In this document: positions 1 to 64,000 of the stretch, piece by piece
Layout: the number at the start of each line of letters is the position of its first letter
How positions within the stretch are numbered: position 1 is the stretch's first letter
Assembly (NCBI RefSeq): GCF_031769215.1
Contig: NW_026782978.1
Span: forward strand, 62,001 to 126,000
Length of the DNA stretch: 64,000 bases
DNA from: Ylistrum balloti
Lineage: Eukaryota
Direction: 5' to 3'
The notes under the pieces: generated by a model
Database searches by the model: none
The model's input: the letters and a program-made list of their open reading frames with translations, nothing else
Told to the model about the DNA's origin: nothing
Position numbers and translations under genes: made by a program

Positions 1-116
1 GGTTACAACCTTAATTACATAACCACTGTGTCCTTTCTGAGTAAGAAACTACTTGGAGGTGAAATATGTTGTCTATAACCACCAATAGTTTAACACACAT
101 CATCTAACAGAGATAA

Positions 117-3100
117 GAGCCTGATCTCCCTGTATAACGCAGCAAGTATCGGTGTGTAGGAACCTGCTCTCCCTGTATGTCGGTGTGTAGGAGCCTGCTC
201 TCCCTGTATGTCGGTGTGTAGGAGCCTGCTCTCCCTGTATGTCGGTGTGTAGGAACCTTCACTCCCTGTATGTCGGTGTGTAGGAACATTCTCTCCCTGT
301 ATGTCGGTGTGTAGGAGCCTGCTCTCCCTGTATAACGCAGCAAGTATCGGTGTGTAGGAGCCGGTGTGTGCTCTCCCTGTATAACGCTGTATGGTGTGCA
401 AGTATCGGTGTGTAGGAACTGTATGTCGGTGTGTAGGAGCCTGCTCTCCCTGTATGTCGGTGTGTAGGAGCCTGCTCTCCCTGTATGTCGGTGTGTGTAT
501 GTCGGTGTGAGCCTGCTCTCCCTGTATGTCGGTGTGTAGGAACATTCTCTCGCTGTATGTCGGTGTGTAGGAGCCTGCTCTCCCTGTATGTCGGTGTGTA
601 GGAACCTTCACTCCCTGTATGTCGGTGTGTAGGAACATTCTCTCCCTGTATGTCGGTGTGTAGGAACCTTCTCTCCCTGTATGTCGGTGTGTAGGAGCCT
701 GTTCTCCCTGTATGTCGGTGTGTAGGAACCTTCTCTCCCTGTATGTCGGTGTGTAGGAGCCTGCTCTCCCTGTATGTCGGTGTGTAGGAACCTTCACTCC
801 CTGTATGTCGGTGTGTAGGAAGCCTCTCTCCCTGTATGTCGGTGTGTAGGAGCCCTCCCTGTATGTGGTGTGTGCTCTCCCTGTATGTCGGTGTGTAGGT
901 GTGTCCCTGTATGTCGGTGTGTCTCTCCCTGTATGTCGGTGTAGGACCTTCTCTCCCTGTATGTCGGTGTGTAGGAGCCTGCTCTCCCTTTATGTCGGTG
1001 TGTAGGAACATTCTCTCCCTGTATGTCGGTGTGTAGGAGCTCTCCCTGTATGTCTCTCCCGGTGTGTATGCTCTCCCACTCCCTGTATGTCGGTGTGTAG
1101 GAACCTTCTCTCCCTGTATGTCGGTGTGTAGGAGCCTGCTCTCCCTGTATGTCGGTGTGTAGGAGCCTTCTCTCCCTGTATGTCGGTGTGTAGGAACCTT
1201 CACTCCCTGTATGTCGGTGTGTAGGAACCTTCTCTCCCATTCTCTCCCTGTATGTCGGTGTGTAGGAGCCTGCTCTCCCTGTATGTCGGTGTGTAGGAAC
1301 CTTCACTCCCTGTATGTCGGTGTGTAGGAGCCTTCTCTCCCTGTATGTCGGTGTGTAGGAACATTCTCTCCCTGTATGTCGGTGTGTAGGAACCTTCTCT
1401 CCCTGTATGTCGGTGTGTAGGAGCCTGCTCTCCCTGTATGTCGGTGTGTAGGAACCTTCACTCCCTGTATGTCGGTGTGTAGGAACATTCTCTCCCTGTA
1501 TGTCGGTGTGTCGGTGTAGTAACCTTCTCTCCCTGTATGTCGGTGTGTAGGACATTCACTCCCTGTATGTCGGTGTGTAGGAACATTCTTTCCCTGTATG
1601 TCGGTGTGTAGGAACATTCACTCCCTGTACTCCCTGTATGTCGGTGTGTAGGAGTTCTCCCTGTTCTCCCTGTATGTCGGTTCTCTCCCTGTATGTCGGT
1701 GTGTAGGAACCTTCACTCCCTGTATGTCGGTGTGTAGGAGTCTGTTCTCCCTGAATGTCGGTGTGTAGGAACATTCTCTCCCTGTATGTCGGTGTGTAGG
1801 AACCTTCACTCCCTGTATGTCGGTGTGTAGGAGCCTGCTCTCCCTGTATGTCGGTGTGTAGGAACCTTCACTCCCTGTATGTCAGTGTGTAGGAGCCTGT
1901 TCTCCCTGTACGTCGGTGTGTAGGAGTCTGCCCTCCCTGTATGACGGTGTAGGAGCCTGTTCTCCCTGTATGTCGGTGTGTAGGAGCCTGCTCTCCCTGT
2001 ATGTCGGTGTGTAGGAACCTTCACTCCCTGTATGTCGGTGTGTAGGAACATTCTCTCCCTGTATGTCGGTGTGTAGGAGCCTGCTCTCCCTGTATAACGC
2101 AGCAAGTATCGGTGTGTAGGAGCCTGCTCTCCCTGTATAACGCAGCAAGTATCGGTGTGTAGGAACATTCTCTCGCTGTATGTCGGTGTGTAGGAGCCTG
2201 CTCTCCCTGTATGTCGGTGTGTAGGAGCCTGTTCTCCCTGTATGTCGGTGTGTAGGAACATTCTCTCCCTGTATGTCGGTGTGTAGGAGCCTGCTCTCCC
2301 TGTATGTCGGTGTGTAGGAGCCTGCTCTCCCTGTATGTCGGTGTGTAGGAACCTTCACTCCCTGTATGTCGGTGTGTAGGAACATTCTCTCCCTGTATGT
2401 CGGTGTGTATGAGCCTGTCGGTGTGTCTCCCTGTATGTCGGTGTGTAGGAGCCTGCTCTCCCTGTATGTCGGTGTGTAGGAACCTTCACTCCCTGTATGT
2501 CGGTGTGTAGGAGCCTGCTCTCCCTGTATGTCGGTGTGTAGGAACATTCTCTCCCTGTATGTCGGTGTGTAGGAACCTTCACTCCCTGTATGTCGGTGTG
2601 TAGGAACCTTCACTCCCTGTATGTCGGTGTGTAGGAGCCTGCTCTCCCTGTATGTCGGTGTGTAGGAACCTTCACTCCCTGTATGTCGGAGAGTAGGAGC
2701 CAGAACTCCCAGTATCTCAGAGTGTAGGAGCCTGTTCTCCCTGTATGTCGGTGTGTAGGAGCCTGTTCTCCCTGAATGTCGGTGTGTAGGAACATTCTCT
2801 CCCTGTATGTGTGTGTCCTGTATGTTGTCGGTGTAGGAGCCTGCTCTCCCTGTATGTCGGTGTGTAGGAACCTTCACTCCCTGTATGTCAGTGTGTAGGA
2901 GCCTGTTCTCCCTGTACGTCGGTGTGTAGGAGTCTGCTCTCCATGTATGACGGTGTAGGAGCCTGTTCTCCCTGTATGTCGGTGTGTAGGAGCCTGCTCT
3001 CCCTGTATGTCGGTGTGTAGGAACCTTCACTCCCTGTATGTCGGTGTGTAGGAGCCTGCTCTCCCTGTATAACGCAGCAAGTATCGGTGTGTAGGAGCCT

Positions 3101-3740
3101 GCTCTCCCTGTATGTCGGTGTGTAGGAACCTTCACTCCCTGTATGTCGGTGTGTAGGAGCCTGCTCTCCCTGTATGTCGGTGTGTAGGAACATTCTCTCC
3201 CTGTATGTCGGTGTGTAGGAACCTTCACTCCCTGTATGTCGGTGTGTAGGAACATTCACTCCCTGTATGTCGGTGTGTAGGAACCTTCACTCCCTGTATG
3301 TCGGTGTGTAGGAACATTCACTCCCTGTATGTCGGTGTGTAGGAACCTTCTCTCGCTGTTTGTCAGTGTGTAGGAGCCTGTTCTCCCTGTACGTCGGTGT
3401 GTAGGAGCCTGTTCTCCCTGAATGTCGGTGTGTAGGAACATTCTCTCCCTGTATGTCGGTGTGTAGGAACCTTCACTTCCTGTATGTCGGTGTGTAGGAG
3501 TCTGTTCTCCCTGAATGTCGGTGTGTAGGAACATTCTCTCCCTGTATGTCGGTGTGTAGGAACCTTCACTCCCTGTATGTCGGTGTGTAGGAGCCTGCTC
3601 TCCCTGTATGTCGGTGTGTAGGAACCTTCACTCCCTGTATGTCAGTGTGTAGGAGCCTGTTCTCCCTGTACGTCGGTGTGTAGGAGTCTGCTCTCCCTGT
3701 ATGACGGTGTAGGAGCCTGCTCTCCCTGTATGACGGTGTA
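117..3740. repeat. 30-bp minisatellite, about 120 units, consensus CTCCCTGTATGTCGGTGTGTAGGAGCCTGCT, with several unit variants and an occasional longer variant containing TATAACGCAGCAAGTATC
   Basis: The tandem periodicity is directly visible. All long minus-strand ORFs here (HRHTG/YTPTY/HTDIQG) are translations of this unit. Confidence 0.97.
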
Positions 3741-4113
3741 AGTAGTAAGAAATTGCCGGTATAAGCGCATTTTCAAATTAGGGTTGAAAACCAACCACTA
3801 ACACATCTGACTCAACAAGCTCAAAACCAACCACAACAATGTTTAAACAGGGTCTAAATGACTTAAAGAAAAAACATTCTATAATGTAACGAGCGGCCTC
3901 GCAAGCTCGACTATCTCCTTATTGCTGACCCATGAATTGAACGTCTCTGGATAACCCTTCCACTTGACCAGCGACCTCGTTTTACCCTTCTTGACGACTT
4001 TTTCTATCCTGTATACCTCTTGGCCCGTCTTCTGCAACTCGGGTTCGTAGAAGGTACCCCGAATTTCTTCTCCGTTTTGGTCGCTAATCTTATACGTTAC
4101 GGGCGACGTGCGT
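3741..4113 (+). repeat. Polinton left terminal inverted repeat (373 bp)
   Basis: Reverse complement of 23365-23737, with 3 substitutions found by eye. Confidence 0.95.
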
Positions 4114-4812
4114 TGTACCGCCGTTATCGTGAATACTTCTTCCGTCCATCTTGATAGCCCTTCTCAAAAGTTTTCTTTATCTTGCTTATCCGCACGGCGT
4201 CTCCGACGGAAAACTTGGGGTGAATTATCCTAGGCTCATCATGGTTGGGGTATAGATTCATCCACACTCGGGTTTCATTTTTCTTCTTTCTGGCTTCGGT
4301 GGGTGTATGTTTTGTTGACGAGTGTGTCGTATTATTGTACTGATCGACAAGTTCGTCGAGCACATTGATGTAGAATTGGAGGAAAAATATTTCCACATTT
4401 TTTCCTTCATCGTTCCGATCCATCTCTCCACCACACTCGATTTTTCCTCGTTTTCAATCGAGTATAACTCGACTAAACTGTGCACGTCTTTATTGTAAAA
4501 CTCTTTGCCCTTATCCACCCAAATCTTTTTCGGTTTCCTCCCCTTGAGTATCTTTTTCAGTGCAGCTGCGACCGATTTCCCCGTTTTATCTTTTAATGGC
4601 ACTAACCAACCGTACTTGGAGAAAATGTCGATAACGGCAAGGAGATACTTGGTGCCGCGATTAAATTTCGAGAATGCCTGCATGTCTACCAAATCTGCGG
4701 CCCAAATTTCATCGATGCCATTAACACGTACCCTCCTTCTCTCAAACTTTTTTCTCATGGGTCTGTGTAATTCTTCAGCCAATGCTTTGAGTGCTGTAGG
4801 TGTTGAGCTCAT
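3879..4812 (-). pseudogene. Polinton retroviral-like (rve) integrase with C-terminal chromodomain; two frameshifts
   Basis: LAEELHRP start, DDE-type motifs WAADLVD / IWVDKGKEF / VVERW, then YNNTTHSS and KFSVGDAVRIS, then WTEEVF...YRIEKVVKK..SLVKWKGYPETFNSWV (chromo), with the stop at 3879-3881. The pieces lie in different frames (shifts near 4370 and 4150). Confidence 0.92.
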
Positions 4813-5290
4813 CTCCTCAACCTGCTGCTTTTTTCCCCTCCCACTCCCATTCCAAACCTCATCTTAGTGCCAATGATCTTGTCCACAATAGATCTATCCA
4901 ACCTCTCTCTAAGTGTAGGGTTAACAATTCCACCCAGTTCAGCTAACATATTCTTGTCACATACCCTATTTCTTGTATTAGTGTCCCTGTTTTTCAAGTA
5001 ACACACATCGTGATGGTATGCGGCATTATCAACCCTGTTGATAGGTTTACTCCATTCCTTTGGTGTGAGGTCTGGTTTCAGCCTTTTACCGAGATTAGTC
5101 CCAGGTCCGTAAAATTATGTCCCGGGAGATGCATTTCAAACGGTAAATGATTGATGGCTTCATTCACCATTGATCCGCCCACAAATTGTGTTTTTGTAGC
5201 CCCACACACGACACATTTACCCCGTTTTATATTTCGTCCATTTTTAGAAACAGTGTTTTGAACATCGGATGGAAAACGGTCTTGCTGGTA
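4809..5290 (-). pseudogene. Parvovirus-VP1u-like phospholipase A2 (PLA2X-type) with an N-terminal zinc-ribbon remnant; frameshifted
   Basis: Manual translation gives SKNGRNIKRGKCVVCGATKTQFV...HLPGHNFT/GPGTNLGKRL...INRVDNAAYHHDVCY...CDKNML. This has the Ca-loop GPG and the catalytic HD, with a frameshift near 5110. Confidence 0.85.
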
Positions 5291-5464
5291 GACGAGACGG
5301 CGTACGGCCTCGTCTTTTTCTCACGCCCGTTGGTCAGGTTGACAAATACGGTGACACCCCATTCTTCGAGGGCGGTAACGTCTTTTTGTGTAGGCCAGGC
5401 CCCGAATAGACCCGAGTTGCAGAAAAAACGAACATGTGACTGTGATATATTTCTTTTCCAACAT
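5290..5464 (-). pseudogene. 5-prime remnant resembling a viral dual-specificity/tyrosine phosphatase N-terminus
   Basis: The ATG at 5464 follows the element's TATA-like motif. Translation gives CSFFLQLG/LFGAWPTQKDVTALEEWGVTVFVNLT, recognised from memory. The catalytic HCxxGxxR motif is absent. Confidence 0.45.
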
Positions 5465-5501
5465 TATTTTTTATATAAAAAAATATATTTATATTAAAAA
5501 C

Positions 5502-6266
5502 ATGGAAGTGAAAGATTTATCGTGGAATGAAATGGTATCAAAACGGTTCAATCACAAGCTTCTGCCAAAAAGCATAAGGGGAGTGATTGTAGGCAAATCG
5601 GGGTGTGGTAAAACCACACTTTTGCTCAATCTTTTACTGAGACCGGGTTGGCTTGACTATAACAAGCTAGCAGTATTCGGCAAGAGTCTATTCCAACCCG
5701 AATACCGCATCCTCAAGAAAGCTTTTGTAGAGAAATTGCCAAAAGAAGCTATTATGCGCTTGTTTGACCTGCGCGATGAGGTAATGAGGTTAGATGTGTC
5801 ACCCGCAGCGCTTGTTGAGGCATGGTCTAAAGAGATTAAAGACAAGTCTGACATACAATGCTGCTTTTACGAATCTGCCGAAAACGTCCCAGACCCCCAT
5901 GATTTAAGTTCCGAAAACAAGAATTTAATGATATTTGATGATTTGCTGTTGGAGAAACAGAATTACTATATTCGTGGAAGACACAGCAATGTAGATTGTT
6001 TCTACCTTTCACAAAACTACTTCAAGCTACCACGCCAAACGATAAGAGAAAATGCAAACTTTATCTGCTTGTTCCCAGAAGACCTGAAGAATATCAACCA
6101 TATCAATAATGATCATGTGAGTCAAGACATGTCAAAAGATGAATTCAAAGGTCTGTGCAAGGTAGCATGGGAAAAACCACATGGGTTCGTAGTGATTGAC
6201 CTGACCAGTAACAGGCAGAATGGTAAGTACAGAAGTGGATTTGATACATTTTATATTCCGAGTTAA
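5502..6266 (+). CDS. A32/FtsK-HerA-like genome packaging ATPase
   Basis: Walker A GKSGCGKT, Walker B LMIFDD, and RGRH / YLSQNYF motifs. The start is placed at the ATG at 5502, after the TATATTAAAAA motif. Confidence 0.93.
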   Translation: MEVKDLSWNEMVSKRFNHKLLPKSIRGVIVGKSGCGKTTLLLNLLLRPGWLDYNKLAVFGKSLFQPEYRILKKAFVEKLPKEAIMRLFDLRDEVMRLDVSPAALVEAWSKEIKDKSDIQCCFYESAENVPDPHDLSSENKNLMIFDDLLLEKQNYYIRGRHSNVDCFYLSQNYFKLPRQTIRENANFICLFPEDLKNINHINNDHVSQDMSKDEFKGLCKVAWEKPHGFVVIDLTSNRQNGKYRSGFDTFYIPS

Positions 6267-6292
6267 AAAAAAAATATTATATTATAAAAAAA

Positions 6293-7051
6293 ATGGAACC
6301 AATACTTGAAAAAATAGCTGAAAACACTGAGCCTAAAAGCTCGTTTCAGATTGTCCTGAATAGCAACAAGACAAGATTTAGAACTAGGTTCAATCCACCA
6401 ATTCAACTCGACAAAAAGAAAAAGCACGAGATGGCACTCGTCATTCTCGAGACTTACTACTCTTTTCCAAACATTAATTATTTTAGATACTCACCCGATG
6501 GCGGAACAACGTGGGTCGAAATTTATTTACCAGAAGGTATCTATAACATCGATGACATTAACGACACAATTCAACAAAAGATGAGGCAGAATGGACACTA
6601 TGGCAGTGTCAATGAGGAATATTACGTTACAATTTCTGCAAACACGAACACACTAAAGACTGTCCTTATTTTAGATAATAATTACCAGGTAGACTTTAGG
6701 CATCCCAACTCCATTTCCAGTGTATTAGGATTTAACCACGACATTTACGCACTAGGATTTCAGGAGTCTGAAAATGTCGTCAACATTCTTAGTATTGTCA
6801 GCTTGCATGTTAATTTTGACAATATCTCAGGGAGCTACGTTAATGGAGCTTCACAACACACGATATACTCCTTCTTTCCAAATGTCACCCCTGGACATAA
6901 AATAGTTGAAACACCACGAAATTTGGTGTATCTTCCCGTGACACTAGACACCATACACAGTCTTGAGACTTCACTCACCGACCAAAATGGCACGCTGCTA
7001 AATTTAAGAGGAGATAATTTATCATTGAGGTTTCACATCAGACAAGTGTAA
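6293..7051 (+). CDS. Minor capsid protein (penton, single jelly-roll)
   Basis: 252 aa, beta-rich, with FNPPIQL, YYSFPNI, SGSYVNG..IYSFFPNV.PG.KIVE.P.NLVYLPV and LTDQNG..LNLRG motifs typical of Polinton pentons. It lies next to the ATPase. Confidence 0.82.
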   Translation: MEPILEKIAENTEPKSSFQIVLNSNKTRFRTRFNPPIQLDKKKKHEMALVILETYYSFPNINYFRYSPDGGTTWVEIYLPEGIYNIDDINDTIQQKMRQNGHYGSVNEEYYVTISANTNTLKTVLILDNNYQVDFRHPNSISSVLGFNHDIYALGFQESENVVNILSIVSLHVNFDNISGSYVNGASQHTIYSFFPNVTPGHKIVETPRNLVYLPVTLDTIHSLETSLTDQNGTLLNLRGDNLSLRFHIRQV

Positions 7052-7076
7052 TAAAAAAAAGATTCGTATATATAAA

Positions 7077-7661
7077 ATGTCACGATACACAAATGTTAAA
7101 TTGAATGTTTCAGAAGGGCAGAAACAAAAATTACGAGAGGCCCTTCAAAACGGTTGTCCTGTCAGTGTCCGTTTTGGTCACGAAGATTTGAACGGTGAAG
7201 ATGTCTTAGCCCTGACAGACAGACAAGTGAAGAGATTAGCCAAAGCCTATGAAGGTGGTAAAGGAATAACCATCAAAATGAGTAAAGCTCAACTCAAACA
7301 CAATATGAAAGTTGAGGGCGGTTTCCTTGGGATGCTTGCTGGTTTGGCAGCGCGTGCATTGCCTGTTTTGGCAAAGACGGTACTTCCAGCATTAGGCATT
7401 GGCGCTCTTTCTGGTTTGGCTAGTTCGGGAGTCCAAAAGGTGGTTGGGAACGGGTTGTATCTCAAGAAAGGAGGTTGTGTTTGCCAGATAGAGACAGACG
7501 GAAAAGGACTTTATTTAGGACCCGCGACCGGTTCGGGTCTAGAAGCCGTTGGTGATGGACTTTATATAAATAAAGAAAGGAGATGGTATAATGGGAAGGG
7601 TCTTATCCTGGGACCTAACAGCCCATTCAACAACATTCCGATCCTCGGTGCAATATTATGA
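7077..7661 (+). CDS. Putative virion core/membrane-active protein (adenovirus pX-like GGFL motif)
   Basis: VEGG-FLGMLAGLAARALP hydrophobic segment plus repeated GxG-LY/LI motifs that resemble adenain cleavage sites. Confidence 0.6.
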   Translation: MSRYTNVKLNVSEGQKQKLREALQNGCPVSVRFGHEDLNGEDVLALTDRQVKRLAKAYEGGKGITIKMSKAQLKHNMKVEGGFLGMLAGLAARALPVLAKTVLPALGIGALSGLASSGVQKVVGNGLYLKKGGCVCQIETDGKGLYLGPATGSGLEAVGDGLYINKERRWYNGKGLILGPNSPFNNIPILGAIL

Positions 7662-7734
7662 GTGTTTCATGCATACGTGGTCATGAACATATATATATAT
7701 TAAAATATATATATATATATATATTCAAAAAAGA

Positions 7735-8121
7735 ATGCCTGTTCATAAATTTGGTGTAAAACCGAAAAATTGGTATAACTTGCCAAGACAGCCGAAGACG
7801 ATTTACTGGATACCGGTAATGGATGTAAAACATCCTCCACAGAAGGTGCAACCAGTCACGTGGGAAATTTTCAATCAAAATAAACTTACCATCGGATCAA
7901 AAGAAAATAAAAAGATTAGATTAAGGTTTGGATTGAGGATGACTAGTGGTATGGTTTTAACGACACTAAAGCAAAGCCTTAAAATGAGGCAATGCAGTAT
8001 ACAAAATGAAGCCATTCTCGAAAGTGTTGATGATGTGGTGATAAACATCGCGAACAATTCGAACGGGGTTGTTGTCATTGAGGAAAACGAGCCTCTATGT
8101 CTCATACATTATATGACATAA
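7735..8121 (+). CDS. Hypothetical protein with a probable degenerate dUTPase-like fold and an MPVHKFG N-terminus
   Basis: Clean ORF with the TATA-like upstream motif. Its residue pattern parallels trimeric dUTPase strands, but catalytic motifs are lacking. Confidence 0.5.
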   Translation: MPVHKFGVKPKNWYNLPRQPKTIYWIPVMDVKHPPQKVQPVTWEIFNQNKLTIGSKENKKIRLRFGLRMTSGMVLTTLKQSLKMRQCSIQNEAILESVDDVVINIANNSNGVVVIEENEPLCLIHYMT

Positions 8122-8145
8122 AAAAAATCTCACACATATAAAAAT

Positions 8146-8784
8146 ATGGAAATCAACAAAGTGAATAATGATACGGCGCTTTATCCAAAGTTGCCAACAG
8201 CTCCCCCTGAAGATGAGGGACAAGGTTATCGTTTACAGAAAATTAACGAGATTCAGAGGATTCTCGAGGAAGAAAGAGAAAAGCGTGAGACCCTCAGCAA
8301 GAAGTACCACAGAGCCGTGAAGATAGTGGATAATGTCGATGTTGGTCTTATCGGCGTCATCATGGGGCTTGGCATCGGTGGTGTTAGCCTTTTATCTACG
8401 GTAGTAGCAGCACCGATTGTTGTCGTGATGGAGGGCGTTGCGCTTGCTACCGGAGCTCTGAGTATCGTCGGAAAATATGTGAATAGGAAGTGTGCGGCCA
8501 AAGCCGAAAAGCACGAAAAGATCAAGGTTTTGGCACAAGCAAAACTGAACACGATATCGTCGTACATTTCGAGGGCGCTAGCCGATAATGCAGTAAGTGA
8601 TGAGGAATTTCAATTCATACTAGCAGAGTTGGTCAAGTACCGCGAGATGAAGGAAGAAATAAGAAAGGTTTCCAAGAAGCACATGGACTATGACCTACAG
8701 CAATCCCTGATCGAACAGGGAAGGCAGGAAACCCGCGAGTCCTTCCGCAAGTTGTTCGAGAAAAATAATCGAGATGAAAAGTGA
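8146..8784 (+). CDS. Conserved adintovirus membrane protein (GasderminX-type)
   Basis: LYPKLPTAPP..YRLQKINEIQ..LE.E...R..L.KKY.R, a central hydrophobic hairpin, then KHEKIKVLAQAKLNTISSYISRAL.D..VSDEEF. The pattern is recalled from adintovirus genomes. Confidence 0.7.
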   Translation: MEINKVNNDTALYPKLPTAPPEDEGQGYRLQKINEIQRILEEEREKRETLSKKYHRAVKIVDNVDVGLIGVIMGLGIGGVSLLSTVVAAPIVVVMEGVALATGALSIVGKYVNRKCAAKAEKHEKIKVLAQAKLNTISSYISRALADNAVSDEEFQFILAELVKYREMKEEIRKVSKKHMDYDLQQSLIEQGRQETRESFRKLFEKNNRDEK

Positions 8785-8877
8785 GATGAAAATCGAGATG
8801 AAAATCGAGATGAAAAGTGAGATGAAAATCGAGATGAAAAGTGAGATGAAAAACGAGATGAAAATCGAGATAAAAAA
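8770..8877 (+). repeat. 12-bp tandem repeat GAGATGAAAA(TC/GT), 9 copies
   Basis: Units start at 8771, 8783 ... 8867. The first units overlap the last codons and stop of the 8146-8784 ORF. Confidence 0.93.
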
Positions 8878-8911
8878 TATTATCTTTAGAAACAAAAACA
8901 AAATTTCTAAA

Positions 8912-11900
8912 GGAGTATGTATGATTTGGCCCCCTCTTCAAATTTGATGAAATACCTATATTGAGTAAGGATAGTAACGTAATTAATGAATTGGGGGATT
9001 TTAGCATGTTTTCTTTCTCGGCGCATGCGTAGTGGCACTTCAAATATAGGTGTCACACCAGTATTTTTTAAGAGAAAAATGACAAAGCATTACAAAAAGA
9101 TTCTGTAACTTTTAATTATCATACAAATATGCTGCTTAATATTGATGTAATTAAATCACTTATGGAAGTTATCAACTAATGGCTTTTGCTAGCAAAGGCT
9201 TAAATTAAACTTTTAATATATTTACATTTGGTACCTTAGCAACGAATTATATCACATAGCAACGGCATGGCTATAAGATTTATTACTGGTAACAACATTT
9301 TCTATCATCCGATTTTGTGAAATGAAAACAAATCATAGCATATGTGACATAATTATATGGACTAACTTTTTTTACAAAGGTATTTTAATGCAAACATTTG
9401 GGAAGTGACAATAATTTCCCTAGCAACAGAATGTGTCGCATAGCAACAACAATACCTTATATTGATAACAACATTTTCTTTCCAGTTTCAAGATTTTTCT
9501 TCTGCTGTACTTAATGAAAACAAAATATTTCTCATGTTTTCAGTAGCTAAACTTTCTAATAAAGGTATCACAATATAGATATTAGAGTATTGATCAAAGT
9601 TGGTGCTCTAGCAAAGTATTCTGACACATGGCAAGAATATGACCTAAACTGTTATTTTTTTTATATTGTTTCAATGTTTTTTATTGTACGTTATTTAATG
9701 AAAACAGATCATTATCACTTTCCATGGACTAACCTTTTCTTACGAAATATGTATAATATAAACATTTTGATACAGATCAAAGTTAGTACCCTAGCAACAG
9801 AGTCTATCACATAGCATACCTGTAATTGTTAACATATTCTTTTCTGTTACAATATTTTTCCACTTGTTACTTGTTGAAAGCGAAACACTTATCACATAAT
9901 TTCATTGGTAAAACATTTTTGTTATAAAGGTATACTAGTGTACACAATATAAAAAACTGATTATTAATCAAAGTGTGCAACAAAGTCTATCACATAGCAA
10001 GAACATCACCTAAGCTGTTATCGGTTTCTATTTTGCTTCATACATCTGCACTGATGCTTTTGAAAGCAAAGCATATTCGAAGCATATAATCAATGTATAA
10101 CCTTTGGTTTTGTTCACAGAATTTAACAAACATGAAAATGAACAAGTGATAAGCGACTTCAAATTATATCTACTTTAAATACATGTAGTGTTACAGTTTA
10201 TTCCTCTGGATACTCCTCATCCGTGTCGGAATCTGTTGTTGGAATGTCAGCTGCATCAGCCAAAGACTTTGTCGAAATAGTCACTGCGCCAGATGATTCG
10301 CCTTGGAAGCGTTCATATCCTAGAAACCACAATGCACTTGCAATGTGGGCACAGCAACCGACCACTCTTGAGCCTACTTTACAAGTGCAGTACCAACCTT
10401 TGATGGGATCATCAGAAAGTGAGTCATACTCAATCCACAAAGAATGTGCTCTGCTGTTACAGTGTCGAGACTGTATTTTTAACTTGATCAGATTAGGGTT
10501 TTCTGAGAAGACCAGCAACTCATACAGTCCATCTTCAACACAGTGCTCCTTTGTATAACTTGGAGCCTGTTTAAGTTGATAAACTCCCATGGTGATGTTT
10601 CGTACGTCATCCATGGAAAGTTTAGGGAAGTCCATCAAGTCTTCTGCTTCCAGCTTTTGATAAACAGTTCTCTTATTTAGTAAGTTGTTGCTTTCCAAAA
10701 ATGCCTTCACTGTGTTTGGTTCCTTGGACTTTGCAAGCATTGCCCTGCAATGTGCTTCTGATGTTGCGTCAGTTTTCACAAGTGGTTCTTTAAACCTGTT
10801 GATAAGAGGACAGATGATTCTCACAAAGTCACCAATAGGAGGGATCAGGGTATTTGGAACAACTTTGTCAAACAGTTTCCATTGTTGTATCCTGCCATTC
10901 ACGCTTTCTACCACCCATCTTACTTTTGTGACTAAACCAGAAAGGTTCGCCTCTTCGGTGCTGTGCTGCTTGCAGCTTTTCTGAAGATAGAAGGGCATTT
11001 TCACATCGAAACCTCGGTCTTCTAGAAACCTCACAGCGTCCCTAAACCCCCTGTCTACAATGAATACGCCGCCGGGTTTGAACCACTTGCTAGCTTCCTC
11101 ATTTGCCCTAAGCATGTGTTTTGTAATGGAGGCATCGTTGTTTGAGCCATCAGCCAGGTAAGGTCCGAGCACATCCAGAATGTAGCCATCCGTTCCTACA
11201 AGCATCATTGGTTTAACGAGTGGTCTGTTCTTGTGCATAGAATAGGACCTCCTTTGGAATTTGTAGTCTGCACTCTTCTGGATGTAAACATAGGTGCCAT
11301 CAGCAACAACAATAGCCTCGTTTTCGCCTGGTTGGAACAATGATTTTGCTATATTTGTAGTGTGGTTTTGAACAAAGTCTCCATGAGATATGTGTTGAAA
11401 TCCAAGGTTATCTGGTACAAAATCTTCCACTAAGGCATTCCTTGTGCTGTTCACTATACGCTGGATTTGTGAATATGTTAAATGAAATAACACACCAATT
11501 AACTTGTTGGACAATCCACTACGTAATTTGAAGAGAAACACAGCAAGACATGTCCGGATTGACCTAACTGCTGAATTATTAAGTGATTTCAAATGAGTGA
11601 CAATTTCGTCAAAGTGCTGTTTGGTAAATCCTGTCAATGTTACATAATCTTCATTGGTTAAAAATATTGGCACATCGAAATTCAAATGTCCAGAATGTGT
11701 AGACAGCATCCTTCGAACTCCGGAGAGAAGACCTGTAATATCACTTCTTGAAAACCAGCCATTTGATTTCTTGGTTCCAAGTAATGCCAACGTATTTTCA
11801 TTCAGATAATTGTTCTCAATATGGCTCTCACAACATCTACTATGGGGGTGTATGAATATACCACATACTATGAAGGCCTGAGTAGTTCCTTGTTGTGGGA

Positions 11901-14108
11901 TGTTGGTTAAATGGTTTCTTTGGTTTGCATCTTTATGACATACAATACATGATTTATGAGATTTTGATATTGCGGGAAGGTTCAAATTAATAGTTTTAGG
12001 ACTCGACAGTGTCTTTTTCTTTGGTGGCTGAGAAATGTACTCGTCATCATTAGTATTTACAGGTGTCTGGTGAAATATTGGAAGACTCCTATACACTCGT
12101 GCCGTACATGCCCCGCATATCATGGCATTGCTACTCACGTCCCTGCAAACACATCGCTCCACATATCTTTTAAAGGCCACGCCAGGTGGGATATGCCTTC
12201 TAAAATTTGGTTTACACCTTTTGAAGCACATGCAACATGGGATGTCTTTTGGCATCTGGAAAGAAATATTTGATAAGTATATTAATACTTTATACCAACC
12301 ATATAAATCACAGTAACGTAGAAAAGTATAAAAAGAATATGTAAACATAAAAGTGACAACTTTTTATGTGGAACTCAAAAGAATGTGTGTTCTATACATT
12401 GTATAAGAAATTAAAAGTTGTAAACATAGATATTATATTCATATTTAAATTACATAACATATTTTTGTCATAATTGATCAATAATTACACATTATTTAGT
12501 GAATATGTTGTTAAGTTTTTTTACAATAAAATGAAGAAAACATAATAAAAAGGAACAGGCACCAGCACGACTGTAACTCACACAAATGTCGATAAATGTT
12601 TGTGAAATATGGATTGTCAACAAGATTTGAACTCACAGTTTAATTAATATTACAAATATTTTTTTCTTAATGTGAAAAAAATAAAATGTTGCTAAGCACT
12701 TTCAAGAACAGACTACATGGTTGCATTTTTAATTGAATTAAGAATAGGTATTCTTTTTATTTGAAATCAAAATAACTAAATAAAAAAGAGTTGTCAACAG
12801 CATTTGAAGTCAGAGCTTAATTAATTACACAAATAGTTTTAATTAATGTTAAAAATAATAATGTCTTGCAAAGTTCTCTCTAGAAAATATGTATTATAGT
12901 TTTGTATCTTAAATTGAATATAAAACAATAAAAAATAACAAAAAATAAAATTAATGATCATCAGGATTGGCAACCATAATTGCGGTCCTTATGCTCCTGA
13001 GCCAACCCTCATACCACTACACTACGGTACATCATATGCAACCGTAAGCTATTTTGAAAGTATATATACACCGACTATGTTGGCTTTCTCTCTGGCCGTT
13101 TCCAAGACAATAAGTATAAATAGATGCACTCTTTCATTTCTATTTTCCTTAGTTAGTAAAACGAATATTTTCAGACAGAAAGAAGACATTTTCAGTGGAC
13201 TTCAACAAGACACACAGTCTCTGTTGAAGTTTATAATGAATTACTCTTGTATTTATTGTGAGCTCGCCTTCAGACGACACTTCACCGTTTGTTCGGCGAT
13301 CAACATCAACAACATTCAAGCTGGGCTTGGTAGCACAGAATAATACTGTTTCAGAACTTTAAAAAGTATTGAGATACCTTTAAATAGATTTTATTGTTAA
13401 TAAATGACATTTGAATAAATTTTTTAACAAACATCACACAAAGTTAGTGGATTTTTTGCCGTCTACCTGTATTGGGGCATCTGTCAACCAGACGTAAAAC
13501 TGATGATGCAATCAAGTGCTGCAGACGTCCGATGAATAAAAAACTTCATTTTTTATATCACATCAGTTAAACATTTTTGCTAACAAGAATAAATCTTACC
13601 TTTCTTGGTTGTGAAAAATTAAGGAATTGTTGGTTTTAACTCCATCATTTGAGTGTTTCTGCTGCAGTAAACAAAAATATCGATAGCGGCGAAGTCCGTT
13701 TTCCGTGTTCCGGACCATATATTACACGCGATCTTGCATCAAAACGCCGAAAAATAATTTTAAAAACTATTTTTTTAATATGAGCGCAGTCTTGAACAAG
13801 TTTTTCCTTTTAACACAATGACTTTATTAAAATTTTTATTTTGTAGCATCAATATGAAACTTGTTCAAGCCTGCGCTCATGGTAAACTTCAGTAAAATGT
13901 ACCCACGAAATGGGGGAAATCACCGATTTTCGTGTTTTTTTGTCAATTTTCAAACAGCTATATTAAAAAATTGGTGATATTTTTTAAATCTTGAAAACAA
14001 TTCTAGAATCATGGACACTTCCATTATTAAATGTCTTCACTATTTTGATTTTCTGAGACAGTTTTTCTTATATTGGGGGTGCATAGGTACCCAAACCATA
14101 CATACTCC
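8912..14108 (-). mobile_element. Cut-and-paste DNA transposon (IS5-like DDE_Tnp_4; PIF/Harbinger-ISL2EU lineage) nested in the Polinton
   Basis: 18-bp TIRs GGAGTATGTATGATTTGG / CCAAACCATACATACTCC (1 mismatch), flanked by TTTCTAAA on both sides (8904-8911 and 14109-14116). The interior is AT-rich and holds one large transposase ORF. Confidence 0.88.
10198..12255 (-). CDS. Intact DDE transposase (about 685 aa): N-terminal Cys-rich region, HTH, DDE core and C-terminal SWIM zinc finger
   Basis: VADGTYVYIQKS, IVDRGFRD and RWVVESVNG give the D-D-E triad; WYCTCKVG..VGCCAH is the SWIM finger. The ATG at 12255 directly follows the acceptor TTTCTTTCCAG. The ORF is uninterrupted. Confidence 0.9.
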   Translation of the reverse strand: MPKDIPCCMCFKRCKPNFRRHIPPGVAFKRYVERCVCRDVSSNAMICGACTARVYRSLPIFHQTPVNTNDDEYISQPPKKKTLSSPKTINLNLPAISKSHKSCIVCHKDANQRNHLTNIPQQGTTQAFIVCGIFIHPHSRCCESHIENNYLNENTLALLGTKKSNGWFSRSDITGLLSGVRRMLSTHSGHLNFDVPIFLTNEDYVTLTGFTKQHFDEIVTHLKSLNNSAVRSIRTCLAVFLFKLRSGLSNKLIGVLFHLTYSQIQRIVNSTRNALVEDFVPDNLGFQHISHGDFVQNHTTNIAKSLFQPGENEAIVVADGTYVYIQKSADYKFQRRSYSMHKNRPLVKPMMLVGTDGYILDVLGPYLADGSNNDASITKHMLRANEEASKWFKPGGVFIVDRGFRDAVRFLEDRGFDVKMPFYLQKSCKQHSTEEANLSGLVTKVRWVVESVNGRIQQWKLFDKVVPNTLIPPIGDFVRIICPLINRFKEPLVKTDATSEAHCRAMLAKSKEPNTVKAFLESNNLLNKRTVYQKLEAEDLMDFPKLSMDDVRNITMGVYQLKQAPSYTKEHCVEDGLYELLVFSENPNLIKLKIQSRHCNSRAHSLWIEYDSLSDDPIKGWYCTCKVGSRVVGCCAHIASALWFLGYERFQGESSGAVTISTKSLADAADIPTTDSDTDEEYPEE

Positions 14109-14969
14109 TTTCTAAAGATTACAGATCCCGAGAAAAGGGATTTAATCGTAAAAGAGTTTCTCGAGCTGAAAAAGAGGCTCCAAAACAGAGATATAGAGAG
14201 ACGGACTGGTGAACGAGAGTTACAAACAGATCTCAGTAAAATATTCAAATCCATAACGGACGTACAAAAAAGTACGGCAGAAGACATAAGGTCTGATACT
14301 AGCCCCATCAAAGAAAACCTATCGGAATTGAAGAAAATCACATTTCCAGCGTTTCCATCTATAGAGGGGTTTCAACAACAAGAAAAGGAAGATACTGATA
14401 CGCAGTTTATCGGACCAATCGCGCAAGAATATTTAAGGAAGTTCGCCTCCAAATCCGAGGCTGATAGAACGTACGGGCTATACGATAAAAACGGCAATTT
14501 TTATATAGGCAATAAGCCCGTCGCCTTTGTAGATGATAACATAGTAGTGGATGGTGAAGAGTACCAAGGAACACCGGGATTGTGGGAACTCATCGTAACC
14601 AAGAATCCAGACGATCAAATATACACCGACCAGGACTACGAAAATTACGCGAAGATGATGATTGAATCGACCGCTCTCAAAAAAGGCAACGATCCAGAGA
14701 GTAACAGACCAGAGGCCAGCAAGGGGTTGAAATGGAAGAATGTGCTTAGAACCATTTGGACTAATAGGGATTATTACGAAGGGACCGGCACATCTGTTGT
14801 CATTCCTAGCGATCCTAATGAATTGCTCGAAAGACTAGACCTGCTGATGGCAAGCAAGGCAGCGGGTAACACAGGCGTTCGGAACGAGCTTGTATCGATT
14901 TGCGATGAACTAAAAAGACAAAAGGTGCTGGACGTCAATGCATATAAAAAAATAATATCTAGACTATAA
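14109..14969 (+). pseudogene. Conserved Polinton protein of unknown function, with its 5-prime end disrupted by the nested transposon
   Basis: FLKITDPEKRD.IVKEFL...GTPGLWELI...DPNELLERLDLLMASKAAGNTGVRNE. The reading frame begins at the TSD; the MGVHRYPNHTYS start in the ORF track is transposon TIR sequence. Confidence 0.75.
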
Positions 14970-14975
14970 AAAATA

Positions 14976-15400
14976 ATGTTTATAGCAAAGAATCATGGAT
15001 TTAGAAGACAGTATGTCTATGGCGGTGCTGGAATGTTTGATAGCATCGCAAGTTTTTTCACTAGATTATTTACTAGCAATGCTGCGAAACAGATTGCCTC
15101 TACCGCTCTAGATGCTGGTAAAAGCGTTGCTAAGGAAGTTGGGAAGAAAGCTATGGATGCTGGAAAGACTGCAGCTCTTGATGCTGGAAAGAATTTCCTT
15201 GAGAAAGGAGTGCGCGGTCTCGCACGTAAAGCTCTTACACCCAAATCTCGAGCAATTCTACAACGGCGAAGCAGTCATCCCCAGTTGATCAGAATATCCA
15301 TTCACTAATAGATGGGAGCGGAATGCAGCAACAGAGGGCGATTGCGATTCAAGACCTCGTCAAAAGATTGAATCAAGGATCTGGTCTAAAATTGATTTAA
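14976..15400 (+). pseudogene. Amphipathic virion protein (cupiennin-like or pVI-like); one frameshift
   Basis: VYGGAG-MFDSIASFFTRLF amphipathic helix and an Ala/Lys-rich region. The second frame continues ...IDGSGMQQQRAIAIQDLVKRLNQGSGLKLI to the stop at 15400. Confidence 0.6.
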
Positions 15401-15425
15401 AGAAAAATGAAATCTATAATAAAAA

Positions 15426-15783
15426 ATGGCTATCGAATTCAAGCGTCACGATTACCAAACACGCGATTCATGTATTTTGGTCAAGAATGCAAGGATCAGC
15501 CTTGAAGGGTGTGAATTCCTTGAAACTGAAGATGTAAATGGGCATCATAGAGGTGTTGTCTTGAAACTACCCGAAGAGAAGGTAGACAGGATGAAGGAGA
15601 TTGAGGGAGAGGTTAATGATTATCTTTATAACGGGTTTAGGCAAGATAAAGCTTGTCTACGAAAACAAAATTTGTGCAATGTATTGGAAATGTACTCCTA
15701 AAGAACACTTTGATAGTATTGTGTTGTCGGACGTGTATGTTAATAATGCTGGCAGGGCGCTCGCCCATTTGTGGGTTCTGTAA
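15426..15783 (+). pseudogene. Hypothetical protein split by a frameshift
   Basis: ORFs 15426-15701 and 15601-15783 overlap and join near 15635. The start follows the TATA-like motif. Confidence 0.5.
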
Positions 15784-15845
15784 ATTTTTTTTATATCTGT
15801 AAAATGATATAAAAAAATTTTCTCTTGCTAATAAAAAAATAAAAT

Positions 15846-17140
15846 ATGATGAACATTCTAAATTTTACTGAGGCTCCCATGAAGGATGAGAGCATCGAAG
15901 AATACGAACACTATGAGTACGATCCGATTACCGGTACGAATCTCAATAACCCAGGTGAGCTCAGGATCAATATTGAAACACAAGATCTGTTTACTCACCC
16001 AAGCGAGAGCTATCTGATCATCGAAGGGCGTCTGACAAAAACTGACGGGACCGCTTACGCAAACGATGATAACGTTACACTGACGAATAATGCTCTCATG
16101 TATCTTTTCAGCAACATCAAGTACCAGCTTTCAGGACAGGAGATTGAATCTCTCTTTCATCCAGGACAGGGTACAACGATGCTTGGTCTGTTGAAATATC
16201 CAGATGACTTCTCCAAGTCGCAGGGTTTGAATCAATTGTGATACAAGGACACATCAGCTGCAGCATCTGCAGCTGCAGCAGCAGGCAATGCCGGATTTAG
16301 CGTTCGCCAATCCTATATAACCAAATCTCCTGATCCAAAGGGCACATTTAGTTTCAGAGTACCACTCAAGCACATCTTTGGATTTTGCGAAGACTATGAC
16401 AAAATTGTGTATGGTATGAAACAAACCCTGACTCTGGTGCGGAAAACGGACAACGATGCGATCTTCAGGAATGCAAATGTTGATGATGGGAAAATTACCT
16501 TCGAAAAGGTGTCGTGGTTTATGCCTCATGTACTACCCGCAGATGCTGAAAAATTTCAGCTTTACAAGACACTCGATTCAAATGAGCTTCTACCCGTAAT
16601 GTACAGGATCAGGCAATGTGATTACATCTCCATACCACAGTCAACTAGCTTCACCTGGAGACTATCTGTCAAATCAGCGCCTGAAAGACCGCGCTATATC
16701 ATTGTCGGTTTCCAAACTGACAAAGACGGTGACCAAGAGCAGAATCCTTCCATCTTTGACAACGTCAATGTGAGGAATATATTTGTCATGCTAAACTCGG
16801 CTAGATACCCCGCAGTTGACTACAACCTCTCCTTTCCCAAACAGCAATTCAGTCGGGCGAACGGTGATGTAGCAGCCTTCAGGTCCAAGTTTTACAACAT
16901 GGACGAGTTGGTGTCAAACCCCAACATCACCCCGCCGATTACAAGACACTTTTCCCACTGTTTGTGTTCGACGTCAGCAAGCAGAGTGAGCGACTGAAGA
17001 CCGCAGTCACTGACATCCAAATAAAAACTCAGTTTAATGCCAACGTGCCAGCGGGTACCGAAGCATTTGCTGTTGTGATTAGTAACAAGATGATAAACTT
17101 CAAGACCGATGGGAAGAAGGTAAACGTTGTATATAGCTAG
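15846..17140 (+). pseudogene. Major capsid protein (double jelly-roll, hexon/PY); premature TGA at 16239-16241 and a frameshift near 16935
   Basis: DESIEEYE..EY.P.TGTNLN.PG..RI.IE.QD.F..P.ESYL, VPLKHIFGFCEDY.K..YG.K..L.LVR, PRYIIVGFQT and LF.FDVSKQSE motifs. Confidence 0.9.
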
Positions 17141-17198
17141 ATTTCTACATTTCTTGAAAATGACTTTAAGAAAATAAAAATCTATAATAAAAAAAACA

Positions 17199-17516
17199 AT
17201 GTTGAAACTGTCTGAATTGAAAACAATTCTTCGTGAGAATAAAATCAAAGGTTATTCTCATTGCGGCAAGAAGCGGCTGATCGAGCTGTTGAAAGGAAAG
17301 GAATTAATACCAGAGGAACCACCCAAACCAGTGAAGACAAAGAAAGAGGTAGATCCAATGGCAGTTAGAAATAACCCCAAACCTGTTGTGTTGAGGGATG
17401 TTGATACTGGAGAGGAGATTACATTTCCATCCATTTATAAGGCATCTCAATTCATAGACAAATCCTCGAGGATAATAACCTTTTGGGATGGAAGGGTGTG
17501 GAAAAGCAAGATGTAA
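17199..17516 (+). CDS. Small putative DNA-binding protein (Rho-N/HeH-like helix pair plus NUMOD1-like HTH)
   Basis: LSELKTILRENKIKGYS..KK.LIELL and TGEEITFPSIYKASQFI patterns. Confidence 0.55.
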   Translation: MLKLSELKTILRENKIKGYSHCGKKRLIELLKGKELIPEEPPKPVKTKKEVDPMAVRNNPKPVVLRDVDTGEEITFPSIYKASQFIDKSSRIITFWDGRVWKSKM

Positions 17517-17622
17517 GCAAAAAAAAATGTTGTATGTGGGTTAACATATACAACATTCATGAAAGAATAATTTTTTTTTGAAAATGACTTATAGAAAAAA
17601 AAATCTATATATAATAAAAACA

Positions 17623-20600
17623 ATGAGTCTTTTCAGAAGAATTAGTAATGCGGCTATGAATGCTGCAACAAACATTGCTAGAGGAGCAAGACGACTGGCA
17701 TCGGCTTTCATCCCACAGAGGAATCCTCCAGATCAAAATTTCTTAGATGCAGATGTACCTAGCATCAATGTGCCGACTCTTCAAACTGTCCTTATCCCTA
17801 CAACCAGGGACAAGGTTAAACAAAAGGTAAATAAATCGATCAAAGCTGCTGTAGATTGGGTTGAATGGCTGCATGATGCAGACAGAGAAGTTGTTAAGAA
17901 GGCCCCATCGAAATTAAAAGCCTTGAAGGAAAAAGTAGATGCTTTATTCAGAAAGCAGCAGATGTTTGAAATCAGAGAGACAAGATCTGCTCTGAGGAAA
18001 TTTACGACTCAATATACCATAGATGGCAGAGAGGGGTTTGATGCTCAATCGTTTCTCAACACAGCCCGACAAAATGTAGTTAACCTCTTGAGAGGAATCC
18101 GAGGCACTAAGGTAAAGCTAATTCTTAGATGTAACATGGAAAAAGTGAACCTTGTCAGTGCCTCGGAAACAATCGTAGAGCCTGCAGCCTTTCACTCTAA
18201 TGTCGAGATTAACCTCGATGGAACAGATGCAGATGAGCTGTATGATGCAATGGTTGATAGAGTCATGGAGGCCATGGCGACATTCCAGTTGCGAGGCAGC
18301 AACTGGACATTTAAATCTATCATTGCCATTGAAATTCATACAGTTGCTTATGAACCGTTGAGGGGGGGCTCTTACATCCCTACTCCGGAGGCCCTTGCAC
18401 ATCCTAAAATGGGAGTGATCAATGTAAAAAATGATGACAACAGATGCTTCCTCTGGGCACTGGCTCGAGCATTACATCCCGTAGAACGTGATGCTTGCCG
18501 CATAACTAAGATGCTCAGAATGCAAGCAGAAAAACTCAACATGGACGGTATTGATTACCCAGTTAGTCTTAAGACAATAGATCATGTCGAGAAGCAAAAC
18601 CCAGACATATCTATTACTGTCTTTGGCTATGAAACTAGTGTTCACCCCCTCCGAATAAGCAAACACGTTGATAGGGTAACAATAAACCTTTTATTGATCA
18701 CTGATGGGGAAAAGCAGCATTACTGCGTCATCAAAGACAAGAGCCGTTTGTTGTCCAGCCAACCGGAAACCACCAACACAAAAATTATTACTGTCTCAGA
18801 TGTTTGAACCCCTTCTACTCACAGGAATCGTTGAATAAGCACATGGAATACTGTTATTCAAACGAGGCCGTCAAGATAGAGATGCCAGAAGAGGGTTCGA
18901 CCATTTCGTTTGCACATACACAAGTCCATGAGAGTGCCGTTCACAGTGTATGTTGACTTTGAATCTTTCATCAAACCCGTAGATACGTGTGAACCGTGTC
19001 CGGGAAAGAGCTACACGAAGAAATACCAGAAACACACCCCATCGAGCTTTTGTTACAACATCAAATGCTTTGATGATGGTGTCTTCTCTAAAGATCCGGT
19101 TACCTACACCGCGAAAACTGACGACGAAGATGTCTCCCAAATATTCGTAGAAATGTTGGAGAAAGACATCAAAGAAATTGGCAAAATCCCTGCGAAACTA
19201 ATGATTTTTGGGGAAAATGACCGCAAACAATTCCAAAAGACGACAAAGTGCTGGATCTGCGAAGGTGAGTTCGGTAAGGATGACAAGAAGGTGAGAGATC
19301 ACTGTCACGCTACTGGGAAATACCGAGGTGCAGCTCACAATAGTTGTACCTTGCAGTACAAGAAGCCGAAGTTCACTCCCGTGGTGTTCCACAATCTGAG
19401 CGGCTATGACAGTCATCTGTTCGTCAAGAACCTCGGTAAAACTGAGGGGAACATCAACTGCATCCCGAACAACGAGGAAAAGTACATCAGCTTCACCAAG
19501 GAGGTTGTTGTCGGTTCTTATACTAGCAAGGACGGGAAAGAGAAGGATGTTAAGCACCAGCTCAGATTCATCGACAGCTTCAAGTTCATGGCCTCTAGCC
19601 TGGATAAGCTGTCCGGTAATCTGGATCAGGACTGCTTCACTAACACTTCGAAGTACTATAACGGAAAACATCTAGACTTACTAATGAGAAAGGGTGTCTA
19701 CCCATATGAACTCAAAAGACTAGATGAAACAGCCCTTCCACGAAAAGTAGCGTTCTACTCCAGACTCATTGGAGAAGGGATTAGTGACGATGCACAAACT
19801 GTGTGGAAAGAGTTTGGCATGAAGTCACTCAGGGACTACCACGAACTGTACAACCAGTCGGACGTGTTGCTCTTGGCAGATGTCTTTGAGAACTTTAGAG
19901 ACGTCTGCATCAAGAACTACGATCTTGACCCTGCCTGGTATTATACAGCGCCTGGACTAGCATGGGACGCTGCCTTGAAAATCACCGAAGTGAAGTTGGA
20001 GCTGTTATCAGATCCAGACATGTTGCTCATGGTGGAGAAAGGTATCAGAGGCGGGATATCGATGATCAGCAACAGATATGGCAAAGCAAACAACCCATAC
20101 ATGGGTGAAACATTCAACCCCCATGATCCTGCGAAGTATATTGCCTATTTGGATGCCAACAATCTCTATGGTTGGGCCATGAGCAAACCGCTCCCTACAC
20201 ACGGATTCGGGTGGATGACAGACAGTGAACTGGACTCTTGGAAGAACCACAGCTGTATACTGGAGGTTGACCTTGAATATCCAAAGGATCTGCATGATCT
20301 CCACAATGACTATCCGCTCGCTCCAGAAAGTCTCAAAGTCCATAATGTGGAAAAGCTTATTCCCAATCTCAATGACAAAACTAACTATGTCATTCACTAC
20401 GAGAACCTCAAACTATACGAGGGCTTGGAAATGAAGATTACAAAGATCCACAGGGGCATCAGGTTCGAGGAAAGTGCATGGTTGAAGCAATACATCGACC
20501 TGAACACCAATCTCCGAGCAGAGGCAAACAATGAGTTTGAAAAGGACTTTTTCAAGGTCATGAACAACTCTGTTTTCGGAAAGACTATGGAGAACATTAG

Positions 20601-21333
20601 GAGCCGAGTGGATATCTGACTAGTCAACGACGAGACAAAAGCGAAGAAGTTGGCAGCAAAACCCAATCTTAAACATTGCATCATCTTCGACGAGAACCTG
20701 GTTGCCGTACATATGAAAAAGACGAACCTGAAGTTCAACAAGCCCGTTTATCTCGGGATGTGCATCCTCGATCTGAGCAAGACGTTGATGTACGACTTCC
20801 ATTACAATTACATGAAGACAAAGTACGGAGAAAAGTCAAAACTCCTGTTTACCGATACCGATTCCTTGGCATACGAAATCCAGACGGAGGACTTTTACAA
20901 GGACATCTCTGGTGACGTAGCAGCCAAGTTTGACACCAGCAACTTCCCAAAGGATCACCCATCGGGCATCGAAGTCGGTCGTAACAAGAAAGTGGTGGGG
21001 ATGTTCAAGGACGAGGCAGGAGGTAAGATCATCCGAGAATTCGTGGGATTGAGAGATAAGTTGTACAGTTACAAGTTGCTTGAGGGGTATGAGGAGAAGA
21101 AGTGTAAGGGGGTGAAAAGGTCCGTTGTCAGAAAGAGTATTTCGTTTGAGGATTACAAGAAATGTTTGTTTACGGGTGAGGATCAGTTGCGAAAGATGAA
21201 CGTCATCAGGAGCCACTGTCATGATGTGTACACCGAAGAAATTAACAAAATAGCTCTTTCGGCAAATGACGACAAGCGAATCATCCTCCAGGACGGGATG
21301 CGCACACTAGCCCACGGACACTTTAAACTTTAA
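17623..21333 (+). pseudogene. polB: Protein-primed family B DNA polymerase (pPolB) with N-terminal terminal-protein/vOTU-like region, zinc finger and EndoVII-like insert; two frameshifts and one nonsense codon
   Basis: Exonuclease motifs VYVDFES, FHNLSGYDSH and YNQSDV. Polymerase motifs YLDANNLYGWAM, KVMNNSVFGKT, FTDTDS and KLYSY/KKCKGV. Also NDDNRCFLW..HY, CLRC..H..C and DHCH. Breaks near 18770 and 18910, and TGA at 20617-20619. Confidence 0.95.
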
Positions 21334-21348
21334 TAGATATATATAAAA

Positions 21349-21687
21349 ATGAACATTTCAGTGGGAAAAGTCGTTCTGCCAAATAAACCGCTAAGTAATA
21401 TCGAGTTAACGAGGGCTGCAGATGAATTGAAAATACCAAATTTTAGAGGAGTATTTCTGTGCGATACACTTCCGAAGAGACCAAAGAGAAATGAATGTGG
21501 GATTCTGAATTTAGATTCTAGTGACGGAGGAGGAACGCACTGGACCGCCTGGTACAAACAAGGAAAAAATAAATACTATTTCGATAGCTATGGCATACAA
21601 CCTCCGAATGAGTTGATATCCTATTTGAAGCGAGGGATCTTGTATAATAATATATATATTAAAAAACATGCAAATTTGGATATATGA
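21349..21687 (+). pseudogene. Adenain-like maturation cysteine protease, C-terminally truncated
   Basis: FRGVF..D.LP, ILNLDSS.GGGTHW.AW and YFDSYG supply the catalytic His and Asp. The sequence breaks after LYN, before the Q..CG catalytic Cys motif. Confidence 0.88.
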
Positions 21688-22226
21688 CGTCAGAGTACAA
21701 CATCCCACCACCAGAACCCGGTGTGTCTCTGTCGTACGTCAATAAGAATTTCCAAAGAAAAGCTGATGTGACTAAATTAGAGATGGATATCCAGGATCTA
21801 AGAGTCAAGTATTCTCAGCTATTAATGAATACACAAAAATTACAAAGAAAAATGAATAAAAAATATATAACTATCTGGGCTGAAGAAAAAGGTGGACTGG
21901 TGAAAGGGAAGTACGAATACTCGTTCGGTGATGGTGCAACAGGTAAAAACGCTGGCTATACCGTGCTAGCACCATCTAAAGTTTTGAAAATAGGTACGTC
22001 GGTTACAACACCAGAATCCACTCCCGTAGAGGCTGGTGTAGTCCTCGTGTTAAATGGTAGTAAAACTCAATGTAAAATTTTAAAGCCACAAGGAGAATTT
22101 AATCACGTTTCGGATGTGAGAGGAATCAGTTTAAATGTAGGTGATGTGCTCAACTTTGTAACCAACGTAACAACAACAAAAATTACCGGAGCTATTATTT
22201 CACTTCTATTAGAAATTAATTTATAA
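21684..22226 (+). CDS. Putative spike/decoration protein (coiled coil plus beta-sandwich head)
   Basis: Shares its N-terminal module with the 22248 gene. It has a heptad-rich segment followed by a beta-rich domain. The original start at about 21668 appears to have lost 8 nt. Confidence 0.55.
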   Translation: MTSEYNIPPPEPGVSLSYVNKNFQRKADVTKLEMDIQDLRVKYSQLLMNTQKLQRKMNKKYITIWAEEKGGLVKGKYEYSFGDGATGKNAGYTVLAPSKVLKIGTSVTTPESTPVEAGVVLVLNGSKTQCKILKPQGEFNHVSDVRGISLNVGDVLNFVTNVTTTKITGAIISLLLEINL

Positions 22227-22247
22227 AAATATACATATAAAAAAAGA

Positions 22248-23365
22248 ATGCCTGTTCACAAATTTGGATATATGACGTCAGAGTACAACATCCCACCACC
22301 AGAGCCCGGTGTGTCTCTGTCGTACGTCAATAAGAATTTTCTACGAAAGAATGGGTCTACCGTAACTGGTTCCATCGATATGGCGGGAAATACGTTAACG
22401 AACGTGTCGGATCCTGTGAACGCGCAAGACGTCTCTACTAAGAATTATGTCGATGGTCAAATTGTTAACCCTACACCCGTAACCACCCTCGTTACAGCAG
22501 GTTTGTATAATCTGGATGATACGTATCATATTATTCTAGCAGATACCACCAGCGGAAACGTTGTGCTAAAATTTCCGCCAACAGCTACCGTCGGTAAAGA
22601 ATACTTAGTTATTCACGAAAAATACGGTAATCAATGTTCAATGTGGGATAATGAGAATAGAATAGTAAATCCGTATGACAGTACTGATACATCTGTTGGG
22701 ACTTTACAATCTTTGATTGTTTTTGGTGGAGAATCGAGAACATTTACGTGGAGTGGTAAACATTGGATGGTTACTTCAAAGTCCATTCGTGAGGTAGCTA
22801 GAGTTAGTAAGAGAGGAGACACTATGACTGGATCTTTGCATATGGGAGGCCATGAAATAACTGGCCTATCCTTGGCTCAACCCTCGACTGATGGTCACGC
22901 CGCAACAAAAGGTTATGTGGATGCTGTTTTAGTTGACTCGTGGAGAATGTATGGTCCATATACTTATTTGCACACTCAAGCAGAAACTATCACCCCATCA
23001 ACTTTACCTTTTATAACACTAACGATCTCAAATGTAAAGGCTGGGGATTATTTAGAGGTTTTCGTCTACCTGGGTGTGGATTATAGGAGTTACTATTTTA
23101 TTGGTGATTTGGTGATGGTAGACGTTGAGACGGGGGATGGGTTGTTTGAAAACGCGCCCCTGATAAGTCAGTTTGCGGCTGATAGTAAAGGTACTAAGGT
23201 AAAAAAAAAACGGCCTACATGATGTATATGTCACCCGTTCCTATTACTCGTGATGCAAATGCTGTATGCACAATTAAGGTGAAAGCAAAAACAATATCAC
23301 CAAGAGTATATCTAGAAAACCGGTGTAAATTATATGTGAAGCACATGAACAAATTTACTGCCTGA
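22248..23365 (+). CDS. Fibre-like protein with phage tail-fibre-type repeats; the frame changes at the A10 run at 23201-23210
   Basis: LTNVSDPVNAQDVSTKNYVD, ADTTSGNVVLKFP and KRGDTMTGSLHMGGHEITGL..P..DGHAATKGYVD. The -1 frame stays open for about 50 codons to the TGA at 23363-23365. Confidence 0.7.
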
Positions 23366-23737
23366 CGCACGTCGCCCGTAACGTATAAGATTAGCGATCA
23401 AAACGGAGAAGAAATTCGGGGTACCTTCTACGAAGCCGAGTTGCAGAAGACGAGCCAAGAGGTATACAGGATAGAAAAAGTCGTCAAGAAGGGTAAAACG
23501 AGGTCGCTGGTCAAGTGGAAGGGTTATCCAGAGACGTTCAATTCATGGGTCAGCAATAAGGAGATAGTCGAGCTTGCGAGGCCGCTCGTTACATTATAGA
23601 ATGTTTTTTCTTTAAGTCATTTAGACCCTGTTTAAACATTGTTGTGGTTGGTTTTGAGCTTGTTGAGTCAGATGTGTTAGTGGTTGGTTTTCAACCCTAA
23701 TTTGAAAATGCGCTTATACCGGCAATTTCTTACTACT
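23365..23737 (-). repeat. Polinton right terminal inverted repeat (373 bp)
   Basis: Inverted copy of 3741-4113. It ends ...TTCTTACTACT and is followed by the GGTGTA TSD. Confidence 0.95.
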
Positions 23738-23885
23738 GGTGTAGGAGCCTGCTCTCAATGTATGACGGTGTGTAGGAGCCTGCTCCCCCTGCATGTCGGT
23801 GTGTAGGAACCTTCTCTCCCTGTTTGTCAATGTGTAGGAGCCTGCTCACCCTATATAACGTAACAAGCGTCCGTGTGTAGGAGGC
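23738..23885. repeat. Distal, degenerate remainder of the same 30-bp minisatellite, beyond the Polinton insertion
   Basis: GGTGTAGGAGCCTGCTCTC... units resume immediately after the right TIR and decay by about 23885. Confidence 0.9.
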
Positions 23886-25039
23886 TGGTTTGACAAGTTA
23901 TAGGCCTAGTGACTTCTTATTTAGCGTATGCTTTTATCATTTTATAATATTGATGAAAGAGATGGGTTCAGATAATATTCGCTAATACAGATATTACAAG
24001 ATGAAATACACCTTTTTGGCTTATGTATCTGTAGATTCATATCAGTTGAATCACAAGGGTTTGTTACGAATATATAGATATACGTCACATAGGCCTACCG
24101 ATCCATTTCTTTTTGTAAGTCATTCGTAACAAATCCCGCTGGTTGAAGTTGAGTTACAAGAACTTGCTTCCAAATCAATCCTAAATACTGTATAAATTTA
24201 AACTTTGTTCATACTCTGAAGAGCTATATATACTTGAAAGAAGCATTGAAAGAAAATAATTTTTTTATACAACTATAAAAGAAATCAAAGTACTGAAAGT
24301 ACTGGTATGCTAAGACCATTAAAAAATAACTTCTTTGTTATTAGCTTGCTATATACTGAAACCAGCTATATGCAAGCAGTAAATCATTGCAGCCCATAAA
24401 AAATTACCAGCAGATATCAGAAATAACAAGCTTAGTAGTATTACTTATGTAATACATGTCCCAAGTAGGCTCCAAGATGCAATGAAAGAAGTTGTCCATT
24501 TCTTTGGATACATTGTAGGGAATGTTGATCTTGGACACCATATTATCACTTTAAAGATTGCGTATCTTATTGGTTTAAGACCATTAGTTAGACCATCATG
24601 CAAATAACATGCTACATACAAATATTGGACAGCTTCATTTTCCAGATTGTTTGTAAATGACTGCATAAGAGTGCCAATTTTCTAAAACAAACATGATTTG
24701 TCACCATAACTTAAAATGGAAGATGCCTATTCTTCTGGAACACCTGGTCTTATTCTCCTTGTACTTTTTCAGGGAATCTTCAAGTAGATATTGTCTTTGT
24801 TTCAATTTTACACTTGTTTTGCTGGTTCTACAATTCTGTTGACATGTTTATATATTCTTTGTTCTCTAAAACTTGTCGCAAGATATTTTAATCCTCTTGT
24901 ATTATCATTTTTTAACATCCTTACAGTGACCTTGAACCTTGAAATTTGCAAGATGTGAATATCTTTTAGGTTGTGAAATTTGATAGAAAAACGAGGGTAA
25001 TGCAAAGGAAAACATCCCCATGCAACTATCCGTTTTTTT

Positions 25040-25635
25040 ACTGTGACCTTGATCTTTGACATCTGACCCTGAATTTCTAACGAAACCGACTTCTCATAAG
25101 GGATACATGTTCCAAATTTGATTAAGGTATACTAACTGTCTTAGTCTCAATGCGTTTACAAGGTAATCATATAGTACTTATGCAAGTACTGTGACCTCTA
25201 CATTCAATCCTCAAAATCATTACTACATCCTCTCCACATTGCCCAGGGATAACTGAAACTGTAATCCAAATGATAACTAATACCCCAACACCCACAGCCT
25301 TAGTTATCTCCCCATGGTGACCTTTTGCACAGAAACATCCTCTGAAACACAGCGGCATGTGCACATGTTCCCTAACATTCCTGCGAAGTTTTGTTGAAAT
25401 TGGTCCACAGGTTTAGAAGTTGACCGACATGCAAAACCTGTCTATATTGACCAGTTGCCATGGCAATCAATATTTTGAGGGAAAATGGTGCATGCACATC
25501 TACACATTGTCCCGAATATTACTGTAAAGTTTCATTGGAGTTGTCCAGACAAGATGTGTCTATAGACAGACAAACAGATGGATGGACAGATAGACAACTT
25601 GATTCGATTTAACCACCCTTTTGGTGGTATAAGAA
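25040..25635 (+). mobile_element. Non-autonomous HINE/Helentron-like interspersed repeat (approximate ends)
   Basis: TGACCTTGA motifs, a GACA/GATG microsatellite core at about 25562-25595, and a short terminal palindrome ACCACCCTTTTGGTGGT. Confidence 0.45.
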
Positions 25636-28600
25636 TGCACAAGAGTGCTTACAAATTCCATGTGGACAGACATTATGAGAAAAAAATAATAATAAAAAAA
25701 CATGATACAGATGCTTATATCTTGTTTTATTCAGTTTTTAGATACAGTATTCTTTCCATGCTTTGATCAGCAATGTAATCTTGTCAGGTCAATATCCTAG
25801 TACAAGATTGCATAAACAAAATTGTGGTAGGTAGACTTTTAAGATAAATAAAAAAAATACATGCCTAAGTTTAAATGAAGGTTTTAAACAGAAGTCGTAT
25901 TATGTTCAGTATACAGCGATCTTTTGTACACATTTGTAAACAACAAACTCAGTATACAGTGATCCTTTCTACACAAACTTGGTATAACTTGTGAATCTTT
26001 CTACTCAAGTAAATTGAAGATTGTATACAAATTTACTACAAATGCAGTATACAATGATCTTTTCCACATTTTTTTAGTTTCCGCAATTTGTTGATTCTTC
26101 TTTCGTGATGGTAAATATATTGCCGCCTTTAGAGAGTACTGTGACCTTAAAAGGCAACATGGTTGTTAGCATCTCCTCAAGTGATTAATCATCTTCAATC
26201 ATCCTCAAATCCATTGTTGGTCACAATGGCCAATTCCAAGTTAGAAGAATCAATAGAGATACCTTCTACCATTCCAGATTTCATTTCTTCAGGGACATCC
26301 ACCTGCTGAAAGAGAGTAAGGGAAATAAATAACTATATTTCTTTATTGCTATGATTTTGTGCAAGAAATATACATTTCTGTATAAGCCTATAGTCTTGAA
26401 TTTCCCAATAGGAGTCTATATTAAATATACTGTGATTAATTATTTTGACGTTCAGGACTGTCAAATTGACCATGGTCATACAGAGATTGAATCATAAAGT
26501 TAAATTCGTGTGATAAATCTGTGCAGTATGATAATTTATTTTGACGTTTGTATTTCAAAAATCATTTTGACTTGAAAAGTAATGTGTAATTTAATTAATT
26601 ACATTGGACCGTCATGTAATGGCAATGCCATTTTCATAATGTAATTGTAATTTAATTAATTACATCATCATGTAATTGAACCCATGCCTGTTACAAACAG
26701 TAGCTGTCCTAACTGATCCTAAAATTAACTTTTGCTACGTCTATCACAAAATTAACTTTGGCTGTCTATTACAAATGCCACATTTAGCTACAGTAGAGGT
26801 ATTTCAAAAATGTATGTCATTGTAGCTGAAAGGACATAATTAATGCTTACTTAACCAGAACTATAGTTCTGAACAAACCACTACAAAGCCTGGTTAACTG
26901 TACTAAGAAAATGTCCTCTCAATTAATCAATTTCATTGATTATTGACATCTTATTGTTGTACCTACGGTCACTTGAGTTTATTAAAGTTTCAATTTGACT
27001 TTTAATAAGGTCCAAAGTGATAATACTGCAATGTCTTAATTAGCTCTCGAGGGGTATTGGTTAGACTATTTATCCCATTTCATTCCATTCACCATGGAAA
27101 CAAAACTCTAAAACGCTAAAAAACAGTCGACAATTAATGACAAATATTGCGCCTAGGGCTGGGTAAAATTGATGAATCAAAAGTGTTGAACTGAAAGTGG
27201 ACGCAGTTGACATAATACTGAAATTTCTGAGATGAACAAATACAGTACATATATTAAAAGTTCAGGCATAATAAGCATTGTACCAATAATACTTTACACA
27301 TTCACACTGGGACCTTACACTTTACACATTCACACTGGGACCTAACACTTTGCTAGGTTTATCCTAATCTTTATCAAAACACTTTCCGGGATTCAGATGT
27401 TAATTGACATCTTCATTATTCCCAATCTTCATGTTGTAATCGTTCACATGCATCACTCTTCAACAGAATCAACGAGACATCATGTCAGAAAGACAAAAAC
27501 TAAATTTAAGCTAAAACTATATATATTAACTTCACATGTAAACCTTACAATTGGCATAGCTGTAGAGTTCCCGTACGATTTCATACCCTGGACTTGGGGT
27601 ACTTATAAATTATCTCCGATCAGAAATTTGAAAGAGCTAGATCTACAATAGCACGGACAGTGACCGATATTTTAAAGTAAAATCGATATATTACACAGAT
27701 AGATTCCTAGATCTATTCACGGTAGCGTAAGTAGTACAGTACAATATTACGGATAAGTTTTTTTCTGTTTAATTTCCGATCTGTTGGGCCACTGACAGAA
27801 GTGACTGCGATGAGACCATTATGAAACGATCATTTAAAAATAAATCCATTTCAAAATACTGAAATACTTTACGGAAGCAACAAAAATGTGCTAGATGCTT
27901 ACATAACATTTTTCAAATGCATACTGCTTCAAAGGAAAAGTCTTGAAAATATTTTGAAAAAAAAGTGCCATGGCGGCAGTGCCCAGCTTGCGCGTCGCCG
28001 TCGAGCCTAAATTCAATACATGCGATGGCTCATTTCAAATGAATTGTTGCAAAAAAATGCAATTGCTAGTTCAGTATAAGTATTGACTTTAAATTCAGCT
28101 TACATATATATATATATATAGAGTGATACTTACCTATATGAATTACCCGCCGTCTTCTTTCAGCCACCGTCTTCTTTCAGGGTCCACCAGCACAGAGCAT
28201 CCCGGCTATTTCCGTCAAAATTTTATGCTACTCTAAATCATTCTTATTTTAGTTTCATTTTTATTTCCAACTACATATTTCAGTATTTTAAAAGTTTTCA
28301 ATAGTATTAAACGGGAAGTAAATTTTCGAAAAAGGAAAAAAAAAGAAAGTAATACAAATGTATGACACCCACAATGCATCGCGCGGAAAAGAAAGTTAAG
28401 CCGCCATATTGGCATCGCCTCGCAAAATTTACCATCATAAACGTGAGTCTTTGTCATTGTATTTACACATTTCGATGTCTGATTATCATTTATACAGAAC
28501 ACAAAACGTTTTCTTGATGTACAAGTAATGAAGAAAATGTCGATAAGGTTGTTTCATTTAATGACTAGCATCAGCAACTTGTAGGGGCGATAATCCAATG

Positions 28601-29459
28601 ATTGCAGTTATGTCCGGCAGATGGAGTAGGAGTAAACTTTCGATTTATGAACCAATGAAAACGAAGTACTGATACTCAGGGGCGACAGCAACATGCTGAA
28701 GAGCAATGCTCTTAGCATAAAAATGATTTGCAAACTGAATGAACCGCACTCATGATAGGTTTGCAATTTGTATTTTTGTTTTTTTCATAGTTGCATATAA
28801 AAAAAACCAACAAAAATTAGTTCAGCTTTGGTAATTATTTCAAATTTGACTTTTTGGCAATTTGATCTCCATACTCCATTCTGTAAATAAGAAAATGTTG
28901 ATTTTTGGCATAAATTTTCATCCAGATAGTTCAAAGCAGAACACACTATTAACGTAGTGAGATCTTCGGCAAATTCAACGTTTTGTTTACAATACATTTA
29001 GATTTTGACAAAACACAAAAACCTACCTTGAAATAATTTCACCCCCATTTAGTGTTATTTTCCGTAGCCTTGGATTGTCTAGCATTTTTCGTACAAACAA
29101 CTAAAAAATAATTATTGAAAAATAACTTTATTATTTCTTGATATTTCACAGTAAATAACAATTATGAAAATATACAGAACTACACTCCATACATGTGTAA
29201 GGGTGTTTAGATTTAACAAAAATATCAACCTTCCTGAATTAGCTTTTTTAACATTTCACATAGTAACATCCCAATTATTGATCCAATATTAAACACTGGC
29301 CCCCTTAGCTTATTGCAGGATAAATACAGTATTGAAAGTTGTCTGTTGCTTACAACCTGTTGTTACCTTTTTGCTTATGTCTTATACTATAGCGCTATGA
29401 TAATTATGTAAATATTGCTCCTCACGTTAACTTAAGATTAAACCACAAAAAAAGGAAAT

Positions 29460-31272
29460 GTCACTCTAACTGATTTTTCCTACTGACGAAAAAGACCAAA
29501 AGTTGAATTGGATGGTGAGGTGATGTTCGACAGCGACAAATCTGTTACAAAGGAATTAGCAACACTAGATCACAGCTACCATATTCCTGACTGTGGGGAT
29601 AATGTTGAAGTACAGACATTAAAACTGAAATCAGGTATTTATGAGTTATAATGCTTTCAAGTCAACCTAAGCTCTCTTTTTAGATGAGTAGCAAAGAATG
29701 GAGTTTTTAGTGCAAATTTATATATATGTACCAAGAATATTAAGCCAATGATTTTTTTTTCAAAATTCAAGACTTGGAAGAGGAGATTGCTTCCTTAGAA
29801 AAAGAAGTAGAGATGCTTCAGCTGAAAAAACCAAGAATAAAAATACAGGACATCATTCATGACACAGACAAGGTTAGCCTTTAAATAATTATTTTATGCT
29901 AGATTCCTCCATACCTGAGGTGAAGTTTTAGTATTTTAAAGCATAATGTTTTGTTACTTGGCGACATGAAATATATCATTTCGCTTTTTGTTTTCACAAT
30001 ATGTTAGCACTATAGTATATGCAGCACATGTCTACCATTTGAAATATCAGGATGTTAGCCAAGTGGCCTTATGGGATACCACAGCATCCATCATCTGCCA
30101 ATTTATCCTATAAATCCCTTTTTCTCTTGAACCACAAAATCAATTTCCACCAAAACTGTTAAGAAGCATCCTTGGCTAAAGGGGATCAAATTTTGTATAA
30201 AGAAGGGTCTGGGCCCTTTTAGAGGAAATTTAGCCAATTCTCTAAAATATTACTTGTTTGGAAGAATACGGTCCTCCCAAAAGTAGGTCACTGTAACCTT
30301 GACTTCCATAAAAGTATGCCAGGTGGGGGACTATAATTCTTGAATTATCTTATTTGTTTTGGATATTCACTGGCATATTTTGTTCTGATTTGCAGTACTC
30401 TTATTATTTATATTGACAGATGTTGCTGTACACTTCACTTCAAGCTGATGTATTTAATGTGTTAGCTGACTTGCTAAGAATGTCACCATTTAACTACTAT
30501 GCAGGATGGACAGTCAATTGCTTTAGCATAGAAGACCAGTTGTTAATGACTCTCATGAAATTAAGGCTCAACTGTAGGGATTTAGATTTAGCAGAGAGAT
30601 TTAACACAAGCCGTGCAACTGTTTCAAATATCATAAATACTTGCATTTCTGCTCTACATGAAATTTTATATGATGGTGTCTTGGAAGCTGTCGGTATACC
30701 TAGTCAGTTAAAATGTAAGGGGTCTATGCCAAAGTCTTTTAAAGACTTTAGTTCTGCCAGAATAGCAATGGATGCTACAGAAGTTATTCAAGATGTTCAA
30801 CCAGACATGAATTGTCAATCTCTTTCCTATAGTAACAATAAAAGTAGGCATACTGTATAAAAATGCAGCATTAGTATATCGTTCTGATTTGTACCCTGGA
30901 TCAACTTCTGATGCAGCCATTGTAGAACATTCCAGGTTACTTGCTAAAACCAGGGGACATGATACTGGCTGATAAGGGTTTCAATATTTTTGATAAACTA
31001 CCTGCTGGTGTTTCATTAAATACCCCTCCTTTCCTGTCAAACAAAGGTCATTTTACCAAAGAGGAGGCAGAACTTGTTTTAAGATTGGAAGAAGTAGGAT
31101 CCACATTGAGCGAGCAAATGAAAGAATAAAGAATTTTGAGATTTAAAATCACATACCAGCATAATACAGGAATTTATCAAGAAAACTTTTTCAAGTTTGC
31201 TGCTGTCTTGTCAATGTTCAGGCTCCATTGTTAAAGGAAATTGCAGATATAAATGAAATTGTCCAGTCTTGA
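29460..31272 (+). pseudogene. ISL2EU-type DDE transposase, multi-exon and decayed
   Basis: A DHSY exon (to 29634), a coiled-coil exon (29772-29872) and a large exon from 30420 with EDQLLMTLMKLRLN..DLAERF (HTH), AMDATE, YPGSTSD, LADKGF and RIHIERANERIKNF. Stops and frameshifts are present, and the THAP N-terminus was not found. Confidence 0.82.
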
Positions 31273-31762
31273 AATGTCAGGTGTAGACCAGTCTGTTTTT
31301 TCTATATACAATTTCATATTTCTTGCACATTCTATTATTTTCTAAGCTGTAAATCTTGAACTCAGCTATTAAAAGGACATGCAAGCTATTATTTCAATAC
31401 CAGCATTAGTGATGGGTTATCACTGGGTTAAGGTTTTTGCTTGCCGTTCTTAAAGCATTAAGCATAAAAAGAATTCACTTAAAACTGTTTTCCAATGAAA
31501 TACTGAAGGCATTCAAATTTAACTTCACACATGAGTTTGAGACCATATGGTACTTTATACATGTACCACTGTTAAGACATATACAGTAAGTCATGACAAT
31601 CATTTAATAATTTCTTGTACTCTCGAAATAATAACTTTTTATTGTTTCATAACACTTTCACTGGAACATCTTATCTTACTGATCATTTATCTGTTGATCT
31701 GCAAAAAATATGTTGCAAATAGAGTTGTAGTACAATTTGATTTTTTAAAAAATTAAAGTGTT

Positions 31763-33571
31763 TTAATTACAGTGATATGGCAAGAACGTGTTGAAATAAA
31801 AATCAACCAGAACAGAAATGTTTGGTGTCCACAGTTGAACTTTTGTTATCCCTATCACTTGAAAGTCTTTTGTTGTCCAGACAGCAAGGTCACAACACTG
31901 AGTCCCTGTCAGGTACAGCTGGCCCTGTATCTGGTGCCAGTAGTCATGTGACTGTTTTAGCACAATCTTTCCATCATCTGACATTTCTGAAACAGTACAC
32001 ATATTGGACTTAAAACTAAATAACAAATATTGGAATTACAAATACACTGATCTGAGTAATCTCCATTATGTACCACATACGCATGGTCATATACAGGCTT
32101 ATATACACAGTCTATGAATCAAATCAATATAAACTTTTGTTATAAACAGTTGAAAACAGCTGGGAAAGTTTCGAGTACCGGGTAGTCATCTTTAGAACAT
32201 AAATTATCTCGGCAAAAGGGAGTTGTATATCTGTAACTTGACAGAAATTTCACATGTCAATCTGATACACATCTTTTAAGTGGTTTCAGTCTGAATATCT
32301 CCTTGAAATGAACAATGTAGTCTGACTGTTAGCAAAGTCACAGAGCTTTTAAAGAAGTTCTTAGTTACTTCTTACCCAGGAAAAAATCTTTGATGGATTC
32401 ACACGCCTCTAATATTGTCTTGTCTCTGTCTGTGTATGGGCATTTCACCTCAACTATGTCTGGTGATGAAGTTAAGTGGTTTCTACACTGATAATGGATA
32501 CTCCCATCATTCTTAAACTCTCCTTGTACAAATCCATCAGGTGATGCACCAAGTACCCCAGACTCATGCAGCCATATACCTGTATATAAGAAAAGCATGA
32601 TCAAATCAGTAATTCAGGTACAATTTTATGCCTAGCAAATATTGTGATTAACAAAAACACACATTTCAAAAAGAAACCTTCTACGTTCTGCCAGTTGAGT
32701 TTAAAGTGTAAGTAAGACTTTTTCATGTGTACTGATCAATACTCCAAAACAGAGGCCAAGGTTGATAACTTTTAATCAAAATATGACAGATTTGATACAT
32801 TTTATAATGTCAGCCAAAGAATTAGATTACAAATTACAAACTGCATACACATTGGTTTTAAACTTGCCTGTCTGTGCCACAGTTACTCCTCCTTTCTTAC
32901 AATATTCTTTAATCCGATTTTTTTCATGAGCTACACCCCACTGGACAGGTGCTCGTTTCTCCAAATTGTATGCACTAAGGAGTCTTTTCTTCAATGAAAT
33001 TGACAACCTGGAAGTATGCTACTGACATATTAAGTAAACATGAAATATAGCTACCTTGACATGTTTTTGCTCTTCAAAACATCTCTACAGTTATAGTGAA
33101 TATATATTAAAAGAGGCATAGCTGCACACTGTGGGAAATAAATGTTAGTAGTTATTCTTCTGAAAAATGTCTTAAAACTCTTATTCGTCGAACATGATAA
33201 TGACACAACATTTTACATGATTGATCTTTCAGTTAGTTACTTTCATACAACACGAATCATTCAGAAAAGAATAAAAACATATCTATATAGCGAATTGTTC
33301 TACCTATTTCAATTTGCTGCAACAAGAATTTGTCCAAAATTGGATGCAGTAAAGTGCAATTTCCTGAATGCTGCCCGAAGGGAATTTTCTCTATGGCCAA
33401 TGGTGGCATAGACTGTCTCTTTCACCTTTTTCTGCGATACAAACAAGTGTTGTCTCAACCATATTGTGGTGTCCTTAGCTGAGAGGTAGTTAGGGTTCAT
33501 CAGCCAGTCATCCATTAGGGGCACTGGTACTTCCTTAACCCCTGTGTCATCAACCATAATCCAATGTAAAG
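31763..33571 (-). pseudogene. YqaJ-like (lambda exonuclease family) gene of the ISL2EU element, 3-prime exons
   Basis: TIG.RENS..A..RKL.FTASNFG, QWGVAHE, LGASPDG..EVKCPY and YWHQIQGQLYLT motifs across 4 exons. The gene is convergent with the transposase. Confidence 0.85.
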
Positions 33572-35314
33572 CTGCAATAAAATACTTACATTATATACAA
33601 ATATAATTAATGAAAGCATTAAAAAGCTTGCAAAAGATGTGTTTCAATGTCTTTCCCAAATATTGCCTTCATGATGTATGGTAAAAAGATTTCACAGGTA
33701 TACATGAGATGAACACTCAATGTTACCACCCCCACCCCCTCCCCAACCCCCGCAACAAAGAAAATATCCTTAAACATATATGAACAGCAACATTGAAGCA
33801 AAAATGGTACATTGTGAACATCATTTCAATGCCAGTATTTTAACTTGACTTGACTTTAACTAACTTGACTTTAACTTGACTTGACTTTAACTGACTTGGG
33901 GTGTTTAATCCAATTGCACTTTACATCAGTTGTACTTGCTCTTTTGTACCTAAAACACAATTTAAAAGTCATATATAAAAATATATCCTCATTTACAAAA
34001 AAAATAATAATAATAATAAAAAATCCCACTTTAATTACGGTCCCTGTCCCTTGACGCTCAATGCGACAAAGAACTAAACTTGCATGGCAGGATTCAGGTG
34101 ATTATATCATGAGCCTACAGGTAAGGGAAGTTAAACCAGGTTGGCTAATGAGAGCCAGTTACCTACAGGATCTAGCAAAGAGGGGAGCAATGCTCAACAT
34201 ACCAGATATAGTTGTGGATACGTTGCTGGCAATTGTAAGTGGATAGATATGTGTCCTGATTTTATGTTTATATTTAAATACTTGTAAACGCTCACTTTAT
34301 TGTCGTTTTTAGGTTGTGGATCTAGTTTTTACCTGTTATATATTGCAATAACATGGAAGTCATTTTCTTCCAAAACGGGGGAGAGTATGTTACAGGGTAT
34401 AATCTGTATATACTGTTATTTACTAATAGCTTATTACATATATAAACATAAGGGGGTTTATTAATGGTTAAATGTATTTTTGGTTTTGCATTTTAAGGTC
34501 AAGCCACCTTAATGTACAGTGTACCTATATATAGATGTATCATATGTTTTAGTGTTGTGTATTACGTCATGCCAATTAAGTATGCATGTTTTGACACCTG
34601 ACTGTGGACTGACCAATAACTTGTGTAGGTCGTGACCTTAGACAAGACTTGCTTTTTTACCTGTAACCATACCCGGGCACTTCCATGCGAGATACACGCA
34701 GCAACGGTTTATGTTACATTTATACTATACCTATGTCCCAAAGGGAATTGATAGAAAACCTCTGCACCGCAGTTGTAGTGTAAGTGTCTGTTGCATATAA
34801 CTAATTCTAGTTATTTAGTAATTAGTTTCAAATTATCTGTTTAATTACATATTTCACTATGCAGTTACGTTCTGTAGCCCACGTAGCCCGTTATTAATGA
34901 AATAAACTACTAGTCCGTATTGTTCTGGTCCGGTAAAGTTTAGTAGTTCAGAGCTCTAACTTTAACAGTTATTCAACATTTCTAATTATGTAATTTGCGC
35001 TATTTCGTAGGTTAACGGAAGTCTGTTATAAGACTTATTTCCCATGCTTAAACACGGTCAGTGCAGCTTTTCACAAAAAATCTTACGATTGATTTTACTC
35101 GTAAGTGAAAACTTACGATTTTGTTCCGTTTCACGAAAAAACTTACGAGAATCGTAAGTGAACAAATTATCATAACTTTACGAGTGCTTGACCCCTATCG
35201 TAAGTTTCATCGTAAGAGTAAAACTTTGTCGTAAGAGTAAAACTTTGTCGTAAGAGTAAAACTTTGTCGTAAGTGTAAAACTTTGAAAAATTGTCGTAAG
35301 AAAAGCAAACAAAC

Positions 35315-38300
35315 ATGGCTGCGGCATTAGTATTATTATTTGAGAATGACAGAGCGATGCGACGAGAGAGAGTTTTTCGCAATAGGTTGAACATTCTAGA
35401 TACTCTTACTGACGGCGAATTGATAGCAAGGTATCGATTTCCGAGGACAAGTATCCTGGAGATGTTAGAAAGCATACGCGATGTGGTGGAACGTCCAACG
35501 TCAAGATCATATGCGATTCCACCACACACACAAGTAAGTGTTTACAATGTGACAGTTGATTCAAGCAATTGAGGTTAAAAAGAATAGTCGTTCTGTCTTC
35601 CTTTCAAGGGAGATCATTCTTGAACTTCTAGTCTTGCTAGAGTTATCATTATTCATATCTCTATTTCCTATCAGTTTCATTTCAAAACTTATGTGAAATG
35701 CATGTAGCCGATAATTTTCTCTGAAAAGGACAATGATATTGGTATCATATACTGTCACTCAAGAGTTAAAGTAATGTTTTCTTTTATCAAACTAGTCCAG
35801 TCTTTAAGTGACTTAACATTCACTATTTTGGAGCATGGGGTGGGGTAATAAAGCAAAACAAAAAAAAAAAATGCTATTTTATGTTAAAACTTTTATCATT
35901 GGTACTGTATATTGTTATGAATTCATTGGATGTCAAAACAAGAGGCACAATGATATGCACTCTCCTGTATACATATGCCAGCAATCATGAAAATAATATT
36001 TATGGGTGCCATTTCAGTATTTATTACCTATTTTCTGCAATCAAAAATTCATCAAATAATTAAACCTCAGTTTTTTTTTCATTGAATTTTTTAATTAGGA
36101 ATTCAGAAATTCATTGCCTGAAAATTTTGTGACTATAATTTTTGATATCAGAAATATTTTATTTATTTACAAAATTCGAAATGATTTCTTGATATGAGAA
36201 ATATTTTTTGACATAATTATGCTTTTAGATATTTAAAAAAAAACTTTTGATATAAAAAATGATTTTTCTTTTTGATACCAAAATTAGTGAAATAAAAAAA
36301 AAATCCTGATATGAGATATTCCTATTTCCTGATATCTAAAAGTTGAATTATTGATTAGAAAAAAGAGGTTATTTTTTCATATAAAAAAATGCCCCTTTTT
36401 TGAAAAGAAAACTGAATTTTACAAAACAATACTACAAACACCCCCGGATAATTCCAAATTATGTTCTGTCAGCAACACCCTTACATCAGTGGGTCAAATT
36501 CCAACACCTCCATGCACTGGGATTAAGGGTCATAGTTTTGTGGAATAAAAATAAATCTATATTGGCATATCAGCTTTTAATTAGATCCAAATGCCATTAA
36601 TTGCTTTCATTTGGATTTTCATTATTATCTATTATTGTATATTCTTATCATCAGATAAATATAAGTAATTATTTTCCTACCTACACTGGCTACTATATTT
36701 TTAGAGCCCCCCCCCCCCCCCCCCCCCACCAAAAAAAATACACCTGAAATCCTTTTTGAATTTAGATAAATTAAAATTTATGTTGATTATATACATTTTC
36801 TGAATTTCAGTTTTCAATATTATTTTAAAATTATTTTAGATAATGACAGCTTTGCGCTTTTTGGCAAAGGGAGAGTTCCTGTCTGAGGTTGGTGACCTTC
36901 ATGGAATATCCATAGCATCAGTATCCAGGATCATCTATTCTGTTTGTTCAGCTCTTTGTGATAAACTTGACAACATCAAATTTCCAACATCAAATGATGA
37001 TCTGAACAGAGTCAAAGATGAATTTTATAAAATAGCCAGCTTCCCTAATGTTGTGGGGTCCATTGATGGTACGCTGATACCTATCCAAGGAATGTCTGGG
37101 GAAGAAGAACCAAACTTATCTGTCGTAAAGGATTCCCAGCTATCAATGTGCAGGGAGTTGTGGATGCCAATCTTCTGTAAGTTGTTTTTTGGTCACCTGA
37201 GATGAAATCACCCTATGTCCAGTGTCCGACTGTTGTGCATCATAAACTTTCAACATTTTATACTTCTTCTCAAAAAACATTGCACCAATTTTGATTAAAT
37301 ATTACAAAAACCTTCCTTAGGCAAAGGTCCACCAAAATTGGGAATTATATGCTCCTCATCCCACAGATATTCAGTAGTGGGGACTAAAGGGGTAAAGTTT
37401 GACCATACATGCATTTGATTTAGTAATACACTGTATTAAATTTAGTACTTTTTTTACAGTTTTACCAACATTGTGGTTAAGTGGCCTGGAGCAACCCATG
37501 ACGCTTTCATTTTATCAAACTCTGGTCTACAAAATATAATGGAAAACATGAATGGTTGGCTCTTGGGAGACTCAGGGTATCCCTTAAAAAGATGGTTGTT
37601 GACTCCATTTGGTGCCCCAGGGAATCCACAGGAAGAGAGATACAACAAAGCTCACTGCTCTACTAGGAACACTGTGGAGAGAGCCTTTGGAGTGCTTAAG
37701 AGCAGGTTCAGGTATATTCAGGATAAGAAATACAATTCTATGGAATAAATTATGCAAAAAAATAATGGTTAAGTGTCAGGGAGCTAATGTCGTGGTGCAG
37801 CATCTGTCCAACTTTTCCATTCAAATGATTTCTTCTCAATTACCTAAAGATATTGGGTGTGTGTTACAGTAAGCTGGTATAAAGGGTTACCAGGTTTGCT
37901 CAAATGAATGACCTTTGCCCACTTTCAAGGTCACATAGGTCAAATGTGTGTGAAATCTTAAAAACTTTGATAACAGAGTGAAGTTTATCCAGTACATTCA
38001 AGTTACTCTACACTCTTAACAAAAAGGTTTCCTTTTGAGCAGATGAGCGATACAGACCCATTGAGCCTCTTTTCCTTTGTGTCCTTTATTGCTTTGAAGA
38101 ATGTTCAGCTGTACAATGATTTTAAACTTCTTTAAAGCAAGATAGCATTAAATGATTCACCATAAGTCATACTTTTCATACCCGTAAGAAAATGATATTT
38201 TTTTTCACAGATGTTTGCACAAAACAGGAGGATGCCTGCAATTTAAGCCAGCAAAGAGCATCAGGATCATTGAGTGCTGCTTTAGACTGCACAATAAAGC

Positions 38301-38428
38301 CATCAACGAAAGAATCCCTTTGGGTGCAGATGGGCCAGTAGTACACCTGTACAACAACAACATTGCATACCCAAGGAAGGGAAAATGATGGGTTAACAAC
38401 ACGACAAAGACTTCTTCAGAGATTTTGA
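35315..38428 (+). pseudogene. Harbinger/HARBI1-like DDE transposase; exons 35315-35533, 36840-~37176, 37461-37711 and 38211-38428; frameshifted
   Basis: RYRFPR, TALRFLAKG, VVGSIDGTLIPI, RKGFPAINVQGVVDA, WPGATHDAF, LLGDSGYPL, RNTVERAFGVLKSRFR and CLHKTGG..LHN motifs. Confidence 0.9.
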
Positions 38429-38869
38429 AGAATATCTGCCAAAGTTAAGTCAAAGTTTAAAACAAATGATTTTTTTGTTTGTGTTTTTATTTCATTACCG
38501 CCCCCCCCCCCCACAAAAAAAAAAAGATACACATTTTCAAAATCTCACATCCATTTATTTATTTAAACTAAAACTTTATTATCATCACCATCATCTCACA
38601 GTAGAATCACATTCCAATCAAATGAATATAGCTGTACATAATGACATATTTCATTTAATGACATATTTACAATACTGGTATGTCTAGAAGTATTTCATTC
38701 TCACTGCATCCATCATCAATTTATACACACATACATTCATCAACAAATAAACACATTGATGTGGAAAAGGTAACTGGTTTACTCTTTGTATTGTTTATAC
38801 AATCATGAAAAAAACTTTTGAACCCCATCCCGTAGCCCCCTCCACCCCACCCCCACCCCCACCCCATGT

Positions 38870-39160
38870 CAGCCTGACAATTTGTACATTTTGAATCCCC
38901 ACCTCTTGAGGATGCTTCTATTAAATATGATTGGTAGTCTTATTTTAGTTCCAGAGAAGAAGATACTTAAGGCAATTTGGCCGAATTACCAATTTCGGGC
39001 CCCGTTCCACCACCCAAGTATGTTTCCAGCCAAATTTGATAAAATTCCACTCAGTAATTTATAAAAGGTTGATTAAAGAAATTGTTGACGGATGGATGGA
39101 TGCCAGACTCCACAGTAAGGCTATAGCTCACCTCGGTCCTTTGGACCAGGTGAGCTAAAA
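38870..39160 (+). mobile_element. HINE/Helentron-like non-autonomous repeat (approximate ends)
   Basis: GACGGATGGATGGA core and a terminal hairpin AGCTCACCT..AGGTGAGCT followed by AAAA. Confidence 0.55.
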
Positions 39161-40022
39161 ATTATATACTGAAATAAGCAAAGGACAATTGTTTTTGCAA
39201 AACCTTTTTTTCCGGAAGAGATAACTTCATATCATGGTTATAATTTGATTTACAGGTTTCAGAGATCAGTTGATACTCCTATTAAATTGGATGGCCATAT
39301 AAAACAAGAGCTGTTGCACAATGGAAAATAACTCCATCAAAAAGAGATGAATCTGAATTAATTACTGTGGACAGATTCCATTATAACCCCCCCCCCCCCC
39401 AAACTCCAAAATTGTATTTTGGAAAGGGCTAATGTACACAGAAATAACTTGCAAATATTTGCAATAAAATATGTTAATTCAAAATTCAGAGATCAATGAG
39501 AGATCTTGTTCTTAAAAAATATTTTTTCTTTTTTCTCTTCTTTCCTTAAATAGCAGTTATCTAATTCTCTTATCTAAGATATGGTTTCCTGTCAGCCACC
39601 ATAATTGTTTTCTTTTAACATTCTTTCAATTGGATAATTCACATGAATTTTGAAAAGGATACATCCGGTACTTTCCAGTAGTGGTAACATACTAATAATG
39701 TCAAAATCCAAGATGGCCACCTGTCCGCCATCCTGTTATTGTATCTGTCCAAAAAGGTACAATGTACAACTAATATCCAAGAAGAACCTACATATGAAAA
39801 CTGAGATCCCAGAAATAGCAATAACAAACTTTTACTTTCAAAATTCAATATGGCTTGCTGTCAGCAAAAAAGTAAAATGCACATCTAAAGACCAAGGGGA
39901 ACCTGCATATGAATTTGAGAAAGATTCAAGTCGAAATAGTGGTAGCAGGAATTACTTAAGGACTTATGGACAATCGACCATGGATGTAAGGCAATCTGCT
40001 AAGAAATACTATAAAAATTTTC

Positions 40023-43000
40023 TCATTTGCCAAAACCAATAACAGGGGAAACTGAAAATGGGGACATGGATGATTGAAAATCAAATGACTGTCCAGGCTG
40101 AATTTTCACAGCTAGTAATTCAAGTGCAGTTGTAGATTTCCTCTGTAGCTGTAGCATCTCCTCCTGCTGCTCCAGTAATTTCTCCTGCAGTTTGATTTTC
40201 TTTTCTTTATACTCTTTCAAATATTTGAACTTCTCTTTCTCAAGAAGATAAAAATCTTCTTGCAAGTTACCTGTACTTTCAGTGTCACCTGTAAATATAG
40301 TTGTTAATTTCATTGTACTTATTACTCTTATTCTGATATATACATTTAAATCTGTAGAGATGTTATAGTAGCTTACCTAGACAAATGTTGGCGTCAAACT
40401 ACTCCATATTGACAAAATACAACAAGCATACTGAGTATTGCTGAAGCAATACATGTCCCCTACCGGCCCCCCAAAATTCTTTAGATACAATTTTCCAAAA
40501 ATAGTAAGTGACCTTGACCCCATGACTTTGAAACTCAAACTTGTCCAAGATATTTCAATTCTGTACATGTGTGTGAAGTTTGATGGAAATCCATATAAGA
40601 ACAATGCCACTAGAGTGCTGACAAGCTTCAGCGGACAGACAAGACAGTCAGACGGATGGATAGCGAGGAAAACTATAGCCCCCCCACTCCAGTTTCACCT
40701 GTAGGAGACTAATAATTGAACAATGCCCAACCCCCTCCAGTTTCACTAGTAGGGGACTAATAATTAAACAATGGAAGTATGTTACAAAAATATCAATGTA
40801 GAAAAAGGCAGAAAAAAATTAATACGTTTTACTGCTTCTTTGGAACTACATTTCCAATCAGCAATCATTAAGAATCATGGCTGCATATACAGAGATATAC
40901 ACAATCCAAGCTCTCTAACCTTTAAGAATGTATAGGCATACTATACTTACATAGAGATCTTTTCTATTCTTCTTGAAATGAAGAATTTGCTTGGTTTTAG
41001 TTGAAGCGTCTTCCACTGAAATGATTTTTTTGCAATTAAATATTAAATATTATAAACACAATCTTAGATAAGAACTGTTAAAGACACTGTCTTGTCTCGA
41101 GATGTGTCTGAGTGTTATATAAGTTTTATTGTTTAAAGACAAAAGGGAAATCAAAGTCTAGAACTTAGAAACATATCCATCAACATATTATTGTCCTACA
41201 CACTTTATAGTCAGTACTGGTAAGAGGGAATAGTTACACTTATAGTGTACTTGAACCCTGTCAGCTTAACAAGAACTGTTCTCTTGGCTAACAGTGTTGT
41301 GGTCTTTTTGCAATTACACTGACCTTGACCCAATGACCTTTTTAACCCCTACTGAGTCTACATATAAATGTACCGCAGCATACATGTATATGTATGGCCA
41401 TGTTGGACAGATGGGCACTCTGCTTATTTTAGGACACCCAAAACTCGAATGTAAGAGACCAGTTTAGCTTCAACAAAAGCCTGCTGACTGATTAGAAAGA
41501 GTAGAAAAGATGACAACAATATGTCTAACAATGGAGAAAAAGAGATTTTAAGTTATTAAGTTCCCTAGAAAGCTAAAAAGCAGGCTTTGTTACCTGAGCA
41601 ATTGCTCACTGATGCTTCTTCTGCTGTACATGTAGTTACATGTATGTTGGAGCTTGTGCTTGAATTATCTGAAGGAAATAAATACATTTAAAGATTACTC
41701 ATCATCATCATCATCATCATCAATACCATTCCCTACCACTGCAGTCAGTGACTGCAGTGAATGTGATAAAATGGATTTTTGTTTCTTGATGATGCAATAC
41801 AAACGTTATAAAAAGTGTTGTCTCTTTTAGAGAGTATATGTATTTGAAAATGTAAACAAGTAGTAGTATTATTATAAACATGCACTTGAAATAGCAAACT
41901 TGTACAGATAACCTTTAATAATAATATAAATTTAACACAAACTTTATTTATTTATCAAAGTTGTGAAACAAGTTTTCAACTTTAATCACTCTTGTTGGCC
42001 TAGATGGAAGCCCCCAATGGTCTTACTCTGGGGGAAATCGGAGTACCCGGGGAAAACCCTCATGGCAAGGCAGGTGATTCACGTCCATCCTGGGAATCAA
42101 ACCTGGGACGCCTAGGTGAAAGGCGAGTGTGTTACCACTGCACCACCCGACCACCCTTACAGATTCATTATCTTTTATTTATAAGTCAATTATTCAATGA
42201 TTCTCATTAAAGCAATCCAAACTTTAAGCAAATAATAACCAAAATAAATCATTTTAAGTTTAAAGAATCTAATACCTGGTAAGACAGATTTATATTGAAT
42301 ATTGATGGCAGATTTATTTACCAACGAAAAGGTGTTGTAATAAGTAATCTATAAACATTATATACCTGGTATAAAGGAAGTCTGACGTGTAGCTCCACTA
42401 GCCTCCAGCATAGATGAGCCCTCTAAAGGAAAGAAATATTATTAGGAAACAGAACACATGTAACACACTAAGAGATTCCAGGGGCATCATCGGACGGAAC
42501 TCTCCATTGTACCATCGTCATTAGTACATATGTACCTTGGCAGTTCAATCTTTCCCTTCTGTAATCTGTTTGCATTGATGCTACTTCAAATCCAAATGTA
42601 ATACTACTGTATTTAAAGAAAAAAAAATTAAAATGAGTTTGTCATTTCATTTATGCACTTCAACAGTACCAGAGGTGAAAGGAATATAGAGTTAAGTAAT
42701 GTTTTTTTCCAATGGTACAAAGGATTGTAAACATTCAAACCATAAAGGTTTAAAAATGTGCACAAATATCTCAATCACCAGATAGTAAGTTTTAACACAA
42801 GAGATGGATGTTTGCTGGTCCCATACCTTTCTCCAATACACTGAGACTTGACTGAGAAGTATCTACTCCTCCAGAAACCCCTTCCAACGCGCTCCTTGTG
42901 AATGTTCCAATAATCTATTTAAAGACATATACATGTATAAATTATTGATTTTTATCCATATTGCCAACACTTAGAAAATAAATATTTTGAATCCATTTTT

Positions 43001-44340
43001 TTTAGCAGAATCTAAGTATACTTTTCCCTTAACCTACATGATCCAAAAATGATTTTTATGGGTTCACTGGGTTGTAATATTACATGTAGGTTTTTAATAT
43101 TAATAAAGTCATGTTTGTCAATGGTTACTTAAGTCGAACAGACAAATTTACCCACAAGTTTCTCCCATGGCTTTGCATCATCTTCATATAAAGCCGGTCC
43201 ACCACCAGTGGCTTGTCTGTCACGCACTCTCTGCGCCTCTTTTTTTTTAGTTAAACTGCAGAGATCCTGCCATTTTTTTTCACTTCTGTGACGTCTCTGG
43301 TTGTCTGAGAACTGTTTGTGGCATTAACTCTGAAACAGGAAACAGTACATCAATATTTAAACATAACTCCAAAATATTACAAACTGTAAATGTTACAAAA
43401 TAAATCTACATTTTCAGGATCATAATCAATTTTAATATTTCTTAAAGATAAATAAATTGAGAAAAAAAATGGGAACGCATCTGTTATATAGGTCGTCTTT
43501 TTTAAAAAAAATTTAATATTGGGGACTCTGCCCCCCAGCCCCCCATTTTTGTTTCCTAGAATAACTGTAGAAACCTTAATAGCATACTTAACAGAAGTCA
43601 AACTTATCTTAAATTTAGCATAAAATTGTAAATAAAATGACTTCTTGGGACCTGCATTGTATGTACGTAACAGATTATACCCAAAAAATGAATAAAAAAA
43701 AAAAATTGATTCCAGATAAAAAGTGATATCCCTAAAAACTCTTAATCTTCCTTGTAATGGTTGATTTTTCAACATCTCCTTCTCTTTAGTTTGGTGGAAA
43801 AAAAAAAATGTTATTCACAAATGTATCAACATACATTGAATGTACACGACTGTATAAGTAATTAAAAATAATGGGGATGGGTCTTAGCCTTATGAAGTAT
43901 TTCTGTACTTTTTTGCTAGATACAATGTAGGTCAATTTTGCCTAAGTCGGCCACATTATGCTAACGTTAGTCCTGTAATGATTTAGGTTGAATCACTACA
44001 GTGTAATGAATCCTGTGCCTGCAATGTACATTAAACGCAGGGTAGCTCAAAGTATCGGACTCCATTGGTTTCTGCCCTACATATATCTTAACATCAGAAT
44101 AAGATTGTCAACTGAACTCTACCGCCACACGTCATTTCGGACAATTAGCTGTCAAAATGCAGTCACTTGCCATGATGTGATATCTAGCCAGCATTTGGTT
44201 TTCATAGTGTTGGTCAATGCCGGGGAAAATTTCCCCTTCACTATCCTAATGTTGATGGCTGCTGCATTAGCTAACGCCTCGATTTCCTCCGAACTCCAAT
44301 TTGGCTTCCTCTTCTGTATGTCTGTCGAATTCGAAGCCAT
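40023..44340 (-). CDS. Harbinger Myb/SANT-like (trihelix) DNA-binding protein, multi-exon, possibly defective
   Basis: RKPNWSSEEIEAL..KGKFS..TN..K..W (exon 1), RDVTEVKKKWQDL....K......ATGGGP (about 43150-43330), several short low-complexity exons, and a coiled-coil last exon at 40023-40290. Confidence 0.8.
40380..40715 (+). mobile_element. HINE/Helentron-like non-autonomous repeat (approximate ends)
   Basis: TGACCTTGACC motif, a GGACAGACAAGACAGTCAGACGGA core and a short terminal palindrome. The end segment is locally duplicated at about 40730-40760. Confidence 0.5.
41940..42156 (-). mobile_element. tRNA-derived SINE with a V-domain-like core
   Basis: The minus strand shows an A-box TGGTGCAGTGG, a B-box GGTTTGATTCCC, the motif GGTTTTCCCCGGGTACTCCGATTTCCCCC and an A-rich tail. 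Confidence 0.75.
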
Positions 44341-44851
44341 TGTTTTTAGCAGACGAGAGATGAAGACGAAAGTGAAACCGCAAACGCGTGTTGCGACTGC
44401 ACAGGCTGCAATTAGGTCGTTGTCAGGGAAGCTTTTTCCTTGTAAGTCAAATCGTAAGTGCGCTCGTAAACAAAAATCGTAAGATTTGTCGTACGAATAT
44501 ATTTTCACTTAGGATCACTTTCGTGAAACGGACTTACGATTTCACTTACGATAATCGTAACTTTAACTCTTACGACAAATCGTAAGATTTTTTTGTGAAA
44601 AGATCTACAGGTCTATAGTATATACATGTTTGTGTCGGAGAGCAAGAGGTTATAGTCTTTTTGTGTTTTACCTTGCAGGGTTTTGTTTCTATTACCCATC
44701 ATGGGAAATAAAATTGCTGTGAGAACCCACCCAGTGGTCCTTGTGTTCTTTAGCTTGTAACCAAGAACTGTAACAATTATCAACATTATTGTCACACACT
44801 GAATTTACCTAGTCTTTATTAACTTATCTATTCTTCTAAGCATATGCTTAC

Positions 44852-45540
44852 CCATACCACAATGCAGCTGCTACATGATGGCATTTATATTTCCCCATCG
44901 GGCATTGACATGATGTTGCCTTAACTGCACCATTGTCTTCATCATCAAGGAAGATCTACAAGGGGAAATATTGAACTAATTATAAACATTAAAACTGGTT
45001 ATACAGTTTTTATTAAAAGTTCTATGTGTCAAAAAAAAAAAAAAAAAACTGGTGATGAAAAATATTTGTCAAAACACACTGACCAATTACTATTGAACCG
45101 ATATAAATATGTTTTTCTGCCTACAGGAACTACTGTATATGTGCATGTAGTACTGATCAGCAGATTAATAACCTAATAACATGTATCGGTGAATATATTC
45201 CTGTTTAGAGTTCCAGAAGGCGATAAAGAAATCACATCTGCCAGTCTGAATTCTAAGTCAGATGTGAAAGAAGTTACATAAAACACCAATACTTATCGGA
45301 TATATAGTTTTTGCAAACTCTAAACAAAACAGCATAAATCGTCAATTTGAAAAAAATATTACCAACTCACCTGAACACTGTATGAGACGTCTTTCATTGA
45401 TGCTTGCACGTATGCTGATACCACTCGCATCTCATCTATTACGAAATGAAGCAAGCTGCCACTTTCGACAGATGCTTCGCTTTTCCGAGTTTACTCTGGT
45501 CATTCACATAGTTGGCCAAGTACGAAATCGAAAGTGCCAT
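44852..45540 (-). pseudogene. Probable 5-prime exons of the same SWIM-YqaJ gene (exons 45371-45540 and 44852-44955)
   Basis: Exon 1 reads ...VSAYVQASMKDVSYSVQ (one frameshift). Exon 2 reads IFLDDEDNGAVKATSCQCPMGKYKCHHVAAAL (SWIM CxC..CxH). Both have canonical GT/AG borders. Confidence 0.65.
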
Positions 45541-46659
45541 TGTTGTTGTTATGGTATTGTTGTACACGGAAGTGCAAAAATCTCGTAAAATCTCGCAGAT
45601 CATGTGACGTGACTTACGTACCCTATAAAAAACGCAGCAAAAGCAATATATCTCCTTTAGTATAGTATAGTATAGTAGTGTTTCCGGTACAGGAACACAC
45701 AGTGTTCCTCTTCACCAGACTCAAAAATTATATTAATGTGGTTAAATAAAAAGAGGTGGAGGAGTCCAACGTCCTGTGAGTGGTACTAGTTGATAGATGT
45801 ATCGGTAGAAGAGTCCTAAGTGGATCCGAAGGTTTCTAGCAGAGCTCCATAGACGATAGGTACTAACCAATATACTATATGGCCGATCCTTCAACAACGA
45901 ACATTACCAACCTGTTCTAGATACTGTGTATTGAAATAGAAACATATCCTACGAAAAGAACCAGAATGGATTCCCTTCCAACCCACTCGGAAGAGAACGA
46001 GAGCTTCCAGCAATGCAGATATCAGCTCAGCTATTCCAGATTAAAGTAAATGTCACACACTTTCGGACTTGTAGCCAGTGTAGTAGGCAAACCAAAAGAA
46101 CGTTGGTATACTTTACCATAGCATGACATGGATGAACTGTTTTTTAATTAACATTTACTTTTCATCATCAATATTTATTGACACTGCCATCCAATGACGT
46201 CTAGTCTAGCTGGTCTCAAAGCATCAATGATACCTTTAGAACTTCCAATTTACATTTGAAAACCGTTACAGATGTCAGGAATTAGGCTCTGGGTAGTGAG
46301 CGGGAATATACATAAATTGTCATAATACAACCATCCTCTTCAACTCTTCTTCCTTTTCCTCCTCCTAACACATGAGAGTTACAGTAAACAAGGGAAGCAA
46401 TCATGTAATACAGTTATCGAAGTTACCTCCCCTTTGACCATCTGTGGATGGTTTACATACAGCTACCTATATGTGTATACATAACTCAAACATTTCAATT
46501 ACTTTATAAACAGCATTGCTGTACCACTTTTGTATTTTACATAAACTATGCTACCTTTGTTTCTTTACTTTATATATTGTAACGAACTGTATTGTTATCA
46601 TCACGTGATCAAGACAATGCGTTATTACGTCACGGCTGAAACGTAATTTTAAGCTTAGC

Positions 46660-47779
46660 TATGCCGATACTTGTACCGCTGTTCTGATGACGGCTAGTCT
46701 AAGAAAGTTCAGAATCTACCATTACTCCAATGTCCTTTTCCTTATCAGTGACTGTTAGACTATTCCCCAGTAATCGGTACTTTGCTCCTGTTCCATCTAT
46801 CTGTGCAGTATTTTGTCCGACCGACATATGTTTGCATTTATCCGGGTGTAATTTTAGTAGCCATTTCTAACTCCATTCTCCCATGGTATTTAGATCTTCT
46901 TGAAGTATTACTTTGTCTTCTTCTCTCTTGATTACCCTGAATTTTTTTGTATCGTCTACAAATAGATACATATCTGATTTTACAATATCTGGTAAATCTG
47001 GAAAATGACAAACAGCAAGGGGCCTAGGACTGATCCCTGGGGAATAGCAGATGATACGTCATTCCATTCAGACTGTTTGTCATTTATTCTTACATGCTGT
47101 TTTCTCCCATTCAAAAAAAAAAACTGTCTATCCATCTGACAATTGGTTCCGAAATATTGTATGATCTAATTTTACTTAATAATCTTCTGTGTGGTACTCT
47201 GTCAAAAGCTTTCTGATAATCCATATATATGCAATCAATTCCATGACCTTTATCTATATCCTCTGGCCATTTATCCAGTACATCTAACAACTGAATTGAA
47301 GTTGAACGGTCCGATATAAATCCATATTGCCTTGAAGAGAAAAGATTGTGTGATCTCATGAAGTCATTTATATGCCCGCGAATGATTGTTTCCATTACTT
47401 TACATACCACAGATGTAAGACTGACAAGTCTGTAATTCCCTTTTGTTCTCTTGTCTCTTAAATATTGCACACACTCTTGCATGCTTCCAATCAGCAGGAA
47501 TGGATCCCTCTCGAAGAGTTTGGTTGAATATCAGTGCTAGTGGTATCGCTATGGTGGAGTCTTCTTCAGGAATTCTGGATGCATGTTATCTAAGCCTGGT
47601 GATTTATTTGGATTTAAGTTATTGAGTACCTTGGTAACCATTTCATTGGTTATCACAAGTGTTTTCATATTGCTGCTTGTTTTAATGTGCGTTAGTTCAG
47701 GTATTTCTCCTTTTTCTTCTTTAACAAATACGCTTTGATAGAAGTTTGCAAGTCCTTTCTTCAGATTTTTTGTGCGCAT
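46660..47779 (-). mobile_element. CR1-clade LINE ORF2 fragment (reverse transcriptase), decayed
   Basis: NPNKSPGLD, NYR.VSLTSVVCK.ME, QYGF, YMDYQKAFDRVPH, IPQGSVLGPLLF and YLFVDDTK motifs, with frameshifts. Confidence 0.9.
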
Positions 47780-47988
47780 GGGTGTGTATGGGGGTCATAT
47801 GTGTAATTATAACAAGCTACAATTCTGTTTTGGCTCATTTCATGTTGAATGTTGTTTTAAATACGAATAAAATAAAAGTTACTGTTCGAGACTAATTAAG
47901 AAAAGTGTGTTTTTAAAAGAGGTTTTATCATAAACATGAATTTCAATAAGACGATGCATTCATGAATGATTGTGCTAATATTGGACCA

Positions 47989-48014
47989 TCACATGACATG
48001 ACAAGATCATGTGA
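47989..48014. promoter_or_regulatory. Inverted pair of TCATGTGA E-boxes (MiT/TFE-type) upstream of SLC15A4
   Basis: TCACATGA at 47989-47996 and TCATGTGA at 48007-48014, followed by ATGGCGG (YY1-like) at 48033. This is a motif match only. Confidence 0.35.
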
Positions 48015-48262
48015 TTTCCACTTCATTTCAATATGGCGGATGGGTAGCGGTGATAACGGAATTGATATCTCTCCAGATACTGATACGGATTTGTTTGAGG
48101 TGGAGATACGAACTTAGGATCGATAACATTCTTATTTAACTGTTACCTATTGTATTGTTCAGGAGAATGACCTGTATAGGTATTTATGGAATCTATCACA
48201 GCGACCGATCGCGACTTCACATGAGAAAATCTGTTCGCCATTTAAAACGAAAGTAAAAACAA

Positions 48263-48844
48263 ATGGATGAAAGACGGCGACTTCTCCAGCGGACTCAAGC
48301 TCCGACGTCTCGGAGTAACGTTTGTCCAGGAGTTGACGATACAACTGACAGACGATCTAAACTTGGAAGAGCAGCGATCTTGTTGACAGTAGTTTTCGAG
48401 AGATGTGTGTTTTATGGTCTGACTGGGAACCTTGTTTTGTATTTTAATTTGGACCCGTATCAATGGACGGCTTATAACGCTTTGCTGGTTTCCTATTTCT
48501 TCACTGGAATCTCATTCCTGACATCCTTTGTCGGTGGTTTTCTGGGCGATGCACTGTTCGGACGTTTTAAGACTTTAATGTTGTCTTTCATTATTTACTG
48601 TGTAGGTTATATTTTCCTTCCAGTGCTCTCCTACAACGACTATAAAAACTCAGATAACAGGGACAACCAAACATTCTCTGCAGTGTGCTGGCCAATTAGT
48701 AAAACGACAAATGGCACAGACGCTGATTCTATGCCAGCACCTTTCGAGGAGCCTTGCTCACTCACTGCATACCTCGTATTATTTGTCATTGCTGTAGGTA
48801 CAGGGATATTCCGAGCAAACATGCCTCCATTTGGAGGAGACCAG
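48263..48844 (+). CDS. SLC15A4: SLC15A4-like proton-coupled oligopeptide/histidine transporter (POT/PTR2), first coding exon
   Basis: ExxER-like VFERCVFYG, GGFLGDALFGRFKT and GTGIFRANMPPFGGDQ. The exon is 194 codons and ends at the donor CAG|GTTTGT. Confidence 0.88.
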
Positions 48845-48974
48845 GTTTGTATCATTGTTCCTCTGGCAACAATAACTTTCAATAGAAACCTTATGTGTTC
48901 TAATAATCAAATTATATGCTATTCAGTTTATAAACACAATAATTCATTGTGATAAAATTTACTGGCCTACTCCA

Positions 48975-49215
48975 GGCCCCACTTGTGTAAAACATCTCAA
49001 CTTGAGATTTTCTCAAGTTGAGATTTTCCTCAGCTAATATCTCCTTGAAAATATCTTGTATGAAGATTCCTTAAGGAATTTCAGGACATCCTAGCTGATG
49101 ACTTCCACCTGTTCCTTGAGAACATTTTATACAAGCCGCTTTTGAGGAGATATCAGCTGAGGAAAGTCTTGACTTGAAGAAATCTCAAGTTGAGATGTTT
49201 TATACAAGTGGGGCC
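48975..49215. mobile_element. 241-bp MITE (Harbinger-like termini) in SLC15A4 intron
   Basis: About 36-bp TIRs GGCCCCACTTGTGTAAAACATCTCAACTTGAGATTT / AAATCTCAAGTTGAGATGTTTTATACAAGTGGGGCC, with further internal inverted similarity. No clear TSD. Confidence 0.75.
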
Positions 49216-50084
49216 AGATGTCCTGCCCAAGAGGTTGTACCTAACAGGATGTACCTTCAGCATGATTGCTTGATGTATGTGACTAATAACAGATGATTAT
49301 CACTTCTTTTCCTTACAACTATATTGTATCATACTTTTCCCTCATGCCTTACTTGCACATGCAGATAGGTATTAGATTCTCTTCCCTGACAGAAACAAAT
49401 ACAACATTTACTTGAATGAAGTAATGATATTGGCTGCTCCAATTTGATGTTCCTCTTAACAGAGAAAAAGATATAAACCTGTTACTAAATTTGTTTAAGT
49501 GGATTGCTTTGTTCAGTAATTGAATTTTATTGTGAGAGCACTATAAAGGCATTGGTGAATAAACCCATCATTGTTGGAAATAAAGGATCTTTATAAACAA
49601 GGCAGAGTTTTCCTTCTCTTACCTTAACAGTAGGACTTCCAAACCTTTCTATCCTATCTTTCCCCTCCCCACCTATTCCTCAATCACACCCTTCCTTATA
49701 CCCTATTGCTATTGGAGACAACCACATTCTTTCCTAACACTCACATCCATCACATCCTTCCCCCAATAAGTAGGCAAATTATCTCCCCTGATCATCAGAT
49801 AAATTTTCCTGCAGCTTTATCTCCCAGTATAACTATCCCAGTATTACTATCTCAGGCTTGTCAATAATTTGTGAAATATAGGAAGATTTATTGAATGTTA
49901 GTGTTTACACATATAAATCCAGAGAGAACATACAATATAAATTGTTCAGACTTTTTCACCTGTACCTGTGTCTGCCAACGGGACAGTTATAATATTTGTG
50001 ATAATTGTTGCAGTGTCTGTCAATACTTAACTGTATGTTTTCATGATAAAACACCAAAATACATCATAATTTTTTTTTCCACAG

Positions 50085-50256
50085 ACAAGAGGTGAAGGTC
50101 ACACAACATTTTTTAACTGGTACTACTGGTCAGTGAACATTGGTACTCTCCTCGCCCTATCGGTCATCACCTGGGTCCAACAAACACATTCCTTCTTTAT
50201 GGGCTTCCTTTTAGCAACCACCTGCCTTGGAGTGTCCTTCCTCATATTTATGACAG
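50085..50256 (+). CDS. SLC15A4: SLC15A4-like transporter, second coding exon
   Basis: Acceptor TTTTCCACAG, in phase with exon 1. Reads TRGEGHTTFFNWYYWSVNIGTLLALSVITWVQQTHSFFMGFLLATTCLGVSFLIFMT-G (FFNW.YWS.N.G motif). Donor ACAG|GTAAGT. Confidence 0.9.
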
Positions 50257-53200
50257 GTAAGTCTACTAGGGAAAACCAGCCTTGGACTGTCCATAATATT
50301 TCTGACAGGTAGGTCTAATAGGGACCACCTGCCTTGGAGTGTCCTTCCCCATATTTCTGACAGGTAAATCTAATAGGGACCACCTGCCTTGGAGTGTCCT
50401 TCCTCATATTTCTGACAGGTAAATCTAATAGAGACCACCTGCCTTGGAGTGTCCTTCCTCATGTGTCTGACTATAGGTCTAATAGGGACCACTTGCCTTG
50501 GAGTGTCCTTCCTCATGTGTCTGACAGGTAGGTCTAATAGGGACCACTTGCCTTGGAGTGTCCTTCCTCATGTGTCTGACAGGTAGGTCTAATAGGGATG
50601 GAGTGTCCTTCCTCGTATTTCTGACAGGAAAATCTAATAGAGACCTCCTGCCTTGGAGTGTTCTTCCTCATGTGTCTGACTATAGGTCTAATAGCGACCA
50701 CTTGCCTTGGAGTGTCCTTCCTCATGTGTCTGACAGGTAGGTCTAATAGGGACCACCTGCCTTGGAGTGTCCTTCCTCATATTTCTGACAGGTAAATCTA
50801 ATAGGGACCACCTGCCTTGGAGTGTCCTTCCGCATGTGTCTGACAGGTAAATCTAATAGGGACCACCTGCCTTGGAGTGTCCTTCCTCATGTGACAGGTA
50901 AATCTGACAGGTATTTCTGACAGGTAAATCTAATAGGGACCACCTGCCTTGGAGTGTCCTTCCTCATATTTCTGACAGGTAAATCTAATAGGGACCACCT
51001 GCCTTGGAGTGTCCTTCCTCATATTTCTGACAGGTAAATATAATAGGGACCACCTGCCTTGGAGTGTCCTTCCTCATATTTCTGACAGGTAAATCTAATA
51101 GGGACCACCTGCCTTGGAGTGTCCTTCCTCATATTTCTGACAGGTAAATCTAATAGGGACCACCTGCCTTGGAGTGTCCTTCCTCATATTTCTGACAGGT
51201 AAATCTAATAGGGACCACCTGCCTTGGAGTGTCCTTCCTCATATTTCTGACAGGTAAATCTAATAGGGACCACCTGCCTTGGAGTGTCCTTCCTCATATT
51301 TCTGACAGGTAAATCTAATAGGGACCACCTGCCTTGGAGTGTCCTTCCTCATATTTCTGACAGGTAAATCTAATAGGGACCACCCCCCTTGGAGTGTCCT
51401 TCCTCATATTTCTGACAGGTAAATCTAATAGGGACCACCTTCCTTGGAGTGTCCTTCCTGATATTTCTGACAGGTAAATCTAATAGGGACCACCTTCCTT
51501 GGAGTGTCCTTCCTGATATTTCTGACAGGTAAATCTAATAGGGACCACCTGCCTTGGAGTGTCCTTCCTCATATTTCTGACAGGTAAATCTAATAGGGAC
51601 CACCTGCCTTGGAGTGTCCTTCCTCATATTTCTGACAGGTAAATCTAATAGGGACCACCTGCCTTGGAGTGTCCTTCCTCATGTGTCTGACAGGTAGGTC
51701 TAATAGGGACCACCTGCCTTGGAGTGTCCTTCCTCATGTGTCTGACAGGTAAATCTAATAGGGACCACCTGCCTTGGAGTGTCCTTCCTCATATTTCTGA
51801 CAGGTAAATCTAATAGGGACCACCTGCCTTGGAGTGTCCTTCCTCATATTTCTGACAGGTAAATCTAATAGGGACCACCTGCCTTGGAGTGTCCTTCCTC
51901 ATATTTCTGACAGGTAAATCTAATAGGGACCACCTGCCTTGGAGTGTCCTTCCTCATATTTCTGACAGGTAAATCTAATAGGGACCACCTGCCTTGGAGT
52001 GTCCTTCCTCATATTTCTGACAGGTAAATCTAATAGGGACCACCTGCCTTGGAGTGTCCTTCCTCATGTGTCTGACAGGTATAGGTCTAATAGGGACCAC
52101 CTGCCTTGGAGTGTCCTTCCCCATTTGCCTGACAGGTAAATCTAATAGGGACCACCTGCCTTGGAGTGTCCTTCCTCATGTGTCTGACAGGTAGGTCTAA
52201 TAGGGACCACCTGCCTTGGAGTGTCCTTCCTCATGTGTCTGACAGGTAAATCTAATAGGGACCACCTGCCTTGGAGTGTCCTTCCTCATATTTCTGACAG
52301 GTAAATCTAATAGGGACCACCTGCCTTGGAGTGTCCTTCCTCATATTTCTGACAGGTAGGTCAAATAGGGACCACCTGCCTTGGAGTGTTCTTCCTCATA
52401 TTTCTGACAGGTAGGTCTAATAGGGACCAACTGCCTTGGAGTGTCCTTCCTCGTGTGTCTGACAGGTAAGTCTAATAGGGACCACCTGTCTTGGAGTGTC
52501 CTTCCTCATGTGCCTGACAGGTAAATCTTATAGGGACCACCTGCATTGAAGTGTCCTTCCAAATATTTCTGACAGGTAAGTCTACTAGGGACCACCTGCC
52601 TTGGAGTGTCCTTCCTCATATTTCTGACAGGTAAATCTAATAGGGACCACCTGCCTTGGAGTGTCCTTCCTCATATTTCTGACTGTACGGCTGAGCGGGC
52701 CCAACTGCCGGGGACACTCCTTCCTCATAGTTCTGACAGGTAAATCTAATAGGGACCACCTGCCTTGGAGTGTCCTTCCTCATATTTCTGACAGGTAAAT
52801 CTAATAGGGACCACCTGCCTTGGAGTGTCCTTCCTCATATTTCTGACAGGTAAATCTAATAGGGACCACCTGCCTTGGAGTGTCCTTCCTCATATTTCTG
52901 ACAGGTAGGTCTAATAGGGACCACCTGCCTTGGAGTGTCCTTCCTCATATTTCTGACAGGTAAATCTAATAGGGACCACCTGCCTTGGAGTGTCCTTCCT
53001 CATATTTCTGACAGGTAAATCTAATAGGGACTACCTGCCTTGGAGTGTCCTTCCTCATATTTCTAACAGGTAGGTCTAATAGGGACCACCTGCCCTGGAG
53101 TGTCCTTCCTCATATTTCTGACAGGTAAATCTAATAGAGACCACCTGCCTTGGAGTGTCCTTCCTCATGTGTCTGACAGGTAGGTCTAATAGGGACCACC

Positions 53201-56200
53201 TGCCTTGGACCTGCCTTGGAGTGTCCTTCCTCATGTGTCTGACAGGTAGGTCTAATAGGGACCACCTGCCTTGGAGTGTCCTTCCTCATGTGTCTGACAG
53301 GTAAATCTAATAGGGACCACCTGCCTTGGAGTGTCCTTCCTCATATTTCTGACAGGTAAATCTAATAGGGACCACCTGCCTTGGAGTGTCCTTCCTCATA
53401 TTTCTGACAGGTAAATCTAATAGGGACCACCTGCCTTGGAGTGTCCTTCCTCATATTTCTGACAGGTAAATCTAATAGGGACCACCTGCCTTGGAGTGTC
53501 CTTTCTCATATTTCTGACAGGTAAATCTAATAGGGACCACCTGCCTTGGAGTGTCCTTCCTCATGTGTCTGACAGGTAGGTCTAATAGGGACCACCTGCC
53601 TTGGAGTGTCCTTCCCCATTTGCCTGACAGGTAGATCTAATAGGGACCACCTGCCTTGGAGTGTCCTTCCTCATGTGTCTGACAGGTAAATCTAATAGGG
53701 ACCACCTGCCTTGGAGTGTCCTTCCTCATATTTCTGACAGGTAGGTCTAATAGGGACCACCTGCCTTGGAGTGTCCTTCCTCATATTTCTGACAGGTAAA
53801 TCTAATAGGGACCACCTGCCTTGGAGTGTCCTTCCTCATGTGTCTGACTATAGGTCTAATAGGGACCACCTGCCTTGGAGTGTCCTTCCTCATATTTCTG
53901 ACAGGTAAATCTAATAGGGACCACCTGCCTTGGAGTGTCCTTCCTCATATGTCTGACAGGTAGGTCTAATAGGGACCACCTGCCTTGGAGTGTCCTTCCT
54001 CATATTTCTGACAGGTAAATCTAATAGGGACCACCTGCCTTGGAGTGTCCTTCCTCATATTTCTGACAGGTAAATCTAATAGGGACCACCTGCCTTGGAG
54101 TGTCCTTCCTCATATTTCTGACAGGAATGTCTAATAGGGACCACCTGCCTTGGAGTGTCCTTCCTCATATTTCTGACAGGTAAATCTAATAGGGACCACC
54201 TGCCTTGGAGTGTCCTTCCTCATATTTCTGACAGGTAGGTCTAATAGGGACCACCTGCCTTGGAGTGTCCTTCCTCATATTTCTGACAGGTAAATCTAAT
54301 AGGGACCACCTGCCTTGGAGTGTCCTTCCTCATATTTCTGACAGGTAAATCTAATAGGGACCACCTGCCTTGGAGTGTCCTTCCTCATATTTCTGACAGG
54401 TAAATATAATAGGGACCACCTGCATTGAAGTGTCCTTCCTAATATTTCTGACAGGTAAATCTAATAGGGACCACCTGCCTTGGAGTGTCCTTCCTCATAT
54501 TTCTGACAGGTAGGTCTAATAGGGACCACCTGCCTTGGAGTGTCCTTCCTCATGTGTCTGACAGGTAGGTCTAATAGGGACCACCTGCCTTGGAGTGTTC
54601 TTCCTCATGTGTCTGACAGGTAAATCTAATAGGGACCACCTGCCCTGGAGTGTCCTTCCTCGTTTGTCTGACAGGTAAATCTAATAGGGACCACCTGCCT
54701 TGGAGTGTCCTTCCTCATATTTCTGACAGGAATGTCTAATAGGGACCACCTGCCTTGGAGTGTCCTTCCTCATATTTCTGACAGGTACCTATAATAGGGA
54801 CCACCTGCCTTGGAGTGTCCTTCCTCATATTTCTGACAGGTAGGTCTAATAGGGACCACCTGCCTTGGAGTGTCCTTCCTCATATTTCTGACAGGTAAAT
54901 CTAATAGGGACCACCTGCCTTGGAGTGTCCTTCCTCATGTGTCTGACTATAGGTCTAATAGGGACCACCTGCCTTGGAGTGTCCTTCCCCATTTGCCTGA
55001 CAGGTAAATCTAATAGGGACCACCTGCCTTGGAGTGTCCTTCCTCATGTGTCTGACAGGTAGGTCTAATAGGGACCACCTGCCTTGGAGTGTCCTTCCGC
55101 ATGTGTCTGACAGGTAAATCTAATAGGGACCACCTGCCTTGGAGTGTCCTTCCTCATATTTCTGACAGGTAAATCTAATAGGGACTACCTGCCTTGGAGT
55201 GTCCTTCCTCATATGCCATATTTCTGACAGGTAGGTCTAATAGGGACCACCTGCCTTGGAGTGTCCTTCCTCATATTTCTGACAGGTAGGTCTAATAGGG
55301 ACCACCTGCCTTGGAGTGTCCTTCCTCATGTGTCTGACAGGTAGGTCTAATAGGGACCACTTGCCTTGGAGTGTCCTTCCTCATGTGTCTGACAGGTAAA
55401 TCTAATAGGGACCACCTGCCTTGGAGTGTCCTTCCTCATATTTCTGACAGGTAGGTCTAATAGGGTAAATCTAATAGGGACCACCTGCCTTGGACATATT
55501 TCTGACAGGTAAATCTAGGGACCACCTGCCTTGGAGTGTCCTTCCTCATATTTCTGACAGGTAAATCTAATAGGGACCACCTGCCTTGGAGTGTCCTTCC
55601 TCATGTGTCTGACTATAGGTCTAATAGGGACCACCTGCCTTGGAGTGTCCTTCCTCATATTTCTGACAGGTAAATATAATAGGGACCACCTGCCTTGGAG
55701 TGTCCTTCCTCATATTTCTGACAGGTAGGTCTAATAGGGACCACCTGCCTTGGAGTGTCCTTCCTCATATTTCTGACAGGTAGGTCTAATAGGGACCACC
55801 TGCCTTGGAGTGTTCTTCCTCATATTTCTGACAGGTAAATCTAATAGAGACCACCTGCCTTGGAGTGTCCTTCCTCATGTGTCTGACAGGTAAATCTAAT
55901 AGGGACCACCTGCCTTGGAGTGTCCTTCCTCATGTGTCTGACAGGTAGGTCTAATAGGGACCACCTGCCTTGGAGTGTCCTTCCTCATGTGTCTGACAGG
56001 TAAATCTAATAGGGACCACCTGCCTTGGAGTGTCCTTCCTCATATTTCTTTCTGACAGGTAAATCTAATAGGGACCACCTGCCTTGGAGTGTCCTTCCTC
56101 ATATTTCTGACAGGTAAATCTAATAGGGACCACCTGCCTTGGAGTGTCCTTCCTCATATTTCTGACAGGTAAATCTAATAGGGACCACCTGCCTTGGAGT

Positions 56201-59200
56201 GTTCTTCCTCATTTTTCTGACAGGTAAATCTAATAGAGACCACCTGCCTTGGAGTATTCTTCCTCATGTGTCTGACTATCGGTCTAATAGGGACCACCTG
56301 CCTTGGAGTGTCCTTCCTCATGTGTCTGACAGGTAAATCTAATAGGGACCACCTGCCTTGGAGTGTCCTTCCTCATATTTCTGACAGGTAGGTCTAATAG
56401 GGACCACCTGCCTTGGAGTGTCCTTCCTCATATTTCTGACAGGTAAATCTAATAGGGACCACCTGCCTTGGAGTGTCCTTCCTCATATTTCTGACAGGTA
56501 GGTCTAATAGGGACCACCTGCCTTGGAGTGTCCTTCCTCATGTTTCTGACAGGTATGTCTATTTGGGACCACCTGCCTTGGAGTGTCCTTCCTCATTTGT
56601 CTGACAGGTAGGTCTAATAGGGACCACCTGCCTTGGAGTGTCCTTCCTCATGTGTCTGACAGGTAGGTCTAATAGGGACCACCTGCCTTGGAGTGTCCTT
56701 CCTCATGTGTCTGACAGGTAAATCTAATAGGGACCACCTGCCTTGGAGTGTCCTTCCTCATATTTCTGACAGGTAAATCTAATAGGGACCACCTGCCTTG
56801 GAGTGTCCTTCCTCATATTTCTGACAGGTAGGTCTAATAGGGACCACCTGCCTTGGAGTGTCCTTCCTCATATTTCTGACAGGTAAAGGTCTAATAGGGA
56901 CCACCTGCCTTGGAGTGTCCTTCCTCATGTGTCTGACAGGTAAATCTAATAGGGACCACCTGCCTTGGAGTGTCCTTCCTCATGTGTCTGACAGGTAGGT
57001 CTAATAGGGACCACCTGCCTTGGAGTGTCCTTCCTCATATTTCTGACAGGTAAATCTAATAGGGACCACCTGCCTTGGAGTGTCCTTCCTCATATTTCTG
57101 ACAGGTAAATCTAATAGGGACCACCTGCCTTGGAGTGTCCTTCCTCATTTGTTTGACAGGTAAATCTAATAGGGACCACCTGCCTTGGAGTGTCCTTCCT
57201 CATATTTCTGACAGGAAGGTCTAATAGGGACCACCTGCCTTGGAGTGTCCTTCCTCATATTTCTGACAGGTAAATCTAATAGGGACCACCTGCCTTGGAG
57301 TGTCCTTCCTCATATTTCTGACAGGTAAATCTAATAGGGACCACCTGCCTTGGAGTGTCCTTCCTCATGTGTCTGACAGGTAGGTCTAATAGGGACCAAC
57401 TGCCTTGGAGTGTCCTTCCTCATGTGTCTGACAGGTAAATCTAATAGGGACCACCTGCCTTGGAGTGTCCTTCCTCATATTTCTGACAGGTAGGTCTAAT
57501 AGGGACCACCTGCCTTGGAGTGTCCTTCCTCATGTGTCTGACAGGTAGGTCTAATAGGGACCACCTGCCTTGGAGTGTCCTTCCTCATGTGTCTGACAGG
57601 TAGGTCTAATAGGGACCACCTGCCTTGGAGTGTCATTCCTCATATTTCTGACAGGTAAATCTAATAGGGACCACCTGCCTTGGAGTGTCCTTCCTCATAT
57701 TTCTGACAGGTAACGACCACCTGCCTTGGAGTGTCCTTCCTCATGTGTCTGACATAGGTCTAATAGGGACCACCTGCCTTGGAGTGTCCTTCCTCATATT
57801 GTCTGACAGGTAAATCTAATAGGGACCACCTGCCTTGGAGTGTCCTTCCTCATGTGTCTGACAGGTAGGTCTAATAGGGACCACCTGCCTTGGAGTGTCC
57901 TTCCTCATGTGTCTGACAGGTAGGTCTAATAGGGACCACCTGCCTTGGAGTGTCCTTCCTCATGTGTCTGACAGGTAAATCTAATAGGGACCACCTGCCT
58001 TGGAGTGTCCTTCCTCATATTTCTGACAGGTAAATCTAATAGGGACCACCTGCCTTGGAGTGTCCTTCCTCATATTTCTGACAGGTAAATCTAATAGGGA
58101 CCACCTGCCTTGGAGTGTCCTTCCTCATGTGTCTGACTATAGGTCTAATAGGGACCACCTGCCTTGGAGTGTCCTTACTCATATTTCTGACAGGTAAATC
58201 TAATAGGGACCACCTGCCTTGGAGTGTCCTTCCTCATATTTCTGACAGGTAGGTCTAATAGGGACCACTTGCCTTGGAGTGTCCTTCCTCATGTGTCTGA
58301 CAGGTAAATCTAATAGAGACCACCTGCCTTGGAGTGTTCTTCCTCATGTGTCTGACTATAGGTCTAATAGGGACCACTTGCCTTGGAGTGTCCTTCCTCA
58401 TATTTCTGACAGGTAAATATAATAGGGACCACCTGCCTTGGAGTGTCCTTCCTCATGTGTCTGACAGGTAAGTCTAATAGGGACCACCTTCCTTCCTCAT
58501 GTGTCTGACAGGTAAATCTAATAGGGACCACCTGCCTTGGAGTGTCCTTCCTCATGTGTCTGACAGGTAAATCTAATAGGGACCACCTGCCTTGGAGTGT
58601 CCTTCCTCATATTTCTGACAGGTAAATCTAATAGGGACCACCTGCCTTGGAGTGTCCTTCCTCATATTTCTGACAGGTAAATCTAATAGGGACCACCTGC
58701 CTTGGAGTGTCCTTCCTCATGTGTCTGACAGGTCTAATAGGGACCACCTGCCTTGGAGTGTCCTTCCTCATGTGTCTGACAGGTAGGTCTAATAGGGACC
58801 ACCTGCCTTGGAGTGTCCTTCCTCATGTGTCTGACAGGTAAATCTAATAGGGACCACCTGCCTTGGAGTGTCCTTCCTCATATTTCTGACAGGTAAATCT
58901 AATAGGGACCACCTGCCTTGGAGTGTCCTTCCTCATATTTCTGACAGGTAGGTCTAATAGGGACCACCTGCCCTGGAGTGTCCTTCCTCATATTTCTGAC
59001 AGGTAAATCTAATAGGGACCACCTGCCTTGGAGTGTTCTTCCTCATGTGTCTGACTATAGGTCTAATAGGGACCACCTGCCCTTGAGTGTCCTTCCTCAT
59101 GTGTCTGACAGGTAGGTCTAATAGGGACCACCTGCCTTGGAGTGTCCTTCCTCATGTGTCTGACAGGTAAATCTAATAGGGACCACCTGCCTTGGAGTGT

Positions 59201-62200
59201 CCTTCCTCATGTGTCTGACAGGTAGGTCTAATAGGGACCAACTGCCTTGGAGTGTCCTTCCTCATGTGTCTGACAGGTAAATCTAATAGGGACCACCTGC
59301 CCTGGAGTGTCCTTCCTCATATTTCTGACAGGTAAATCTAATACAGACCTCCTGCCTTGGAGTGTCCTTCCTCATTTGTTTGACAGGTAAATCTAATAGG
59401 GACCACCTGCCTTGGAGTGTCCTTCCTCATATTTCTGACAGGAAGGTCTAATAGGGACCACCTGCCTTGGAGTGTCCTTCCTCATATTTCTGACAGGTAG
59501 GTCTAATAGGGACCACTTACCTTGGAGTGTCCTTCCTCATGTGTCTGACTATAGGTCTAATAGGGACCACCTGCCTTGGAGTGTCCTTCCCCATTTGCCT
59601 GACAGGTAAATCTAATAGGGACCACCTGCCTTGGAGTGTCCTTCCTCATGTGTCTGACAGGTAGGTCTAATAGGGACCACCTGCCTTGGAGTGTCCTTCC
59701 TCATGTGTCTGACAGGTAAATCTAATAGGGACCACCTGCCTTGGAGTGTCCTTCCTCATGTGTCTGACAGGTATCTCTAATAGGGACCACCTGCCTTGGA
59801 GTGTCCTTCCTCATGTGTCTGACAGGTAAATCTAATAGGGACCACCTGCCTTGGAGTGTCCTTCCTCATATTTCTGACAGGTAGGTCTAATAGGGACCAC
59901 CTGCCTTGGAGTGTCCTTCCTCATATTTCTGACAGGTAAATCTAATAGGGACCACCTGCCTTGGAGTGTCCTTCCTCATGTGTCTGACAGGTAGGTCTAA
60001 TAGGGACCACCTGCCTTGGAGTGTCCTTCCTCATGTGTCTGACAGGTAGGTCTAATAGGGACCACCTGCCTTGGAGTGTCCTTCCTCATGTGTCTGACAG
60101 GTAAATCTAATAGGGACCACCTGCCTTGGAGTGTCCTTCCTCATATTTCTGACAGGTAGGTCTAATAGGGACCACCTGCCTTGGAGTGTCCTTCCTCATG
60201 TGTCTGACAGGTAAATCTAATAGGGACCACCTGCCTTGGAGTGTCCTTCCTCATGTGTCTGACTATAGGTCTAATAGGGACCACCTGCCTTGGAGTGTCC
60301 TTCCTCATATTTCTGACAGGTAAATCTAATAGGGACCACCTGCCTTGGAGTGTCCTTCCTCATATTTCTGACAGGTAGGTCTAATAGGGACCACCTGCCT
60401 TGGAGTGTCCTTCCCCATTTGCCTGACAGGTAAATCTAATAGGGACCACCTGCCTTGGATTGTCCTTCCTCATGTGTCTGACAGGTAGGTCTAATAGGGA
60501 CCATCTGCCTTGGAGTGTCCTTCCTCATGTGTCTGACAGGTAAATCTAATAGGGACCACCTGCCTTTGAGTGTCCTTCCTCATGTGTCTGACAGGTAGGT
60601 CTAATAGGGACCACTTGCCTTGGAGTGTCCTTCCTCATGTGTCTGACATAGGTCTCTGACCACCTGCCTTGGAGTGTCCTTCCTCATTTGTTTGACAGGT
60701 AAATATAATAGGGACCACCTGCCTTGGAGTGTCCTTCCTCATATTTCTGACAGGTAGGTCTAATAGGGACCACCTGCCTTGGAGTGTCCTTCCTCATGTG
60801 TCTGACAGGTAGGTCTAATAGGGACCACCTGCCTTGGAGTGTCCTTCCTCATGTGTCTGACAGGTAAATCTAATAGGGACCACCTGCCTTTGAGTGTCCT
60901 TCCTCATATTTCTGACAGGTAGGTCTAATAGGGACCACCTGCCTTGGAGTGTCTTTCCTCATATTTGTGACAGGTAGGTCTAATAGGGACCACCTGCCTT
61001 GGAGTGTCCTTCCGCATGTGTCTGACAGGTAAATCTAATAGGGACCACCTGCCTTGGAGTGTCCTTCCTCATATTTCTGACAGGTAGGTCTAATAGGGAC
61101 CACCTGCCCTGGAGTGTCCTTCCTCATATTTCTGACAGGTAAATCTAATAGGGACCACCTGCCTTGGAGTGTCCTTCCTCATTTGTCTGACAGGTAAATC
61201 TAATAGGGACCACCTGCCTTGGAGTGTCCTTCCTCATGTGTCTGACAGGTAGGTCTAATAGGGACCAACTGCCTTGGAGTGTCCTTCCTGATGTGTCTGA
61301 CAGGTAAATCTAATAGGGACCACCTGCCTTGGAGTGTCCTTCCTCATGTGTCTGACAGGTAAATCTAATAGGGACCACCTGCCTTGGAGTGTCCTTCCTC
61401 ATGTGTCTGACAGGTAAATCTAATAGGGACCACCTGCCCTGGAGTGTCCTTCCTCATGTGTCTGACAGGTAAATCTAATAGGGACCACCTGCCTTGGAGT
61501 GTCCTTCCTCATATTTCTGACAGGTAGGTCTAATAGGGACCACCTGCCTTGGAGTGTCCTTCCTCATATTTCTGACAGGTAGGTCTAATAGGGACCACCT
61601 GCCCTGGAGTGTCCTTCCTCATATTTCTGACAGGTAAATCTAATAGGGACCACCTGCCTTGGAGTGTCCTTCCTCATGTGTCTGACAGGTAGGTCTAATA
61701 GGGACCACCTGCCTTGGAGTGTCCATCCTCATGTGTCTGACAGGTAAATCTAATAGACCACCTGCCTTGAGTGTCCTTCCTCATGTGTAGGGACCACCTG
61801 CCTTGGAGTGTCCTTCCTCATGTGTCTGACAGGTAAATCTAATAGGGACCACCTGCCTTGGAGTGTCCTTCCTCATATTTCTGACAGGTAGGTCTAATAG
61901 GGACCACCTGCCCTGGAGTGTCCTTCCTCATATTTCTGACAGGTATCTAATGACAGGTAGGTCTAATAGGGACCACCTGCCTTGGAGTGTCCTTCCTGGT
62001 GTGTCTGACAGGTAAATCTAATAGGGACCACCTGCCTTTGAGTGTCCTTCCTCATATTTCTGACAGGTAGGTCTAATAGGGACCACCTGCCTTGGAGTGT
62101 CCTTCCTCATGTTTCTGACAGGTAGGTCTAATAGGGACCACCTGCCTTGGAGTGTCCTTCCGCATGTGTCTGACAGGTAAATCTAATAGGGACCACCTGC

Positions 62201-64000
62201 CTTGGAGTGTCCTTCCTCATGTTTCTGACAGGTAGGTCTAATAGGGACCACCTGCCTTGGAGTGTCCTTCCTCATGTGTCTGACAGGTAGGTCTAATAGG
62301 GACCAACTGCCTTGGAGTGTCCTTCCTCATGTGTCTGACAGGTAAATCTAATAGGGACCAACTGCCTTGGAGTGTCCTTCCTCATGTTCCTCGTTTGTCT
62401 GACAGGTAAATCTAATAGGGACCACCTGCCTTGGAGTGTCCTTCCTCATGTGTTTCTGACAGGTAGGTCTAATAGGGACCACCTGCCTTGGAGTGTCCTT
62501 CCTCATGTGTCTGACAGGTAAATCTAATAGGGACCACCTGCCTTGGAGTGTCCTTCCTCATATTTCTGACAGGTAGGTCTAATAGGGACCACCTGCCTTG
62601 GAGTGTTCTTCCTCATATTTCTGACAGGTGAATCTAATAGAGACATCCTGCTTTGGAGTGTTCTTCCTCATGTGTCTGACTATAGGTCTAATAGGGACCA
62701 CCTGCCTTGGAGTGTCCTTCCTCATGTGTCTGACAGGTAGGTCTAATAGGGACCACCTGCCTTGGAGTGTCCTTCCCCATTTGCCTGACAGGTAGATCTA
62801 ATAGGGACCACCTGCCTTGGAGTGTCCTTCCTCGTGTCTGACAGGTAGGTCTAATAGGGACCACCTGCCTTGGAGTGTCCTTCCCTATTTTCATGACAGG
62901 TAAATCTATTAGGGACCACCTGCCTTGGAGTGTCCTTCCTCATATTTCTGACAGGTAGGTCTAATAGGGACCACCTGCCTTGGAGTGTCCTTCCTCATGT
63001 GTCTGACAGGTAGGTCTAATAGGGACCACCTGCCTTGGAGTGTCCTTCCTCATGTGTCTGACAGGTAAATCTAATAGGGACCACCTGCCTTGGAGTGTCC
63101 TTCCTCATATTTCTGACAGGTAAATCTAATAGGGACCACCTGCCTTGGAGTGTCCTTCCTCATATTTCTGACAGGTAGGTCTAATAGGGACCACCTGCCT
63201 TGGAGTGTTCTTCCTCATATTTCTGACAGGTAAATCTAATAGAGACCACCTGCCTTGGAGACCACCTGCCTTGGAGTGTCCTTCCTCATGTGTCTGACAG
63301 GTATGTAGGGACCACTTGCCTTGGACATGTGTCTGACAGGTAAATCTAATAGCGACCACTTGCCTTGGAGTGGCCTTCCTCATGTTTCTGACAGTTTAAT
63401 ATAATAGGGACCACCTGCATTGAAGTGTCCTTCCTAATATTTCTGACAGGTAAATCTAATAGGGACCACCTGCCTTGGAGTGTCCTTCCTCATATTTCTG
63501 ACAGGTAGGTCTAATAGGGACCACCTGCCCTGGAGTGTCCTTCCTCATATTTCTGACAGGTAAATCTAATAGAGACCACCTGCCTTGGAGTGTCCTTCCT
63601 CATGTGTCTGACTATAGGTCTAATAGGGACCACCTGCCTTGGAGTGTCCTTCCTCATGTGTCTGACAGGTAGGTCTAATAGGGACCACCTGCCTTGGAGT
63701 GTCCTTCCTCATGTGTCTGACAGGTAAATCTAATAGGGACCACCTGCCTTGGAGTGTCCTTCCTCATATTTCTGACAGGTAGGTCTAATAGGGACCACCT
63801 GCCTTGGAGTGTCCTTCCTCATGTGTCTGACAGGTAAATCTAATAGGGACCACCTGCCTTGGAGTGTCCTTCCTCATGTGTCTGACAGGTAGGTCTAATA
63901 GGGACCACCTGCCTTGGAGTGTCCTTCCTCATATTTCTGACAGGTAGGTCTAATAGGGACCACCTGCCTTGGAGTGTCCTTCCTCATATTTCTGACAGGT
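50217..64000 (+). repeat. 55-bp tandem array, about 250 copies and running off the window; unit ACCACCTGCCTTGGAGTGTCCTTCCTCATATTTCTGACAG|GTAAATCTAATAGGG
   Basis: Periodicity is direct (for example CACCTG at 50941 and 50996). The first unit is the exon 2 end plus the intron start of SLC15A4. Confidence 0.98.

Follow-up and report, generated by a model that had tools for sequence, protein, structure and literature searches.

Animal Polintons, or Mavericks, make up the family Eupolintoviridae (formerly Adintoviridae) of the class Polintoviricetes (PMC8502044, PMC12451622), and adintoviruses of mussels and oysters have already been mapped (PMC8502044). Alphadintovirus is marked by a PF03175-type polymerase and PLA2X, and Betadintovirus by a divergent polymerase, GasderminX and cupiennin. 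Nematode Mavericks are described as carrying variable enzyme cargo (WASP proteases and KRMA kinases, which sit between left repeat and integrase and are considered host-derived), as recombining between copies, and as harboring nested DNA transposons (10.1101/2022.07.12.499685). The polymerases of Polintons can include nucleases, with HNH domains described in nematode and oomycete elements and VSR domains in mollusc pPolB2 (10.1101/2023.08.22.554363). Spy transposons, which are known in molluscs, are about 5 kb in length, have AAA and TTT flanks without a duplication, GGANNNNG ends and one DDE ORF; their transposases are described as having the spacing D(79-80)D(44-62)E and an N-terminal HTH, mostly without zinc fingers (PMC4122938, PMC4482050).

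The window analyzed here, a stretch of 64,000 nucleotides from Ylistrum balloti, very probably contains a disabled, full-span Polinton provirus of about 14.8 kb with a 6-bp target site duplication (TSD), into which a 5.2-kb Spy-type transposon was later inserted, and which belongs to a family that likely once copied itself, enclosed its DNA in capsids and gained a phosphatase gene in one sub-lineage (Table 1). Judged by its terminal inverted repeats (TIRs), TSD, polymerase, integrase, ATPase, capsid and protease, the element is a Polinton of the Eupolintoviridae. This agrees with a preliminary description of the same DNA, which had named a Polinton or adintovirus: the integrase, chromodomain, PLA2, A32 ATPase and capsid families pass their curated cut-offs, and the polymerase motifs are present.

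The same description had reported perfect boundaries, about 99 percent TIR identity and an exact TSD, and these were confirmed. The two inverted repeats are alike at 370 of 373 positions (3 mismatches), the element begins with AGTAGT, and the flanking GGTGTA copies are identical at 6 bases, with no match at any other length from 4 to 10. Polintons produce a TSD of 6 bp. The insertion target is a minisatellite whose unit contains the GGTGTA hexamer once (CGGTGTAGGAG occurs at 4 places in 1-3740); because the minisatellite continues past both ends of the element and holds the hexamer once per unit, the duplication can be attributed to the insertion. Near 3870, both repeats of the window copy fall 30 bp short of those in most sister copies, and repeat length varies among copies. 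For 4 of the 5 runs listed, the short-read contigs fill every one of the 30 bins of 14000-24400, and no piece across the junctions of the window copy is among the matches listed. Rfam yielded no match within the window.

Table 1. Features of the Polinton locus in the window
Feature	Position	Strand	Remarks
Host minisatellite, 31-bp unit, insertion target	149..3739, again 23739-23856		
Left TSD copy	3735..3740	+	GGTGTA
Polinton element	3741-23737		AGTAGT...ACTACT ends
Left TIR	3741..4113	+	373 bp; starts AGTAGT; contains integrase 3′ end
rve integrase with C-terminal chromodomain	3879..4812	-	PF00665, PF00385 over cut-off; frame-changing indels near 4140 and 4365; open sisters encode 315 aa
PLA2-domain gene	4809..5266	-	PF08398 over cut-off; frame break near 5100; 5′ end removed by deletion near 5265
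Accessory CX5R dual-specificity phosphatase (predicted), 5′ remnant	5263..5464	-	catalytic-motif part deleted
A32-like packaging ATPase	5502..6266	+	PF04665 over cut-off; open; short in-frame loss near 5955
Candidate penton (minor capsid protein)	6293..7051	+	open
Conserved 194-aa protein	7077..7661	+	open; amphipathic middle, Gly-rich motifs
128-aa ORF	7735..8121	+	open; no family match
212-aa ORF, hydrophobic hairpin	8146..8784	+	open; no family match; end overlaps 12-bp tandem repeat (8767-8876)
Nested Spy-type (PHIS) DNA transposon	8912..14108	-	about 5.2 kb; ends GGAGTATG...CATACTCC; AAA and TTT flanks
DDE transposase frame, 721 codons	10198..12363	-	open; PF13359 E 2e-14
Conserved Polinton ORF, about 285 codons	14112..14969	+	5′ end disrupted by transposon insertion
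Amphipathic cupiennin-like ORF	14976..15400	+	PF08102 E 0.01, below cut-off; frame break near 15255; 146 aa in sisters
Small ORF, no known family	15426..15780	+	frame breaks near 15585-15630
Double jelly-roll major capsid protein	15846..17140	+	PF21738 E 2e-39; in-frame stop near 16240, frame break near 16920; open sisters encode 431 aa
Small basic protein	17199..17516	+	open; end shorter than in sisters; weak PHROG matches only
Protein-primed B-family DNA polymerase	17584..21333	+	frame breaks near 18750, 18900; stop near 20618
Adenain-like maturation protease	21349..21687	+	weak PDB matches: ASFV S273R, adenain, E 0.011-0.023
180-aa ORF	21684..22226	+	N-terminal stretch in common with fibre gene
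Fibre-like protein, phage tail-fibre repeats	22248..23365	+	PHROG tail-fibre families E 9e-10 to 1e-5; frame break near 23205
Right TIR	23365..23737	-	
Right TSD copy	23738..23743	+	GGTGTA

Of the roughly 17 genes announced earlier, 17 slots are accounted for, 16 of them in common with sister copies and the last being the phosphatase remnant. Candidate functions could be proposed for several products. The PLA2-domain gene likely encodes an entry protein, and the small basic protein is likely to bind DNA. The penton candidate, probable from its size, position and beta-rich prediction, has no Pfam, PHROG or PDB support, and its single-sequence model (pLDDT 41), with no match at E 0.001, is too poor for fold comparison. 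The 194-aa protein probably belongs to the virion core or acts on membranes; its Gly-rich motifs presumably resemble adenoviral protease sites, and searches gave no BFVD match at E 0.001, a best PDB Z of 3.5 and no gasdermin match. A pattern search of the polymerase located putative Exo I-III, Pol A-C, KxY and OTU-like Cys motifs. The polymerase also contains an endonuclease VII-like insert, and the occurrence of this domain in 6 of 6 homologues scanned indicates that it is common to this branch of polymerases. PF03175 is matched by 2 of 6 close polymerase homologues and by neither the polymerase pieces of the window nor a full-length sister polymerase. Matches of the protease to S273R and adenain in the PDB are weak (E 0.011-0.12); its His, Asp, Gln and Cys motifs are visible in a sister ORF, and the segment with the catalytic Cys has been deleted from the window copy.

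The nested transposon has GGAGTATG-type termini and a single DDE frame, in line with the GGANNNNG ends and single ORF of Spy elements. Its transposase has the spacing D-81-D-48-E, Cys-rich motifs at both the N- and C-terminus, and an HTH_Tnp_4 match below cut-off. Of 10 sister loci, the 8 that could be located by anchor have no insertion at this site, and the other 2 align across it. All nine two-ended copies of the transposon (among 14 loci, at filled sites) have AAA and TTT flanks without a duplication. The insertion site in the window is atypical, with 8 bases present twice relative to the empty site of sisters; a 2-, 4- or 6-bp duplication was considered for this transposon and rejected, being seen in no other copy.

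Sister copies of the Polinton occur on 13 other contigs and differ from the window copy by 1.5-2.4% in substitutions where measured. The earlier view that the insertion is fairly recent and the copy disabled holds. Changes private to single copies amount to 0.2-1.0% (0.80% in the window copy), and their N/S of 0.74 lies near the neutral expectation of 0.76-0.88 (p 0.30): the sister copies decayed neutrally after insertion. Comparison with an older subfamily gives an N/S of 0.18, which reflects purifying selection. The gene for the 194-aa protein is open in all 10 young copies that cover it; co-option of this gene by the host was considered and rejected, its private changes (9 silent to 25 replacing) being neutral as elsewhere. 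At the six two-ended sisters, the TSD is exact at 2, matches at 5 of 6 bases at 2 and is missing at 2, one of which has a flank in common with another locus. The missing duplications and the common flank suggest that some copies are recombinant or misassembled. The capsid frame is open at 4 of 13 contigs and one sister retains a polymerase frame of 1,258 aa, but in none of the copies viewed is the whole set of core genes open, so that the intact relatives envisaged earlier are represented by single genes only.

An accessory gene between those for PLA2 and the ATPase, passed over in the preliminary description, survives in the window as a 5′ remnant. It is intronless, and its catalytic loop (HCKGGHGR) is present in two sisters and was lost from the window copy with the deletion near 5265. 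From the sister sequences (PF22784, E 9e-14; PDB phosphatases, E 1e-7, a match to the DSP family), the product is predicted to be a CX5R dual-specificity phosphatase. Phosphatase DNA occurs at 3 loci only and is absent from 7 young copies and from 2 of 2 older copies covering the site. A break in the gene is common to all three carriers, which form a clade (91% bootstrap) and have 10 shared variants, all within a 1.3-kb block (5022-6339); none of 200,000 random draws was clustered as tightly. The common break and the block of shared variants suggest that the phosphatase was acquired by recombination while the lineage was active. With one older subfamily available, parsimony makes a gain likely rather than two losses.

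The five closest phosphatases, at 55-63%, have the same length and architecture. More distant relatives (38-44%, with one short match at 57%) occur at 27 IMG/VR loci, none of which carries Polinton genes; those scanned carry RNR, XRN1, Rpb2 or topoisomerase II. Across 47 phosphatase loci on viral and metagenome contigs, no Polinton gene adjoins the phosphatase. In a midpoint-rooted tree from a rapid search that had not run to its end, which includes no eukaryotic outgroup and in which the composition of the query is flagged, the Polinton enzyme groups with five unplaced proteins and 15 of 16 IMG/VR rows (99 SH-aLRT). The nearest relatives of known context lie on giant-virus-like contigs, and the phosphatase scrap likely derives from the giant-virus gene pool. 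The competing account, that the phosphatase is an old accessory Polinton gene lost twice or came from another Polinton, any giant-virus origin being ancient, falls only slightly short of an even chance in our judgment. The five closest homologues form a clade with the Polinton enzyme and may themselves lie in Polintons, the branch from this enzyme to its relatives is long (0.53), the carriers retain the state of the older subfamily at 6 of 10 diagnostic sites, and the region upstream of the gene is AT-rich in the same style as neighboring genes. Against this, at the phosphatase slot the older subfamily has only a short spacer, identical in kind to that of young copies without the gene, the GC content of the gene (0.51) exceeds that of nine other element genes (0.38-0.47), and the five homologues lie on contigs of 3-84 kb at the longest, whereas most capsid homologues are on megabase contigs. 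A broader proposal, that marine invertebrate Polintons swap genes with giant viruses in shared cells, as virophages do, that the phosphatase was caught within the last 2% of divergence, and that the copies record its arrival, death and removal, is one we consider rather unlikely.

Ten of the 17 genes of the window copy are broken. It has about 11 frame-changing indels within genes and 2 in-frame stops, in keeping with the dozen or so disabling lesions first described. Relative to its sisters, it has also lost about 560 bp near 5265 and some 130 bp near 21650; with these segments missing and a quarter of its 20-kb span consisting of foreign transposon, the element can no longer be called complete. 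That most lesions are assembly errors in a near-intact provirus is very improbable. The frame break in the fibre gene does sit in a long A run of 10 bases, two intergenic differences fall in runs of 8, and the window's own alleles were not seen in the short-read contigs, which drop rare variants. Yet the remaining 10 frame-changing indels adjoin runs of 6 bases or fewer, several are longer than 2 bases, and the two stops and two large deletions are present besides. The nested transposase frame is moreover open in the same stretch, as at 3 of 14 sister loci, and frequent indel errors would be hard to square with this. It is also quite improbable, though less so, that the virion genes were passengers of a self-synthesizing transposon that never left the cell. 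In favor of this reading, no relative of the 194-aa protein was found in IMG/VR, and the holders listed come from two studies and consist entirely of DNA runs; the lack of RNA runs among them has no bearing on expression either way. The polymerase has no match among phages. An exogenous mollusc virus had been raised as a possibility; no virion, transcript or free genome came to light. A mollusc host is plausible, the one homologue that bears a name, at 77%, being that of Mya arenaria. The passenger reading is opposed by dN values well below dS relative to the older subfamily in virion-module genes other than that for the capsid (0.043/0.28 for the ATPase, 0.092/0.51 for the penton candidate and 0.059/0.25 for the protease), which indicate that these genes were under selection while the lineage was active.

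The family likely once multiplied by protein-primed replication, used its rve integrase to enter chromosomes and enclosed its DNA in capsids. By the known biology of such elements, the polymerase would prime on the AGTAGT ends, and replication would keep the two repeats alike, as is suggested by the 30-bp loss that both window repeats have in common and by the differences in repeat length between copies. The ATPase would fill a capsid built from the major capsid protein, the penton and the fibre, maturation would fall to the protease, and PLA2 and the amphipathic proteins may aid membrane crossing. A single burst of integration probably seeded about 14 loci that decayed afterwards. The sub-lineage of three copies likely gained its giant-virus-type phosphatase by recombination; the gene was probably broken already in the parent of the carriers, and the window copy would later have lost most of it.

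The provirus itself is ordinary, since animal genomes often contain degraded Polintons and bivalves are among the known cases. The family amounts to a small data set on viral death in the germline, with a burst, neutral decay, small deletions, nested transposons, and repeats that grow or shrink. The one point of wider interest is the phosphatase. Animal Polintons may or may not meet giant viruses or depend on them, and a cargo gene with exclusively giant-virus-like placed relatives, gained by only part of a young family, would, if true, be a datable trace of contact. Searches of open-access text brought up no report of such a trace.

Like known Eupolintoviridae, the Y. balloti element combines genes for a polymerase, an rve integrase, a packaging ATPase, a double jelly-roll capsid protein and an adenain-like protease with inverted repeats, a length of about 15 kb and degraded germline copies. 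No near-identical protein is catalogued: the best matches are at 62-65% for the capsid protein (680 homologues), up to 68% for full-length polymerase homologues, and 83% for the 194-aa protein (3,558 homologues). The capsid and polymerase matches include no named reference sequence. Markers of the two genera are mixed, with PLA2 as in Alphadintovirus, a weak cupiennin-like ORF (E 0.01) as in Betadintovirus, and a polymerase lacking the PF03175 match; the phosphatase slot does not appear in the main text and supplement portion of PMC8502044. A nuclease domain within the polymerase is shared with other Polintons, but it is endonuclease VII-like rather than HNH or VSR. The nested transposon resembles Spy in its AAA and TTT flanks without duplication, GGANNNNG ends, single DDE ORF and length of about 5 kb, and differs in a first D-D spacing of 81 rather than 79-80, in Cys-rich motifs at both ends of a transposase type mostly said to be without zinc fingers, and in the 8 bases doubled at this one site relative to the empty site of sisters. 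With nematode Mavericks, the family has in common variable enzyme cargo near the integrase end, recombination between copies and nested DNA transposons. The cargo in Y. balloti, however, lies between the PLA2 and ATPase genes and is a phosphatase gene without introns; those of its relatives that could be placed are viral, and each of the three copies that carry it has it in broken form.

The element is a real, degraded new member of the Polintons, a known kind of element, and its main interest lies in a phosphatase lead. Its anatomy is directly visible. The terminal inverted repeats, each 373 bp long with three mismatches between them, begin with AGTAGT and are flanked on both sides by GGTGTA; of flank lengths 4 to 10, identity occurs only at six bases. 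The insertion splits a 31-bp minisatellite that resumes on the other side, and because each unit carries GGTGTA once, this array is the best internal control for a duplication arising from Polinton insertion. With these repeats and this duplication, the boundaries placed by the preliminary description prove exact. The minisatellite also yields minus-strand open frames, likely a by-product of the repeat.

Pfam matches above curated cut-offs assign the integrase (rve type, with a chromodomain), the PLA2 domain, the A32-type ATPase, and a capsid protein of the double jelly-roll kind. The protease gene gives weak matches to ASFV S273R and adenain, the last gene encodes phage tail-fibre repeats, and a penton gene is a candidate assigned from position only. 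A pattern search located Exo I-III, Pol A-C, KxY, and an OTU-like Cys motif among the polymerase pieces, and an endonuclease VII-like polymerase insert is common to all six homologues scanned. The nearest database proteins are 62-65% (capsid), 68% (polymerase), and 83% (a 194-aa protein whose sole named homologue is from Mya arenaria) identical, and none of the database protein matches is near-identical. This gene content agrees with the adintovirus definition in PMC8502044, a group now termed Eupolintoviridae according to PMC12451622. Genus markers are mixed: PLA2 is an Alpha marker, and a weak cupiennin-like ORF and an absent PF03175 match point away from Alpha. The fibre gene and the preceding gene have a duplicated N-terminal stretch in common, and a 128-aa ORF begins with the same seven residues as fibre; judged from sequence, this stretch is possibly a common capsid-anchoring peptide.

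Coordinates of features in the window and lesions of this Polinton copy (deletions relative to sister copies)
Position	Strand	Feature	Gene or family
149-3739	-	long open frames, repeated His-Thr-Gly words	31-bp minisatellite
3741-23737		element, 19,997 bp	Polinton
near 4140 and 4365		frame-changing indels	integrase
5022-6339		all 10 carrier-marking variants	
near 5100		frame-changing indel	PLA2
near 5265		about 560 bp missing	phosphatase
7735		128-aa ORF	
8904-8911 and 14109-14116		same eight bases	flanks of nested transposon
8912-14108		nested transposon, one open 721-codon DDE frame	Spy-type
near 15255, 15585 and 15630		frame-changing indels	
near 16240 and 20618		in-frame stops	
near 16920		frame-changing indel	capsid
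near 18750 and 18900		frame-changing indels	polymerase
near 21650		about 130 bp missing	protease
near 21660		frame-changing indel	protease
21663-21760 and 22227-22348		duplicated N-terminal stretch	fibre and preceding gene
near 23205		frame-changing indel	fibre
30417-30860	+	further PHIS-type transposase fragment	PF13613
47111-47530	-	LINE reverse transcriptase fragment	PF00078
48257-48952	+	host POT/PTR2 peptide transporter exon	PF00854
50217-64000		55-bp satellite, >238 copies, reaching window end	

The earlier description of this copy as complete does not hold, given a nested transposon, two deletions relative to the sisters, and breaks in 10 of 17 gene slots. The deletion near 21650 takes away the part of the protease that bears the catalytic Cys. 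The frame breaks are likely real mutations, since the nested transposase frame is clean and, of all the breaks, only that in the fibre gene falls within a long run of a single base. With integrase, polymerase, capsid, and protease all broken, this copy alone is incapable of replication, integration, packaging, maturation, or entry.

The nested transposon is a separate element with 18 further matches in the host genome, and its site is empty in sister Polintons, leaving a virus part of about 14.8 kb. Its ends, GGAGTATG, agree with the Spy consensus GGANNNNG in PMC4122938. The Cys-rich motifs of its transposase are atypical of Spy elements. Both ends are visible at nine of 14 fetched loci, all nine with AAA/TTT flanks and no duplication; the window insertion, bordered by the same eight bases on both sides, is atypical. 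The family (the window copy and loci L056-L069) is young, at 94-98% alike, and its transposase frame is open in the window and at three of the 14 loci. Four loci have the same two internal deletions and likely represent a non-autonomous derivative.

The copy history and selection pattern of the Polinton can be read from its relatives. Young copies or fragments occur on 13 other contigs and an older subfamily, roughly 80-87% identical, on four. Substitution distances from the window copy are 1.5-2.4% (11 young sister rows), private changes amount to 0.2-1.0% per young copy (0.80% here), and the difference between the terminal repeats corresponds to 0.40% per branch (95% interval 0.08-1.18). If a rate of 2-5 x 10^-9 changes per site per year is assumed, these values imply an age of one to a few million years. 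The N/S of the private changes (159 silent, 409 replacing, 25 to stop) is 0.74 against a neutral 0.76-0.88, and dN/dS relative to the older subfamily is 0.18, which indicates selection during an active lineage and drift since. The capsid frame is open at four of the 13 contigs with a capsid match and the polymerase frame in one of 11 young copies with most of the gene visible; in no copy viewed are all core genes present and unbroken. Because 65-66% of the sampled words are present in five DNA runs from two studies, the family is real outside the assembly; no listed contig piece from four of these runs spans a junction of this copy.

Repeat length varies, the aligned part ranging over about 320-390 bases among six sisters with both ends, and a 30-bp loss is common to both repeats of this copy, the shorter form being seen as a joint in all four independent runs compared. 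This pattern is consistent with one end having been copied from the other during replication. The copy on contig C397 (L008/L018) has the right flank of that on C875 (L005/L016) and a different left flank, the result of either an ectopic exchange among copies or a chimeric assembly. Rearrangement affects two sister loci, which contain inverted as well as duplicated blocks (L038, L039, and L073 on C525; L070 on C998).

The larger deletion cuts a phosphatase gene absent from the preliminary gene list; roughly 200 bp at the gene's 5′ end remain in the window. Two sisters retain the gene with an HCKGGHGR loop, and their versions match DSP/PTP families and solved phosphatases. Among the best candidates scored in DNA and protein searches of the host genome, this gene occurs at these three loci only, with no close host paralogue; the slot holds a short spacer in seven young copies and in both of the older ones that cover it. 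The three carriers group together as a clade (91%), as do the remaining copies (99%), and the clustering of the carrier-marking variants, tighter than in any of 200,000 random draws, indicates a recombined block. An in-frame start is absent in the same way from all three carriers, so the gene was likely dead already in their parent.

Among 72 homologues, five (P0391-P0395) are 55-63% alike and the remainder 36-49% (one short match, 55%). Many relatives carry a NADAR fusion (locus L112; proteins P0405-P0461), which is absent from the Polinton enzyme and its five closest relatives. RNR, XRN1, Rpb2, topoisomerase II, and Bro-N are typical of giant viruses, and all occur among 24 neighbour proteins at eight of the 47 viral and metagenome phosphatase loci; none of the 47 has a Polinton gene beside the relative. 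Relatives occur at 27 IMG/VR loci, and three contigs bear the giant-virus tag GVMAG. A quick-search tree (careful search unfinished; 93 of 96 rows kept, 16 of the 27 IMG/VR loci included) groups the Polinton enzyme with the five closest homologues (support 96) and joins that group to 15 IMG/VR rows (99). Direct and recent capture from a giant virus nevertheless appears unlikely on these sequence comparisons, as the branch to the relatives is long and the direct donor unseen. The block may instead derive from another Polinton, since carriers retain the older state at six of 10 marker sites. Overall, for the origin of the block, capture and receipt from another Polinton weigh about evenly.

By analogy with family biology, as described in PMC11071308 and PMC8502044, linear replication would be primed by protein at the terminal repeats, the OTU-like domain would free the terminal protein, and integration would use a 6-bp stagger; the ATPase would package DNA, the protease would drive maturation, and PLA2 with amphipathic proteins would mediate membrane entry. 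No phosphatase in an animal Polinton was found among the matches listed in searches of open-access full text, in the text or small supplement file of a coral Polinton paper (PMC11131425), or in part of the PMC8502044 supplement; figures, larger tables, preprint supplements, or subscription papers could hold one. Bivalve adintoviruses already appear in that portion of the supplement, nuclease inserts in Polinton polymerases are described in 10.1101/2023.08.22.554363, and nematode Mavericks are likewise described as carrying cargo, recombining, and harbouring nested transposons (10.1101/2022.07.12.499685).

Follow-up and report, generated by a model that had tools for sequence, protein, structure and literature searches.

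A conserved start peptide with the consensus M-P-[V/I]-[D/H]-K-F-G heads two fibre genes and one gene of dUTPase fold in a Polinton family. Because this peptide is predicted to bind between penton subunits, it likely anchors each of the three proteins at the capsid vertex by way of a cleft in the penton. Anchoring is quite probable for the fibres; for the dUTPase-fold protein, judged on sequence grounds, it is a candidate reading that falls a little short of an even chance.

The Polinton and its genes

The window (i.e. the whole stretch of DNA analysed, 64,000 nt) contains a Polinton with the features listed here, in which the three genes at issue are called A, B and C.

3741..4113, no strand: left terminal inverted repeat of the Polinton, 373 nt, 99% complementary to 23365-23737
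4258..4812, minus strand: rve integrase, partial (PF00665 above cut-off)
5502..6266, plus strand: A32-type packaging ATPase (PF04665 above cut-off)
6293..7051, plus strand: penton (minor capsid protein, PX) with the predicted socket, 4 residues shorter than in sister copies
7727..7754, plus strand: A-rich leader and tag codons of gene A, 27/28 nt identical to 22240-22267
7735..8121, plus strand: gene A, with a 7-residue tag, a flexible linker of ~15 residues and a dUTPase-fold body (residues 22-128), probably inactive
15846..16997, plus strand: double jelly-roll (DJR) major capsid gene, in pieces (PF21738 on two ORFs, above cut-off)
21349..21687, plus strand: adenain-like protease gene, truncated in the window copy (PF00770 weak, E 0.059)
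21668..21760, plus strand: damaged start block of gene B, tag not encoded in the window copy (sister B genes are tagged)
21684..22226, plus strand: gene B, remaining frame, with a short helical stalk and a jelly-roll head (~21849-22223)
22240..22348, plus strand: shared start block of gene C, comprising leader, tag, linker and first helix (residues 1-34 are the partner in the complex fold)
22248..23222, plus strand: gene C, with tag, phage-tail-fibre-type shaft repeats, middle domain and head
23365..23737, no strand: right terminal inverted repeat, pairing with 3741-4113

The inverted repeats, rve integrase, A32 ATPase, DJR capsid gene and adenain-like protease identify the element as a Polinton. 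It is a decayed one, with capsid and polymerase genes in pieces, a protease cut to 112 aa (versus 137 aa for sister copies) and a DDE transposase gene lodged within it. The polymerase region (17584-21333) consists of split ORFs that are PolB-like by eye; the two that were scanned gave no PolB Pfam match. Terminal inverted repeats, rve integrase, A32 ATPase, DJR capsid, PX penton and protease also make up the virion module of beta-type adintoviruses and Polintons, as described in the literature (PMC8502044, PMC4028283), from which the window copy differs by its decay. The tag was not found in the accessible portion of the text and supplement of PMC8502044. Capitella teleta was the only named source of relatives in the protein searches and, together with the size of the genome, suggests that the host is an animal.

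A start shared by three genes

Gene A begins with MPVHKFGV and gene C with MPVHKFGYMTSEYNIPPPEPGVSLSYVNKNF, as the initial annotation had stated; the first seven residues, MPVHKFG, are common to both and constitute the tag. The same annotation had described a shared leader upstream of the two ORFs, an ~80-nt block of gene B nearly identical to one in gene C, and nucleotides missing after the ATG at 21668. All three observations hold: the leader and tag codons of A and C agree at the 27 of 28 nt listed above, the B and C start blocks agree at 79 of 80 nt (21671-21750 versus 22259-22338), and a short deletion in gene B leaves its ATG out of frame. A further ~115-125 nt are missing upstream of the gene B start in the window copy. 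Genes A and B/C have only the seven codons and the A-rich leader in common, whereas B and C share ~30 codons.

That all three proteins carry the tag, as had been claimed, is accurate for A and C in the window; B is untagged there and is tagged only in its sister copies. Twelve sister B genes start with MPIHKFG, MPIYKFG or MPVDKFG, and 13 distinct tagged A starts and 12 tagged C-type starts were found as well. The tag thus belongs to A, B and C alike as a family trait, even though the window copy lacks it on B. The exact tag pattern matched 17 times in the 648-Mb genome, each time heading an A- or C-type gene, and the reversed control pattern did not match at all; the matches are therefore not due to chance.

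Two of the three genes are related. The head of gene B was modelled with a pLDDT of 90.7, and its best structural match is the tail fibre of phage 7-7-1 (Z 11.3, rmsd 2.2, 107 residues aligned); Foldseek gave a TM of only 0.4-0.5 to heads of the C1q/BclA type. Gene C encodes 324 aa here versus 373-386 aa in three sister copies and matches PF03906 weakly (E 0.066), a family matched at E 0.01 by 24 of 32 related proteins scanned. Among 92 tagged proteins of at least 180 aa, 51 end in a B-type head, most of these with C-type shafts, and 11 in shaft repeats. The other 30 are spread over 17 further tail groups, one with 5 F5/8 discoidin members and another with 7 members; one of the 17 is a chance match from outside Polintons, and broken frames are among the rest. 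A single head type prevails among the related fibres. Since the B head is the commonest head of the tagged fibres, the family to which C belongs, B and C both count as members of a single modular fibre family, to which A alone is foreign; the earlier description of three unrelated proteins was wrong for B and C, and we reject it.

Recurrence of the tag in related elements

Recurrence on diverse proteins of related Polintons, which the initial annotation had left to be checked, was found for the fibres, with the tag at residue 1 and in front of different heads. Queried with the whole of gene C, the database returned 39 matches, 17 of which begin with the tag. A profile of the first 34 positions retrieved 237 proteins; in 146 of the 150 listed, the match starts at residue 1, ahead of shafts and heads of various kinds. 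The linker behind the tag is variable. Part of the tag conservation among profile and pattern matches is built in by the searches themselves. A DNA pattern blind to downstream sequence gave at least 123 matches in metagenomes, at least 78 of them in loci with Polinton hallmark genes and at least 17 with no hallmark gene in the DNA examined; at least 28 fell inside long ORFs of a bacterial-type family and were excluded. Among the matches listed, a protease homologue lies no more than 600 nt upstream of 72 of the 78 in Polinton-type loci. IMG/VR yielded 20 loci with the fibre query, matching only the shaft repeat and holding no Polinton relatives, no match with the penton query, and one and two matches with two tag patterns, heading short ORFs of 18-33 aa.

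A start shared together with its leader could act as DNA or RNA (a promoter or a translation start) or as a signal for N-end processing, without a role in binding on any of the genes. We regard this as very improbable. The shared block does include the leader, and A/T-rich leaders precede all late genes of this Polinton; however, the other 11 gene starts listed have A/T-rich leaders without the tag. Third codon positions vary across 61 distinct starts among the metagenome matches listed, a variation that shows only that the DNA is free, since the residues are fixed by the pattern. The Pro-dependent N-end pathway relies on proline at position 2, a poor fit to the listed profile matches, in which this position is Pro in 122 of 146 and Ser in 19 of 146. 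A protease cleavage site and a nuclear signal were also considered and were dropped, as the tag fits neither consensus.

Predicted docking in the penton

The predicted socket lies in the product of ORF 6293, which we identify as the PX penton because 42 of its first 61 residues are identical, by eye, to those of P-4_NV_PX (PMC4028283, Fig. S2). It has 1831 relatives and no Pfam family; PDB sequence searches found no solved relative of the penton (three chance matches at E 1 or more) or of the tag. We folded three sister-copy penton chains (residues 10-256; three of the five in a pentamer) together with residues 1-34 of gene C, without use of alignments. The complex scored 0.62 (runs 0.64, 0.62 and 0.58), as a model confidence and not a binding measurement, versus 0.02 for the best of three controls. 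In calibration, on a set without peptides, 51 of 78 solved pairs and 2 of 108 mismatched ones came up to the score mark; in a eukaryotic calibration, it was reached by 39 of 65 pairs without a like complex and by 2 of 126 unrelated pairs.

The runs agree in at least 65% of contacts, with a partner pLDDT of 44-49. The best-placed tag residues are H4, K5, F6 and G7, and K5-F6-G7 are predicted to lie in the cleft between two penton monomers, where the tag would contact residues 87-91, 120-125 and 166-170 of one subunit and 55-57 and 205-207 of the next. Penton binding, which the initial annotation had envisaged, is thereby predicted for the gene C tag. A second cleft was occupied by residues 27-31 of the same chain, probably as a consequence of offering a single chain; the pocket may also be tolerant, accepting any similar K/F stretch.

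The 24 pocket residues have a conservation of 0.87 versus the penton average of 0.79, a value reached by 301 of 20,000 random sets; the 15 best-contact residues alone reach 0.84, which is not significant (3310 of 20,000 random sets). Related pentons have an inserted domain between strands D and E (PMC6048507), within a surface loop (PMC11071296). The tag pocket maps to the base of this insert, which suggests that it lies on the outer face of the penton.

The peptide might instead be a protein-level signal for some other partner, such as the major capsid protein, an assembly factor or a host protein, with the penton model a false pass of the kind that the calibrations recorded. The penton was indeed the sole partner offered in the complex fold, and the docking of a second stretch of the gene C chain fits such a reading. 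Against it, the score lies above those of all four mismatched pairs that passed the mark (0.34-0.59), the contacts centre on the most conserved residues of the tag, and the control with the penton replaced scored 0.00. We consider another partner distinctly improbable.

Exchange and homogenization of start blocks

Two subfamilies of the element occur in this genome, each with B and C. Within a subfamily, the start blocks of B and C are 91-97% identical (87-89 of 92 nt in subfamily 1, 73-76 of 80 nt in subfamily 2), whereas the start blocks of orthologues in different subfamilies are only ~80% identical (63-66 of 80 nt); the bodies of these orthologues are 86-88% identical. A 12-nt length difference between the start blocks of the two subfamilies is common to B and C. 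B-C identity within a subfamily exceeds orthologue identity between subfamilies, which shows that the starts of B and C were homogenized once the two subfamilies had separated; gene conversion would be the simplest cause.

Leader and codon variants are mixed among the A, B and C copies. One copy (L040) passes from the protease to a B-type start and straight into the body of C, the B body being gone, and is a natural recombinant through the shared start block. A metagenome locus (L143) holds a tandem pair of tagged starts that agree at 65 of 69 nt.

The dUTPase-fold protein

The annotation of gene A as dUTPase-like is upheld by its fold. The model has a pLDDT of 71.6 (residues 1-22 under 50), and structure comparison places the dUTPase beta fold in it, with a Z of 13.6 to human dUTPase (rmsd 2.2, 106 residues aligned) and a Foldseek TM of 0.71 to vaccinia dUTPase. 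Trimeric dUTPases have five conserved catalytic motifs; compared by eye with their consensus, gene A does not show them. Identity to solved dUTPases is 5-16%, PDB sequence searches with gene A and its alignment gave no match, and no Pfam family, the dUTPase family included, matches at E 0.1. By structure alignment, the protein stops at the equivalent of EIAV residue 106 (of 120), short of the C-terminal arm. We therefore reject an active dUTPase, given the lack of a Pfam dUTPase match, the low identity and the absent arm; gene A is probably an enzymatically inactive dUTPase fold.

Five of seven database relatives found with gene A as query begin with the tag, and the other two are without the N-terminal part. 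In an alignment of ten rows, seven of which were kept (three from this genome; P0042, P0045 and P0046 dropped), all 7 rows have the same residues at positions 4-7, and conservation is 0.70 in the linker and 0.77 in the body. The sole gene A relative among the metagenome loci listed (L130, 37% identity) is untagged and lies just behind a tagged fibre gene. The simplest reading of these sequences is that one gene A lineage gained the tag and kept it.

The tag might, however, anchor only the fibres B and C and have come to gene A as a hitch-hiker, i.e. as an expression start on a non-structural pseudo-dUTPase resembling adenovirus E4-ORF1. The leader as well as the codons are common to A and C, start blocks have visibly been exchanged among A, B and C copies, and the metagenome relative is untagged; dUTPase-derived viral proteins are moreover often regulatory (PMC8961515). 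We nevertheless judge a hitch-hiker unlikely: in gene A relatives of 57-82% identity, H-K-F-G stays invariant beside a drifting linker, the tag of A shows synonymous differences between the two subfamilies, and a flexible arm holds the tag outside the dUTPase body. Anchoring of A by its tag, to which docking is extended from the seven shared residues only, is the reading that we follow, and the fibre-type tag points to an outer capsid position for the protein. The modular spike system of the initial annotation accordingly stands for B and C as one modular fibre family; A would be a dUTPase-fold protein recruited to it.

A model of the vertex

In the arrangement that we propose, the tag (K5-F6-G7 in gene C) would insert into the cleft between two neighbouring penton subunits. 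The proteins would be trimers whose three tails fill three of the five clefts, as in adenovirus. Different spikes would share one socket, with alternative spikes at different vertices, and protein A would be an alternative short spike, its gene having acquired the tag as a copy of the start of a fibre gene. The match between the tags of one element and its penton would be maintained by gene conversion. The complete picture is that of a plug-in vertex, in which the tag fits a conserved cleft, recombination across the common start block reshuffles the bodies, gene conversion keeps the plugs alike, and a dead dUTPase trimer is made a spike by its tag; it is possible, and we offer it tentatively.

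The fibres of animal Polintons are mostly unannotated, and the tag with its predicted socket bears on how the particles attach to cells. As a marker, it picks out fibre genes regardless of the head they encode, and it may be taken as a sign that these Polintons were selected as virions. If the model is correct, the adenovirus fibre-penton design would extend, with a different motif, to a lineage thought to be related to adenoviruses, and there would be a simple route from an enzyme fold to a structural spike.

Comparison with known systems

Neither the tag nor a Polinton fibre-penton structure was found in the literature searched, a coverage that lies largely outside the subscription journals; within it, the tag with a predicted penton socket was not found in print, and Polinton fibres themselves are already known. 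Phage-like fibres occur in Polinton-like viruses (PMC12220804), an Ltf protein is present in PgVV-14T particles (bioRxiv 10.1101/2022.07.28.501842), and fibres are described from oomycete Polintons (10.1101/2023.08.22.554363). As in the family described here, the fibres of these reports are modular, with lectin- or phage-type heads, and are assumed to attach to the penton; the accessible parts of the three papers name no anchoring peptide or socket, and they base attachment on analogy with adenovirus.

The dUTPase fold is reused without catalysis in adenovirus E4-ORF1 and in betaherpesvirus tegument proteins (PMC8961515), and we infer the same for gene A. Those proteins are regulatory or belong to the tegument, whereas gene A carries a fibre-type tag.

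The closest parallel is the adenovirus fibre, whose N-terminal tail (FNPVYPY) binds in the cleft that two penton monomers form; genomes with more than one fibre gene are known from HAdV-F40/41, aviadenoviruses and LAdV-2 (PMC8156859). In the adenovirus fibre, a short conserved N-terminal peptide is followed by a shaft and a variable head (PMC8156859). The tagged Polinton fibres have the same order, B and C fitting the tail-shaft-head plan in the order of their domains, and the gene C tag is predicted to occupy the same inter-monomer site. The Polinton tag is nevertheless a different motif, at the very N-terminus, and FNPVYPY is absent from proteins A, B and C, which places the tag outside the adenovirus tail family. 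Unlike their adenovirus counterparts, the Polinton fibre has a shaft of phage-tail-fibre type, the PX penton is small (256 aa) with no sequence match to solved pentons, and the start peptide also heads a dUTPase-fold protein. By this analogy, the tag would work as the adenovirus fibre tail does, but with a motif of its own.

Arrangement of tagged genes in related loci

On the metagenome contig L143, the protease gene is followed by two genes in tandem, both bearing the tag (the N-terminal peptide M-P-[V/I]-[D/H]-K-F-G); their starts are identical at 65 of 69 nt, and the second gene is interrupted by the contig end. The related protein P0157 is a fibre whose head is of the B type (B being the stalk and jelly-roll head fibre gene of the window); it continues into a second tagged start, which again points to tagged genes arranged in tandem. 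In the sister copy L103 (8972–9839; contig G000:C369), the ATPase gene is directly continuous with gene B, the intervening region being missing.

On L130, an apparently intact Polinton contig, a tagged fibre gene of 470 aa is immediately followed by an untagged relative of gene A that shares its dUTPase fold (9352–9702). The 401-nt sequence L220 holds an ORF (82–401) that begins with MPIHKFGH and continues unlike A, B, or the shaft-repeat fibre gene C; it could represent a fourth tagged class.

The same seven residues also occur inside a family of long bacterial-type ORFs (at least 28 matches; L107, L113, L119, and others), approximately 105–145 aa before the ORF end. We treat this match as coincidence.

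Insertion site and nested transposase

The insertion site of the Polinton is a short-unit tandem repeat (window positions 1–3740 and 23738 onward), and a 34-nt flank of the element recurs at 94% on both sides. Further features of the window are:

9228–9999: 184-nt spaced repeats, accompanying the DDE transposase gene
10198–12348, minus strand: DDE transposase gene (716 aa, open frame; PF13359)
50149–64000: long 55-nt array, occupying the window end

The transposase gene is nested inside the Polinton, with the capsid block on one side and, on the other, a gene that we take to be gasdermin-like, after the label used in PMC8502044.

Predicted penton pocket across Polinton groups

In a comparison by eye with Fig. 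S2 of PMC4028283, the segments of the window penton (6293–7051) that line the predicted tag cleft differ in the penton group of CI, SP, XT, and CPB and are conserved in the pentons of P_AP, P-4_NV, P-3/4/6_NVi, and P-2_TC. Similar tags would be expected in the latter group.

Follow-up and report, generated by a model that had tools for sequence, protein, structure and literature searches.

An intronic minisatellite of approximately 315 units that begins at the exon 2/intron 2 junction of an SLC15A4-like gene in the saucer scallop Ylistrum balloti

The stretch of DNA analysed here (the window; 64,000 nt) was identified as part of contig JAUZWB010000396.1 of Ylistrum balloti, the saucer scallop (18,738 nt matched with 0 mismatches). 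It carries coding exons 1 and 2 of a gene labelled 'solute carrier family 15 member 4-like' in the annotation (Table 1). Both exons match the PTR2/POT domain (Pfam PF00854; E 6e-15 for exon 2), and the nearest structures are those of SLC15A4, followed by SLC15A3. For exon 1 the top solved structure was SLC15A4 (8cni_B, E 1e-24); exon 2 was matched by SLC15A4 structures at E 1e-13, with the alignment reaching its last residues. On the basis of this homology, the host gene is predicted to be a proton-coupled oligopeptide (peptide/histidine) transporter gene of the SLC15A4/PHT1 type. The translations of the two exons are 100% identical to the annotated Y. balloti SLC15A4-like protein (P0152), which is rebuilt exactly by the exon chain with exon 3 starting 17,928 nt downstream of exon 2; this confirms the assignment of SLC15A4 exon 2 made in a first-pass annotation of the window. 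The gene is under purifying selection (dN/dS 0.12-0.15). A conserved exon 5 present in the P. maximus and M. yessoensis orthologues is missing from the Y. balloti annotation, which leaves some doubt as to whether this gene copy is intact.

Table 1. Features of the SLC15A4-like locus and its array (window positions; a slash marks the splice position, here and in the text)
Feature	Position	Strand	Description
Coding exon 1, SLC15A4-like gene	48263..48844	+	194 codons, ATG to ...GDQ, then donor CAG/GTTTGT
Coding exon 2	50085..50256	+	172 nt = 57 codons + 1 nt; motif FFNWYYWSVNIG; ends ...CLGVSFLIFMT
Founding unit	50217..50271	+	Last 40 nt of exon 2 + first 15 nt of intron 2; authentic donor CAG/GTAAGT at 50257
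Proximal array	50272..50911	+	Irregular units: deletions, 45- and 13-bp sub-repeats; 85% matches, 4% indels (Tandem Repeats Finder)
Main array body	50912..64000	+	~238 units of 55 bp; extends to L002:22389
Decoy donor with full CAG/GTAAGT	52466..52471	+	Two others at 52576 and 58468

The end of exon 2 is also the beginning of a tandem array, which starts at 50217, 40 nt upstream of the exon boundary, and makes up 97% of the 17.9-kb intron 2. Tandem Repeats Finder reported a 55-bp period at 50217-50890 (12.5 copies, 85% matches) and again at 50912-64000 (238.3 copies, 91% matches), the latter running past the end of the window. In the public contig, the full array spans 17,435 bp (L002:4955-22389), reaching 3.65 kb past the window end, and comprises approximately 315 units (313 unit anchors), a copy number taken from one assembly. 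A previous count of about 250 copies is therefore correct for the window (12.5 + 238.3) but not for the total. The proposal that the 55-bp unit joins the end of exon 2 to the start of the intron, with the real junction as the first unit of the array, was borne out: of its 55 positions, the founding unit shares 52 with the array consensus and departs from it at -7, +5 and +10 relative to the donor. Units are on average ~94% identical in pairwise comparison, independent of the distance between them. At its far edge the array gives way to unique intron sequence, 533 nt upstream of a proper exon 3 acceptor.

Long tandem arrays are error-prone in assemblies. As one assembly was used, it was considered whether a real array has an inflated or collapsed length, or whether the exon has been misjoined to an unrelated satellite. 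However, homology is unbroken from the conserved exon into the array, the first units are the most irregular (as at an array edge), and the far end passes into the unique sequence that precedes the exon 3 acceptor. Many unit variants are present, exact internal repeats reach 312 bp at most and the locus contains 0 N runs. An assembly artefact is thus regarded as quite unlikely.

Four unit positions are highly polymorphic, namely -11, -9, +4 and +5. The association of the -11/-9 pair with the donor pair +4/+5 is near random (counts 81, 55, 48 and 45), and so a 165-bp period also reported by Tandem Repeats Finder (88% matches) does not represent a real higher-order repeat, identity being independent of distance. 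A coding potential of the array was likewise rejected: the unit carries TGA, TAA and TAG and, as 55 is not a multiple of 3, every frame is closed within three units. Outside the array, 16-mers of the unit were absent from the window, from the remainder of the gene and from two orthologous loci. On the minus strand the unit reads GGCAGGTGG, which is taken here to be reminiscent of the classical minisatellite core.

The codons repeated in the array (TTCLGVSFLIFMT, the last 13 of exon 2) correspond to a helix of SLC15A4 that is conserved in chicken and human, and also in mollusc and frog orthologues. In P. maximus and M. yessoensis the splice position and its phase are the same (donors ACAG/GTCAAT and ACAG/GTCAGT). 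A comparison of array length at orthologous loci, as suggested in the first-pass annotation, showed the array to be absent in these two scallops, whose introns measure 622 and 771 bp and contain 0 copies of the 55-bp unit. Because the exon end is this conserved helix and two scallops splice there with array-free introns, the comparison indicates that the exon came first and that the array was amplified from the exon 2/intron 2 junction, not the reverse. The array consensus reads TTT CTG (Leu), close to the TTT CTC of the orthologues, where the present Y. balloti exon has TTT ATG (Met); the array thus retains an older state of the exon. The motif AAGTCT is retained in the far-edge unit, as at the authentic junction. 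Capture in the opposite direction, with an earlier satellite giving an exon end and donor to the gene, has nothing in its favour beyond the shared sequence itself. The 40 shared nucleotides encode a helix conserved from mollusc to vertebrate, the splice position is common to both array-free scallops, and neither the remainder of the window nor the orthologous loci contain the unit; the orthologue comparison rules this possibility out, and its probability is practically nil. Between the unique intron tail and the orthologous introns, blastn returned chance-level matches only; synonymous divergence between the scallops exceeds 1, and these introns are consequently not alignable.

In the whole array in the contig, 284 ACAG/GT sites were identified including the real donor, leaving 283 decoys. 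Within the window there are 231 such sites among about 245-250 units (133 GTAAAT, 80 GTAGGT and 4 GTAAGT, the remainder being other variants), which contradicts the first-pass claim that every later copy keeps a GTAAAT or GTAGGT donor. The full GTAAGT is indeed rare (4 of 231), as had been claimed, but it is not unique to the first copy, being found in three decoys as well. A donor weight matrix was built from 20 real sites of three scallop genes (that of Y. balloti and the two orthologues). With this matrix, GTAGGT decoys score 13.6 and are identical to real donors in the three genes, while GTAAAT decoys score 9.6. On the same scale the real donors lie between 6.5 and 14.1, with 7.6 marking the 99th percentile for random intronic GTs. 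The decoys are donor-grade.

Use of the decoys is predicted to give a premature stop in 283 of 283 cases. The first in-frame TAG lies in the proximal array at 50310-50312, in keeping with the earlier view that splicing from the next donor would run into an early stop; use of decoy 2 would shift the reading frame, with termination at codon 296, and every other decoy would lead to a stop at codon 270. The annotated protein and its orthologues read ...FMT/GSCSY... across the exon 2-exon 3 junction, a reading that would require the first donor. A search for short transcript-derived protein fragments across exons 2-4 gave none. On RNA folding, four array units were no more structured than shuffled sequence (z +1.4), nor was the authentic junction (z +0.2), and the idea that the decoys are hidden by RNA structure was rejected.

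Decoys of donor quality could also be functional. Approximately 280 strong 5' splice-site motifs might act as a landing pad that recruits U1 snRNP and tunes the host gene (protecting the long intron from premature cleavage/polyadenylation, or slowing or retaining the transcript), with selection then making the decoys weaker than the authentic site. In favour of this, the authentic donor has a perfect CAG/GTAAGT where the orthologues have the weaker GTCAAT and GTCAGT; the two dominant decoy types, GTAAAT and GTAGGT, are each one transition from GTAAGT, a form that the authentic site retains and the far edge retains in part. However, a placement of two of the four polymorphic positions in the six donor bases is expected in ~6% of cases by chance (a rough binomial estimate made by hand), and the rarity of GTAAGT is accounted for by the tight linkage of adjacent positions. 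Furthermore, the units are well mixed with no conservation signal beyond homogenisation, the folding results given above show no excess of structure, and the orthologues manage without the array. Such a role is considered very unlikely.

It is also highly improbable that the array serves recursive splicing, where each unit would be a ratchet point (an acceptor abutting a donor), the 18-kb intron would be removed stepwise and decoy splices would be corrected by re-splicing. The sequence ...TCCTTCCTCATATTTCTGACAG/GTA is present in every intact unit, and the juxtaposition of acceptor and donor by which ratchet points are defined (PMC8605326; bioRxiv 10.1101/006163) is found as AG/GT, with CAG/GTA in 284 units. 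The pyrimidine fraction at -20..-4 is 0.71-0.76, which compares with 0.53-0.82 for real acceptors and reaches or exceeds the 90th percentile for random intronic AGs. Re-splicing could in theory also recover the precise junction of exons 2 and 3. What weakens this explanation is that the acceptor half of the unit scores poorly. Using a small acceptor matrix (n = 20 real acceptors, three scallop genes), it scored -0.2 (ATATTT type; 81st percentile of random intronic AGs) or -5.7 (ATGTGT type; 51st percentile), against -1.3 to 16.4 for real acceptors (leave-one-out; median near 9.6). Moreover, the CAG/GT juxtaposition is merely inherited from a normal exon end, and the array is lineage-specific, the ancestral intron of ~0.6 kb having needed no ratchet.

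Tandem arrays were also counted in the three orthologous genes. Exon-containing junction arrays made up 3 of 15, with 1.9 expected (p = 0.29). Three further junction arrays were found in the SLC15A4-like gene and its orthologues, roughly the number that would arise from random tandem duplication in short introns. When arrays that merely abut junctions are counted too, the figure is 6 against 2.2 expected, with p about 0.01-0.05 for what is a post hoc count in a small sample of three genes; an excess of this sort would fit a mutational process biased towards junctions and counts against a purely random origin. For an intron of ~550 bp, the probability that a random founding duplication happens to include the donor is ~9%, half of the 18% calculated for the two junctions together. 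The first-pass annotation had proposed a runaway amplification of the splice site: derivation from an exon-intron junction holds, but there is no sign in this analysis that the splice site drove the growth. Seeding by a short direct repeat was rejected as too weak, with CTTTTAGCA before the unit start and CTACTAGGG at intron +7..+15 alike at 5 of 9 positions. A broader proposal is that scallops, and perhaps amphioxus, have a mutational process favouring duplication starts at splice junctions (for example, co-transcriptional breaks or template switches linked to the spliceosome or U1), with giant donor arrays as its extreme products, and/or that the array is a U1-recruiting or stepwise-splicing device for the host gene. 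This is judged unlikely.

The most probable explanation, with a probability of about 0.82, is that a duplication spanning the exon 2/intron 2 boundary seeded a very large minisatellite in the intron, that the array is a neutral by-product and that the first donor is the one used. A founding tandem duplication across the exon 2/intron 2 boundary of the SLC15A4-like gene would have been followed by growth to about 315 units (17.4 kb) via unequal exchange or replication slippage. The array was probably tolerated as neutral, because a junction-spanning duplication keeps the first exon-donor copy intact. The splicing machinery would pick the most upstream donor, which is also what experiments on the repeat in human F7 intron 7 have shown for that gene. 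The authentic donor abuts a 172-nt exon and is the sole perfect CAG/GTAAGT nearby, so exon definition and 5'-to-3' order should favour it. Occasional splicing from a decoy would produce mRNAs that stop prematurely, and nonsense-mediated decay would be expected to remove them. A neutral origin is sufficient to account for the array.

The array is a natural stress test of 5' splice-site choice: in a gene that is subject to purifying selection, a single authentic donor is followed by 283 decoys of donor grade, and some of these match real donors of that gene family exactly. The rule from human F7, by which the donor lying furthest upstream is chosen, covers up to 8 decoys; if transcript data bear out that the first scallop donor is used cleanly, it would hold for hundreds of decoys and in a mollusc as well. 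In bivalve genomes, arrays of this kind can also lead gene predictors astray and distort statistics on intron length.

Human minisatellites that begin with a unit lying across an exon-intron boundary are known from the genes F7, IFI6 (6-16), CBS, LMNB2 and PDGF (PMC1557585). The scallop array belongs with these: it is intronic and head-to-tail, the boundary lies in its first unit, and the exon part of the unit derives from the gene. It has been described that the pseudo-sites of the 37-bp repeat in F7 intron 7 are functional but silent, the most upstream donor alone being used, while in 6-16 and CBS intron 13 the two nearest pseudo-sites are used as well (PMC1557585). The choice of one donor among near-identical ones, highlighted in the first-pass annotation, does face donor-grade decoys in the scallop, but the problem is not novel, having been dissected experimentally for F7. 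As in the F7-type arrays, the first monomer lies across an exon-intron boundary and the donor is repeated within the intron. The F7 repeat is present in 5-9 copies and includes 4 nt of exon, and the largest array listed, that of 6-16, has 25 pseudo-sites (PMC1557585), whereas the scallop array has ~315 units, 283 decoys, 17.4 kb and 40 nt of exon per unit, and a mollusc host.

The ratchet points of Drosophila and vertebrates resemble the scallop unit in having AG/GT after pyrimidines (bioRxiv 10.1101/006163; PMC8605326). They are, however, single sites with strong acceptors in long introns, whereas the scallop motif is exon-derived, has a weak acceptor half and recurs every 55 nt in a young array.

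Among invertebrates, boundary duplications resembling minisatellites have been described in the repeat-rich introns of amphioxus as 'mirages', in Adh3, the globins BflGb6 and BflGb9 (3-6 units in the globins), troponin C and PGBD5, and they leave normal mRNA splicing undisturbed (PMC3087553, PMC3902484). The mirages described have few units, occur at both donor and acceptor sides and show concerted evolution within the array, with divergent edge units. No bivalve array of this type was found in the literature searched. Hosted by a bivalve, the scallop array is about two orders of magnitude larger than the amphioxus mirages; the structure is not new in kind, and it is the scale that is new.

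Both coding exons of the SLC15A4-like gene that lie in the window (Table) were matched by Pfam PTR2/POT, and the best solved-structure match of both was SLC15A4 (8cni_B; E 1e-24 for exon 1 and 1e-13 for exon 2), with SLC15A3 next. Exhaustive protein search with exon 1 identified Pecten maximus "solute carrier family 15 member 4-like" (74% identity), and this protein, used as query, identified scallop orthologues in Mizuhopecten yessoensis and in Ylistrum balloti, itself a pectinid bivalve. The annotated Y. balloti protein (P0152) is 100% identical to exons 1 and 2 of the window, confirming exon 2 as called in the first-pass annotation. The locus taken from contig JAUZWB010000396.1 (GCA_031769215.1) overlaps the window by 18,738 nt with 0 mismatches (L002 position + 45262 = window position). 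All pairwise comparisons of the SLC15A4-like coding sequence gave dN/dS of 0.12-0.15, with dS above 1; it is under purifying selection. A conserved exon 5 (MQTTFLLQGLHMKL...), present in both orthologues, is missing from the annotated Y. balloti protein, and tblastn found no trace of it in the 10.4-kb intron 4 of the annotated model (L002:23684-34046), which consists mostly of a 34-bp x 238 array and 73-bp arrays. This exon may have been lost, unassembled or eroded.

Table. Features of the window and junction arrays of the scallop SLC15A4-like loci (L001, P. maximus; L002, Y. balloti; L003, M. yessoensis); positions without a locus prefix are those of the window
Feature	Position	Strand	Remarks
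31-bp tandem array	149-3739		62-bp higher period; about 116 copies, 79-81% matches; GC-rich; long spurious ORFs on minus strand
Polinton/Maverick-like element	4258-23300		
rve integrase	4258-4812	minus	Polinton/Maverick-like element
A32-like packaging ATPase	5436-6266		Polinton/Maverick-like element
DDE_Tnp_4 (Harbinger/PIF-type) transposase gene	10201-12363	minus	interrupts Polinton/Maverick-like element
Double jelly-roll capsid	16242-16994		Polinton/Maverick-like element
Long ORF	18880-21330		presumed polymerase (from context, not domain match); sole domain match Endonuclease VII
RT fragments (Pfam RVT_1) of retroelement	46841-47794	minus	about 0.5 kb upstream of SLC15A4-like start codon
Coding exon 1, SLC15A4-like	48263-48844		ATG ... 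GDQ, donor CAG|GTTTGT; upstream of array
Coding exon 2, SLC15A4-like	50085-50256		172 nt; array starts inside its end
Proximal stretch of 55-bp array	50217-50890		12.5 copies, Tandem Repeats Finder
Main 55-bp array	50912 to window end		238.3 copies, Tandem Repeats Finder
Junction array, exon 2 donor (Y. balloti)	L002:4955 to about 22389		55-bp unit
Junction array, 60-bp x 13 (P. maximus)	L001:11476-12279		about 45 nt from the end of exon 5 + 14 nt of intron
Junction array, 41-bp x 20 (Y. balloti)	L002:34400-35243		outside window; intron 5 end + about 20 nt from the start of exon 6

Tandem Repeats Finder gave 85% matches and 4% indels for the proximal stretch and 91% matches for the main array, and direct reading placed the array start inside an ORF ending ...TTT ATG ACA G|GTAAGT at 50256|50257. 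The array is real, and the anatomy first read from the sequence (start at 50217, exon end at 50256|50257, 55-bp period) was essentially right. For each of the three orthologues, the exon chain was rebuilt so that its translation equals the annotated protein exactly; Y. balloti exon 2 occupies L002:4823-4994 and exon 3 starts at L002:22923, so that intron 2 measures 17,928 nt. The full array is 17,435 bp long, about four fifths of it in the window; beyond it lie 533 nt of unique sequence, then the acceptor TTTTCTGTCTTTAG|. A substitution-only anchor counted 245 units in the window (208 spacings of exactly 55 bp), which contains no N and no case masking. The earlier estimate of about 250 copies applies to the window; the full array has 313 unit anchors, the next lying exactly 55 bp on in 264, and 284 ACAG|GT sites, real donor counted. 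ACAG|GT sites number 231 in the window (133 GTAAAT, 80 GTAGGT, 4 GTAAGT and a few other variants), fewer than the units; the claim that every later copy keeps ACAG|GTAAAT or ACAG|GTAGGT was therefore too strong.

In-phase units are about 94% identical pairwise at any distance apart, and identity to the consensus is 97.7% close to the exon and has dropped to 94.4% at the distal end. Four unit positions are highly polymorphic (-11, -9, +4 and +5 relative to the donor), +4/+5 being almost only AA (GTAAAT) or GG (GTAGGT), each one transition from GTAAGT. The pair -11/-9 is nearly unlinked to this donor pair, a sign of extensive exchange inside the array. The longest exact internal repeat is 312 bp; this length and the large number of variants speak against a trivial assembly duplication.

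In chicken and human SLC15A4, the 13 repeated codons (TTCLGVSFLIFMT) line up with a conserved helix (PAICIGISFMVFL and PTVCVGLAFVVFL), and they do so in mollusc and frog orthologues as well. Exon 2 ends at the same position and phase in P. maximus (...TTT CTC ACA G|GTCAAT) and M. yessoensis (...G|GTCAGT). Comparison of these orthologous loci, suggested in the first-pass annotation, showed intron 2 to be array-free in both (622 and 771 nt, respectively), with no 16-mers of the 55-bp unit. Only three positions, -7, +5 and +10, separate the junction unit from the array consensus. Position -7 is C in the array (TTT CTG), which gives Leu as in the orthologues, and A in the present Y. balloti exon (ATG, Met); the array seems to preserve an older state of exon 2. 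The last, degraded unit retains AAGTCT, as at the authentic junction, with homology ending at about +8. Units at the edges diverge most, the usual pattern when an array is homogenised from within. On these sequence comparisons, the end of exon 2 is the source of the array.

To score the later, decoy sites, weight matrices were built from the real splice sites of the three genes (20 donors and 20 acceptors). CAG|GTAGGT, the same sequence as real donors of these genes, scored 13.6 and CAG|GTAAAT 9.6 (real donors, 6.5-14.1; 99th percentile of random intronic GTs, 7.6). The authentic donor at 50257 is a perfect CAG|GTAAGT, a form first thought confined to the first copy; it is rare (4/231 sites), but three decoys (52466, 52576 and 58468) are equally perfect. 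In the acceptor half, the ATATTT type scored -0.2 and the ATGTGT type -5.7 (81st and 51st percentiles of random AGs; real acceptors, leave-one-out, -1.3 to 16.4), with a pyrimidine content (0.71-0.76) inside the range of real acceptors. Small as they are, the matrices suffice to call the donor half strong and the acceptor half unconvincing. A recursive-splicing reading, like that of a functional U1 platform, is possible but unsupported.

Splicing at decoy 2 would add 52 nt and shift the frame, with a stop at codon 296, and all other decoys would take in the TAG at 50310-50312 and stop at codon 270 (normal product, 640 residues), bearing out the premature stop expected from use of the next donor. 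At the junction, the annotated protein has ...F(L/M)T|GSC(S/A)Y... in common with both orthologues, a reading that requires the first donor. No short protein fragments covering exons 2-4 turned up in a search for them.

Three of the 15 intronic arrays in the three genes carry demonstrable exon sequence in their units. The 60-bp array of P. maximus has AG|GTAAGT in every unit and, lying in another intron of the orthologous gene, represents an independent donor-junction array; the 41-bp array of Y. balloti has ...TTTCTGTACCAG|GTAGATCATC in each unit, so that about 20 copies of the acceptor junction lie upstream of the real acceptor. With each founding duplication placed at random in its array-free intron, 1.9 exon-containing junction arrays were expected against the 3 observed (p = 0.29). 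Adding three acceptor-abutting arrays gave 6 against 2.2 expected (p about 0.01-0.05), in a small, post hoc comparison that includes a homologous pair. A 24-bp x 64 array of M. yessoensis (L003:7821-9353; ...TATATTTGTAG) ends exactly at the exon 5 acceptor, and 30-bp repeats adjoin the exon 7 acceptor in P. maximus (L001:13618-13893) and M. yessoensis (L003:13945-14004). The prior chance of a random 55-bp duplication touching either junction of intron 2 is about 18%, and roughly 9%, about half, for the donor alone. Neutral origin thus suffices for the junction arrays; junction bias in array founding is possible. P. maximus also has very large intronic arrays without junction contact (40 bp x 345, 13.7 kb, L001:14194-27897; 20 bp x 232, 4.8 kb, L001:5435-10206), so among scallops kilobase-scale minisatellites are a common feature of this gene's introns.

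The array would have begun as a tandem duplication of about 55 bp that by chance straddled the donor, harmlessly because the first copy keeps exon, donor and context intact, and would then have been free to expand like other intronic minisatellites of the gene. Choice of the first donor would follow from its place as the first 5' splice site downstream of a well-defined 172-nt exon, through exon definition and 5'-to-3' order of appearance. Rare mis-spliced products are assumed to be removed by nonsense-mediated decay.

Donor choice of this kind was dissected in human F7 intron 7, which has a 37-bp repeat whose first element lies across the boundary; its pseudo-sites are functional, yet the most upstream site alone is used, and splicing could be shifted only with pseudo-sites of perfect consensus (PMC1557585). 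Further cases are IFI6 (6-16), with 25 pseudo-sites of which the two nearest are used too, CBS, LMNB2 and PDGF (PMC1557585). The amphioxus "mirages", an invertebrate counterpart of these human repeats, leave splicing intact (PMC3087553, PMC3902484), and divergence of edge units, as in Y. balloti, was also noted there. Junction-overlapping arrays, proposed earlier as a possible general class, were already known (PMC1557585, PMC3087553, PMC3902484), and the Y. balloti array is an extreme member of this class rather than a new kind.
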